Part shown: piece after piece, positions 1 to 64,000 of the stretch
Layout of the letters: each line of letters opens with the position of its first letter
Position numbering within the stretch: position 1 is the stretch's first letter
DNA from: Scyliorhinus canicula
Lineage: Eukaryota
Assembly: GCF_902713615.1 (NCBI RefSeq)
Contig: NC_052157.1
Location: forward strand, 64,343,703 to 64,407,702
Direction: 5' to 3'
Length of the DNA stretch: 64,000 bases
The notes under the pieces: model-generated
Databases searched by the model: none
What the model saw: only the letters and a program-made list of their open reading frames with translations
What the model was told of the DNA's origin: nothing
Position numbers and translations under genes: made by a program

Positions 1-200
1 GCGTCGCTGCCTGTGCGGAGTCTGGATGTTCATCCCGAGCCTGCGTGGGTTTCCTCCCACAAATCATGCTGTTAGGTGAATTGGACATTCTGAATTCTCC
101 CCGTGTACCCAAACAGGTGCCGGAATGTGGCGACTAGGGGATTTGCACAGCAACTTTACTGCAGTGTTAATGTAAGCCTACTGGTGACAATAATAAATAT
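1..200 (+). mobile_element. tRNA-derived SINE, 5' truncated
   Basis: Same body and tail (ggcgactagggg...aatgtaagcctac...gacaataa) as the copies at 22580 and 55718. Confidence 0.8.
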
Positions 201-204
201 TATT

Positions 205-830
205 AGAGGGGTCTGGGTGTCCACGTACATGTCGCAAACGCTTAGCATGCGTTCACAGCAAGTAATTAAGATGGTAAATGAATGCTGGCCTTCCATTGCC
301 AGGGGAATGAAATACAAAAGCTGGGGTTGTGCTACATTTCAGGAGCATAGCACTGATTTGGTCTCCATACTTAAAAGGAGACATAATTGCACTGGAATGA
401 GTTCAGATAAGGTTCACCAGGCAGATTCTTGGGATGAAGGTGGCGGTCTTATGGGAAAGGAAAGACCGATTGGGTTGGGCCAGTACCCACTGGAGTGTAG
501 AACGAGGGGTGACCTTATTGAAACATAGGATTCTGAGGGGTTGGGGGGATTTGATGGGGTGGACGCTGAGGGGATGTTTTCCCCTCGTGGGGAAATCTAG
601 AATGAGGGGCAGTTTCAAAATAAGGGGTCTCCCATAAAAATAGGACAGAAGGAGGAATTTCTTCTCAGAGGGTCATTAGTCTGTGGAATTCTTCTCTCCA
701 GAGAGCATCAGAGGTCAGGTCACATTCAAAGCAGAGTTGCAGATATTTGGTGTATGTGGATTAAGGCCACAATCAAATTAGAGCAGGCCCAAGGGCCAAA
801 CGGCCTCCTCTTGCGCCCATTTCTTCTGAT
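205..830 (+). mobile_element. Degenerate CR1-type LINE 3' fragment
   Basis: Remnants similar to the 3' part of the LINE at 23-25 kb (RGDLIET; aatttcttctcagagggt..tgtggaatt). Confidence 0.65.
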
Positions 831-1034
831 CCTAAGTTTCAGACTGCCTGGCCAGGAGGCAACACGGGCCAACAGAACCTGGGCACAGTCAGAAGCTTCG
901 GATAAGCAAAAACCCTTCAGCCCAGGGACTGACTTCCAGCATCTCATGGAGGCTAAAACAATGACAATTTAGTAATAGCCGAAGAACTGCTCGAGAAGCA
1001 CGTATACGTTATCCTGAGAGCATTTTTCAATTCA

Positions 1035-1184
<150 letters not shown>

Positions 1185-1792
1185 TCAATTTAAAGCACAC
1201 CCCCTGACATTCAACATTAGCGCTCGGTAGGAACAGATCCCTCTCCATCACATGCAAAACCATTACTGAGCAGAGGCACATTCTGTTCCTCAAGTCTCAG
1301 TTGTGGCTGCACAATTATCATCAAGTACAGAATCCACAGTCCCATTTACAAACTTTATGCCAATATCTGCAAGTTTATTCCCCTCAAGTGTCCACCCAAT
1401 TTCTGTCCGAAATCACTGTGGGCAGCAGTTCCAGATTGTCACCACTCACTAGCGGCACAAACAAAACTTCCCCCTCCTTTCTGGATTAACATTCCAGCCA
1501 TGGGTTGTTATGCCAATTCCGTAGACTTCGGAATAAACCAAATGAGGTTTAAAAAAATGAATGAGGGGAACAGGCCACATAACCACAATGGGATTCTTGG
1601 GATTGGATTATTACCTGAGATTATGAACACTGCATTCAACGAGAGCCGGAGCACTTTCTCACTGAGACACACTTGAAGGTCCCTTGTGCTATGTTCCTCA
1701 GCTAGAGGAATTTACTTGAACTCTTTCCCCACCAAATAACCAGGAGACGACAGAGTTTAAGTAATTGAACAAAGAACAGGAACAGGCCCTTA

Positions 1793-2127
1793 GGGGCAGC
1801 ATGGTAGTTAGCATCAATGCTTCACAGCTCCAGGGTCCCAGGTTCGGTTCCCGGCTGGGTCACTGTCTGTGCCGAGTCTGCACGTCCTCCCAATGTGTGC
1901 GTGGGTTTCCTCCGGGTGCTCCGGTTTCCTCCCACAGTCCAAAGATGTGCGGGTTAGGTGGATTGGCCATGCTAAATTGCCCGTAGTGTCCTAAAAAGTA
2001 AGGTTAAGGGGGAGTTGTTGGGTTACGGGTATAGGGTGGATACGTGAGTTTGAGTAGGGTGATCATTGCTCGGCACAACATCGAGGGCTGAAGGGCCTGT
2101 TCTGTGCTGTACTGTTCTATGTTCTAT
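1793..2127 (+). mobile_element. HE1-like tRNA-derived SINE
   Basis: ggggcagc head, B-box-like ggttcggttccc, tail gggcctgttctgtgctgtactgttctatgttctatg shared with the CR1 LINE 3' end. Near-identical copy at 39437-39776. Confidence 0.85.
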
Positions 2128-3364
2128 GATTGATGGAGATGGGGGGGGGGAACAAAAAAATGGAGGAGTAATTGTTTTCAACCAGCTTGTCACAGATCTG
2201 GAAGTCACTGCCAAAAACAGCTGTAGCTTCCTGATCACATTTAAAAATTGATTGCATAGGCACATGAATTAGCGACAGGACTAAAGCCAAGAATAAGAAT
2301 TTCAATGGGGAATTAGAGGGGTAACAAAAGCTGTTCTTGCCAGTGACTTGCCTATCACAATAAAAAGTGAAACCAAATTTGAGAGAAAGCCTACTTGAAC
2401 CAGAGGGTCCTCTATTGTCTTTCATGGTTTGCAAAATCCTTGTTGCCTCAACACACATTACCTTTTATATCCCGTCCCTTACAGGCCACTGCTCTCTTTG
2501 GGCCAGTTGTTACCAACCACAATCTATCCCACTCATTCCCGCTGGCCCACCTATCCAGGTCTGACTGCATCCTGCTTCCCCCACAAGAGGCCTGCAATTT
2601 CTGGACCTGCTGCAAGGCAGAGAGAGAAGGATATCCTCCAAAATCAGGATAAACCATAATCCTTGCACCCCCTCTCACTTGCCTCACCCCCTCCCTATAT
2701 TTTCATCCTCTCTCTGCCCCACATCTCCCCTCTCAATCACTCTCCTCCTCTATAGGCAACATCCTATTCTCACTCTCTTCTAACTAGTGGTAAATTCATT
2801 ACATACCACCACCACCCACCCAACAATCACTCTGTTGTGCCCAGTTTCCTCTCATCCTCGTTTAACCCCTCACTGTGGATATCTCTACACTGCTGTCTCC
2901 ACTTGTATTGCCTCTTAACACCAGACCCATGTCCATCATTCTGACTACCACTCTATCCCCCAGTGTACAGCTCCCTCCCATCATGCTGTCTCTTCCTCCT
3001 ATCCCCACCACCACCCATCCCATCTGCATATTTGTATCCCTCTCACCAAGTCATCTCGTTTGTTCTCTGTGATATCTCCCATTATCCCCTATCACACATG
3101 ATTATACCCCCCCAACCATACTGTATACAGTAAGAAGTCTTACAACACCAGGTTAAAGTCCAACAGGTTTGTTTCAAACACGAGCTTTCGGAGCACACAG
3201 TTCTCCGTTTTCTCTCCCCCCCCCCCCCCCCCCCCCATACTGTTCTCCATTTTCTCTCTATCTCCAACCACTTTGTTAATCTGTTGTGTATAACTCCATT
3301 CCCAATATGGTGCATCTCTCTCTCTCTTCTCCCCCCTTCTCCATCCCAGCATGTACACTTCTCC

Positions 3365-3960
3365 CCCCACTTCCTACGGAAGCTAAAGAAATTAGGCATG
3401 TTTGCTTCGACTCACAAACTTCCACAGATGTGCCATAGAAAGCATCCGATCTGGCTCCATCACAGCTTGGTACAGCAATTGCTCGGTCCAAGATCACAAG
3501 AAACTGCAGAGTGTGGTAAACTCAGCCAATGCATCACACAAGTTTGCCATCCTCCCATTGATTCTGTATACACCTCCCACTGCCTCAGAAAGGCAGACAG
3601 CATTGTCAGAGACCCCTCACACCCAGGCTTTGCCCTCTTCCAGACCCTTCCATATACAAGGCATCATGCAGAAGAAACAGAAGTCACACATCCAGACGAA
3701 GAAACAGAAGTCACACATCCAGACGTGGGAACAGCTTCTTCCCCAGTTACTAGACTCCTCAACGACTCCCCCCTTGGATTGATCTGTTCCTTGTAAAAAC
3801 ATTTGAATTCTTGCTCATGCATTTGCTTTGTTTGGCTTCTTGTTCCGCACTGTAACGAATCAATTTGTCAATGAATTCTGTTGATTATGCTTTTGTCTAC
3901 TATGTACATTCCCTTTGCCACAGAACTGTACTTCAGTACGTGACAATAAATATCAATCAT
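3365..3960 (+). mobile_element. Rex/Babar-like LINE 3' end
   Basis: FLRKLKK...LTNFHRCAIESI.SGSITAWYSNC; homologous to 10980-11270. Confidence 0.7.
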
Positions 3961-4366
3961 TATGGTGCATCTCTCTCTTCCCCCCCCCTTTTACTGGGTG
4001 CTCTCTCTATTTATTTATCTGCCCATTTATATATCCCATATTTCCCTAGTTTAACCCCATTATGTGTAATCTCTCACCATGTGCTGCCTGCTCTGTACCC
4101 CCAGTATCTAGTCCTACCCTCATCAATCTGCTGTTTACCCCTCTATCCCCAGTCCATATATATCCTGATCTGGCTTTCCCCCTCACCATGCTGCCTCCTG
4201 CTCCCTCCCTTCCTCCATTACCGCTTCACCTTGCGAACTACTGCCTCATATTTCTTCTCTATAGCCCGTACATATACAGCTTAACTACCCCTCTGTCTCT
4301 TCATCATGCGGCCTCCTGCTCTCCCTCTAGCCCCAGTCTATAACTAGCTTTCTTCCTCCCTCTCAC

Positions 4367-4409
4367 CTTGCAGCCTGTTGCCTCCTGAGCGGATCCAGGG
4401 AGGAAGAGG
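4367..4409 (-). other. rps19: rps19 non-coding exon 1 with 5'TOP start
   Basis: Minus strand reads CCTCTTCCTCCCTggatcc...ggctgcaag|GTGAGA: a polypyrimidine TCT/TOP initiator followed by a strong donor. Exon 2 starts exactly at the ATG, as in mammalian RPS19. Confidence 0.8.
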
Positions 4410-4830
4410 CCGATACGGGGCCGCCCGCCCGCATTTCACAGGGGCCGGCGGCTCCCGTAGCCTCGCGAGATCGCGGATTGCGAGGGGGGTGAGGAGAGCG
4501 TCAGGTGCGCACGCGCGCTCGCCATCTTGGGCGAGGCGTGGTGGGACCGTCAGTGACGCCGGAGAGGCGACGTGGTCATCTTGGTGCAGGTACGGCGAGA
4601 GAACGTCAGAGCGTTATGTCATTACGACGTGATGTCCTCCATCTTCGTGCAGGTGCCCAGTAACCATCATGGGCGCAGTAACCCCGGAGAAGCGGTCATC
4701 TTGGAAAAGGTGCAGCGTAACCGTTGATGTCGCAGCGCCCGGCCAGCGGCGGAGGCCATTTTAGTAAAGGAAACCCCTGCTGTTCAGGGATCCGTGAGCT
4801 CGGGGAAGCCATTTTGGTGAAGGGAATGAT
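4380..4830. promoter_or_regulatory. CpG-island promoter of rps19
   Basis: CpG-dense. Contains a near-match to TCTCGCGAGA (cctcgcgaga, 4461-4470) and several YY1-like GCCATCTT/GCCATTTT motifs, typical of ribosomal protein promoters. Confidence 0.8.
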
Positions 4831-5529
4831 GAGGCAGCGCCAACAATAACTATACAACAACTTTACAACAACAACTTTACAATAATTTTCGCACAACCTC
4901 CTAGCAACAACAACAAATTTCCAGCGACAACTTTGTAACCAATTTCGAGCAACAACTATCCACCAAAAACAACTTTCCAACAAAACCTCTCCATCCACAA
5001 TACATTTCTGATGCAACGACTTTCCAGCATCTTTCTAACTGTCCATTGGGGCAGCACGGTGGGTATCATTGCTGCCTCATAGCACCAGGGATCTAGGCTC
5101 AATTCCAGCTTCGGATGACTGGATTGGCCATGTTAAAATTGTTTCTTAGTGTCCAAAGGTTAGGTGGCGTTACGGGGATGGATGGATGGATTGGGGGGGG
5201 TGGAGTGGGCCCGGGCCCAGGCTTTGTGGTGACATACGTATAGACATATCTATGTATAACTGTACATAGTTATAGAATCATAGAATTTACAGTGCAGAAG
5301 GAGGCCATTCGACCCATCAAGTCTGCACTGGCCCTTGGAAAGAGCCCCACCCAAGTCCACACCTCCACCCATCCCTGCAACCCAGTCACTCCACCCAACC
5401 GTTTTGTCCACTAAGGGCAATTTAGATCATAGGATTTACAGTGCAGAAGGATTTAACATGGCCAATCCACCTAACCTGCACATCTTTGGACCAATGTACA
5501 TATTTGTATATAACAGCACCAGAGTATGA

Positions 5530-8500
5530 CAAGCGATTCCAATCTGTCTGGTTGGAACACCTGAAATACACAATCAGGGACCCGAAGAAATGGACGATAA
5601 CACGTTCGGACCTATGACAGTTGTTTTCATTACTGGTTTAAGACCAGAATTGGCAAAAATATGAAAGATTCTGCTCAGGCGGGAGACCAGAGAAATAACC
5701 TTTGCAGCATTAGTCGATCTGTGCAACCAGTTAAAAATGGCCTTGTGTTCAGCACCGGCTCTAGGAATTCCCGACAATGGAAGGCCATTTACATTGTTTG
5801 TCCGTGTGAAAGGCGGCTACATGACAGCCATACTGGCACAAGATCATGGGGATCAACAGAAACCCATTGGATACTATTCAGGAAAACTGGTGTAACCACC
5901 TGGGATGGCCACTTACAAAGTAAACATGGATACTTGCAAAGACTCAAGGGAAATATGGCCAATACAGGATTCCGGCAAACCCAGAGCCTGAACGTATATT
6001 TGCTAACAGAGAACCAGACAGTATCGAAACCCCCAGCTGATTTGCATTCTAATGGCCCATTTCCCCAGGACAAAGGACTGGTACTCAGGTATCAGATACA
6101 ATTCCAGACACATTGGCACCACTTTCTTCACCCAGGAAGCCCAAACAGCCAAGGTCAAAGACCGCCCAGGATATGCCCAGTCATCAAGGCACCCGCCCCT
6201 TTATTGGCTCAAATCGTAGGCGAATTATTGGGTCCAAAGCTAAGGGCCGCCCAAAAGAGCGCAAAACCCCAAAGGATAAAGAGAGACACTGCCATATGTT
6301 CGATCTCTTTTGGCCCTGGCACACGGGCATTCTTCGGCCTGGCCTGTACCTGAAGCCAGCTGCAGCACCACGACCAGAAGCAAGTTCAAGATCAATGATC
6401 GCTACCAGACGGATGAGCCCAGCAGAACTGTAGTTACTTCTCCAGACCCGGCCACTCCAGATCCGAACAAAGGCCTTGTTCCTCTGCCAAAGCTGGGTGC
6501 CTGAAAGTTAAGGACAGGTTGTTGTAGTGTTAGGTGCAGTTTAGCTTGTAGTGTTTTTATGTTGCATGTGTGAGTTAGTCTTGTGTGTAAATAAACCATT
6601 ATTGAACTTGAACTAACTGACTTGTTGGGTCTTTGTTCAATATCCGGTTGAACCTTGTGATGGTATCATCTGATACCTGGTGACGCTGAAAAGCAATATT
6701 ACTCGATATTAAGAAGGGCAATATTATTGGCAGTGCAGAATTGGCAACAGTTATTAGTGACGCTAGTGGGATAGTATTCCACTCATCAAAATCGGCAGCA
6801 CTGGGCACAGGAGCCCTCGGATGGGGAAGTTGCCTAAGAGCCATGGAGGCCGTGTCAGGCTGTAATGGCTACTGCACGTCCAGACCTAGACCAGAAGATA
6901 ACTGTCAAGTACCCCCACACCGTACACATTGTGTTGTCTATGAACAGAATGACTGCAGATGGACAAGATGGACAGCAATCCTGGAAGCCCCCAATCTCCA
7001 CATTGTCCGAGCTAGCCCGGTGAACCCATCATCTATGCTCCCGCTTCCCGAGGAGCATGAGGGCGGAGAAGAAGGACATGTCTGTGTGGCGATCTTGAGC
7101 GAAATGGAGGAATCAAGCTTGGCAGCAGAAGAACCATCGCACAACCCAGACCTGATCCTATTTACAGACAGCTGCTCTTTCGTTGACAATTGTATCCGAA
7201 AAGCAGGATGGGTGGTCACAAGATTGTGGCAAAGGGTTGCCTGCCCTCAGGGACATCAGCCCAACAGGCTGAGTTACGGGACCTGGCAGAGGCATGCTGG
7301 ATACCAAAAGAACAGACAGCTAATATCTATACAGACTCAAGGTACAGATTTGGAGTTGCTCACGACTTTGACCAGTTGTGGCGGAGAAGAGGATTTTTCA
7401 CTGCCGCAGGTACACCGAGCCGAAATGGGAAGGAGGTACAAGACTCACTAGAGGCCATACAACTACTACGTGAAGTGTTCATTTTGAAGTGTAGGGCCCA
7501 TATGAAGGAAAATGCCAAAGAAGCACAAGGAAACACCCTAACCAACAAGGCAGCCAAAGAGGCCACCTCACAATGCGCTCCTCCAGAGGAACTAGCACAA
7601 ATATGCAGACTGGGAGCAATCAGTCTAACTCGAGATATGCAGACAATGCAAGGTGACTGCACTCAAAGAGAAAGTGGACATGGATTGAAGCAGGAATGAA
7701 GCTAGATGATGAAGTCAGCTGGTGACAAAGGGAAACTGACACGCCAGTCGCAGCACAAGCATTGATGCCCTATTTAGCCCAACAGATCCATTCATGGGAG
7801 CACCTGGCCCTGCAACAGATGACAGCACGGTTCCAGAAAAGCTGGTGGGTTTGGGGATTCAAAAAACATGCCCAGTTGGTCGCAGAACGCTGTGTGATCT
7901 GCCAGAAGAACAATCCTGGACCTATCATGGTTATGCCCCAACTGAGGTCCCCTGCTCCAGCGGGACCATTCCAGCATTTACAGGTCGACTATATCTCCCT
8001 TTCTCCATCTCAAGGATACACCAACGTTCTCGTGGTGGTTGACAAGTTCTCAAGGTGGGTGGAAACCATTCAAACTAAAAGGGCCGCAGCCAATCTCATG
8101 GGCAAGATCCTATGTAAGGATTACATTCCCCGATGGGGAGTCCCGACCAGCATTGACTGGGTGCTGTGTGCAAAGAAGTCTGCAGACTACTAAACATCAT
8201 CTGGGACTTACATTGTCCTCATCACCCACAATTTTCAGGGAAAGTGGAAAGAATGAACAGAACTCTGAAACATCAACTTGCCAAACATCATTAGGAAGAC
8301 ATGCCTTGATTCCAGGCACTACCTATAGTCCTGTGCAGTATGAGGGCAACTCCAAATAGAACTACAGGTCTGATTCCATTTAAAATCATAACAGGGAGAC
8401 CCATGTCCCTGCCAGGAATAACTGATTTGTGAAAAGCCGATTGTTACTTAATGAGTGATGCCTTATTAAAATATTGTCAGAATCTAACAAATGCTATTAG

Positions 8501-9690
8501 TTCAGCTTCCCAACAAGTATTGGCAGCCTGGGGAAAGACCCGCCAGAAGGAGGACACGGTATCGTCCCCCGTGTTTGGGTTTACATGAAGAAAGTACAAA
8601 AAGAACCCCTGGATGCTAAGTGGAAAGGGCCCTATCAAGTGCTCCTGACCATGCAAGGAGCTGTTAAAGTCCAGGGAAAGAAAGCTTAGATTTACGCACC
8701 TCACGCTAAACAAGCACACCGTGATTAAAAAGACAATTTTTACTCCTATCTTTTGAAAAGACAATTCTTCCAATTTTTGTTTTACATTTTGTTTATATGT
8801 TTAGCCATATTGTTGTGTAGGTTGTTTGCAGTTTCAGTTTTTGCATTCCTGGTTTTCCCTTAACCAGCCAGTCCAGCCAAGCTAAGTTTAAACAGGTTCC
8901 CAAGGCCAAATGGAGATAAAGAAACTCAAACAACCACTAGCCAACATCTTGTGGAGCTGGGCATCTGGATGGCTGGGCTCAATTTTCGTTTTCATTGTGT
9001 ATTATGTTTTTATTCTCATTAAGTTATTGCTTTAAATGGCTAACCAAAGCCCCTGCTAAGGCTATGCCTCTCAAGACTATAACTCATCATCCCCTTTTAC
9101 CTATATTTCCTATATTTAAAGGCTTGTAAAACTTTATTGGCTTACCCATTTCAGTGTTGAAGGCTGTTCCTAAACAAAAGGACCATCAAAGGCATCTGTG
9201 AATGTGTTCCTTTGCGCTATTTCCTGCTTGCTAGATTTTATTGATTAATTCTCTTAGACTTTTTAGAAGAACCAAGGTGGGGATTGAATGGAAATAGTTA
9301 AAATCCAAGTTTTAAAAATATTGTAACTGCAGTTGAAATACAAGTTTCTAAGTAAGTCAAGGTTAGCTTGGCGGTGGAACCTTACACCAGCCTCTCAGCT
9401 AAACTGCAAAGGGAGTACAATCAGTAAGCCAGATATCAATGTGAGTGATGGTAAAGACCACCATTCAGAAGTTACACTTTAATACTTATAAATACAATAG
9501 GGGGCAAAAGGGGTGGGAGGTGTCAAACATAGGTATAAGCCCAAGCCCAAGTGTTGCCTGTCTCATCTCTCTCTTTGCCTTTGTCCTTCCTTATGCCTGC
9601 GCTTTTGCTTCTTTTATTTTGTATTTTTGGAGTTTGTAAAGTGTAATAACATGACTTTTGCAATGAAACTCCATCTCGCACTACCTCCGG
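5530..9690 (+). mobile_element. Deleted, degenerate class I (epsilon/gamma-like) endogenous retrovirus: gag end, pol RNase H and integrase, env TM remnant, 3' LTR from ~9285
   Basis: LFTDSCS, GTSAQQAEL and NIYTDSRY (retroviral RNase H); H..H/CxxC, GPFQHLQVDY and VDKFSRWVE (integrase); hydrophobic remnant at ~8940-9030; PPT-like aaggtggggat before TG. Many stops and frameshifts. Confidence 0.85.
5891..6800 (+). mobile_element. Solo LTR (910 bp) inserted in the ERV pol
   Basis: TGTAACC...GGCAGCA with 4-bp TSD CTGG. Removing it restores the pol frame GYYSGKLGTGALGWGSCLRA. Confidence 0.8.
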
Positions 9691-10169
9691 ATCCTTGTAT
9701 CTATGTATAATTGTACATAGTTGCATATATTTGTATATAACAACATCAGTGTACACAGCCACTGATGAATACAAGTAGTGACAGTTATGACCTCCCGCCA
9801 GTAGGTGGAACCAGACACCCATACAGACATATAAATACCGGGGGACGGACGAAACAGGGGCACTTGGTAGTAGGATGGACAATGGGGCAGTCATAGCTCT
9901 CCTTAGCTTCACAGTAAAGGAGACACAATTGTTTGTGCATAGAATTGCATGGTTACCATTCGGCGAGTCAAGAATAAATACTTATTACAATCACATCTTC
10001 ATGTTTTATGTGTGCCTTCATGATCAGGGGAGCCATAGAACACAACAGGTTTGGGTGCTCTTACAGAAGGTCGGTGCAGATTCAGTGGCCTTCTTCTGCA
10101 CTGTATTCAACTCAATGCATTCTATGCCCGGTTTGAGCAGGAACCCATCAAACCACTGTCGACTGCCCC

Positions 10170-11275
10170 AGTAGTCACGAATACATCCTACCATCATAGC
10201 TTCCAAAGTCAGATCGGCCTTCTTGAAAGTGAATCCTCGGAAAGTGATGGGCCCTGACAGGGTCTCTGGTCGTGCACTCAGATCCTACGTGGACCAGCTG
10301 ACGGATGTGTTTGTGGACATCTTCATCCTCTTCCATCTCCATTCCGAGGTTCCCAACTGCTTTAAGACGGGTGCCGAAGAAGAACCAGGCAACGTACCTC
10401 AACGACCCATCCGGTGGCCTTGACATCTAACATTATGAAGTGCTTCGAGAGGTTGGTCATGTAAACATCAACTCCATACTCCCAGAATGCCTTGGTCCAC
10501 TGCAATCCGCATACTGCCACAACCAGTCCACAGTAGATGCCATCTCCCTGGCCCTACACTCATCCCTGGAGCATCTCGACAAGAAGGACTCTTACGTCAG
10601 ACTCCTATTCAACACCATAATCCCAGCCAAGCTCACATCAAATCTCCAAAACAACAACACACGACTGTGGCAAAATTTGGCTCTAACTCCATCTACATGT
10701 TTGCTGATGACTCAACCGTTGTGGGTTGGATCTCAAACAACTATGAGTCAAAGTACAGGAGGGAGTTAGAGAACCTAGTGGAGTGGTGTAACGACAACAA
10801 TCTCTCTCCTCAATGTCAGCAAAACTAGAGAGCTGGTCATTAACTTCAGGAAGCAAAGTATCGTACACACCCTGTCTGCATCATGGTGCCGAGGTGGAGA
10901 TGGGGGTTGACAGCTTCAAATTCTTAGGTGTGCACATCTGTCCTGGTCCACCCATGTCGACGCTATGACCAAGAAAGCACAACAGCTCCTTTACTTTCTC
11001 AGGAAACTAAGGAATTTCAGCATGTCCTCATTGACTCTTACCAATCTTTACAGATGCACCATAGAAAACATCCTATCTGGTTGCATCACAGCCTGGTAGG
11101 ACAACTGCTCGGCCCAAGACAGTAAGAATCTACAGAGTCGTGAACACCGTCCAGTCCATCACGCAAAACTGCTTCCCATCATTGACTCTGTCTACATCTC
11201 CCGCTGCCTTGGGAAAGCGGGCAGCAGAATCAAAGACCCTTCCCACCCGGTTTATTCACTCTTCCAACTTCCATT
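10170..11275 (+). mobile_element. Rex/Babar-like LINE RT fragment (degenerate)
   Basis: GPDRVSGRALR...[31 protein letters not shown]. Confidence 0.8.
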
Positions 11276-11720
11276 GGAGTTTAGAAGAATGAGAGGTGAT
11301 CTCATTGAAACAGATAAGACTCTGGGGGCGGGGTTTGACAGGGTGGATGCTGAGAGGATGTTTCCTGCCTTGCGGAGGAGGGCGGTATCTAGAACTATGG
11401 GAGGATGCACAGATGAAGAATAGGGGGGGTCTCCTATTGAAGACGGAGGTGAGGAGGAATTTCTTCTCCCAGAAGGTGGTTAGTCTGTGGAATTGTCTCC
11501 CCCACCCCACACACACACATACACCAAGAGAGCAGTGGAGGCTGAGGCTCATTGAATATGTTCAAGGCCGAGCTACAGTTTTGGTCGATGGGTCAGTCGA
11601 GGGTTTTGGGGGCAGGCAGCAGAGTGGTGGAAAGGCCACAATCAGATTAGCTACGGTCTTAGCAATGGCGGAGCAGGCTCGAGAGACCAAATCTCCTGAC
11701 CCTGCTCCAAATACTTACTT
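11276..11720 (+). mobile_element. CR1-type LINE 3' fragment
   Basis: RRMRGDLIE...RRNFFSQKVVSLWN. Confidence 0.7.
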
Positions 11721-11822
11721 CCCTTTGATTGTCAGAAGCTCAGCGCCATATTTTGTTTTATAATGTTCCTGTGAAGCGCCTAGTGGCATTTCATTGCATT
11801 AAATAGGGAACATAAATACAAG

Positions 11823-12344
11823 GGCCGGGATTCTCTGATCCCGCAGCCAAGTTCTGATGCCGGCATCAAAAGCGGCACAAGCCACTCTGGCGTCAATGGG
11901 CCTCAAGGCCCAGGTATTCACCCCTTCCGAGAGGGCTAGTACGGCACAGGAGTGGTGTCCGCTGCTCTGGCCCGCCACGGCCGGCGTGGGTCCGGGAATG
12001 CGCGTGGGTTCCCGTCTCCGCGCCAGCTCCCGGGCAATATGGCAGAGCCCTACAGGGGCCTGGTGAGGAGGAACATAGGCCCCACCACGGAACTAGCCCG
12101 CCCGTCAATTGGAAGGCCCCGATCGCGGGCCAGGCCACAGTGGAGGCCCCCCCCCTCCCGGAGTCAGATCCCACTGGCCCCTCCCACCAAGACGGCCCCC
12201 ACAGCCAGAACTCCGAGGTCCCGCCGGGTGGGACCATTCGTGTGGTGAAGAGAATTGGCGCCAGAGAATCGGTGGCCCGGGGTGATTCTCACGCCCCCCC
12301 CCCGGCGATTCTCTGACCCGCCGCGGGATCGGAGAATCCCGGCC
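11823..12344. mobile_element. GC-rich MITE, possibly PIF/Harbinger-derived
   Basis: 22-bp terminal inverted repeats ggccgggattctc(t/c)gatcccgc with one mismatch; no coding capacity. Confidence 0.7.
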
Positions 12345-12789
12345 ATGTTACTTTGTAAGAAGCCCAGGAGCTCTCTGTGAAAACGATCAAAGAAAATCAG
12401 GACTGCAATGACGTAGGCTGTGATACAAAATAGCAGTCATTACTGGCAATGCACAGCTCCTGGCTGGAACTGTTTTTTCATTAAGACCCAGGGAAAAAAA
12501 AATCACACGGTTCCATTTATTTAATCTCACAGGTAGACAAATAAATTACATCACTCATGTCATAACTTACTCAACGCCGATTACACTTTCCATGGAATGA
12601 TTAACAGTATCAAATGCACCATTCATTTCAAAGCTAATGTCCAGGTTAAAATACGGAGCAATTTCTGCTTGTTATTTTTAGGTTGCCTTTTCATTTCTTT
12701 GTAGTGGTGGCTGACTCTCAGTGTCTCGGGGTCATGGGTTCAAGTCCCACTCCAGAGAATGGAACGCAAAATCTAGGCAGACACTCCCA

Positions 12790-14025
12790 GTGGATAGTGA
12801 GTGAGCACTGTACTATCAGAAGGTCAGTACCAAGAGAATGCTGCACTGTCTGAGGATCAATACTGAGGGAATGCTGCACTGCTGGAGGATCAGTACTGAG
12901 GGAGTGCTGCACTGTGGGATGGTCTTTACTGAAGGAATGCTGCACTGTCAGGGGATCAGTACTGAGAGAGCACTGCACTGCCAGTAGATCAATGCAGAGG
13001 GAATGCTGCACTGTCGGAAGGTCTGTACTGAGGGAGTGCTGCACTGTCAGTGGGTCAGTACTGAGGGAGTGCTGCACTGTCAGAGAGTCAGTACTGAGGG
13101 AGTGCTGCACTGCTGGAGGGTCAGTACTGATGGAATGCTGCGCTTTTAGAAGGTCAGTACTGAGGGAGTGCTGCACTGTCAGAGGGTCAGTACTGAGGGA
13201 GTGCTGCACTGTCAGAGGGTCAGTACTGAGGGAATGCTACACTGTCAGAGGATCAGTACTGAGGGAGTGCTGCACTGTCAGAGGGTCAGTACTGAGGGAG
13301 TGCTGCACTGTCAGAGGGTCAGTACTGAGGGAGTGCTGCACGGTCAGAGGGTCAGTACTGAGGGAGTGCTGCACTGTCAGAGGGTCAGTACTGAGGGAGT
13401 GCTGCACGGTCAGAGGGTCAGTACTGAGGGAGTGCTGCACTGTCTCAGGGTCAGTACTGAGGGAGTGCTGCACTGTCAGAGGGTCAGTACTGAGGGAGTG
13501 CTGTACTGTCTCAGGGTCAGTACTGAGGGAGTGCTGCACTGCCAGAGGGTCAGTACTGAGGGAGTGCTGCACTGTCTCAGGGTCAGTACTGAGGGAGTGC
13601 TGCACTGTCAGAGGGTCAATACTGAGGGAGTGCTGCACTGTCAGAGGGTCAGTACTGAGGGAGTGCTGCACTGTCAGAGGGTCAGTACGGAGGGAGTGCT
13701 GCTCTGTCAGAGGGTCAGTACTGAGGGAGTGCTGCACTGTCAGAGGGTCAGTACTGAGGGAGTGCTGCACTGTCAGAGGGTCAGTACTGAGGGAGTGCTG
13801 CACTGTCTCAGGGTCAGTACTGAGGGAGTGCTGCACTGTCAGAGGGTCAGTACTGAGGGAGCGCTGCACTGTCGGAGGGTCAGTACTGAGGGAGTGCTGC
13901 ACTGTCAGAGGGTCAGTACTGAGGGAGTGCTGCACTGTCTCAGGGTCAGTACTGAGGTAGTGCTGCACTGTCGGAGGGTCAGTACTGAGGGAGCGCTGCA
14001 CTGTCTCAGGGTCAGTACTGAGGCA
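12790..14025 (+). repeat. 33-bp minisatellite expanded inside a DeuSINE (SacSINE1/AmnSINE1-like)
   Basis: Unit cagtactgagggagtgctgcactgtcagagggt, ~37 copies. Flanked by the SINE head (gggttcaagtcccactccagag) and the Deu-domain 3' part (gatgtaaaa...gggagttctccc...gccaatatttatt). Confidence 0.9.
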
Positions 14026-14389
14026 GTGCACTCTTTGCGATTAAATATTAAAACAAGACCTCTCAGGTCGATGTAAAAATACCACAGCCACCAAAAGCAG
14101 CGGGAGTTCTCCCTTGGGTCTCGGGCCAATATTTATTGATTAATCAATTTCACAAAAAGTATGGTCTGATCATTTACACTATTTGTCCTGTGCTGTGGAC
14201 TCCTTGTGATAATGATTTTACCTGAAAATCACACGTACATTATGCACCATGACACATTGGAATATCTGTGAGAAGTTTATACATTTTTTGAAGACATCAC
14301 TCCTGTGCTCCCTGGCCCTTGGTCCAGCACTGCTTCATACATAATATTGTCATACTTATATTTAAATCTCTCTGAGCCTCACACCTTCC

Positions 14390-15080
14390 CTATCTTTATA
14401 ACTTCCTCCAGTCCCTAAAACCCTCCCTATCTCTGTAACCTCTTGCAGACCCTGAAGCCCTCCATATCTCTGTAACTTCTTCTCGCACCTCCAACCCTCA
14501 TATCTTTGTAACCTTCTGCGATCCCTACAACTCTCCCCATCTCTGTAACTTCCTCTAGCTCCTACAACCCTATCATGTAACCTCATCCAGCTCCTAATAA
14601 TAATCTTTATTACTGTCACATGTAGGCTTACATTAACACTGCAATTAAGTTACTCTGAAAATCCCCTAGTCGCCACACTCCGGCGCCTGTTCAGGTACAC
14701 AGAGGGAGAATTCAGAATGTCTCACAAGCACGTCTTTCAGGACCCTCCCGATCTTTGTAACCTTTGTAACCTCCTCCAGCCCATACAACCCACTGTATCT
14801 TTGTCAGCTCCTCCAAAGGCTAGAACCCTCCCTATCTCTGTAAACTCCTCCAGCTCTAACAACCCTCCCTATCTCTATAATCTCCTGCAGCCCCTACAAT
14901 CCTCCCTATCTCTATAAACTCCACCAGTCCCTACAATCCTCCCTATTTCTGTAACAACCTCCAATCCCAAGAACCCTCCCTAGCTTTGTAGCCTCCTCCA
15001 GCCCCATAACCCTCCCTATCTCTGTAACAACCTCCAGCCCCTACAACCCTCCCAATATCTGTAATCTCCCACCAGTACAA
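14390..15080 (+). repeat. ~37-bp minisatellite (ctccagcccctacaaccctccctatctctgtaacctc) derived from the L2 3' region, interrupted by a SINE fragment
   Basis: Degenerate tandem units followed by an L2-like tail (ctgcgctcttccaattc). Confidence 0.8.
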
Positions 15081-15373
15081 GCAGCAGATAATTCTGCGCT
15101 CTTCCAATTCTATACCCCTGTTCGTCCCTGATTTCCATTACTTCATCATTGGAAGGAGTGAGGCCATGAAGCAGTCTGGAAGCAAGGGCAGGAATCAAGG
15201 TATTGCTAGACTTGGAGCCAATGTAGGAGAGCAGTAAACTGGAAGATAGGACAACAAGAATTAAGACATGAGCAGTAGAGCTTTGATTGAGCTCACATTT
15301 ATGGAGGGAGGCAGACCAAGTCACCACACCATGTGAACATTCATCAGCTACAATTCATGACACATCTCAATGA

Positions 15374-16091
15374 CTAGGGGCTCGTCATATGGAACACAGG
15401 GCCGACCTTCGACTTGGAAATGCAAGATTTGTACTTGGCAGCACACATCACACGGACAAAGACCGCCCTCAATGCATTCCCAAAATCCTTTTTCCTCAGG
15501 GCGTAGACCATCGGGTTGATGAGTGAGTTCAGATGCGAGAGGACCACCACCAAGTTCCCCAGCCATGAGGGCAAGCTGCAGGCAGGGCAGAAGAACACTA
15601 GGCTATTGACCACATTGAGGGGCAGCCAGCAGAGGCAGAAGAGGCCCACCATCAGGAAGAGGGTCTTGGCGGTCTGGATCTCACTGCGCTTGGCCGATCT
15701 GAACTGCTGACTGTTGAAGTACTGGCGAACAATGCGAAAAGAATCGGTGTAAATCCCGAGCATGACCAAGAGGGGCAGGAGTGTCCAACAGAAAAACATG
15801 AAGTACACCATGTAGTTGAAGGAAATCACACTGCGGAATGAACAAGGCGCAACGGACGTCCAGCTGTGATTGGCGGGTATCATGACCTTGAAGGGTCGGG
15901 GGAAGAATCCCAAAAGAGAGATCTCTCTCAGGATGGACCTTTCGGCAGGAATGGTGAAGTTGGTCGTTAAGGCGACGAAAGTGCCTGAGCTGTTCCACCC
16001 CATCACCGGGGTGAAGCCAATAATCAAGGCCAAGATCCAGCAGAAGGCAATCGCCAAGGTGACACGCTTCTTGGTGACCAGAATGCTGTAT
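15374..16091 (-). CDS. Adenosine receptor-like GPCR, coding exon 2 (ICL2 to C-terminus)
   Basis: Acceptor tttttttccccag|A. Encodes YSILVT..CWILALIIGFTPVMGWN, CSFRSVISFNYMVYF, FCLCWLPLNVVN, LSHLNSLINPMVY; TAG stop at 15376-15374. Confidence 0.93.
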
Positions 16092-16126
16092 CTGGGGAAA
16101 AAAATTGAAAACGTAAATGGGGCCAA

Positions 16127-17645
16127 AGTGTAGCACTCCCTCATTACTGATCCTCTGACAGTGCAGCACTCCCTCATTACTGATCCTCTGACAGTGCAGC
16201 ACTCCCTCCGTACTGACCCTCTGACAGTGCAGCGCTCCCTCGCTAATGACTGTCCGAAAATGTTGTGCTTCCTTAGTACTGATCCTCTGACAATGCAGAA
16301 CTCCATTTGTACTAACTCTCTGACAGTGCAGCACTTCCTCAGCACTGACCCTCCGTCAATGCAGTGGTCCTTCAGTACTGAGCCTCTGGCAGTGCAGCGC
16401 TCCCACAGTACTAACCTTCAGACAGTGCAGCACTCCCTCGGTACTGACCCTCCGACAGTGCAGCGGTCCTTCAGTACTGAGCCTCTGGCAGTGCAGCACT
16501 CCCTTATTACTGACCCTCTGAAAGTGCAGCACTCCCTCATTACTAACCTTCAGACAGTGCAGCGCTCCCTTGAGAATTACTCTCCAAGAGTGCAGCACTC
16601 CCTCAGCCTCAGTAATGACCCTCGAACAGTTGAGCGCTCGTTCTGTAATGGCCCTCCAACAGTGCAGCGCTCCCTCAATACTGACCCTCCAACAGTGCAA
16701 CCGTCCCTCAGTACTGACCCTCCAACAGCGCAGCATTCCCTCAGCACTGGCCCTCTGACAGTGCAGCACTCCCTCAGTACTGACCCTCTGACAGTGCAGC
16801 ACTCCCTCAGTACTGACCCTCTGACAGTGCAGCACTCCCTCAGTTCTGACCCTCTGACAGTGCAGCACTCCCTCAGTACTGACCCTCTGACAGTGCAGCA
16901 CTCCCTTGGTACTGACCCTCTGACAGTGCAGCTCTCCCTCAGTACTGACCCTCTGACAGTGCAGCACTCCCTCAGTACTGACCCTCTGGCAGTGCAGCAC
17001 TCCCTTATTACTGACCCTCTGAAAGTGCAGCGGTCCTTCAGTACTGACCCTCTGACAGTGCAGCACTCCCTCAGTACTGACCCTCTGACAGTGCAGCACT
17101 CCCTCAGTACTGACCCTCTGACAGTGCAGCACTCCCTCAGTTCTGACCCTCTGACAGTGCAGCACTCCCTCAGTACTGGCCCTTTGACAGTGCAGCGCTC
17201 CGTCAGTTCTGACCCTCTGACAGTGCAGCACTCCCTCAGTACTGACCCTCTGACAGTGCAGCACTCCCTCAGTACTGACCCTCTGACAGTGCAGCACTCC
17301 CTCAGTACTGACCCTCTGACAGTGAAGCACTCCCTCAGTACTGACCCTCTGACAGTGCAGCACTCCCTCAGTACTGACCCTCTGACAGTGAAGCACCCCT
17401 CAGTACTGACCCTCTAACAGTGCAGCACTCCCTCAGTACTGACCCTCCAACAGTGCAGCACTCCCTCAGTACTGACCCTCCAACAGTGCAGCACTCCCTC
17501 AGTACTGACCCTGACAGTGCAGCACTCCCTCAGTACTGACCCTCTGACAGTGCAGCACTCCCTCAGTACTGACCCTCCAACAGTGCAGCACTCCCTCAGT
17601 ACTGACCCTCCAACAGTGCAGCTTGACCTCAGTACTGACCCTCCA
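16127..17645 (-). repeat. 33-bp DeuSINE-derived minisatellite, inverted relative to 12790-14025
   Basis: Unit cagtactgaccctctgacagtgcagcactccct, ~45 copies. Confidence 0.9.
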
Positions 17646-17764
17646 AAATGGTTGATCCTTATCCTGAGAGTACCTAGTTCCAGACTCTCCAATTGAGCGA
17701 TGGAAATTGGGGAACGTGTAAGAGGCTAGAATTGGAGGAGCGCATATGTCTCAGACCATTGTAC

Positions 17765-19480
17765 GGGCTGAAGGAGGTTACAGAGATAGGGAGGGCTTCG
17801 AGGCTGAAGGAGGTTACAGAGATAGGGAGGGCTTCGAGGCTGAAGGAGGTTACAGAGATAGGGAGGGCTTCGAGGCTGAAGGAGGTTACAGAGATAGGGA
17901 GGGTCGTTGGGGCTGAAGGAGGTTACAGAGATAGGGAGGGCTTCGAGGCTGAAGGAGGTTACAGAGATAGGGAGGGCTTCAGGGCTGGAGGACGTTACAG
18001 AGATAGGGAGGGCTTCGAGGCTGGAGGACATTACAGAGATAGGGAGGGCTGTAGGAGGTTACAGAGATTGGGAGGGTTCTAGGGACTGGTGTGCCTAATA
18101 GAGATAGGGAAGATTGTAGGAGCTGGAGGAGGATACAAAGATCTGGAAGATTGTACGGGACTGAAGAGGTTACAGAGATCAGGAGAGTTCTACACTGGAT
18201 AAAAGCAAATTTCTGCGGATGATGGAATCTGAAACCAAAGAGAAAACGCTGGAAAATCTCAGCAAGCCTGGCAGCATCTGTAGGGAGAGAGAAGCGCAAA
18301 TGTTTTGAGTCTATATGGCCCTTTGTCAAAGCTTTGTCAAAGGGTCATCTGGACTCGAAACATTAGCTCTTCTCTCTCCCTACAGATGCTGCCAGACCTG
18401 CTGAGATTATCCAGCATTTTCTCTTTGGTTTGAGAGAGTTCTCGGTGCTGGAGGGGGAAATAGCGATAGGGTTCAAGGAGATTATGGAACTAGGGAGGGT
18501 TATAGGGGTTGGAGGAAATTACAGAGATAAGGAAGGTTGTAGGGGTTGGAGGGGGTTAGAGAAGGGAGGATTGTAAGGGACTGGAGGAGGTTACAGAAAT
18601 AGGAAAGGTTCTAGGGGCTGGAGGGGGTAATAGAGACAGGGAGGGTTGTAGGAGTTTGAGGAGATTATGGAACTAGGGAGGGTTATAGGAGCTGGAGGAG
18701 ATTACAGAGATCGGGAGGGTTCGAGTGGTTGGAGGAGGTTACAGAGGTAGGGAGGGTTGTAGGGGCTGGAGGAGGTTCCAGAGATCGGAAGGGGTGTAGG
18801 AGAGAGTTATAGAGATAGGGAAGGTTGTAGGGGCTGGTGAAGGTTACAGAGATAGGGATGGATGAGGTGCTGGTGGACATTTTCAGAGAACAGAATGGGT
18901 GTTGGAGGAGGTTACAGAGATAGGGAGGGTTTTAGTGGCTGGAGGATGTTAGAGAGTTAGGGAGGGTTGGCGGGGTTGTAGGAGGTTACAGAAATCAGAA
19001 GGGTTGTAGGAGGGGTGTTACAAAGATAGGGAGGATTGTAGGTGTAGGAGGGGTTACAGAGGTCGGAAGGGTTGTAGGAGGGGGTTACAGAGATCGGGAG
19101 GGTTGTAGTAGGGGGTTACAGAGATAGGGAGGGTTGTAGGAGGGGGGTTACAGAGATAGGGAAGGTTGTAGGAGGGGGTTACAGAGATCAGAAGGGTTGT
19201 AGGAGGGGGTTACAGAGATAGGGAGGGTTGTAGGAGGGGGTTACAGAGATCGGAAGGGTTGTCGGAAAGTGTTAGAGATAGGGAGGGTTGTAGGAGGGGG
19301 TTACAGAGATCGGGAGGGTTGTTGGAGGGGGTTACAGAGATAGGGAGGGTTGTAGGTGTTGGAGGGGGTTACAGAGATCGGGAGGGTTTTAGGAGCTGGA
19401 AGATGTTACAGCGATAGGGAGGGTTGTAGGAGGTTACAGAGATCGGAAGGGTTGGAGGAGGGGGTTACAGAGATAGGGAG
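17765..19480 (-). repeat. L2-derived minisatellite with 36-37-bp units shrinking to ~30-bp units, inverted relative to 14390-15080
   Basis: ggaggttacagagatagggaggg core repeated; L2-like sequence on both sides (17700-17760 and 19480-19680). Confidence 0.85.
18192..18433. mobile_element. Penelope-like terminal-repeat insertion forming a ~200-bp palindrome
   Basis: Arms 18232-~18330 and ~18331-18431 are near-perfect reverse complements; 9-bp direct repeat gagagttct at 18183-18191 and 18434-18442. Confidence 0.7.
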
Positions 19481-19717
19481 GAGATGAAGAGAGATTTGAA
19501 AACAAAGCCATAAAAGTGATGTCTCGTCAGGCTACGAGTCAATGTGCCTCAGCAAGCATCGGGGAGGGGTGATAGGTGAATGAAGCTGGTGCAGGTTCGG
19601 ACACATAGAACAAGGTTCTGGATGAGTTGAAGTGAACGGACCGAGAGAGAGCGTCAGTGCAGCTGAGTCTGGTCAGGGTTGACATAAGATCAAATGGCAC
19701 GAGGTTCGCTGGTTTAC

Positions 19718-20043
19718 CTGCTTGGCTGGCGGATTTTCAGGTGGGTGTTGATTGCGATGGCTAGCAGCACAAAGACTGAGAACTGCGTTGTGATGAGCGG
19801 GAAACAGGCGAGGAGCAGACAGCCATAAAAACAGACGGTGAGGTCCAAGGTGAGCAAGATGGAGCATGGGACAGCCAGGGCCCCCACGCTCAGATCCGCC
19901 AGGGCCAGGCAGGCGATCAGGTAGTTAGTCAGGGTCCTTAGTTCTTTGTGTAAGTACACAGTCGCACAGACCAGCAGGTTCATACTAATGACTCCAACAG
20001 CGAGCGTTGCCTCCAGAACAATGAAGAGACTGTCCGCTCCCAT
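19718..20043 (-). CDS. Adenosine receptor-like GPCR, coding exon 1 (TM1-TM3)
   Basis: MGADSLFIVLEATLAV...TNYLIACLALADLSVGALAVP...CLLLACFPLITTQFSVFVLLAIAINTHLKIRQPS. Phase-2 donor AG|gtaaac joins exon 2 at the ICL2 intron position typical of adenosine receptors; 347 aa in total. Confidence 0.92.
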
Positions 20044-20877
20044 TGATTCGGTTAACGTTTCCGACACAAGGTCACTTTCCAATGCTGTCTTTTCCTCCCA
20101 AGCTTCTAATATAAAGGTTCCGTACTTGCTACGGTGCTGGCGTCTCTTCACAACTTAAGTGGAAACTAACAGGAGATTGGTATATAAGTGCACTAACATG
20201 CTGATAACCTGACAGGCAAATTAGAAGTAGAGGGGGTTACAGAGAAACGGATAATCATGGAAATCATTATTGTTATCCCTCACGGAGAAAGAAGCTTCAG
20301 TGCAACTCACAGGCAAAACTTTGCATTCTCTTCCATTGCGTGAGTTTGTATCTATAACTTGAATTTTCAGGCATATTTTGCCGCGGTTCCAAATGGTAGC
20401 GTTCTGCAAGGGATCAGCGGAAACAAGCCTGCATGTGCATTAAGGAAGCACTCAGAGTCTCTTATCGGATGACACCATACTTCACAGCAAACATTAGCAA
20501 CTGTTGGAGTGTAAAAAATAAACTGATGGATTCACACAGACAACAGGGTGTCTCCTGTTGTCAGGTTCTGAGATGAGCACAGGCTGTTGCCAAGAGAAAG
20601 CAAATTGATACCAGAGCATAATGTGGACTTTGAAAAGTGCATCTGAGATCTATAAATGATAATCAATGTCTCACATCACAGCACATTAATGTGCTTCAGT
20701 TCACTTTTCAGCAAATAAACGGTTCCCAACTCACAGTTTCACAACATGGGCAGTAGCCAATTTGCTTCACTTTTGTTCCTTATGTATTTGGTGCTTGGGG
20801 CCATTCGTAAATTGCAAGGAATATCACCCCACTATCAAAGTTGATGAGAATCACATGCGCCCTAAACCTCCCACTAA

Positions 20878-21135
20878 TCTGTCCCCATCAAACACTCCCA
20901 GGACAGGTACAGCACAGGGTTAGATACAGGTAAAGCTCCCTCAATACTGTCCCCATCAAACACTCCCACCACAGGTACAGCATGAGGTTAGATACAGGTA
21001 AAGCTCCCTCAATACTGTCCCCATCAAACACTCCCACCACAGGTACAGCATGAGGTTAGATACAGGTAAAGCTCCCTCAATACTGTCCCCCATCAAACAC
21101 TCCCACCACAGGTACAGTACTGGGTCAGATACAGA
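20878..21135 (+). repeat. ~68-bp tandem repeat
   Basis: ctgtccccatcaaacactccc..acaggtacagca..ggttagatacaggtaaagctccctcaata, ~4 copies; the same family is inverted at 42930-43310. Confidence 0.85.
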
Positions 21136-21137
21136 GA

Positions 21138-22110
21138 GTGCGATTCTCTAGCCTTGTTGTGCTCTCGCTAGAGTGAAACAAGTCCAGTGAATTGCGGAAG
21201 AGGCCGAAAACAAGAACCTTGTCAGGCTTGTTTGCGATGCAGCCGGCCCACTCCCGTTGGCGAAATCGGGATCTCACCGTAGTGTGGCGAGAAATCAATT
21301 ATCACCACTTAAGCCCCATTTCCATACAATTAACGGGAGTGATCCTGTATCCAACGACCTCCCATCATTCATCCGCCTCCCCAGCAAGTGGTCACAAGGG
21401 CAAAATTAGTACTCATTTTTAAAAATATGACCCATGCAGAAGGGCTTCTGTGGGGAGTCGAGGAGGTAAATAGCCACCTTTGCTCGCAGGCAAAGAGCCT
21501 GGGCGTGTTGGGCTTGCCACCTAGTGCTCGGCAGAGGGTGGACCGCCATGGGATGATGGGGTGGAGAAGCGCTGGGGAAGCAATGGGGAGGCAACCACAT
21601 GCAGTACCACCATGCCAACCCCTGGCTCATGTGTATCATTTCGGGGGCAACACTTGTCCCTGCCCATCTGCCCCAATAACCACCCATAACCCCCAGACTG
21701 CCGAGGCCTCTGGCCAAGCGCCTGAAGGCTATTGCTGATTGGGAATAGGCAATCGTGGTTAGGTGAGAACTTCACACAACCCAAGTGGATTCCTGTGGGT
21801 AGGTGGGCCATGTAGCACGTGGGAGTCATTGCCAAGGATCCCAATCAGACCACGATGCTTGAACACTGCAGGAGCCAACACCACACACGTACAACCAACA
21901 TCCGAACACCCAGGAGATGTCACACAGCTCCAAGGACATGTCCATGGCCGGAGGGTGGGTGAGGGCCATGGGTAGGGGGGATGCCTGGAGATAGGCCTAG
22001 GATTCGGCTGTCGGCCCGCATTACGGAAGAAACCCCTCCACCTTGTGATCCTCGATGTGCTTTGTCTTCCTAGCTCTACCGCTACATCTAGGTGTGTCCC
22101 CAGGATGAAC
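21138..22110. mobile_element. GC-rich non-autonomous DNA-transposon-like repeat
   Basis: Begins with a gcgattctc terminus similar to the 11823 MITE; no intact ORF. Confidence 0.4.
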
Positions 22111-22579
22111 ATCAGAGGTAATAAGTGTCACAAGTAGGCTTACATTAACACTACAATGAAGTTACTGTGAAAAACCCCTAGTCGCCACATCCGGCGCCTG
22201 TTCAGGACACGGAGGAAGAATTCAGAATGACCAAATTACCTAACAGCACATCTTTCAGGACTTGCAGGAGGAAACCGGAGCACCCGGAGACACATAGACA
22301 AGGGGAGAACGTGCAGACTCATACAGTCTGAGAAACGATCCTAACCGCTGCAGTACGTGTTGGAGGTGTTCTCACAATGCTGTCGATGTTGCTTCTTTTG
22401 CTCATCTCCTTAAATTGCTGTCCTCTTTGTTTTCACTCTTCCTGTCTGTTGGAACAGTTGCTCCTTATCTATTCTGTCCTGAACCCCCTTATGGTTTTGA
22501 ACAACTATATCCAATCTCCTCTCAGTTTTCTCTTCTCAAGGAGCAGACGAGTTTCTCCAATCAATCTTGATGATCTTTA

Positions 22580-22888
22580 GGGCAGCACAGTAGCCCAGTG
22601 ATTAGCACTGTTGCTTCACAGCTCCAGGGTCCCAGGTTCAATTTCCGGCTTGGGTCACTGTCTGTGCGGAGTCTGCACATTCTCCCCGTGTCTGCGTGGG
22701 TTTCCTCCGGGTGCTCCGGTTTCCTCCCACAAGTCCCGAAAGGCATGCTTGTTAGGTGAATTGGACATTCTGAATTCTCCCTCTGTGTACTCGAACAGGC
22801 GCCTATGGGATGTGGCGACTAGGGGCTTTTCATAGTAACTTCATTGCCATGTTAATGTAAGCCTACTTGTGACACTAATAATGATTAT
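22580..22888 (+). mobile_element. tRNA-derived SINE
   Basis: gggcagcac head, ggttcaatttcc B-box, conserved body and tail. Confidence 0.85.
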
Positions 22889-23089
22889 TTTAAAGCAAAA
22901 AAAAAACACTGATATTTTTGCCTAATTTACTTTTGTTTTTCTCTGAGGGGGTTGATTGCATCCTGGACTTTATATGGAGGGCCATCGGGGAAAACAAAGA
23001 GAAGATGTACATGTATTGTGTTTCAATACATGTACAGGATATTTTAAAAAAGGAGTTTAAGATGGAGGAGAAAAGAACTAGTAGACAGT

Positions 23090-26000
23090 CCAACTAGGGA
23101 AGGACTGTACTGGACCAGGTATTGGGGAATGAGCCCAGCCAGGTGGTAGAAGTTTCAGTAGGGGAGCATTTCGGGAACAGTGACCACAATTCAGTAAGTT
23201 TTAAAGTGCTGGTGGACAAGGATAAGAGTGGTCCTAGGGTGAATGTGCTAAATTGGGGGAAGGCTAATTATAACAATATTAGGTGGGAACTGAAGAACCT
23301 AGATTGGGGGCGGATGTTTGAGGGTAAATCAACATCTGACATGTGGGAGGCTTTCAAGTGTCAGTTGAAAGGAATTCAGGACCAGCATGTTCCTGTGAGG
23401 AAGAAGGAAAAATACGGCAAATTTCAGGAACCTTGGTAGGCCTCGTCAAAAAGAAAAAGGAGGCATTTCTCAGGACTAGAAGGCTGGGAACAGACGAAGC
23501 CTGTGTGGAATATAAGGAAAGTAGGAAGGAACTTAAGCAAGGAATCAGGAGTACTAGAAGGGGTCACGAAAAGTCATTGGCAAATAGGGTTAAGGAAAAT
23601 CCCAAGGCTTTTTACACGTACATAAAAAGCAAGAGGGTAGCCAGGGAAAGGGTTGGCCCACTGAAGGATAGGCAAGGGAATCTATGTGTGGAGCCAGAGG
23701 AAATGGGCAAGGTACTAAATGAATACTTTGCATCAGTATTCACCAAAGAGAAGGAATTGGTGGATGTTAAGTCTGGAGAAGGGTGTGTATATAGCTTGGG
23801 TCACATTGAGATCCAAAAAGACGAGGTGTTGGACGTCTTGAAAAATATTAAGGTAGATAAGTCCCCAGGGCCTGATGGGATCTACCCCAGAATACTGAAG
23901 GAGGCTAGAGAAGAAATTGTTGAGGCCTTGACAAAAATCTTTGGATCCTCACTGTCTTCAGGTGATGTCCCAGAGGACTGGAGAATAGCCAATGTTGTTC
24001 CTTTGTTTAAGAAGGGTAGCAAGGATAATCCAGGGAACTACAGGCCGGTGAGCTTTACGTCAGTGGTAGGGAAATTACTGGAGAGAATTCTTCGAGACAG
24101 GATCTACTCCCATTTGGAAGCAAATGGACGTATTAGTGAGAGGCAGCATGGTTTTGTGAAGGGGAGGTCGTGTCTCACTAACTTGATAGAGTTTTTCGAA
24201 GAGGTCACAAAGATGATTGATGCAGGTAGGGCAGTAGATGTTGTCTATATGGACGTCAGTAAGGCCTTTGACAAGGTCCCTGATGGTAGACTGTACAAAA
24301 GGTGAAGTCACATGGGATCCGGGGTGAGCTGGCAAGGTGGATCCAGAACTGGCTAGGTCATAGAAGACAGAGAGTAGCAATGGAAGGGTGCTTTTCTAAT
24401 TGGAAGGCTGTGACTAGTGGTGTTCCGCAGGGTCAGGGATCAGTGCTGGGACCTTTACTGTTCGTAGTATATATAAATGATTTGGAGGAAAATGTAACTG
24501 GTCTGATTAGTAAGTTTGCAGACGACACAAAGGTTGGTGGAATTGCGGATAGCGATGAGGACTGTCAGAGGATACAGCAGGATTTAGATCGTTTGGAGAC
24601 TTGGGCGGAGAGATGGCAGATGGAGTTTAATCCGGACAAATGTGAGGTAATGCATTTTGGAAGGTCTAATGCAGGTCGGGAATATACAGTGACTGGTAGA
24701 ATCCTTAAGAGTATTGAAAGTCAGAGAGATCTAGGTCCACAGGTCACTGAAAGGGGCCACACAGGTGGAGAAGGTAGTCAAGAAGGCATACGGCATGCTT
24801 GCCTCCATTGGCCGGGCATTGAGTATAATTGGCAAGTCATGTTGCAGCTGTATAGAACCTTAGTTTGGCCACACTTGGAGTATAGTGTTCAATTCTGGTT
24901 GCCACACTACCAGAAGGATGTGGAGACTTTAGAGAGGGTGCGCAAGAGATTTACCAGGATGTTGCCTGGTATGGAGGGCATTAGCTATGAGGAGAGATTG
25001 AATAAACTCGGGTTGTTCTCACTGGAACGATGGAGGTTGAGGGGCGACCTGATAGAGGTCTACAAAATTATGAGGGGCATAGACAGAGTGGATAGTCAGA
25101 GGCTTTTCCCCAGGGTAGAGGGGTCAATTACTAGGGGGCATAGGTTTAAGGTGCGAGGGGCAAGGTTTAGAGTAGATGTACAAGGCAAGTTTTTTACACA
25201 GAGGGTAGTGGGTCCTGGAACTCGCTGCCGGAGGTGGTGGAAGTAGGGACAATAATGACATTTAAGGGGCTACTTGACAAATACATGAATAGGATGGGAA
25301 TAGAGGGATACGGACCCAGTGTAGCCACCTGGGTTGGCCACTTCCTCACACAAAATGGAAGAACGCAAAGGTTACATGGAAAAATGGATATTGGCAAAGA
25401 AACAAGCAGTTTGCAGAATCCCCTGTATTCTAGCTGCTAAGGAAACCAGACAGAATTGTAACTAACGAGCTGCGCATATTAAGTGAGCGATTCACGGTGA
25501 TTCCCAGGCACAATGAACACAACAGTTAACTGCAATCGTTACATTCTATAGAAGGTCAGACATCCTGGTGCCAGTGGCGTTTGAGACAAAGGACACCAAT
25601 AAGGTGGAAGGAACCGTCCGGTGATCGAGGAACAGCCCCGTTATTGGGGAAATTCAAATCAATCGATTGGGAAGAGACCCAATCGATTGCAGGTTTAGAG
25701 AGGGACCGCCCAGAAGGACGCAAAGCCCCTGGGACCTATAAAAGTCAGGTCCCAGGACTGATTCTTTCTTCTTGACCAGCCGGCCCTCCCAGCAGAACCC
25801 CTTTGCAGCAGAAAACCTTGAGGAGAGGCCTGGTCAGCAGCCGCCATCAGGTAAGTGTCATACAACGCACACTACGAGAGTAGACACTCCTGAGCCCTTT
25901 AGTCCACACCAACTGGAAGCCTGCGGATCCAGGACAAAGCAAGAGGCCATTGTTCCCTGATCCGGCAGTTCCCTTATTCCAGATAAGTATTGGCCTGTTA

Positions 26001-26330
26001 GTGGTAGGAATAGCCTAGTCTTTTAGTTTTATATGCCTAAGTAGTAGATAACTGTATTATAATAAACGTGTCTTGTTTGAACTTACTAACTGGTGTATTG
26101 AGTTATTGGTCTGAACTTGAACTTGAATCTTGTGGCGGTATCATAACGATACCTGGCGACTCTAGAGCTAAGGAATAAAACAGAGCCAAATTGAGTGTAA
26201 AGTACACTCACCCTGAACGAGCGACCCAGGAAGTGCAGAAGATTGTGGTTTAGTCGGGCAGCATGGTCGGCATGGGTTTGGAGGGCTGAAGGGCCTGTTC
26301 CTGTGCTGTACTTTTCTTTGTCCTTTGTTA
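23090..26330 (+). mobile_element. 5'-truncated CR1-clade (HER1-like) LINE with frameshifts, split by a solo LTR
   Basis: SDHN endonuclease end, KSPGPDGIYPRILKE, NYRPVS, KAFDKV, SGVPQG, YINDL, KFADDTK; 3' tail shared with the SINEs. Confidence 0.93.
25320..26225 (+). mobile_element. Solo LTR (~906 bp) related to 5891-6800
   Basis: TGTAGCCACCTGGG start, TATAAAA and AATAAA, ggtatc..gatacc-tggcgac block shared with the other LTR, CCAG TSD within the LINE tail. Confidence 0.75.
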
Positions 26331-26859
26331 CCAAACTCAGAGTCCTGAGGGCTGCAAAGTGGCAACTGTTAGATGAGCTGCTGGTTCTCCAGATATGCTC
26401 AGGCCAGAGATGAATATGAGAGCAAGGTGCTGAGTTAAAATGGCTAGCAACAAGGTTGGGGGTTGTGAAATGAAAATCGCTTATTGTCACAAGTAGGCTT
26501 CAAATGAAGTTACTATGAAAAGCCCCTAGTCGCCACATTCTGGCGCCTGTTTGGGGAGGTTGGTATGGGAATTGAACCCGCGGGTTGATTGGGAATTGGC
26601 ATGCCCGGGTCTGGTTTAAAGGTCGGGTATTTAGCTCAGTGTGCTAAACCAGACCCTTGCTAAACCAGCCTCTGTTATGCTTGGCGACTGAGCGAAGGTT
26701 TGGTTTTAATAGGAATACTGTGTCCAATTCTGGGCACCGCATATTAGGAGCAATCATAGAATCCCTACATTGCAAATGGAGGCTATTCGGCCCATCGAGT
26801 CTGCAACAACCTTCTGAAAGAGTACACCACTACCTCACCCTATCTCCAGAACCCTATCT

Positions 26860-27175
26860 AACATAGAACGATACAGCGCAGTACAGGCCCTTCGGCCCTC
26901 GATGTTGCACCGACATGGAAAAAATCTAAAGGCCATCTAATCTACACTATGCCCTTATCATCCATATGCTTATCCAATAAACTTTTAAATGCCCTCAATG
27001 TTGGCGAGTTCACTACTGTTGCAGGTCGGGCATTCCACGGCCTCACCACTCTTTGCGTAAAAAACCTACCTCTGACCTCTGTCCTATATCTATTACCCCT
27101 CAATTTAAGGCTATGTCCCCTCGTGCTAGCCACCTCCATCCGCGGGAGAAGGCTCTCGCTGTCCACCCTATCTAA
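26860..27175 (-). mobile_element. CR1/HER1 LINE 3' end
   Basis: DRVDSESLLP...TRGHSLKL...FFTQRVVRPWN plus the characteristic tail. Confidence 0.8.
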
Positions 27176-27339
27176 CCTGCACCTTTGTGGACACAAAGGA
27201 ACAATTTAACATTGCCAATATAGCCCTTCAGTGATACTTGAGTACCCATGATTTCCACCAGTATATTCTGCATCACCCCCATTGTGTCTGAGCGAATGGT
27301 TGCTCCCAAGAGGGCAGTCTGGGCTGGCCATGTCAGGGG

Positions 27340-27900
27340 GCGTGGTCTCTGGGAAACACGTGCGCGGTCTGGCGTCGACGATTGGTTTGGGGAAGGGGTG
27401 AGCACAGGGCGCCCCAGGGCGACGGATCGGGGACGCGGGAGGTTCCAAGCACGTGCGCGGCGGAGCGGCGCCGCGAGGAGGAGGAGCGGGCGGACAAGTC
27501 AGGTGGGGTCGAAGGAGAGAGAGAGAAGGCGTGGTGGTCTGTCGGCTCCGGCGCAGTGGCACGTGGTCGATCCAGGCGCCTGCGCAGTGGGGTGGTGCTT
27601 TGTGGCGAGGGGAGGGGTCGCTGGTCGGTTTCTGCCTGCGCAGTAGGTTGGGGGTGACGTCAAAGAGGCGTGGTCCGTCGAGACCGTCTGCGTGCTGTGT
27701 TCAAGCGGGAAGGGTAGGATGGTTTGTTAGCGCCTGCGCGATGGGTCGCGGCGTCGTGGAGAAGGGCGAGAGGTCTCGTGCGGGATATAGCATGGCGCCT
27801 GCGCAGTGGGGTGCAAGTCCGGGGAGGCGCTCGAGCGTCAGATTCATGTCCATTTTGGCGCGCTTTTCCGTTTTGTTTTGCAACAGCCGCTTTATTGTTG
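27340..27900 (+). promoter_or_regulatory. CpG island, probable promoter and first non-coding exon of the DMRT gene
   Basis: Non-repeat CpG-dense block with GCGCCTGCGC x3, TGACGTCA, CACGTG x3 and TTTTGGCGCG. It lies ~6 kb upstream of an ATG exon that begins with a splice acceptor. Confidence 0.65.
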
Positions 27901-28959
27901 TGTCAATTTCAGGGCTGGGGAGCGAACCAAACCTTTCCATATCTCTCCTGATAGACATAATCCGGCCAAAACCTGAGGAGAATCCACCCTCATTTTGGTA
28001 AATAAAGCCACTTACCATCATATTTACCGTATTGTTGGATTTTAACATATCGTAAAAGATGTTATTTATTGTCACCAGAAATATTTGAGGAGGTGGATCT
28101 TCCTCAGTGACAATCTCCCATCGTCTCAAGTGGTGTGTCTCAGGTGAATCATTTGTTCTGCAAAGGTTGCTGAGATTTGTGTATATAGATAAAATATAAA
28201 TTATTATTTATTTTCAGGCCACTGTTGGTTTTAAAAATGGTTTGCTGTAAAATGGTAGATATTTTAGTGGCAAATTTAAAAAGAAAATTGATTGTTATAA
28301 AATTTAGTACTTCAGAGGCCCAAACATTCTTAAAATTGCAACAGATTTAGGTTTTTACAAGGGGGTGTAAAATGATACGTCGAAGCTTTGTTACGAGGCT
28401 AGATGTTTCAGTAATTGATTTTTAATAATATCTTATTTGATAATTCATCATTTTTTGAAGAAAATACTTTTGGCCACCTCAAAACCGATTAGTGATTTTT
28501 AAATCTGGTTACAGGACACTAAATAATTTAAATAAATTTTGATTTTCTGTGTGATGCTAGTTCTATTTGGTCTTTGAAGATGCGTAAAGACTGGACCATA
28601 TAATTTGTGTTCACATTTGATGTACATACATTGTTGATTTGTTGTGGTGTAGCAGATGGGGAGGAATGACAATGTGGCTGGGCTGCACTGGCGCCATTTT
28701 AAAATCAGATATCCGTAACCCAATGAAATATGTTAGATTTATTTTACTACATGCAAAAAATTAATAATTTGAGAGGCCCTGAACTTTCTTGCCAAAAATG
28801 TTGAGCTAGGAGATCACAAACTGAGGCACTGTACCACCACCTGTGGGAGGATGTATTATAACGTGACAAGTTGCTATTATAACTCTGGACATTAGAGTGT
28901 ATAGTTATTGGCACAACTTGATTAGATGTAGTATACATGGACATAAACAGGTGTGGCGA

Positions 28960-30840
28960 CTAGGGAATTTTACCTACTTCAGCTCTTCAACCCTCCCTAT
29001 CTGCAACCTCCTGTCCAACACCATCCCTATCTCTGTAACCATCTCCAATTCCTCCAGCCCTCCCTATCTCTACCTTCGCCAGCCCTTACAATTATCCCTA
29101 TTCTCTGTCACCTATTCTAGCACCTACAACCCTCTCTAACTCTAAACTCCTCCAGCCCTTCAATTCTCCCCGTCTCTGTAATCTCCAGCCCTTACAAACC
29201 TCGCTATCTCTAATCTCCAACAGTGCCTCCTGTGACATCAACCAGACTCAACAACATTCCCGATCTCTCCCCCAGTCCCAACAGTCCTCCCAAATGCTGT
29301 AACCTCCTCCACCCCTGACAATCCTCCCTATATCGGATTGGATTGGATTTGTTTATTTTCACGTGTACCGAGATACAGTGAAAAGTATTTTTCTGTGTGC
29401 AGCTTTAACAGATCATTTAGAACATGAAAAGAAAATACATAATAGGGCAACACAAGGTACACAATGTAAATACATAGACACCGGCATCGGGTGAAGCATA
29501 CAGGAGTGTAGTATTAATCAGATCAGTCCATAAGAGGGTCATTTAGGACTTTGGTAACAGTGGGGAAGAAGCTGTTTTTGAATCTGTTCTCAGACTTCTG
29601 CATCTCTTGCCTGATGGAAGAAGTTGGAAGAGTGAGAAAGCCGGGTGGGAGGGATCTTTGATTATGCTGCCCGCTTTCTCAAGGCAGGGGGAGGTGAAGA
29701 TAGAGTTAATGGATGGGAGACGGGTTTGTGTGATGGCAGCTTCCTCCAGTCCATTCAGCCTCCCTATCGCTATAACCTTCACCAGACCCTACAACACTTT
29801 GAGATTGGCATACTTCTGCAGCCCCTACAGCACTCCCAATCTCTGTAAATCTCCTCCAGCACCAACAACCCTCCCCAGATCTGTAACCTCTTCCAGGCTC
29901 TACAACACTCCCTATCTCTGTAACCCTCCTCCAGACCCAACGACCCTCCCTATCTTTAACATCCTTCAGCTTGTACAACCTTCCCTATCTCTGTTAACTT
30001 CTCCAGCCCCTACAACTGTTCCTATCTCTCACATATTCGAGCCCCTACAATTCTCCCTTATCTCTGTGACTTCCGCCAATCCTAAAAACCCTCCTTATCC
30101 CTGTGGCCTCCTCCAGTCCCTTCAACCCTCCCTATCTCTGTAACCTCCTCCAGCCCATACAAACTGCACTATCTCTAACGTCCAACATCCCTTACATCAT
30201 TGCCTCCTTCTGAGACATCAACCGGACCCTACAACACTCCCGATTTCTCCCTCAATTCCTACAATCCTCCCAAATGCGTAACCTCCTCCCTACCTCTGTA
30301 ACCTCTTCCAGCCCCTACAACGCTCCTCATATCTAACTTCCTCCAGTCTCTTCAACCTCCTTATCTCTGTAACCTCCTCCCGCCCCTTCAATCCTTTCTA
30401 TCTCTGATTTCCTCCAGGTACTAGAACCCTCTCTGTCTCTCTAATCTCTTCCAGCCCCGACCACCCTCCCTATCTCGGTAACCTCTTCCAGCCCCTACAA
30501 TGCTTCTTATTCCAACCTCCTCCAAGTCCTTCAACCCTCCTTATCTCTAACTTCCTCCAACCCCTCCTATCTCTGACCTTCAACCCTTTCCGATCTCTGT
30601 GACCTCCTCCAGGTCCTAAAAACCTCTCTCTCTAATCTCTTCCAGCCCCGACAACCTTCCTATTTCTGTAACCTCTTCCAGCCCTGACAACACTCTGCGA
30701 TTTCTGTGATGCTCCAATTCCGGCCTCTTGAGCATCCCCCGAATACCATCGCTCTACCATTGCCGCCTGTGCCTTCTGCTCACTGGGTCCTAAACCCTGG
30801 AATGCCCGCCCCCTCTAAAACCTCTCCACTTCTCTCCCTG
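28960..30840 (+). repeat. L2-derived ~37-bp minisatellite with an inverted Rex-like LINE 3' end at ~29340-29740
   Basis: Same ccctatctctgtaacctc core; ends in an L2-like tail at 30690-30830. Confidence 0.8.
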
Positions 30841-31144
30841 TGACCGAGCGTCCTCTTTCATCTCCAATAAGGGTCAAATTCCTGGAATCCCCTCCATAAC
30901 AACACCGAGGGTGCATCAACACCGCGGGAACTGCAGAGTTTCAAGAAGGCAACTCACCACCACCTTTTGAAGGGCAATTAGGGATGGGCAATAAATGTTG
31001 GCCTAACAAGCGATGCCCACACTCTGTAAATTAATTTGAAAAAAATCACTCCCTGTATCTAAACTCCAATCCCAACAGCCCTCCCTATCTCTGTAACCTC
31101 TTTCCAGCCCCTTGAACTCTCCTTTATCTCTGTGACTACTTTCA

Positions 31145-31740
31145 GGGAACGCTGCTCCGACAGAGGGTCAGCACCCAGTCAGCACTGCGCCGCCAGAGGG
31201 TTAGCACCCAGCCAGCACTGCGCCGCCAGAGGGTTAGCACCCAATCAGCACTGCGCCGCCAGAGGGTTAGCACACAGTCAGCACTGCGCCGCCAGAGGGT
31301 TAGCACCCAGTCAGCACTGCGCCGACAGAGGGTTAGCACCCAGTGAGCGCTGTGCAGCCAGAGGGTTAGCACCCAGTGAGCGCTGTGCAGCCAGAGGGTC
31401 AGCACCCAGTGAGCGCTGTGCCGCCAGAGGGTCAACACCCAGTGAGCGCTGCGTTGCCGGAACAGCTGTTGGATGGAACGTTAATCCGAGGCCCCATCTG
31501 CTCTGTCAAGTAGATGTAAAAATCCCCTGGTCACTGTTTGGAAGAGGAGCAATCAGGGGTTGGAGTTCTCCCCAGTGCCCTGGGGCCAGTATATATATCC
31601 ATTGACCAACATCACTAAAACAGGTGATTTGGGTCATTATCACATTGCCAATGTGGGATTTGTTGAGTGCAGATTAGTTGTTGTTTTGTGTATATTATAG
31701 CAGTGACTGCACTTCCTTCCTGCAAAGTGAATTGGGATAT
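31145..31740 (+). repeat. DeuSINE copy with its own 33-bp minisatellite variant (31145-31460)
   Basis: Unit cagcactgcgccgccagagggttagcacccagt, ~9 copies, followed by Deu-domain sequence (gttaatccgaggcccc...gatgtaaaaatccc). Confidence 0.75.
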
Positions 31741-32559
31741 TTTGAGGGTGTGAATGATGCTATATAATTTCATATTTTTGTTTATTTGTTGAGCTGAGTG
31801 AAATAAATCTAAAACATGATAGGGTTATTTGTTGCTTTAAGGTTCACTCCCTTTCAAATATCGTTTCCTTTACAGAAGCAGAGGGCCATTCGGCCCATCA
31901 AGCCGTGCTGCCTCTTTGAAAGATCTATCCAATTAGTTCCCCCCCCCCCAGCTCTTTCCCCCCTATTCCTGCAATTTTTTCTCCTTCAAGTATTTATCCA
32001 ACTCCCCCTTTAGAAAGCTTGTATTGAATCTTCCACCGCCCTTTCAGGCAGCAACTTCCATCATAGAATTTACAGTGCAGTTGAAGGCCATTCAGCCCAT
32101 CAAGTCTACACCGGCCCTTGGAAAGAGCACCCTACTTAAGCCCACACCTCCACCCTATCCCTGTAACCCAGTAACCCCACCTAACGTTTGGAAACTAAGA
32201 GGCAATTTAGCATGGTCAATCCAGCTAACCTGCATATCTTTGGACTGTGGGAGGAAACCAGAGCATCTGGAGGATACCCACGCAGACATGGGGAGAAAGT
32301 GCAAATTCCACACAGACAGTCATCCGAGGCCGGAAGTGAACCTTGGTCCCTGGAGCTGTGAGGCAGCAGTGTTAACCATCGTGCCACCCAGATCACAACA
32401 ACTTGCTGTGTGAATAAAAATAAAAAATCTTCTCCTCTCGCTCCACTGGTTCTTTTCCTGATTCTCTTCAATCTGGTTATCGACACTCCTACCACTGGAA
32501 ACACTCTCTAATTTAGTTTCTGACAATGGAATGTCTTGATTCAATCAACCATTGATCTT

Positions 32560-33430
32560 TCCTGCTGACATTAATTGGTATTACCATCACTGAATCCCCC
32601 ACAATCAACATCCTGGGGTTAACATTGATCAGAAACTGAACTGGACCAGCCATATTAATACTGTGGCTACCAGGACAGGTCAATAGCCAGGAATCCTACG
32701 GCGAGTAACTCATCTCCTGACCCTCCAAAGCCAGTCCATCATCTACAAGGCACAAATCATGAGTGTAATGGAAGGGTAATTAAAAAGGGGGAAGCGATAA
32801 GGTGGGAGCGGGTTAGTGGGGAATTTTTGTTGGGGTGTTGGTTATGTAAAGCCAGGTTGGCTGGTTTGGGGGGGGGTGTTGTCCATTGTGTTAAAATTTA
32901 GAATATAAATGCCTCAATAAAATATTTTTCAAGAAAAAAAGGAGTGTAATGGAATACTCACCACCTGCCTGGATGATGCAGCTCCAACAACACTCAATGA
33001 GCTTGACACCATCCAGGACAAAGCAGCCCGCTTGATTTCTCCCCCTTCTACAAATGTTCAGACCCTCCACCACCGACGAACAGTGGTAGCCGTGTGTACC
33101 ATCCACAAGATGCACTGCAGTAACTCGCTAAGGTTCCTTAGACAGCACCTTCCAAACTCAAAACTGCTGCCATCTAGAAGGACAAGAGCAGCAGATACCT
33201 GGGAATCCCACCACCAGAAGGTTCCCCTCCAAGTCACTCACCACCCTGACTTGGAATTATAGCGCCGTTTCTTCACTGTCGCTGGGAAAAAATCCTGGAA
33301 CTCTCTCCCTAACAGCACAGTGGGTGTATCTACACCTCAGGGATTGCAATGGTTTAAGAAGGCAACTCACCATCACCTTCTGAAGGCCAATTGGGATGGG
33401 AAATAAATGCTGGCCTAACCAGCAATGCCT
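32560..33430 (+). mobile_element. LINE ORF2 C-terminal/3' fragment (CR1/L2 group); related copy at 61440-61980
   Basis: SVMEYSPPAWM...LDTIQDKAARLI...LHHRRTV; interrupted by a short insertion. Confidence 0.65.
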
Positions 33431-33832
33431 TCATTTAAACTTTAAAAAAATTATTGAATGCTTTTAATGTTCATACAGGCCTCTATGTGGAACCTTCTCC
33501 CTCTTAAAAAGCTGTTGAGGCAAGGGGGGGGGGGTGCGTCAGTTGGAAATTTAGATGTTATTTTTTGTTTTATTTGGTTACCGAGAATTAAGATACGGCT
33601 TAGCCATTATCTATTTGAAAGGCGAGAGAGTTTTGAGCGGCTGAATGGTCTCCTCCTGTTCCTATGCTTTTTAGATCCATTTTGCTCTGGTTTCTGGTTC
33701 CATAGTTAATGGTGTTGGTAAGCGATATGTTCAGGCGTTTTCGTAGTGTGTTACTAAGAACGAGTGCGTTGCGTTGTGCAGTCCTGTCCTATAACACTGT
33801 TCTGTTGTTTTACAGGTCTGGCCAGAAGGGAA

Positions 33833-34071
33833 ATGGAAGCCAACAATCTAACCAACGCCCCTTACCCAGAATCCACTGGAAGTGGCGACGAATTGAGGAT
33901 TGTTGGTAACTTTGCCTCTCCGCTCCCTTCAGGTATGGCCTACCGGATGGTGACCACACGCTCCCCGACTTGCGCTCGCTGTCGTAACCATGGCATCACA
34001 GTGCCACTGAAAGGACACAAGAAAACCTGCCAGTGGCAGACATGTCAGTGTGACAAATGCATCCTAATCCT
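33833..34071 (+). CDS. dmrtc2: DM-domain transcription factor (DMRTC2/Dmrt7-like), first coding exon (exon starts at 33816)
   Basis: Acceptor ttgttttacag|. Encodes MEANNLT...[37 protein letters not shown](L); phase-2 donor CT|gtgagt. DM identity is certain; the subfamily call comes from signature residues and synteny. Confidence 0.88.
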
Positions 34072-35246
34072 GTGAGTAACTCAGATGGCCGTTGAACAAA
34101 AAATAAAGCACTGGGAAACATTTTTACGGCAACAGGTGCAAAATTAAAAACAAACAGGTGTTATATTAAACTTATAGAGAAGCTTGTTTTGATCATGCTT
34201 ATGGCACTGCATAGGTCTGGGATCCACATTATGAAGATGGTCAAGAAATTCACAATGGTGAATTATTAGAACTGTGAAGTTGCACAATCTGGGGCACCTT
34301 TTCTCTGGAAAGGAGGAGGTTGAGGTCTTTGAAACTATGAAAGGTTTTTGATAGGGTAGACATAGAAAAGATGGGTGAGATTTTCCGCATCTCCCCCCCC
34401 CCCGGTTCCTAAAGGCACAGAGGAAATGTAGTCAGAAAATACTGCAGAGAAATACCTGGAAGCTGAAGGCAGGGGCTTCAAATTCTTTATTGCAGCAGAA
34501 GACTCTATTCAAGCTCTTTTGGATGTTCATCTTTGGAGTGCATTGTCAACCAAACTTGCAAGGGTGAGTGAAATATTTTCAAATTCCAAGCTGCAGAAAG
34601 ACCTGAATCTTTGTTAAAGTAATTCAGTGTCTGAATTACTTACTTGAATGAAACCCGTAGCTAAAAGCTGAGCTGGAAGCTGAAAGCGTGGTGTCCGATC
34701 TCAATCAAAACAAAAGAAAAATTAAGGAACTATTTAAGGAACGCCATGACTGTCCAGCTCAGTTTAAAAAAAAAGCAGAAGCTCCATTCGACCCACTCAA
34801 CAGGTTAAAAAGTGAACAGCTGAACAAAAGAAGTCTGTCGGCATTCGGTCCAGTCAACCATTGTTAATTTTTTAAAATCAAGATTAGTGCCATCACCATT
34901 GTGCTGTCACCAAAACCAGCAAGCACAGGAAATCCCTTTGTGAGTGAATGGTGATGCCATCTTAAAATACAGAAATGGCTCCAGAGAACGTTTAAAATAC
35001 TAAAGACACAAGAAAATTGCCTTCAATTAGGTCCACCAGCTCAGAGGGGGAAAAACTGACACAGGCTATTAGCTTGAAGGTTCTACAAAGTGTAACTGAA
35101 AAAAACTCCCCATCAGGAAATGTGGCTTCCTTGAGATGAGAATTTTTAAGTTACTGGAGTGTATTAGGTCTCAGTAAAAAGAAATGTGAAGAGGTCCAGG
35201 TTAATATCTTTTTCTCCTGGTTTGGTAAACTTGCAGACGTAATCCC

Positions 35247-38200
35247 TGTTAAGTAATGGGTTAAGAGACATTGCAATTAGTTGTCTCATTTATGCTAAGT
35301 GTTCAATGATTGTCTCATTTATGCTAAGTGTTCAATGATTGACACTGATATGTAAAGGGGCTTCAGGTGGACTCTGTATCTGGTGACGTGATGATTGAGT
35401 TTAGTGCAGAGTCTGTTAAAGTGAAATAAAGGTGTTTGTGAAAAAGGAGCTGGGCTTTTGTCTCTTCGTACCACAGCATCGATTACGTCTAACAATTGGT
35501 ATCAGAGGACGGTTGCTGTGTAAATGTGAAGGGTTGAAAAATACAATTTTTCCAGATCAAACCAAGGAGTGAAAAAAAAAAGGGATATATGGCTGAACCC
35601 AGGACGAAGATGGCCAGATATGATTATCCTCCCTTATTTTCTGAAAGGGAATCATACGACCAATGGAGAAGTGCGGTAGTTATGTGGACTAAGGTGACTG
35701 CTTTAGGAAAGAGAAAGCAAGGTATGGCATTGGCTCTTTCTTTACTGTATGGCAGTAAAATCCGAAACAAAGTGCTTTCTGAGCTGGAATTGGAAGAGTT
35801 AGACTCAGAAGAAGGTCTGGCGACTTTATTACTTTATATGGATAAGATTTATAAGAAAGTAGGCTTGTTAAGTGCGTATGAAGCATGGTTGGATTTTAAT
35901 AAGTTCTGGAAAATGGAGGATTTATCTATGGAAGACTACATAATGGAATTTGGCAGACTTTATAAAAGGCTGCAGAAACACAGGCTGGAATTTCCACAGT
36001 CTGTGTTGGCCTTTAAATTACTTGACTGTGCTAGAGTGAGCAACATGGATAGGCTCTTGGTTTTGACAGGAGTTCAGTTTACGGATAACGATACCTTATT
36101 CGAACAGATGACAACAGCTTTAAAAACAATTTTGGGGAAACATTCAATTCCAATGGCTCCGATTACCCAAATAGGTCAGCCTGCAATAAGGCAGAATATG
36201 GAAGATACACTACTAACAGGATGGCAAAATCGTATGGCTACGAACAGGCCTCAAGACTATAAAAGGAGACCGAGAAAAGGAAATTATGAAGACACAAACC
36301 CAGTTAGAACCTACAATAGGAGGATGAACCCCAGAAATGCACGGGGCATGATAAATTGATGTTTTTGATGTGACTCTCAATACCATTATGCTTTCAACTG
36401 TCCAACTCGTTATGATAGAGTATTTGAAGCGACACATGACACGGAAGAGTCAGAAGAGGAAAAAGATAGTGACCAGAAAGAAGGCATTGTCCTATTAACA
36501 AGTTGTTTTACGCTGGTAATGAGGGTGTTGGTTGCAGAATCTTTTAACTGTGCTGTATTGGACAGTGGCTGCACGTCTATTGTGAGTGGGATTGACTGGT
36601 TAAAATGGATGCTGAAAATCGTAACAAAGTTAAGGAATTTAAAAGTTCCACAAGTTTCAGGTTTGGGGATGATAATACTCTGAAGTCGCTGAAAAGAGTG
36701 GTGATCCCGTGCAGTATTGCTGGAGTGAATCATTTCATTTCATTTCATTAGCACGGATGTTGTATCAAGTGAGATACCTTTGCTTCTGAGCAGACCGTCT
36801 ATGAAGAAAGCACACATGAAGCTGGATATGGAACAAGATAAGGCAACAGTTTTTGGAAAGACGATGGACTTACAATAATGTCCCGACTGTATAAATTGTA
36901 TTCCATTATTGACAAATAATGTTTCAAGTAGAGTGGTTAAGGATGTGTTAATGGCAGTTGATAATGCAACTTTAGCTGATAAAAAGCTTATTGTAGTAAA
37001 ACTGCATAGGCAATTTGCACATCCGTCTCCTCGGAGGCTAAAAAATTTATTAAAGGATGCAGGGGTAAGGAATGACGACTATACTAAGCTGATAGAACAG
37101 GTTAGTGATCGCTGTGAAGTTTGCAGGAAGTACAGAAGGACACCAGCACAACCGATGGTAACCCTACCGTTGGCCAGGGATTTTAATGACATTGCGGCCA
37201 TGGACCTTAAGATCTAGGATAAAGCAAATAATATATTTATTTAGCAACCAGACTTAGTCAATCAACGATTGTACGAAGTAAAGAAGAGTAATTTTGGATA
37301 AAATTGTGGAAAAATGGATCGGGACAAGAATGGGTCCACTAGCAAAATTCTTTACGGACAATGGGGGAGAGTTTAGGTATATGTGTGAAAACTTGAATAT
37401 TAGAGTTATGAACACGGCTGCAGAAAGCCCGCTTAGTAATGGTGCCTGTGAAAGAAATCATGCTGTTATCGATGACATGCTTCGGAAAATTTTGGGAGAT
37501 CGACCAAACTGCACGCTAAATTCAGCTTTAGCATGGGCGGTACATGCAAAGAATTCATTGCAGATGGTTGGGGGCTATAGTCCTTATCAATTAGTGTTTG
37601 GTAGAAATCCTAAAATTCCCTCCATTTTGGATGACCAGCCTCCAGCTTGGGAAGGGACTACAATTAGCTCCGGTTTTGCTGAACATTTAAACGCGTTACA
37701 TAGCAGTAGAAAAGCTTTTTTGGAAGCAGACGTCTCTGAAAGAATTCGCAGAGCTTTAAGACGTAATGTACGGCCATCAGATGCCGTTTTTCAACAAGGA
37801 GACATGGTATACTATAAGAGAGACAATTCTAATGAATGGAAAGGCCCAGGGAAGATCATAGGCATAGATGGCAAAACATTTATTTTGCAACATGGTAATC
37901 AAACTGTTAGGGTACATTCATCAAGGATAATGGATACCGATTACAAATTTTCAAATTTAGACAGAGCAGACAGACATGACGAGGAACCAGAGTCATCTGG
38001 TAAGCATTTGTTACATAACTATGAGGACCAGTTAACTGATCTAGACAGGGTTTCTGTAGAGGAACACGACACTTCTGATAAATTAGATCAGGCCATTTTT
38101 CCAAAAGGGCAACTGTCAAAGGTTGGTACAAAAGTGACATTCTTGCCTGAAGGATCTAGTCAATGGAAGGATGCAACTGTTATTAGTAGAGCAGGGAAGG

Positions 38201-40735
38201 CCACTGGAAAGTATAAACATTGGTTGAATGTACAGCATTCAGGGGAGGAAGTTAAGACAATGGATTGGGAAAACGAAGTTCAAAAATGGAGGGCACAGAA
38301 ACGCAGTGCCAGTTCAGATAGTACATCGGATAGTGAACAGGTTCGCAGGAAAAGGTCGAGAACTATTGAAAGGACATCCCGTTACAGAAAAGAAAGATCT
38401 AGCAGTACAGAACGAGATACCTGGCAGGAAAGGGGACGTAGTTTTATCAAGATCTCGGAACAGGAGTAAGACTACGAATACTAATAGAAGTAGAAGCCCA
38501 CGTGCACGTGAGATTTTGGTGGCTTCAAATAAATTAGATGAAAAAGTTATCAAAGATGCTAAACAGCAAGAATTGCATAGTTGGAGTGAATTTGGGGTAT
38601 ATATGGAAGTACCGGATAGGGGACAAAAAGCTCTATCCCACAGATGGATTTGTACAGAAAAGGTTCTTCCAGATGGAACTTATAAGGCAAAGGCCAGACT
38701 TGTGGCAAGGGGATTTAAAGAAAACTTAGACGATCAGGACTTAAGGGTAGATTCACCTACAGCAGGAAAGGTTATTTTAAAGATCTTGTAGGCTCTATTA
38801 GCCACAAAGGCATTGGAATGCAAATCTATAGATATAAAAGCTGCCTTTTTGCAGGGGCATCAGCTCCAGAGAGACATTTTTCTCCGTCCTCCTAAAGAAA
38901 CAGCTAACACAGAAGGGGTACTGTGGAAGTTAAACAAATGTGTATATGGATTAAATGATGCATCTATAGAGTGTGGTACTTTTCGGTAAGGTCAGTTTTG
39001 TTAAAGTTAGGCTGTTACCAGTTGAAAACAGATCCTGCAATGTTTTACTGGCACTATAAAGGAAATCCTTGCTGGCATCTTTATGATGCATGTCGATGAT
39101 TTTTTGTGGGGTGGGACTAGTGATTTTGAAGCCATTGTAATCTCTGGTTTGAGGAAAGAATTCAGGGTTGGATGTCAGGCTTCCGATGCATTTAAATATA
39201 TTGGACTGGAAATCGGACAGACTCAGTTAGGGGCAACTTTACGTCAGCAATCTTACTTGGAAAGCATCAGCCCAATAGCAATTAGTCGTGGCCGGGTTTC
39301 ACAAAAAGACGCAATAGTTTCGAAGATAGAAAAAGAGCAACTGCAAAGTTTAATTGGGCAACTGAACTGGTTAGGTAGACAGACTAGACCGGACGTGAGT
39401 TTTGATGTTTTAGAGTTGTGTACAAAGATGAATGATCAGCACTGTAGCATGGTGGTTAGCATAAATGCTTCACAGCTCCAGGGTCCCAGGTTCGATTCCC
39501 GGCTGGGTCACTGTCTGTGTGGAGTCTGCACGTCCTCCCCGTGTGTGCGTGGGTTTCCTCCGGGTGCTCCGGTTTCCTCCCACAGTCCAAAGATGTGTGG
39601 GTTAGGTGGATTGGCCATGCTAAATTGCCCGTAGTGTCCTAATAGTAAGGTTAAGGGGGGGAGTTGTTGGGTTACGGGTAGAGGGTGGATACGTGGGTTT
39701 GAGTGGGGTGATCATTGCTCGGCACAACATCGAGGGCCGAAGGGCCTGTTCTGTGCTGTACTGTTCTATGTTCTATCCCAAAGTGGAAGACATAATAAGA
39801 GCAAATAAAGCGTTGGCCAAACTAAAAATGCAGGAGGGTGTTTTGAAGTTTCCTGTTTTAGGTGATCCTGGGCATTTGAAACTCATAGTTTATAGTGATG
39901 CATCCTATGCGAATTTATGTGATGGAATTTCAAGTGCAGGAGGTTTTATAAATTTCCTTTTGGGGAATAATGGTAAATGTTGCCCTCTTGTGTGGGAAAT
40001 AAAGAAAATAAGGAGAGTGGTCAAAAGCACTTTGGCTGCTGAGAAGTTAAGTTTAGTGGAAGCGGTGGATATGGCCTTTTATATAAGTCAGATATTGACA
40101 GAAATTAGGGGATTTGGGTAATATACCTATTGACTGTCACATTGACAAATCCCTGTGTGAAAATGTGCACTCTACAAAAAGTGTCAATGAAAAGAGGTTA
40201 CGGATAGCCATCGCAAGTTTGAAGCAGATGTTGGACAGAGGGGAAATAACAAAAATTAAATGGGTTGACAGTAGCTATCAACTGTCAGACTGTTTTACGA
40301 AAAGAGGGGCTAGTTCACAGAAACTTTTAGATATTGTGAATGAAGGGCGCCTGTTTCTGTGAATTGTTTTTTTTTCTCTTTTTAAAAAAAAAAGGGCGGG
40401 AATCAGGTGTGTGTTTTAGTTTCTTGAAATTCTAGTTTCTTGAAATTTTGTTTTCACCTAATTGTTTTTCTCCAAGGAAGGGGAGACTGTTAAGTAATGG
40501 GTTAAGAGACATTGCAATTAGTTGTCTCATTTATGTTAAGTGTTCAATGATTGTCTCATTTATGCTAAGTGTTCAATGATTGACACTGATATGTAAAGGG
40601 GCTTCAGGTGGACTCTGTATCTGGTGACGTGATGATTGAGTTTAGTGCAGAGTCTGTTAAAGTGAAATAAAGGTGTTTGTGAAAAAGGAGCTGGACTTTT
40701 GTCTCTTCATACCACAGCATCGATTACGTCTAACA
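35247..40735 (+). mobile_element. Full-length Ty1/Copia (GalEa-like) LTR retrotransposon, inactivated
   Basis: 248-bp LTRs at 35247-35494 and 40488-40735 (~3 differences by eye), TSD ATCCC, PBS TGGTATCAGAG, PPT aaggaaggggaga. Domain order gag-CCHC, PR (LDSGC), INT (LHRQFAH, TDNGGEF), RT (HVDDF), RH (YSDAS). Stops and frameshifts. Confidence 0.95.
39437..39776 (+). mobile_element. HE1-like SINE inserted in the Copia RT region
   Basis: Removing it rejoins ...KMND/PKVEDIIRANK. Confidence 0.88.
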
Positions 40736-40999
40736 ATCCCAATGAATGGCATTGATGAATCCCCAACCTGCTTCGTGGGACTGTTAACAGCATTTGATGC
40801 AAGTTTTAACCTTCAAGCTCAAGATTGCAGAACTTAAAAAGAGGCATAGAAAACCCAGAGCAGAATGATGAAAGAGAATAAGACAGTACCTAAACAAACC
40901 ACAAGAGGACACCAGATGATCAGGCACCTTTCCAAAAGCCCTTTTTGAAGACTCAATATGTTTCCGGAATCTCCTAGCAGCTGACCGTGAACAACTATG

Positions 41000-41340
41000 G
41001 GGCAGCACAATGGCACAGCTTTTAGCACTGCTGTCTTACAGCGTCAAGGACTCTGGTTCAATTCCGGCCTTGGTTGACTGTGTGGAGTTTGCACTTTCTC
41101 CCCGTGTCTCCATGGGTTTCCTCCGGTGCTCTGATTTCCTCCCACAGTCCAAACATGTGCAGATTAGGTGGAATGGCCGTGCTAAATTGTCCCTTAGTTT
41201 CCAGGGATGTGCAGTTTAATTGTGGTTACGGGGATAGGCGGGGGAGCGGGCCTACGATGCTCGTTCAGAGGATTTGTGCAGACTCAATGGGCCGAATGGC
41301 TCTCTTCTGCACTGTAGGAATTCACTGTAGGGATTCTGCC
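41000..41340 (+). mobile_element. Older tRNA-derived SINE
   Basis: gggcagcac head and diverged body. Confidence 0.75.
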
Positions 41341-42929
41341 GTAGAATAGGAATTCTATGGTAACAACAAGGACTAAATCCTGCTACAGGTGGAGCAAGAA
41401 AAAACAAGTATAATCAGAAAATGTTCATATCAAAGCTGAACTGGAAGATTTGAAGAGATGGATTAAAGCTGGGTATAAACCTTTGAAAGCGTACAATAAA
41501 CCTTCAATGATAAACTGTTCAAGATCTGAAAAACACACTTCCTCTGTCTACGTGTACCTTTGTGACGTTTCAGAAATAATGGCCCTCAATTCCATGGTTG
41601 TCAAATTGTGCTGGTGGAGTTGGGGTGGGGGAAACTCAACCATATGTGCTGCCAACAGTAGGAAGAAAAAGATACTTAAAGCAGTTTCAACATTGGAAAA
41701 ACACTGTAGGACCAATATGCACCCTTTGCAAACACAAGAGGAGTTAAAAGAAACTTCTGCTGAAGGACTTTCACACGCTACAAATATCCCTCAGATCACA
41801 GTTTGTTCCTTGGGAAGTGATGAAGTGAAACAAATTGAATTTCATGCCATTCTGAATCACTAGGTGGCAGAGAAGACTCTGAAATGTCCTATATTCCAGG
41901 AGGAAGCCAAGAAGCAGACTACAGCCCTGAAGAAAACGGTTGCAGATTTGGAAAGAATCTTGGAAAAAAACATTACATTTTCAAATGAGATCTACGAAGA
42001 GAGAAAAATCAAGACCGTAGAAGGGCAAGCCAAGGTAGACACTGTCACAAATGAACGTGGAGCGTCTCAAAAACAATTGGCAGAAGTGTAGTTACAGGAT
42101 ATGAGCTTGAAGAGTGGCACAGAGGGTCTACACTCTCCCAATGAGATATTTTGAATTTAGAGGTGTAGTCACTTGTAATGCAGGAAATTTGCATCCCGCA
42201 AAATGCATTGTAAAAATAACCGTATAATTTGCTTTAATGATGTTGGTTGAGGGCGGAGATGGGTCAGGAATCTGGGGTGAACACCCTTGCTGTACTTCAA
42301 GGAACTTCTGTGGGATCTTTACGTATCCACCTGGCAGCGCAGTCTCTGTCACATCCATTCCAAAAGACGACACCTTTGACATTGCAGCACACTCACTACT
42401 GTACGACAGTGTCACCTAGATTGCTAATTTGTTCATTTCTGTTTTACACTTTCAGGCAGAAAGGGTTAGTCACAACTATAAAATAACCTGGTCAATTACA
42501 GTAGGGACGCAGATATCTGTGCATGTGGGTTTAATTTTTATTCCTTTCAAAAGTTCAAATCTGACCCATTAATCAAAAGCACTGAAGCCATGAGGTAGCT
42601 ACAAAGTTTTGGAATCTAGTAATGATAGGTGGCAACTGAATAATGAAGTTTAAGATAAGAATTGAACAGATTTGGGTGACTTCATAAACACTCTGCACAA
42701 TCTTCAGTGCCATTAAAGTATTAAGATTCTACTTTGTTCTTTATTTGCTTTAGATATTCTTTAATGATTGGCAATGACATTCTACTTTAAATAGCACTTT
42801 TTAACATGAATCAAGTAATTTTTAGATAACCACCAGGGCAAGATAGTAGTTGTCGCCCAGGTTGTGCACTGACGAAAACATTCAATGTTCAATTATGGGT
42901 CTGCTGTGCTGGGTTATTTTGGGGGAAAC

Positions 42930-43315
42930 TTTACTTTGTACCTGACACCGTGCTGCACCTGTCCTGGGAGTGTTTGATGGGAACAATGTAGAGGGAGTTT
43001 TATTCTGTATCTAACCCCGTGCTGTACCCTTCCTGGCAGTGTTTGATTGGGGACAGTGTAGAGGGAGCTTTACTCTGTATCTAACCCTGTGTCATACCTG
43101 TCCTGGGAGTGTTTGATGGGGACAGTGTAGAGGGAGCTTTACTCTGTATCTAACCCTGTGTCATACCTGTCCTGGGAGTGTTTGATGGCAACAGTGTAGA
43201 GGGAGCTTTAATCTCCATCTAACCTTGTGCTGCTTCTGTCCTGGGAGTGTTTGATAGGGGCAGTGGAGAGAGAGTGTTGCTCTGTATCTAACCTGCTGTA
43301 CCTCCCTTGGGAGTG
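42930..43315 (-). repeat. ~68-bp tandem repeat, same family as 20878-21135
   Basis: gtcctgggagtgtttgatggggacagtgtagagggagctttactctgtatctaacc units, ~5-6 copies. Confidence 0.85.
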
Positions 43316-43610
43316 ATAACAAGAATGTGCTTATTGAGAACAGCAGGCAAAAGCCATTCGGCTCAATATGGCCTTCCTTATTGACAGATCAGCCCTAGGT
43401 ACTGCCTTGCCTACAGATGCCAAATAAGGGTCTCGATCCTTAATGACCAAATTTTCAGTTCTGTTACATGCAGTGCCCAAAAGAATTAAAAACCGCCATG
43501 AAGCAGAAACCTCGATTGAATTTGCCCTGTTAGATAGCACACCATGTTCTGACTCAGTATTTGGTTGAATGGGTTCCACTGATTCTGAGGTACCTCTGTC
43601 TCTGCCCTAG

Positions 43611-43753
43611 CGAACGGCGTCGGGTCATGGCAGCTCAGGTAGCTCTGCGGCGGCAGCAAGAGGCTGAACTGAAGAAACGGCTGGCAAAGGGCCTCCTGAA
43701 ATTTGGCGAGGCGGCAGGGAGAAAGCTGGGAGGGGCTGGAAGGCAACCACTCG
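43611..43753 (+). CDS. dmrtc2: DMRTC2-like coding exon 2 (DM recognition helix)
   Basis: Acceptor ctctgtctctgccctag|C completes Leu; ERRRVMAAQVALRRQQEAELKKRLAKGLLKFGEAAGRKLGGAGRQPL; donor G|gtaagt. Confidence 0.88.
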
Positions 43754-44159
43754 GTAAGTTATGCACAAATCTCATATCATTCCATTTCCCTTTTGTGTGG
43801 GTATTCTAGGATAGTGTCATATAGTCACTTGGTAGTACAGAACTTAAGTATTGCCCAATAAACTTGCTGTTGCAGCTTTTCGTCTTGCTCTTATCAGGAA
43901 AGATGCAAGAATGCCAAATTTCAAAGGGAGCAGCAATTTATAATGCAATAGAAAAGGGTGTTAGTTCGTTAACTGTGGTGAAAAGTGTTGCCATGGAGAA
44001 TGTACCAGAGAACTATTGCCCCCAAGCTTGTCTAATTCAAAAACTATGCAATGCCGGAACATGTTACTTTTACTTGCATATTAATATATGTATCTTCAAA
44101 CAAGCTAAGAGCGAGCCTGACTGATAATCATAAATTAGTTGTTAGTGTAATTCTTTTTT

Positions 44160-44830
44160 AAAATAAATTTTGATTTATTTGATTTATTTATTTGATTTAT
44201 TATTGCCACATGTATTAGTATACAGTGAAAAGTCTTGTTTCTTGCATGCTGTACAAACAATGCATACCGTACATAGGGAAGGAAGGAGAAATTGCAAAAT
44301 ATAACGTCACAGTTATAGCAAGGTGTAGGGAAAAGATCAACTTAATACGAGGTAGGTCCATTCAAAAGCAGTAGGGAAGAAGCTGTTCTTGAGTCAGTTG
44401 GTACGTGACCTCAAACTTTGGTATCTTTTTCCTGACGGAAGAAGGTGGAAGAGAGTATGTCCAGGGTGCGTGGGGTCCTTTAATTATGCTGGCCACCTTT
44501 CCGAGGCAGCGGGAATTGTAGATCGGGTCAATGGATGGGAGGCTGGTTTGCGTGATGGATTGGGCTACATTCACAACCTTTTGTAATTTCCTGCAGTCTT
44601 GGGCAGTGCAGAGAATTTAGAGTACTCAGTTTATTTTTTCCAATCAAACGACAATTTAGCATGGGCAATCCACCGACCCTGCACATCTTTGGGTTCTGGG
44701 GTCGAAACCCACACAAACACAGGGAGACTGTGCAAACTCCACATGGACAGTGACTCAGAGCCGGGATCGAACCTGGGACCTCGGCGCCGTGAGGCAGCAG
44801 TGCTAACCACTGCACCAGCGTGGTGCCCTT
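44160..44830 (-). mobile_element. Rex-like LINE 3' end joined to a SINE
   Basis: VAQSITQTSLPSIDPIY.SRCLGK, then SINE body on the minus strand at 44600-44828. Confidence 0.7.
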
Positions 44831-46846
44831 GTTAGTGTAATTCTTAGCACACTCTGGATTGTTCAGTGTGGGCTGTAGAATCATGGAATCACATCTAATA
44901 TTAAACATTAGTTATTAGATGTTAGACAGCAAGCAGCTAAGTAGGCAAGTGGTATGTTGGTCTTTATTCCAAGAGCATTTGTTTTTGGAGTAAAGTGTCT
45001 TTCTGGAATTACATAGAGCCTTAGTGACACTGCACCTGGAATAGTGTGTGTGCAGTTTTGATCTCCTTACTTAAAGAAATATATGCTTGCTACACAAGGG
45101 GAATTCTCTGCTCCTGAGGGCTGTGGCGTTTCACCCATTGAATATGTTCAACACTGAGACTGATGGATTTCTAAATATTAAAACATTAAGGAATTATGGG
45201 GATGGTTCAGGAAATAGTCTTGAACTAGAAGATCAGCCATGATCTAATTGAAAAGCGGAGTGGGCTCGAAGGGCTGAGTGGCCTACCTCACTCCTATTTC
45301 TTATGTTCTTAGAGTATTCTGAGCCTGGTTGAATAAAGTTAATATTCTGTCGATTGGGAGTAGCTGAAGGGATGTACTTACTGCTTGATAGATCACTGTG
45401 GCATCTGGCCTACATATCTGGCATCACGCTGGTACTGAAATTCATATGCCACATTGTTTATTTGTGTATTCGACAGAAGATCTTTTATGATATATCCTCA
45501 CTGCACCCTGTGGGGTTATAATGGGATAATTCATGTGTCCATCAGTTGGAAAATATTGATATGGCTGATTAATACTCTTCATTAAATCAAGTCAGTGTGA
45601 CAGAAAAAGACAGGTGATGGTACCATGGTATTGCCACTAATCCAGAGAATCAGGGTAATGTTCTGGGGAACTGGGTTTGAATCCCACTACGGCAGATTAT
45701 GCAAATTCTGTAGAAATTAAAATCTAATGATAATCTTGAATGCATTGTCGTAAAAACCCATCTGGTTCACAGGAAATCTGCCGTCCTTACCCAGTCTGGC
45801 CTCCATGTGATTCCAGATTCGCAGCATTTTGCTTGATACTTAAATGCCTGGACAATTAGGAATTAATGCTAGTCCAACCAGCGGAGACCATATCACCTAA
45901 ATGAATTAAAAAAAAAAAAAAAGAATTTGCTTCATAAATTGCACCTGAGAGATTTTCTTGGTATTAAGGACTAATTTTGGCTGTTCACAATACCCTCAGT
46001 GAATCTCGGATGATCTCAATTCTGTTGTATCCTTTATTGCTTTAATTGCCTAGGACAAGCATGGGTATCAATGTCTTATTGGGTTTCATTAGGTTTGTTA
46101 ATGTAAGTTACATAGTTAATGTTAAAGATTGTCAGGTGATGAGTATTAATTGCCTTTGAGCACATATAGGTGACAGCTGGGAGACTGGGTTGGGTGGGAG
46201 GAGAGCTGTGAGACTGCACAAGTCAATAAACTCAATTTAATAAAAATAAAACTCCGTTTTGGTTTTGACTTCAACACTCATCTTGGATTTGTAAACGATG
46301 CATACCCTCACATTCCGCAGGTGTGCTTTTGGGATGTAAGCTAATTTAATAGCACGGTTAGTTGTCCAAGCCCTTGAATGTCTTGGGCCGTTTATGACTC
46401 TGCAGACACTCTACATTTGAGTGCACTTTAGATCTCTGTGTTGGACAGCCTTTGCAGAATGAATGCCGGTATGAGGATCTGTACTTTAGTAAACGTGTCC
46501 TGGGAAATGATCACAGGATTGTGTTCGGTTCACACCAACCAACATTCACTCTCTAGGCACGAATAATGCTCGCTTACTCACAGTACCAGTGGAAAGATAT
46601 GGTGAGAAGATGAGAGGGAAAGTATATTGGCACATGCGCTTGACCGTATAAAGGTTATTGAGGTAGGGAGTATGCGACCTGCTCCCGCGGGGAGTGGTTG
46701 AGGTGAATAGTGTCGATGTATTTAAGGGGGTACGCTGGATAAATACTTGAGGAGAGATGAATAGAAGGAGATAGTCGTGGGGTGGGATGAAGAGCCGTTG
46801 GGGGAGGCTCGTGTGGAGCAGAAACACCAGCACAGTACAGATCAAC

Positions 46847-49800
46847 TGTGGTGATATGATTTGCATAGCTGTCTGCCATTGGGGCAGAACACCGGCTTAC
46901 CATTGGCCCTGGTCGGTCATGTGCCTCTCGACCGATTGGTCGAGAGGCTGAGTTAACCACGCCTCCTTGCCGAGGTATAAATAGTCAAACGCCCGGCGGT
47001 CGTCCATTTTATTGTAGACAACCGCAGGGCTAAGTTCTAGCTTATTAAAGCCTAACTTTTGTAAAGCAACTCGTCTCTCGTGCAATTGATGGCTCATCAA
47101 TTTAATAAACTAGATTTTTGAAGATGGAGTTCCGGATCAAGCCCTAATGCCTCCGCATCAGCCCGCAAACACCGAACTCTGCAGAACTTTTTCAACATTG
47201 GCTGGCATGTCTCGAAGGATACCTTGAATCTGCAACCAGCCCCCCCACCATGGCACAGAAGCTGCACATCCTCCACTCCAGCGTGGGTATCGACGCCTAC
47301 GCGATAATCAAGGAGGAAAAGGATTATGATGCAGCAATACTAAAGTTAAATGGACAATTCATTAAACCAGTCAACAGGGCATTCGCCCGACATCTGCTGG
47401 CCACCAGACAACACCTCCCCGGTGAGTCACTAAACCAATATTACCAGGCCCTCGCTATCCTGGGGAGGAATTGCTCCTGCGTCGCAGTCTCAGCTACGGA
47501 GCACATGGAACTACTGATCAGAGACGCTTACGTGGCTGGGATGCAGTCCCCCGCTATCCGCCAGCGGATGCTGGAGAGAGACGACCTCAGCTTAACTGAG
47601 GCACGGACTCTCTCCACCTCCCTGGAGGTCGCCGATCAAAACGGCCGCGCCTATGTCCCCAGCCGGGCCTACTGGCACGCTTCCCCACCGCCATACCTCC
47701 CTCAGGCCTGTGCTGTGGGGGTGGCGAGCTGGGAGGAGCGCGGTGCGCTGGAGGGGACCCGGAGGAGCGAGAGAGGCGAGCAGGCCAGGCGCGGGGGTGG
47801 GGGGGAAGAGTTGCGCGGCTTCTAGGAGGGGACCGGGAGGGCCCGGAGGAGCGAGAGAGGCCCGCAAGTCGGGCGCCGCCATCTTTGGACGCCGACCTCA
47901 CGTGCGGGTCCTGGGCGCCGCCATCTTGGGATCCCGACCCCACGTGCAGGTCCTGGGCGCCACCATCATGGGGCCCCGACTCCACGTGCGGGTCCTGGGC
48001 GCTGCCATCTTGGGATCCCGACTCCACGTGCGGATCCTAGCCACCACCTTCCGGGACTGGCACGAATACGGATTTTCTCCATGGCTCGCGGCCATTCAGC
48101 TCGACTAGTCACGTCCACGCACGCTCGCCAAAACGACAACGCTCATCTACCTCAACGGCCACGAGACGGGCTGCCTGCTGGACTCCGGGAGCACGGAAAG
48201 CTTCGTTCACCCTGCCATGGTAAGACGCTGCGCGCTCCCTGTCCATCCTGTAAAACACAAAATCGGGTTAGCCTCGGGTTCGCACTCCGTCCGCATCACC
48301 AGGTGCTGCATCGCAGACCTCACGGTCGAAGGGAAGGTTTTAAAAAATTATAAATTCCTTGTCCTCCCTGACCTTTGCGCACCGGCACTCCTAGGACTGG
48401 ACTTCCAATGCAACCTGCAGAGCTTGACCTTCCAATTCGGCGGCCCTATACCCCCCCTCACTGTCTGCAGCCTCGCGTCCCTCAAAGTGGACCCCCCCCT
48501 CCTTGTTTGCTAATCTCACCCCCGATTGCAAACCTGTCGCGACACGGAGCAGACGGTACAGCGCCCAGGACCGATCCTTCATCAAGTCCGAGGTCCAGAG
48601 GCTGCTGACGGAAGGGGTCATCGAGGCCAGCAACAGTCCCTGGCGAGCCCAAGTGCTGGTGGTCCGGACTGGGGAGAAAAACCGGATGGTCATCGACTAT
48701 AGCCAGACCATCAACCGGTTTTCGCAACTGGACGCGTATCCTCTCTCCCATATTTCCACCATGGTAAACGATATCGCGAAATACAAGGTCTTCTCCACTG
48801 TGGACCTTAACTCCGCTTACCACCAGCTTCCCCTCCGCGCGAGTGACCGCAAATATACCGTGTTTGACGCAGATGGGCGCCTCTACCACTTCCTCAGGGT
48901 TCCATTTGGTGTCACAAATGGGGTCTCGGTCTTCCAACGGGAGATGGACCGAATGGTCGACAAGTACGGATTACGGGCTACCTTCCCGTATCTTGATAAT
49001 GTCACCATCTGCGGCCACGATCAGCAGGACCATGACGCCAACCTCCAGCAATTCCTCCAAACTGCAAAACTCCTTAACCTCACATACAATAAGGATAAGT
49101 GCGTGTTTAGCACCGACTGTCTAGCCATCCTCGGCTACGTAGTGCGTAAAGGAGTGATAGGCCCCGACCCCGAACGCATGCGCCCCCTGATGGAACTCCC
49201 TCTCCCCAATATCCTCAAATCCCTCAAACGCTGCCTGGATTTCTTCGCATACTACGCCCAATGGGTTCCCAACTATGCTGACCAGGCCCGTCCCCTCATT
49301 CAAACCACGACCTTCCCGCCGTCGACAGAGGCCTGCCAGGCCTTTAGCCACATCAAAGCGGACATCGCAAAGGCCACGATGCGCGCCATCGACGAGTCCC
49401 TCCCCTTCCAGGTCTAGAACGACGCATCAGAAGTAGCTCTGGCAGCCACCCTGAACCAAGCGGGCAGACCCGTTGCCTTCTTCTCCAGAACTCTCCAGGC
49501 TTCCGAACTCCGCCACCCCTCTGTGGAAAAGGAAGCCCAGGCCATAGTCGAAGCGGTGCGACATTGGAGGCACTATTTGGCCGGCAGGAGGTTTACCCTC
49601 CTCACAGACCAACGGTCAGTAGCCTTCATGTCTGATAATGCACAAAGGGGCAAGATCAAGAATGACAAGATCTTACGGTGGCGGATCGAGTTTTCCACGT
49701 ACAACTATGAGATCTTGTATCGGCCTGGGAAGCTCAATGAGCCTCCTGATGCCCTGTCCCGCGGTACCTGCGCCAGCGCGCAGATAGACCGCCTCCGCTC

Positions 49801-51337
49801 CCTCCACGCAGACCTCTGCCATCCAGGGTTGACCCGTTTCTACCATTTCATTAAGGCCCGCAACCTGCCTTTCTCCGTCGCGGAAGTCAGGACAGTAACC
49901 CATGACTGCCACATCTGCGCAGAGTGCAAACTGCACTTCTACCGCCCCGAGCGCGCACACCTGATCAAAGCATCCCACCCCTTCGAACGTCTCAGCATTG
50001 ACTTCAAGGGGCCCCTTCCCTCTAACAACCGCAACATTTACTTCCTGGCAGTAATTGACGAATTCTCCCGCTTCCCCTTCGCCATTCCCTGCCCCGACAT
50101 GACCACATCGACCGTCATTAAGGCCCTCCTCTCCGTCTTCTCCCTGTTCGGCTACCCCGCGTACATACACAGCGATCGGGGGTCCTCTTTTATGAGCGAC
50201 GAGCTGCGTCAATTCCTGCTCAACAGGGGCTTTGCCTCTAGCAGGACGACCAGCTATAACCCCCGGGGTAACGGACAGGTCGAGCGGGAGAATGGTACCA
50301 TCTGGAAGACCATACTACTGGCCCTCCGGTCCAGAGATCTCCCTATTTCCCGATGGCAAGAGGTTATCCCCGATGCCCTACATTCTATCCGCTCACTCCT
50401 CTGTACCGCAACTAATCAGACACCTCATGAACGTCTACTTGTTTTCCCCAGGAAGTCATCCTCCGGATCCCCTCTCCCGACGTGGCTGGTCACCCCCGGA
50501 CCCATCTTGCTCCGGAAGCATGTGCGGGTGCACAAGTCCGACCCGTTGGTGGAACAAGTCCAGTTACTCCACGCTAACCGCAGTATGCGTATGTGGAGTA
50601 CCCCGACGGTCGGCAGGACACGGTCTCCCTCCGGGATCTGGCACCCGCCGGCGTGCGGCCTTCCCCCCCTCCACCACAGACCCCCCCCCCTGTTTTTTTT
50701 CCCCCAGCGCCCCACTCAGGTTCCCCCTGCCCCATCCATGGCGTCACCACAGCCAGCTCGGGTGACGGAGACTATTCAAGGACCATCGCTCCAGGACGTC
50801 AGCGGAACCACCACCATCGGCCGACCTGACGTCACCTCCTCCGCTGCGGCGGTCTGCCAGAACGTCACGGGCTACGAAAAGACTGATCGAATCGATCTAA
50901 ATTTCAACAGCTCCATGGACTTTGTTGGGACTTTGTGTAATATTGCTTATTGTCTGGGCCAGTGGGAAGCCTCCAAATTTGATAAAAGAAAGGAGAGAAA
51001 ATTTTTGTCCTCTCGTCTGCTACTCATATCACCGGTTTTCTCTTTCCCCCACCACCCCCCGGCTTCTTTCTCCGTAAGGGATGAATGTGGTGATATGATT
51101 TGCATAGCTGCCTGCCATTAGGGCAGAACCCGGCTTACCGTTGGCTCTGGTCGGTCATGTGCCTCTCGACCGATTGGTCGAGTGGCTGAGTTAACCAAGC
51201 CTCCTTGCCGAGGTATAAATAGTCAAACGCCCGGCGGTCGTCCATTTTATTGTAGACAACCGCAGGGCTAAGTTCTAGTTTATTAAAGCCTAACTTTTGT
51301 AAAGCAACTCGTCTCTCGTGCAATTGATGGCTCATCA
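46847..51337 (+). mobile_element. Full-length Ty3/Gypsy LTR retrotransposon, inactivated
   Basis: LTRs at 46847-47099 and 51086-51337 (~8 differences by eye), TSD TCAAC. gag, PR (LLDSGS), RT (YLDN), RH (DAS..EKEA..TDQ), INT (H..C..C, IDFKGP, SDRG, GQVER). Inserted in a CR1 tail. Confidence 0.95.
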
Positions 51338-51539
51338 TCAACCAAATGGCCTGTTCCTTTGCTGTATCTATGAAATTCTGTTAAGGTCAGAGATTAATTT
51401 GTTGGAAGAATCTACTTCCTCCCAGTATGCTTGCAAGTATTACCCTTGAAGAGGCTTCGGAGTAGATTTCCTGACTTTTTCATCTTGGCTGACCCCAGCG
51501 GAGACCAGAACACAGCATTTATTCAAGCGTTATATCTTA

Positions 51540-54470
51540 ATGACTGATGCGAGACCCAATTGATCTCCTCATGGGGCTTGTGAAATACGAGCTCCGCCGC
51601 TGAGTGGCAGAGGCCTGGCAGCTAGGGCTCGTGAAACCAGCACTTAAAAGTTGGACCAGACTGGGGACCAGCATGATGTCAGTCCCAGTTGGGAACTATG
51701 TTCTGTATGCTGCCTTGCAGCCTGTTTATTTCACCTTCTCCATCTCCTGAAGATTTTATACTGACGACGAGGAAAAAAACTATGGCTGTGATTCTGGATC
51801 GCTTTTGAATTCCTCAGCATGAGGGCAAGGTCAGAGCGAATTTAAAAATGCCACTTTTTGGGAGACTTGAGGCTTTTTCAACGCAGGTATAGAAGATTGG
51901 GATTAGTATGCTGAACGGATGCGGCATTTCTTTAGAGGGCAGATGCTATTATATAAGACGACTGACTAAAAGTAATACTCCTCCCAGCCTGCAGTGCCCC
52001 AACTTTCAGCTTGATCAAAAGCCTCACCTACCTGGCAGCCCAGATTCAAAGACCTTTTGAGCTTGCAGTGCTTGTTGCTGACCATTTCCACTCCAAACCT
52101 TCGATGATCGTACAGTGCAACACAGCCAGACAAACCCTGAGGGGGGAGTCGGTCACGGAATTCCTGACGCGCCCTTGCATGCTGGCTGAGCATTGCGACT
52201 ACGAGCCATCCCTGCCAGAGATGTTGCCAGAGTGCCTTGTGTGGCATTAATAACATGGCGACCCAACATAAGTTGTTGACAGAATCTTCTTTGGACTTAA
52301 CAAAGGCCTTATAATTATTCCTCTTGTGTGAAAACATGGAAAAGGAAGTCCAGGGCTCCATGGATATGGGTGTACATAACATTGGCTGTGTCCCCATTCA
52401 GGCGAGTAATGCCCCCCCAAGAGCAGGGCCTCTGGGAACCAGTTGCCACTTTGTGGTCAGACTCATTGGCGAAGAACCATCGCAGCCCAAGAGACATCTC
52501 TCCTACGGTCCAGGAAGATGATTTGCAATGTCACTGCACTTGTCACAGGAACCGTGGGGGCATGTAACGCTAGAACCGACTGCGAGTGCATCGCCCTGGT
52601 CAGATGCCACAGCTACCCCCCAGCCAGGGCTCTACACTTAAGCCCAGCCTGATGAAGATGAATGCATGCTAAATTTCATTTTAGCACTAGACGTATCCCC
52701 ATCAAGATCACCATCCAGGTAAATGGTCACCCATTAGAGATGGAAATCTATACAGGGGCTGGACACTAAGGCACGGTGGCGACATATACGGGAGAGCCAT
52801 TAACCATCATTGGGACAATGATGGTTATCTACGGAGAACAATCAGTTTGCATGCCAGTAATAGTAGTGCAGGGGACTGGACCCAGTCTTTGGTCCGTGAC
52901 TGGTTACAGATGCTCCGTCTAGACTGGCAACAGATCTTCAGAATGCATACAGGCAGATAGGGGCTGGTTTAGCACAGTGGGCTAAATATCTGTCTTGTAA
53001 AACAGACCCAAGGCCAGCAGCGCAGGTACAATTCCCGTCCCAGCCTCCCCGAACAGGCGCCGGAATGGGTGACTAGGGGCTTTTCACAGTAACGTCATTT
53101 GAAGCCTCCTTGTGACAAGAAGTGATTTTCATTTCATTATCTTCTCAGATGGTTTTAGGGAAGATAAAGAGAGCCATGGCCAAAATCTCTGTGGACCCAG
53201 AGGCCCAACCCAAGTATTTCAGGGCCCGCCCAGATCGATACACCGTACTGTTGAAAGCAGACGTGACCTCATCCGACTGGAGAACTTGCGGATTATTTGC
53301 CCAGTTTCATTTGCGGAATGGGCAGCACCAGTATTCCCGGTGCTGAAGCCAGACGAGATCTCTGTGGCGATTATAAAATGATGGTGATCAAGGCCTCCTG
53401 TTTAGATGGGTACCCAATGTTGCATATGGTGCACCTCTTGTACGAAGTTGGTTGGGGGCCATTCATAAGTTGGACATGAGCCATGCATACCTCCTGTTGG
53501 AGTTGGATGCAGCGTCCCAGAAATATGTGACCATCAATACCCATAGGGTGTCAATACCCTAGGCTCTCATTTGGAGTATCATCTACTTGTGCAATCTTCT
53601 AGCGGGTTATGGACAGCATTCTTCAAGGGCTCCCAAGGGTGGAAATCTACCTGGACGACCTATTGATTATAGGAACCACCATGAAGGAATACCTAAATAA
53701 CTTGGAGGAAGCCCGCCATGTTTCCCATAGGTAGGTGCCTGCCTGAAAAGGGCAAGTACGTCATCCAGGTGAGAGGTCCTATACCTGGGGTACTGTGTAG
53801 GCAAGGATGGTTTCTACCCGGTAGAAGAAAAGGTTCTCAATGCCAGAGAATACGATGGAGCTAGGGTCATTCTGAGGGCATTTTACTAATTATGCAAAGT
53901 TAATTCTAAATTTGAAGACCATACTGGCATGTGCTCTTAAAGAAACATCAGAAATGCGCAGGGAAGGTGCCACAAGAGGATACATTTGTCAAAGTAAAAT
54001 GGCAACTGTTATCTTCTAAGCTGCTAACACATTATGACCCTTCTAAACCGCTCATGATGCCTCCCCAGATGACACTGGGGCGGTGTTGTTTCATTGATGA
54101 GACAATGGGACAGAGTGGTCGATAGCCTGTGCTCCATGAACTTTGGTTGGTGCAGAGCGCAGGTATTCTCAGATTGAAAAGGAGGGACTACCAATGATCT
54201 TCACAGTCGAAATGTTTCATTAGTACGTCAGCAGACGGCACTTCGCAATCATCACGGACCACAAACCCTTATTTGGTCTCTTCAAAGAAGACAAGGTGTT
54301 AGCATTGATAGCATCAGTCAGGATTCAGCAATAGGCATTACTGCTGGTGGTGTATGAGGATACCTTCGAGTATCGCCCATGCAAATACCCTTAGCCGACT
54401 CCCATTGCCTATATGCTCCCGTCCCCACCAATAGCAACCAAAGTCGTATTGGTGCTAAATCCTACGGACA
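51540..54470 (+). mobile_element. Old, degenerate Gypsy (Mag-like) element
   Basis: MPLFGRLEAF gag start, AEWAAP..VLKPD, CGDYK, YLDDLLI, YSQIEKEG, TDHKPL remnants; SINE inserted at ~52958-53140. Confidence 0.75.
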
Positions 54471-55157
54471 TGTCACAGAATCACAGTGCAGAAGAGGCCC
54501 TTCGGCCCATCAAGTATGCACTGACGAGCACTTGGTGCATAGACTTGAATGTTATGAAATGTTAAGTACTCATCCATTTTTAAACGGTGTGAAACATCCC
54601 GCTTCTACCACCCTCCCAGGCAGTGTTAGTTTCCAGCTGCTGTTGAATAAAGATTCAAGAGTTCTGCTCCTTTTCATAAACACCTTTATTTTCCTTGAAC
54701 ACACTGTACAAAACCCCATCACACGCCACAATGGCCACCTGCAGCCTCTTGACATATCAATGTCTTCAGGAGAGTCTTCATGGTGCGCCACAAGATAAGA
54801 TGGCGGAGGGCATGTTTTGTCCACCCAGTGGTCAATGGAGCAGCTAGTGGTGTTTTTGAACGCAAAGTTCAGCCGGTAGAGAAAGGAGACCCTGGAAGAC
54901 CTGGCCAACATGGCGGAATCAATCAAAGCAGGGATTCAGAAAGTGGAACTAAGGGTGGAGTCCCAGGACCGGGCATTCCAGAAAGTGTAGGGGCGGTGAG
55001 GGAGTACGAGGAGCTGTTGGTCTCGTTGGTGGCCGAGCTGGGGGTGTTCTGGGAGACCCAGAAGGGGCGTGCGGGGGGAGGGGGAATAAGAGTCATTTCA
55101 CCTTCTCGGTTCTCCTGAAGATTTTATAATATCAATGCAGTTTCTTTACAATTTCAG

Positions 55158-55261
55158 TCAATAAAGCCAGGGTGAAGAGCGAAGTTCAGCTTTCAGATTC
55201 CAGAGAAGCAGATGTGATGAAGTGCATCGCCATCCAGCAGACTCCAGGGGTTGTTGTCAAG
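55158..55261 (+). CDS. Probable DMRTC2-like coding exon 3
   Basis: Acceptor tttctttacaatttcag|, phase compatible with the previous exon, open frame VNKARVKSEVQLSDSREADVMKCIAIQQTPGVVVK, donor AAG|gtaata. Unique sequence among repeats. Confidence 0.55.
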
Positions 55262-55717
55262 GTAATAGCACAGAGAGTGGAATATGATGTTCAGGATTCA
55301 TCCTGTTGTTTCTTTATGTCCATCTGGTAAATGTTCATGGATGCTGGCATTCATTCAAAGCACTCTCATTGTTGAAACTGTTGTGTTCGGACTTCTAATG
55401 CTTCGGCCATTAGAACCAATATTGGGGGGGGGGGGGGGTGAGGGCAAAGGTTCTCCTTAATTTGAAGTTAGCTGGACAAGACTCCCCATCACCGTGGCCA
55501 TTGTTACTTTGAAACTGCTGCAAGGCAACAGTTTACCAGCTGAACATTCAGAGTGTTGCTCTATGCGTTGTCACAGACAGGAGGTAGGCCAATTTAAATA
55601 GGCCTGATTTCCCCACGCTTTACCCTTCCATAAACAGAAAGGTGTTTCTTTAAAGTCTGATTTCCCGTGTCACAAATGGTGGTGTACGTACCCCAACCCG
55701 TAAATTTGAAAAGGCGG

Positions 55718-56190
55718 CAGGGTAGCACAGTGGTTAGCACTGCTGCTTCACAGCTTCATGGTTCCCAGGTTCGATTGCTGGCTTGGGTCACTGTCTGTGC
55801 GGAGTCTGCATGTTCTCTGTGTCTGCGTGGGTTTCCTCCGGGTGCTCCGGTTTCCTCCCACAAGTCCTGAAAGACGTGCTGTTGGGTGAATTGGACAATC
55901 TGAATTCTCCCTCTGTGTACCCTAACGGGCGGTGGAGTGTGGCAACTGGGGCTTTTCACAGTAGGGGCTGGTTTAGCTCACTGAGCTAAATCGCTGGCTT
56001 TGAAAGCAGGCCAGCAGCACGGTTCGATTCCCGTACCAGCCTCCCCGGACAGGCGCCGGAATGTGGCAACTAGGGGCTTTTCACAGTAACTTCATTGAAG
56101 CCTACTCGTGACCATAAGCGATTTTCATTTTTCAGTAACTTCATTGCAGTGTTAATGTAAGCCTACTTGTGACAATAAAGATTATTATTA
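55718..56190 (+). mobile_element. SINE with a second short SINE (55964-56132) nested in its tail
   Basis: Inner element flanked by the direct repeat CAGTA. Confidence 0.8.
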
Positions 56191-57019
56191 TTTTTAAAAA
56201 TCCTCTTTGAAGAATTTACACAGCAAACTCAAGGAAAGATGAAAATAAAAGAGTTGGTTTATTCTTATACACACACGAGGGGTTTTGCAATGCCCATTCC
56301 TTTTTATGCTCGCAATTTTAAAAAAGTTGTTATTTGCGGGATGTGGGCGTTACTGACTGGACCAGTAATCATTGCCCGTCCCTAACTGCCCTCTATTTCA
56401 GCCAATAACATTGCTGTGAATCTGGGGTCACATGCTGGCCAGACCAGAATTGGGTTTTTACACCAATCGACAATGGTTTCATGATCATGCCTAGATTTTT
56501 AATTCCGTTTTTTAAAAATGGAGTTCAAATTTCAGCATCTGCCACAGTTCTTACCCTGGATCTCTGGATTACTCGTCCAGTGACAATGCCATCGCCTCCC
56601 ATGGGGATAATGGAGGAGAAGGATAAAGGAAGAGAGTTCAGGGCACAATAAACTGTAAATATGGGTTAACTGAAATGTTCCTTCCGAGGGGAGGTTGGCT
56701 GATAGTAGAATGTTGCGTCTTCCCAGAGTGAGGCTTGCATGACAGAAGAAGACATGCAAAACGAGTCAGTCAGAAGGTATGAGTTCCATGGTTCCAGCAG
56801 TTTGGCAGGTTTGATGAGGGTCTGTTATTTCTGTTTCCACCAGCTTGCGGGTAGACAGCACAGGCTGTTGCCTGGAGATATGTTCACTTTGGAGGTCAAA
56901 ACAGTAACTGCCATGATTCAGTTCCACCAGACGAGATCACGGTGCAGCTTGGGGGAGCTCATGTGACATATCTTCTCAATGGTGGACACGGAATGAGTGG
57001 AATCTTAGTTTTTAAAAAA

Positions 57020-60000
57020 ATTATTTTTATTAAAAGGGTTTTCTACATAGAAATATCAGAAACCCACAGGAACAAAGAACACAGGCCCACAGCAAACCCG
57101 TGATACCAAGCCTACAACTCTCCCTTTTATTCTCTTATTCCCCCCTTCATCTTCTACCTCCCCTCTAAACAATGAAAACAAGCCCCCCCCCCCCCCCCCC
57201 CCCCCCCCCCAAGCCCCGCCCTGCTGACACCCTAATTCACCTTGAGGAAATCAATAAACTGCTTCCACCTCTGGGTAATTCCCTCCTCCGACCCCGCAAG
57301 GCCAACATGACCTTCTCCAAGTACAGGAATTTCTGCCAGGTTGCTCACCCACACCCCCTACTCACCTACACATAGAATCTCGGATGTGACACGGACATGC
57401 CCAGAACATGAAGACATGATTTGTGGCAGACTGCGCACATCTGTCCTCCAGCCCTGCAAAGAACCGGCTCATCCTCGAAACCTTCATGTGGGCCCTATGC
57501 ACCACCTTAAACTGGATGAGACTTAACCTCGCATAATATGAGGACAGGGCTTCCTTCCAAGACTCTGTCCTCACCTCCCACCTAACTACTCCTCCCATTT
57601 GTGCTTGATCTCCACTGGTGCGCCCTCTCCATAAAATATCTGACCCTCTCCCCTCCCTAATGTCGTCTTCAGACAACTTATCTTGCAACACCGGAAGCGG
57701 AGCCCGGGAAGGACGACACCTCTCTCCTCACAGATTCCTCACCTGCAGATATCTGAACCCATTCCTCTTAGGCAACTCGTATGTTTCTTTCAGCTCTTAC
57801 AGGCCTGCAAACAATGCCTGATGTACTCTATTCCCACCTCCTGCCACCCCATTCACCTTCCTAAAAAATATTTGGAGACAAAGATGGGGAGGTTCTGGAA
57901 CACGAACAAGAACCTGGGCAGCACTTGTCATTTTAACCATCTGCACACCCAGCCAGTGACAGCAGCAACACATCCCACCTCTTAAAAGTCCGCCTTCATT
58001 CCCTCTATCAATCATACCAAATTCAATTTATGCAGCTGTGTCCAGCTCCGCGCCACCTGAATCCTGAGATACCGAAACTTGCTTTCCCCACATGGATCGG
58101 CAACTCCCTTAGCCTCCTCCTGGCATTAATCGGGAACACCTTGTTTTTCCCCATGTTCAATTTGTACCCTTATCCTATCAAAGCTGCCCACCAGGTCCGA
58201 GATATATAACAGACGATTGCCTGCTTACAGCGGGACTCTATGCTTGATCCCACCCCGCTCGATCCTTCTCCACTGCAGCTGCTGGGCCCCCCCCTGAATC
58301 ATCCACAAATCCACCCAGTGCAAGGTAGTGTCAGACCCCGTGATCGCCAAATACTCCGAATTGACTACCTCCTCCAACAGCATCTTATCCATCACAAGAA
58401 AAATCAGTCTGGAGTACACCTGGTGCAGATGCGAGAAGTATGAGAACTCCTTCGCCCTCGGCCACCCAAACCTCCATGGATCCCTGCCCCCTATCCCCCA
58501 TAAGGTCTATGAACCCTCTCAGCTACCTTGTCACTGCCGATACCTACAACGACCTGGGACACGACCGATCAGTTCTCGGATCCAAAACCAGGTTAAAATT
58601 GGCTTCCACTATCAGCCGGTGCTTGTCCAGATTCAGGATCTTCCCCAACACCTGCTCATAAAGTCCATGTCATCCCAATTTGGGGCACCGACGTTCACTA
58701 GGACCACAGACGTCCCCTCCAGCTTCCCACAAACCATCACTAACCCGGGTCGGCTACAATACTGCCAACCTCAAAGGCTATTTTCTTCTTGACCAGCACT
58801 GCCACCCCCCTCGTCTTCATGTCCAACGGTGAGTGGAACCCCTGCCTCACCCTTCCCTTCCTCAGCCTCGTCTAATCTCCCAGTTTCAGGTGTGTCTCCT
58901 GAAGGAACACAACGTCCGCCTTCAAACTCCAAGTGTACGAAAGCATGCAACCGTTTGACTGGCCCATTGAACCTCTCAAATTCCAAGTAACCAGCAGGGT
59001 TTGAGCCTCCCCGCTCCCTTCCTCTGCCGATCAGCCATACCCCTTCTTTAGGCAGCTCCCTCCGGTCTGTGTCATGCACGTCTTCAAGCCTGCCCCCATA
59101 CGTCTGCCACTGTCTCTCCTTAACCAACTGCGCCACACCATGTCAGCACACCCCCCCCCCCCCCTCCCCATATCCAACCAAAAAAGAACAATCTCTTGCA
59201 CCCCACACACGCACATACACACACACTCCCTCCTCCTAGCAACTCCCATTTCACTCCTTTTTTAAAAAAAAATAACTTTTATTGAAATTTTCGGCTGCTG
59301 CCGGCCTAATTCCCTACCGTTCTGCCAGGAAGTCAAGGAAAGGCTGCCACCGCCTAAAGAACCTCTGAACTGATCCCCTCAGGGCAAATTTCACCCTCTC
59401 CAATTTGATGAACCCTGCCATATCATTGATCCAGGCCTCCACGCTTGGGGGCCTCGCATCCTTCCATTGGAGCAAGATCCTCCGCCGGGCTACTAGGGAC
59501 GCAAAGGCCAGAACACCGGCCTCTTTCGCCTCCTGCACTCTCGGCTCCACTGCAATCCCAAATATTGCGAGTCCCCAGCCTGGCTCGACCCTGGATCCTA
59601 CCACCCTCGACACCGTCCTTGCTACCCCCTTCCAAAACTCCCCCAGCCCAAAACACCCCATTTCACTCCTGTTAACTAACCCAACCAGCTAGCATGGTGG
59701 CCCCCGCCTTGGGCCTCTGACTACTCCTCAAGCCCCAATCCGCTCCTCAATCCCCATCCCTCCAAACAACATACAAGGAAAAAGAGAGGCACACACTCAC
59801 CCTCGCCAATCCTCTCATCCTGCATGCCTATATTTTAGACTAAACACCACTCGAAAGATCAATGTCCTCATACTCCACCCAGTCCTTAGTCTCTCACAAA
59901 GTCTTTAGTTTGCTCCAGTCAGTCAGAATAAAATTCTTGTTTTTGGTGTGTAATCCACAAACGAGAGAGGTACAGAACCGCAAGCTTCGCCCCCTTGAAG

Positions 60001-60800
60001 AGATTAACCTTGATCCTGTTGTACCCGGCCGTCTGCTTGGCCAACTCTGCTCCCAGATTCTGATAGATACGCAGCTCGCTCTCCTCCCATGTCCACTTCT
60101 TGGTTTGTCTCACCCACTATAAGATAGTCTCTTTGTCAAGGAAACAACACAACCACGATTGCCCTCGGTGGCTCCCCCAATTGTGGCCTCCTCCTCAGCA
60201 CCCTGTGCGTTCAATCCAATTGGGGAGGACGGTCAAAGACGCCCTTCCCCATCAGCTTCTCCCCCACCAGCTTCTCCCCATCAGCATGCTCGCCACGTAC
60301 TTGGCAGCCTCAATCCCTTCAGGCATCCCCACGATCCGCAGGTTTGACTTCCTGGAGCGGTTCTTGAGATCCCCCAGCTTCATCCTCAGCCTTTTCTGAC
60401 GGCTTGTCACCATCCCCATTTCCGCCTCCAGCGAGGTCAACCGATCCTCATGCTCCCCCACTGACCCCTTCACCTTTTGGATCGCCAGGCCCTGTGGCTC
60501 CTGCCTCTGCTCCACGCACTCAATTGCCACCCTAAGCGGCCACACCAACAAGGCAGGTCCTCCGAGGCCACCTCCTTTTACTGCCGAAACTTGCTATTGA
60601 GGAATTCCACCAGTTGCTCCGTAGACCACCAGGTGGGCAGCGCTGCTCATCTACTCTCCGCTATTTTCTCCTGTGTTGTATCACAATTGCTCTCTTGCTC
60701 AAGCTGCTGTCTCTTTCTAAACACCTTGAGCAAGAGCCACCAAATGTGTGACCACTCGCTCCATGGCTGCCACCGAAGGTCCTGGAACCCTATTTTAAAT
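57020..60800 (-). mobile_element. Internally deleted L1/Tx1-like LINE (ORF1 ~60800-59850, ORF2 remnants ~59000-57250), with a second L1 3' end at 59265-59660
   Basis: NRSRKSNLRIVGMPEGIE (L1 ORF1), APE-like remnants, LIQFKVVHRAH...HMFWACP, LAFASLVARRRIL...WQPF. Confidence 0.8.
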
Positions 60801-62365
60801 GGGAGTCAGGATTCCTTTTATTTGGAGACACTGGTGCCGGGTTAACTAACTGTCCCTCTGTTTGTCAAAACCGTGGTGTTAGGACTCCTAACACTTCCGC
60901 CATGAGCACCATTATGGGAGATTTAAGACCTGCAAAGGTTTTCCTCTGTTCTGAGTTTGGTGGACCAGACTCCCCATTCACGTGGCCATTGTTTGTTTGG
61001 AACTGCTGCAAGGCATCAGGTGATTGGCTGAACCATTTTGTCCACTCAGCCATTGTCTATTTTGAAAAAGCACAAAACAAAACTTTGTAAAATAGTCCAG
61101 CTAATTAATATGGGCGTGATTCTCCGTGGCCTCCGGCCACCTGTTTCTCGGCAACCGGATGCAGAATATCGCTCACTGGCGGTGGGATTCACTGCTCCTG
61201 CCTCTGTCAATGGGAATTACCATTGAGGCCCCACTCTGACCAGAAATCCCATAGTCAACGAAAGGCTGGAGAATTCCAGCCTATATATTTTTTAATCTTT
61301 CACATCACCACCCTGACAGTATGGCTGGGGAGAAAGACAGACTGGGTTTACTTACCTTAACATACTGTCACGGAACAGAATGCTGTCCGAATTAGTCCAG
61401 TACAGAATGTTGATAAGAACGTTGATAAGGTTGGGTGAGAACTTCTCTCCTAACTCCCCAAAGCCTGTCCACCATCTACAAGTTAATAGTGTGATGGAAT
61501 ACTCTTCACTTGCCTGGATGAGTGCAGATCCAACAACACTCAAGAAGCTCGATACCGTCTCGGACAAAACAACCCGCTTGATTGGCACCCCATCCACAAA
61601 CATTCACTCCCTCTACCATCGATGCACATTGGTAGCCATGTGTTACATCTACATGATACACTGCAGAAACTTGCCAAAACTCCTTCAACGGAACCTTCCA
61701 AACCCGCCACCAGTACAACTTAGAAGGACACATGGGAAGACTACCACCTGCAAATTCTCCTCCATGTCACTCACCATCCTGACTTGGAAATATATCGGCC
61801 GCTCCTCCATTGTGGCTGAGTCAAAATCATGGAACTCTCTCCCTAACTGTGCTGGATGTACCTACACCTCATGGACTGCAGCGATTCAAGAAGGCAGCTC
61901 ACCACTGCCTTCTCAAGGGACAATTAAGGACGGGCAACAAATGCTGGCCTTGCCAGCGATACCCATATTCTAAAGAATGATTTCAAAATGTCAGACAGTG
62001 AGATAGATTGAGATTGCTCAGCTGCGAACAAGTACTCACTGATTTATCCAGAGGTATTTTCCAGGGTTTCTGTCTGGGTTTTTTATGCCTCTATGGAAGA
62101 AAATGATCCTAATAAAAATCCACAATGTGGGTTGTGTATCTCTGACATGCCATGCTGATTCACTCCAGTGTATAGTGGTACTGTAACTGGAAATAATGCA
62201 GAGGCGTGGACTTGTACTGTGGAGAATGAGAGCTGAAACTTCCAGTGCAGCAGCAATTAGTGTCCCTGCATCTCAATGTGCCGGCGGGCGGGGCTTCTCA
62301 CAGGCTCAGGTGGATGAGTCGCTCATGTGACTGACACTAACCAGTTGTTGTTGCTTTTACTGCAG

Positions 62366-62576
62366 AGAGAGACACAATCCCAGTGCAGGATCCAACAGCA
62401 GCAGCATGCTTCTTTCCCACCGGCACTAATTACTTGCACATCCTGTCCAGACGTGGGTGCCCAGACTTTGCACAGTGTCCCTCCGTCAACCGTGGTCCAT
62501 GGTTACCCCAGCCACCATGCACTGCTCTGCCAAGTGTTCCCTCAGCACAGCCCACATCTCCTGGAGACGGTACTGG
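62366..62576 (+). CDS. Probable DMRTC2-like coding exon 4 (Pro/Ser/Gln-rich); reading frame uncertain
   Basis: Acceptor ttgcttttactgcag|, donor G|gtgagt. The phase-0 frame RETQSQCRIQQQQH...LETVL is open, and so is a second frame (...RGPWLPQPP...). Confidence 0.55.
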
Positions 62577-63325
62577 GTGAGTGAAAACGTCAAGTTTTTT
62601 ATTTCTTTATTCTTTCATGGGCTGTATTGCAGCATTTGTTGCCCATCCTTAATTGCTCTTGAAAATTGAGTGGCTTGTTCGGCCATTACAAAGTCAACCC
62701 CATTGTGGGTCTGGAGTCACATTAAGGCCAGACCGGTAAAGATGGCAGATTTCTTTAGTGAGTGAACCAGATGGGTTTTTAGGGTGATCGCTTTCATTTC
62801 CACATTTTGATAATGGAATCTGCCAGGATGGGGGTGAGTACATTGACCCCACATGAGCTCTGTAACTCCCAGGTTCTGGTCCTTTGAGTTGACTTTACTG
62901 ATTGGATCCAGAGGGAGCGAAGTACATAAGAATATAAGAATTTGCAGCAGGAATACCCCATTTTTCTCCAGCTTTCAATATTATTGTAGGCGATCTTTTG
63001 CCTCCAATCCATGTTCCCGCCTTTTCCCCATAATTCCTTGCGTGTCCAAAAATCTGAGTTCCAAATATGTTAGGACACCCTGGATGTGTGCGGTCAGTTC
63101 CAACCCCACAGGCTCCGGAGTCCCAATATAAGTTAATTAACTAATAATTTATATATATTTTCTGAGATCTTTGACCCTTGACTGTTCCAATGACTTCCAG
63201 GTACCAGATTTGTAAGTAAAACTTAATAACTTTATTTATAACAAGAAAAGAAATAAACACGTAATGGCGATAATATAACAACGATCTGCTAATCTAATTA
63301 GTCCTCCTTCACCGCCTCACTCGCG

Positions 63326-63359
<34 letters not shown>

Positions 63360-63589
63360 GACAGTGAGGAAGGGAAAGATAAAAATAACGGGGATTAAAA
63401 TGGGAATGAGAGAGGAGTATCTTTGCTGTTGAGATTGTAGTCTCTGTAGTTAGCTATCTTCCTGGGACACGAAGTGTTGAAACCCACCGGTTGGATCGGA
63501 TCTTGGTTTGTACCTTCAATTAGAACTGTTATGGGCCATGGTTTAGAGAACACCAAAGTATGTCATGGAGTTCACCTGACCTACAACTT

Positions 63590-64000
63590 TTTTTTTAATA
63601 AACAATTTTATTGAGGTTTTTGGCTTTATAAACAGTTACAGACATCATCAGAAAGGAAGCAAAAAAGGCAAAAATGTGCAAACATCCACGTTCTTTCAAT
63701 ACTTCCACCGTAACATATTGCACAAGCCCGCTCCCCTCCCACCGGTACTACCCGCCATATTTTCCCTCCTACTCTACTCTAACCCCCCCCTGCTGACGCT
63801 CACTCTCCCGCAAAGAAGTCAATAAATGGTTGCCACCTCCGGGTGAACCCCTGCACAGAACCCCTCAAGGCGAACTTGATTTTTTCCATCCCCAGGAAAC
63901 TCGACATGTCCGCAAGCCACCACTCCGTCTTCGGGGGCTTTGAGTCCCTCCACGCCAATAATATTCGTCGCCGGGCTATCAGGGAAGCAAAGGCCAGCAC
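63590..64000 (-). mobile_element. L1/Tx1-like LINE 3' end with poly(A)
   Basis: LAFASLIARRRILLAW...WQPF; AATAAA and poly(A) on the minus strand. Confidence 0.8.

Follow-up and report, generated by a model that had tools for sequence, protein, structure and literature searches.

Exons, transcripts and constraint at the locus

The window, that is, the whole 64,000-nt stretch of Scyliorhinus canicula DNA analysed here, is 100% identical across 40,168 nt to LR744041.1 (S. canicula assembly) and contains no runs of N; an Rfam scan of the window gave no match. Positions 33816–62576 very probably hold the 5′ half (coding exons 1–4 of 8) of the S. canicula DMRTC2/Dmrt7 orthologue. The gene is expressed, evolves under purifying selection and codes for a DM-domain transcription factor of 591 residues. 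The first coding exon (33816–34071, plus strand) carries 17 nt of 5′ UTR after an AG acceptor, and its coding sequence starts at the ATG at 33833. The exon supplies residues 1–79 plus two bases, covering the N-terminal tail and the DM zinc module up to CILI, and is 100% identical to the catshark RefSeq isoform X1 model (P0279); an alternative start, M35 at 33935, yields RefSeq isoform X2 (P0169). Because the coding part of this exon is 239 nt long, intron 1 (34072–43610, plus strand; 9,539 nt) is in phase 2. It falls in the Leu codon of LI-L-ERRR and thus interrupts the DM domain, with a GTGAGT donor after 34071 and a polypyrimidine tract and AG ahead of 43611. Coding exon 2 (43611–43753, plus strand; 143 nt), which is followed by GTAAGT, encodes the DM recognition helix (ERRRVMAAQVALRRQQEAELKKRL) and the start of the linker; the basis of its acceptor at 43611 is the protein model, conservation and canonical sites, the read mapping having covered one exon (exon 1).

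Coding exon 3 (55158–55261, plus strand; 104 nt) was located with tblastn (query P0151), encodes linker and has the borders cag/TCAATA and GTCAAG/gtaata; its 5′ end is trimmed in the shorter zebra shark isoform (X2, P0001). Coding exon 4 (62366–62576, plus strand; 211 nt) encodes further linker and the first half of a DMA domain (LLCQVFPQHSPHLLETVL), and ends in phase 1 at the donor at 62576. Joining the four exons (33833–34071, 43611–43753, 55158–55261 and 62366–62576) reproduces RefSeq XP_038669743, named "DMRTA2-like" by NCBI, at 198/198 residues. The remaining four coding exons lie past base 64000 of the window, and the second DMA half, the PF15791 motif (exon 7) and the C-terminal motif were read there, on the same chromosome record.

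The sequence-only reading had spliced the first two exons into an intact DM domain, and this proved exact: the sites are GT/AG and in phase 2, the 62-residue string that it quoted is reproduced letter for letter, and all zinc ligands (six Cys and two His, 8/8) are present. Its outer coordinates are also true exon borders, since RNA contigs start at 33815/33816 and the exon 4 donor is at 62576. It had further stated that a DM-splitting intron of about 9.5 kb hides the gene from the ORF track; the intron is real, and the gene is already in the databases as a RefSeq model.

Spliced transcripts, which had been proposed as a check, are present. RNA contigs from runs X1, X2 and X3 match the genome exactly over 33815/33816–34071, breaking at the borders of exon 1, and continue with sequence unlike the intron; they are 1771 and 1854 nt long in runs X2 and X3 and 410 nt in run X1. 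RNA depth was zero at 34180–35099, within intron 1, in runs X1 and X2, and run X8 from the same study, whose samples are tissue-coded, had no coverage on exon 1. In the comparison of catshark with zebra shark (Stegostoma), dN/dS was 0.17 overall, with 0.009 for the DM domain, 0.037 for the DMA domain, 0.038 for the EAAEAL core and 0.017 for exon 8. The elasmobranch protein combines a DM domain, a DMA domain, a DMRT-like motif and a conserved C-terminal motif, all four of them strongly constrained.

Fused or over-extended models of this locus do exist, in Chiloscyllium (with TRIM domains) and Narcine (with a 300-residue N-terminal extension), and the catshark model could likewise be an annotation artefact that fuses a DM- and DMA-encoding gene with a neighbouring DMRT-like gene, or a decaying pseudogene. 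However, the same collinear protein is recovered from five elasmobranch species, the RNA contigs of approximately 1.8 kb that begin in exon 1 are long enough for nearly the entire 1776-nt coding sequence, and the series of exons and phases is that of the single-gene amniote DMRTC2. The low dN/dS, below 0.04 in all four modules, argues against a pseudogene, and we regard either form of this explanation as scarcely credible.

The DM domain and its relatives

In terms of the DM domain (PF00751), the piece in exon 1 alone was recognised at E=2.1e-18, and the full protein scored 81.2 bits (cut-off 27). The catshark domain shares 45–53 of 62 residues with tetrapod DMRTC2, including 49/62 with gorilla, in agreement with the roughly 49/62 to human DMRTC2 given in the sequence-only reading; with DMRT1, 2a, 3, 3b, A1, A2 and 93B it shares 39–42/62. 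Mammalian DMRTC2/Dmrt7 (mouse, human and platypus) has the same DM signature, ending in LILERRRVMAAQVALRRQQEA.LKK, at 45–50/62. The RefSeq models of sauropsid and salamander DMRTC2 (Podarcis, Anolis, turtles, crocodilians and Lissotriton) are the closest outside the elasmobranchs at 47–53/62, although sauropsids have QRRR where the shark has ERRR. DMRTB1/DMRT6 differs from the shark gene both in its signature, RTPKCSRC...ERQKIMAAQK (PMC6737965 supplement), and in its four exons (PMC7689362).

A maximum-likelihood tree of 49 DM domains, based on only 64 alignment columns and built without DMRTB1 and dmrt2b, placed the 6 elasmobranch and 18 tetrapod DMRTC2 rows in a single clade with support of 98/99, which dropped to 85/79 once long-branched unnamed rows were included. 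Within this clade, the sharks were not resolved as a separate sister group to the tetrapods. Approximately unbiased (AU) tests rejected placement of the shark rows with DMRT1 (p=0.031), DMRT3/3b (p=0.034) and DMRTA1/2 (p=0.015), but not with DMRT2 (p=0.065) or with one long Callorhinchus DMRT93B row (p=0.16). The phylogeny that had been suggested as a check therefore groups the gene with tetrapod DMRTC2 and apart from DMRT1, DMRT3/3b and DMRTA1/2. The suggested reverse search gave the same answer: phmmer, run exhaustively against 1.84 billion representatives, had none but elasmobranch copies and tetrapod DMRTC2 in its top ranks, and among the matches the RSPTC...RRRVMAAQVALRRQQE signature was carried solely by elasmobranch copies and by tetrapod proteins named DMRTC2.

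No DMRTB1-like domain (RTPKCSRC...ERQKIMAAQK) occurred among the best 150 matches of this search, of which a minority were traced to a name, and queries with KCSRCRNHG/ERQKIMAAQ-type proteins (P0095), made in search of DMRTB1, returned nemertean, mollusc and other invertebrate DMRTs. Two candidates were set aside. A high-ranking sturgeon match (P0002) is a duplicated DMRT1 model and hence no Dmrt7, and a protein of a eukaryote in a metagenome (P0109), with an APTC...QRRQVM signature, was dropped as an orthologue because its DM domain lies in a single uninterrupted ORF.

The RefSeq name "DMRTA2-like" implies a different identity, namely that of a DMRT3/4/5 or DMRT93B paralogue in elasmobranchs with no more than a resemblance to DMRTC2. 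The recognition helix of Callorhinchus DMRT93B also reads ERRRVM, and the grouping of the shark gene with 93B is the one such placement that the AU test, on the DM domain alone, did not reject, whereas those with A1/A2 and with DMRT3/3b were rejected and the DM identities to these genes are lower than those to DMRTC2. Furthermore, skates and chimaera possess a separate DMRT93B with the signature RKPKC...AWLKGH (PMC6737965 supplement). In general, the DMRTA subfamily (DMRT3, DMRTA1 and DMRTA2) and DMRT93B/DMD-4 differ from the shark gene in their DM signature (RTPKC/RKPKC and ERQRVM).

Intron positions, protein motifs and RPS19 linkage

The catshark, zebra shark and echidna genes, and mammalian DMRTC2 likewise, consist of 8 coding exons with the intron phase series 2-1-0-1-2-0-1; Anolis DMRTC2 has the catshark phase series with one extra intron. 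In shark, Anolis and echidna alike, the DM-splitting intron occupies the identical Leu codon and phase, a feature common to mammalian DMRTC2, and the last coding exon is 188 nt long in catshark, zebra shark and Anolis. By contrast, DMRT1 is interrupted after MAAQ and DMRT2a after RRQQATE, and the shark DMRT3b gene has 3 coding exons and the chimaera DMRT93B gene 2, neither with an intron inside the DM or DMA domain. Intron positions, a further check that had been proposed, thus agree with those of amniote DMRTC2 (Anolis and echidna) and differ from those of DMRT1, 2a, 3b and 93B. Eight exons have also been given for dmrt7, against 2–5 for dmrt1–6 (PMC7689362). The shark gene differs from mammalian DMRTC2/Dmrt7 in its introns of 1–11 kb with retroelements and in a protein approximately 220 residues longer; sauropsid and salamander DMRTC2 proteins are long as well (560–855 residues) and have the same intron positions as the shark.

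Outside the DM domain, an EAAEAL motif and a C-terminal motif are common to the catshark protein and to DMRTC2 from newt to eutherians. The former corresponds to the Pfam DMRT-like C1/C2 family (PF15791), which scored 35.2 bits in the catshark protein (cut-off 27) and 31.1 in Pristiophorus. The latter ends in ...IG.LGSISL in mammals and in S.SL.IGQ.GSISLP in the C-terminal exon of sauropsids and salamander. Profile comparisons (hhalign) of the DM-less parts gave E=1e-9 against sauropsids and newt, through the C-terminal ...SVSLNIGQLGSMSLP, and E=2.5e-9 against mammals, through the EAAEAL motif. With residues 225–591 as the query for orthologues in other lineages, only elasmobranchs were retrieved, and hence no sign of copies in bony fishes, by a word filter that is weak on low-complexity sequence.

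The first coding exon of RPS19 (1065–1136, minus strand; 71 coding nt, ag/ATG...AAGAA/gtatgt), found with tblastn, lies 32.7 kb upstream of the DMRT gene, head-to-head, and has 22/24 residues identical to those in the RPS19 portion of a fused mammalian model. It ends at what we take to be a human exon border (c.71), and is therefore no processed copy. The fused mammalian gene models indicate that RPS19 adjoins DMRTC2 in mammals. Orientation and spacing differ: in the shark, RPS19 lies upstream in divergent orientation and a GPCR gene separates the two, whereas mammalian RPS19 is immediately downstream and tail-to-head. The synteny argument draws on one gene, RPS19; the GPCR, an orphan class-A receptor, is uninformative.

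These results show that the catshark gene is orthologous to tetrapod DMRTC2, as indicated by the DM phylogeny, the non-DM motifs, the positions and phases of the introns and the RPS19 linkage. The earlier identification of a candidate Dmrt7/DMRTC2 orthologue is supported by the tree, the reverse search, the introns, the spliced transcripts, RPS19, the Pfam DMRT-like match and the C-terminal motif. The elasmobranch gene and tetrapod DMRTC2 might instead be ohnologues kept reciprocally and not one-to-one orthologues. Consistent with such hidden paralogy, the DMA domain is intact in sharks and absent in tetrapods, the DM tree has no separate shark sister group to the tetrapods, and the gene order differs: in Anolis it is GBP, DMRTC2, PAFAH1B3 and CIC, so that DMRTC2 adjoins PAFAH1B3 and CIC, unlike the head-to-head RPS19 and GPCR of the shark. 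However, RPS19, which we assume to be single-copy, neighbours the gene in sharks as well as in mammals, the seven introns all agree in phase and order, and the searches yielded no further DMRTC2-like protein from any elasmobranch or tetrapod. Hidden paralogy is therefore decidedly improbable.

The DMA domain and the origin of Dmrt7

Pfam DMA (PF03474) scored 47.4 bits in the full-length catshark protein (cut-off 23) and 38–46 bits in three other elasmobranchs, and the exon 4 piece alone gave E=9e-4. The domain, which starts in exon 4, did not figure in the sequence-only reading, and we found no paper describing a DMA domain in elasmobranch DMRTC2. The nearest non-elasmobranch matches to the shark DMA were Ciona and DMRTA1 (E about 3e-7).

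The DMRTA subfamily and DMRT93B have a bona fide DMA domain as their hallmark, match the same Pfam model and likewise combine the domain with a DM domain, and in this the shark gene resembles the class that its RefSeq name implies. Nevertheless, those genes consist of two or three coding exons, their DM and DMA both uncut, in contrast to eight exons with DMRTC2 phases here, and they lack the PF15791 and C-terminal motifs, which the shark has in common only with DMRTC2. The PF20624 domain of DMRTA1/2 matches is absent from the catshark protein. Linkage to RPS19 is likewise a DMRTC2 feature; the neighbours of DMRTA and DMRT93B genes are cdkn2, faf and ttc39 (PMC6737965). DMRT93B itself (RKPKC...SWLKGH/AWLKGH) is in tandem with dmrt4 and has two coding exons, unlike the shark gene beside RPS19 and the GPCR. 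We therefore consider a DMRTA-class identity very unlikely and the name "DMRTA2-like" misleading.

In the DMRTC2 orthologues of tetrapods, Pfam DMA had no match in any protein scanned; sauropsids and salamander have only a GC.G-containing remnant, and mammals only 'LCRLL.QEP...', at the place where the shark domain is intact and constrained. Intron 4 is in phase 1 and lies 17 residues past the DMA 'LC' in shark, Anolis and echidna. When the shark DMA was compared with the tetrapod stretch by hhalign (exon 4–5 segments), the expected residues aligned, at P=0.023 and a probability of 2%, so that the tetrapod "DMA remnant" rests mainly on the shared intron. The presence of the same phase-1 intron in the shark DMA and in the degenerate amniote stretch suggests that DMRT7 arose from a DMA-class DMRT and that the domain decayed in the tetrapod lineage.

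Dmrt7 has been termed mammal-specific (PMC7689362) or specific to mammals and reptiles (PMC6737965), in line with the restricted range given in the sequence-only reading, and both surveys leave it out of pan-vertebrate trees. Orthology between elasmobranchs and tetrapods means that the jawed vertebrates' last common ancestor already had Dmrt7, as had been proposed, and with a well-supported orthologue in elasmobranchs the origin of the gene recedes by >100 million years. We found no copies among the annotated proteins of ray-finned fishes, coelacanth, frogs, birds and elephant shark; this absence suggests several lineage losses, turning a gain in amniotes into repeated loss elsewhere. On balance, we lean towards elasmobranch Dmrt7 (DM, DMA, DMRT-like and C-terminal motifs) being the ancestral form. 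On this view, the gene would be no amniote invention but an ancient paralogue, already present in early jawed vertebrates, of the DMRT3/4/5/93B group; its ubiquitin-binding DMA would have decayed in tetrapods, and several lineages of fishes, frogs and birds would have lost the gene. The intact shark DMA is a concrete lead to the source of DMRT7 within the DMRT family.

The DMA domain has a CUE-like fold and binds ubiquitin in DMD-4 and DMRT3. The shark protein would bind DNA through its zinc module and recognition helix, like other DMRTs, and its DMA domain may add ubiquitin-dependent control of stability or partners, a regulatory module that tetrapod DMRT7 would have given up. Mammalian DMRTC2/DMRT7 is expressed in testis (pachytene spermatocytes), localises to the sex body and is required for male meiosis; by analogy with mouse Dmrt7, shark DMRT7 may act in male germ cells during meiosis. 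The XY system of sharks and rays has been reported as very old (bioRxiv 10.1101/2025.03.13.642935), which allows a test of whether DMRT7 already had its part in male meiosis and sex chromatin before mammals. If shark spermatocytes express Dmrt7, its link to meiotic sex chromatin could match the elasmobranch XY in age. We found no literature describing a shark or cartilaginous-fish Dmrt7/DMRTC2; RefSeq already tags some other elasmobranch copies "DMRTC2-like".

Gene structure and transcription

The DMRT gene lies on the + strand. Its coding exon 1 occupies positions 33833–34071, with an ATG at 33833, 239 open nucleotides, and the donor GTGAGT after 34071, and its coding exon 2 occupies positions 43611–43753, preceded by a polypyrimidine tract and AG and followed by GTAAGT. 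The sequence-only reading had proposed that these segments are spliced at canonical sites and that the DM domain is divided by an intron of about 9.5 kb. Joining them in phase 2 reproduced exactly the domain that it had quoted, with all eight zinc ligands, and both the canonical sites and the dividing intron (intron 1, 9,539 nt) were confirmed. The Pfam DM model matched the exon 1 piece by itself (E = 2.1e-18). Coding exons 3 (55158–55261, +) and 4 (62366–62576, +) matched the catshark RefSeq protein exactly, and exon 4 closes on the first half of a DMA motif. The four-exon splice corresponds to RefSeq isoform X2 (198/198 residues), and XP_038669743 (P0279, 591 aa), named "DMRTA2-like isoform X1" in RefSeq, matches the window exactly. 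The window and the chromosome record LR744041.1 shared 40,168 nt at 100% identity. Spliced mapping placed exons 5–8 up to 12.5 kb past base 64000, and three of the four diagnostic modules of the catshark DMRT7 lie outside the window, on the same chromosome record.

Contigs from four public RNA runs (X1, X2, X3, and X8) were placed on positions 30500–36000. Those from X1, X2, and X3 matched 33815/33816–34071 with zero mismatches and then carried sequence absent from the stretch. A 1771-nt contig started inside exon 1, an 1854-nt contig started at 33815, and a 410-nt contig ran past the match on both sides, by 126 and 27 letters. The termination of these matches exactly at 34071 shows that this donor is in use, and their ends at 33815/33816 show that an acceptor is in use there and, hence, that an upstream 5'UTR exon exists. 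The borders of exon 1 in the predicted spliced transcript were thus confirmed by RNA. The neighbouring intron (34180–35099) had zero depth in X1 and X2. Exon 1 itself had zero depth in X8, another sample from the same study, indicating that expression is sample-dependent. The acceptor at 43611 is backed by the protein model, canonical sites, and conservation rather than by a read-level joint. Dispersed repeats at 30868–33443, just upstream of the gene and outside its transcript, reached a summed contig depth that was very high in every RNA run (maximum ~65,000 at 32156–32339), and many joints and loose ends occurred there.

Orthology with DMRTC2

The catshark gene is a true DMRT7/DMRTC2 orthologue. 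Exon 1 was used as the query in an exhaustive phmmer search against 1.84 billion representative proteins. The best match was a zebra-shark protein (81% identical over all 79 residues), and the next-ranked matches all bore the RSPTC...RRRVMAAQVALRRQQE signature. The signature-bearing matches from Stegostoma, Hypanus, and Pristiophorus were named "DMRTC2-like" at source, and those from lizards, snakes, turtles, crocodilians, monotremes, marsupials, eutherians, and one newt were named "DMRTC2". This search, which served as the suggested reverse comparison, placed only elasmobranch copies and tetrapod DMRTC2 at the top. Over the 62 residues of the DM domain, the shark sequence shared 45–53 residues with tetrapod DMRTC2 and 39–42 with the other DMRT classes; the identity of about 49/62 that the sequence-only reading had given for human DMRTC2 falls within this range and equals the value for gorilla.

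In a careful maximum-likelihood tree of 49 DM domains (LG+C20), from which DMRTB1 and dmrt2b were left out, six elasmobranch and 18 tetrapod DMRTC2 sequences formed one clade with support of 98/99; keeping three very long unidentified rows lowered this to 85/79. AU tests rejected the placement of the shark sequences with DMRT1 (p = 0.031), DMRT3/3b (p = 0.034), or DMRTA1/2 (p = 0.015). Placement with DMRT2 (p = 0.065) or with a lone long Callorhinchus DMRT93B row (p = 0.16) was not rejected. The predicted grouping with DMRTC2 rather than DMRT1 was recovered.

Evidence from outside the DM domain points to the same orthology. The catshark protein exceeded the Pfam cut-off for the DMRT-like C1/C2 family (35.2 vs 27 bits), and profile–profile comparison with the DM domain removed gave E = 1e-9 against sauropsids and the newt and E = 2.5e-9 against mammals. 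In the alignment, LSEEQLHKEAAEALMVL and the C-terminal ...SVSLNIGQLGSMSLP motif were conserved in shark, newt, lizard, alligator, echidna, and colugo. In exact spliced mapping, catshark, zebra shark, and echidna each had eight coding exons, and their intron phases were 2-1-0-1-2-0-1; Anolis had the same phase series with one extra intron; the last exon was 188 nt in catshark, zebra shark, and Anolis alike. The suggested comparison of intron positions gave a match with both tetrapod DMRTC2 genes, as shark, Anolis, and echidna share an intron that splits the DM domain within one and the same Leu codon (LI-L-E/QRRR), after its second base. In contrast, the intron of turtle DMRT1 follows MAAQ in phase 0, that of teleost DMRT2a follows RRQQATE, and the DM domain is without an intron in white-shark DMRT3b and elephant-shark DMRT93B. 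Identity with the DMRT93B that occurs in chimaera, skate, and coelacanth (PMC6737965) was ruled out by the different DM signature and the two-exon structure of DMRT93B. Between catshark and zebra shark, overall dN/dS was 0.17; the DM domain (0.009), the last exon (0.017), and the EAAEAL core (0.038) each had lower values.

The sequence-only reading missed the DMA domain of the shark protein. Pfam DMA scored 47.4 bits on the full catshark protein (cut-off 23) and 38–46 bits on those of zebra shark, sawshark, and numbfish, whereas the tetrapod DMRTC2 proteins scanned with Pfam gave zero DMA matches. The domain is almost invariant across the sharks and one ray, has a dN/dS of 0.037, and is cut by intron 4 in phase 1 (LLETVL|ERCHGD). 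In echidna and Anolis, a phase-1 intron lies 17 residues past "LC", as in the shark, within the stretch LCRLVRQEP.../FCPLLPPEH..., which is followed by GC.G in sauropsids. By sequence alone, this stretch resembles the shark DMA weakly (hhalign P = 0.023); mainly on the basis of collinearity and the shared intron, we infer that tetrapods carry a decayed DMA, which would give DMRT7 a DMA-bearing DMRT as its ancestor.

Distribution and proposed function

Named DMRTC2 orthologues were found in sharks (Scyliorhinus, Stegostoma, two Chiloscyllium, and Pristiophorus), rays (Hypanus and Narcine), and tetrapods (salamander, squamates, turtles, crocodilians, and all three mammal groups). Exhaustive, word-indexed, and C-terminal-part-only searches all yielded no orthologue among the annotated proteins of ray-finned fishes, coelacanth, lungfish, frogs, birds, and Callorhinchus. 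This distribution among annotated proteins is compatible with the gene having arisen in the jawed-vertebrate ancestor or earlier and having been lost several times since, in agreement with the scenario proposed from the sequence. As that reading had stated, papers restrict dmrt7 to mammals (PMC7689362) or to mammals and reptiles (PMC6737965). Neither a cartilaginous-fish Dmrt7 nor a DMA domain in DMRT7 was found in the literature searched, in which the DM + DMA + DMRT-like architecture is not described for the family. The existence of the gene was already visible in databases, since RefSeq automatically names several elasmobranch copies "DMRTC2-like" and the newt copy "DMRTC2"; the catshark label "DMRTA2-like" is a mislabel. 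RefSeq names of the elasmobranch orthologues are inconsistent (A2-like, C2-like, or uncharacterized). In two Chiloscyllium bamboo sharks (P0170 and P0173), the model joins the orthologue to a TRIM-type RING/B-box gene, and in that of the numbfish Narcine (P0172), the N-terminus is spuriously extended by ~300 residues that give a faint retroviral-envelope-like match. The metagenome contig ERZ25073769 (L007, 6001–6396), from an unidentified eukaryote, encodes in one uninterrupted ORF a DM domain whose RAPTC...LIIQRRQVMAAQ signature is Dmrt7-like; this domain fell weakly beside the DMRTC2 clade in the first tree.

The catshark gene is expressed and constrained, and four modules of the DM-domain protein that it encodes are conserved. 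DNA binding would be through the zinc module and recognition helix, as in other DMRTs, and the EAAEAL and C-terminal motifs may form DMRT7-specific interaction surfaces. The DMA has a CUE-like fold, and ubiquitin binding by it is described for C. elegans DMD-4 and human DMRT3 (Bayer et al. 2020, cited in PMC9361473); by analogy, the shark DMA could confer ubiquitin-dependent control. Mouse Dmrt7 has been associated with pachytene arrest and spermatocyte localisation (work cited in PMC9361473 and PMC6737965), and, on this analogy, the chances are about even that the shark gene acts in meiotic male germ cells.

Genomic neighbourhood

The first coding exon of RPS19 (1065–1136, −) encodes 24 residues, 22 of which are identical to mammalian RPS19, and is bounded by ag|ATG and AAGAA|gtatgt; the remainder of the gene lies past the left end of the window. 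Its coding length of 71 nt gives it the same extent as human exon 2, which we take to span c.1–71, and this correspondence, together with its own splice borders, indicates that it is part of an intron-containing gene. A processed RPS19 copy was ruled out on the same grounds. In mammals, DMRTC2 and RPS19 are adjacent, as fused gene models there (DM + DMRT-like + Ribosomal_S19e) show, whereas the shark RPS19 is divergent and 32.7 kb upstream of the DMRT gene with a GPCR gene between them, indicating that the block has been rearranged. Synteny with DMRTC2 rests on one gene, RPS19. In Anolis, DMRTC2 adjoins PAFAH1B3 and CIC, both directly downstream, which, like DMRTC2, are 19q13.2 genes in humans. 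A guanylate-binding-protein (GBP) gene adjoins DMRTC2 in Anolis and echidna.

The GPCR ORF between RPS19 and the DMRT gene (15374–16342, −) matches 7tm_1 positions 135–260 in its C-terminal half (E = 1.5e-20); among named clusters, those nearest to it are orphan class-A or adenosine-receptor-like. The receptor's N-terminal half must be encoded by a different exon. This ORF is bracketed and partly overlapped by satellite arrays: two mutually inverted arrays of the same 33-bp unit at 12808–14029 (37 copies) and 16127–17643 (46 copies), and 37/36-bp arrays at 14383–15069 and 17766–18000. The arrays account for the long "ORFs" with hexapeptide/pentapeptide Pfam noise at 12914–14076 and 16161–17417. 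Retroelement remains were found upstream of the DMRT gene (23343–25243, +; a split reverse-transcriptase ORF) and inside intron 2 (48503–51118, +; a pol that includes RT, RNase H, and integrase-core sequences and a 532-aa open frame). A run of long ORFs inside intron 1 (35589–40121, +; 256, 391, 187, 183, and 142 aa), of which the 256- and 391-aa ORFs were scanned against Pfam and had no significant match, is probably an unclassified transposable element.
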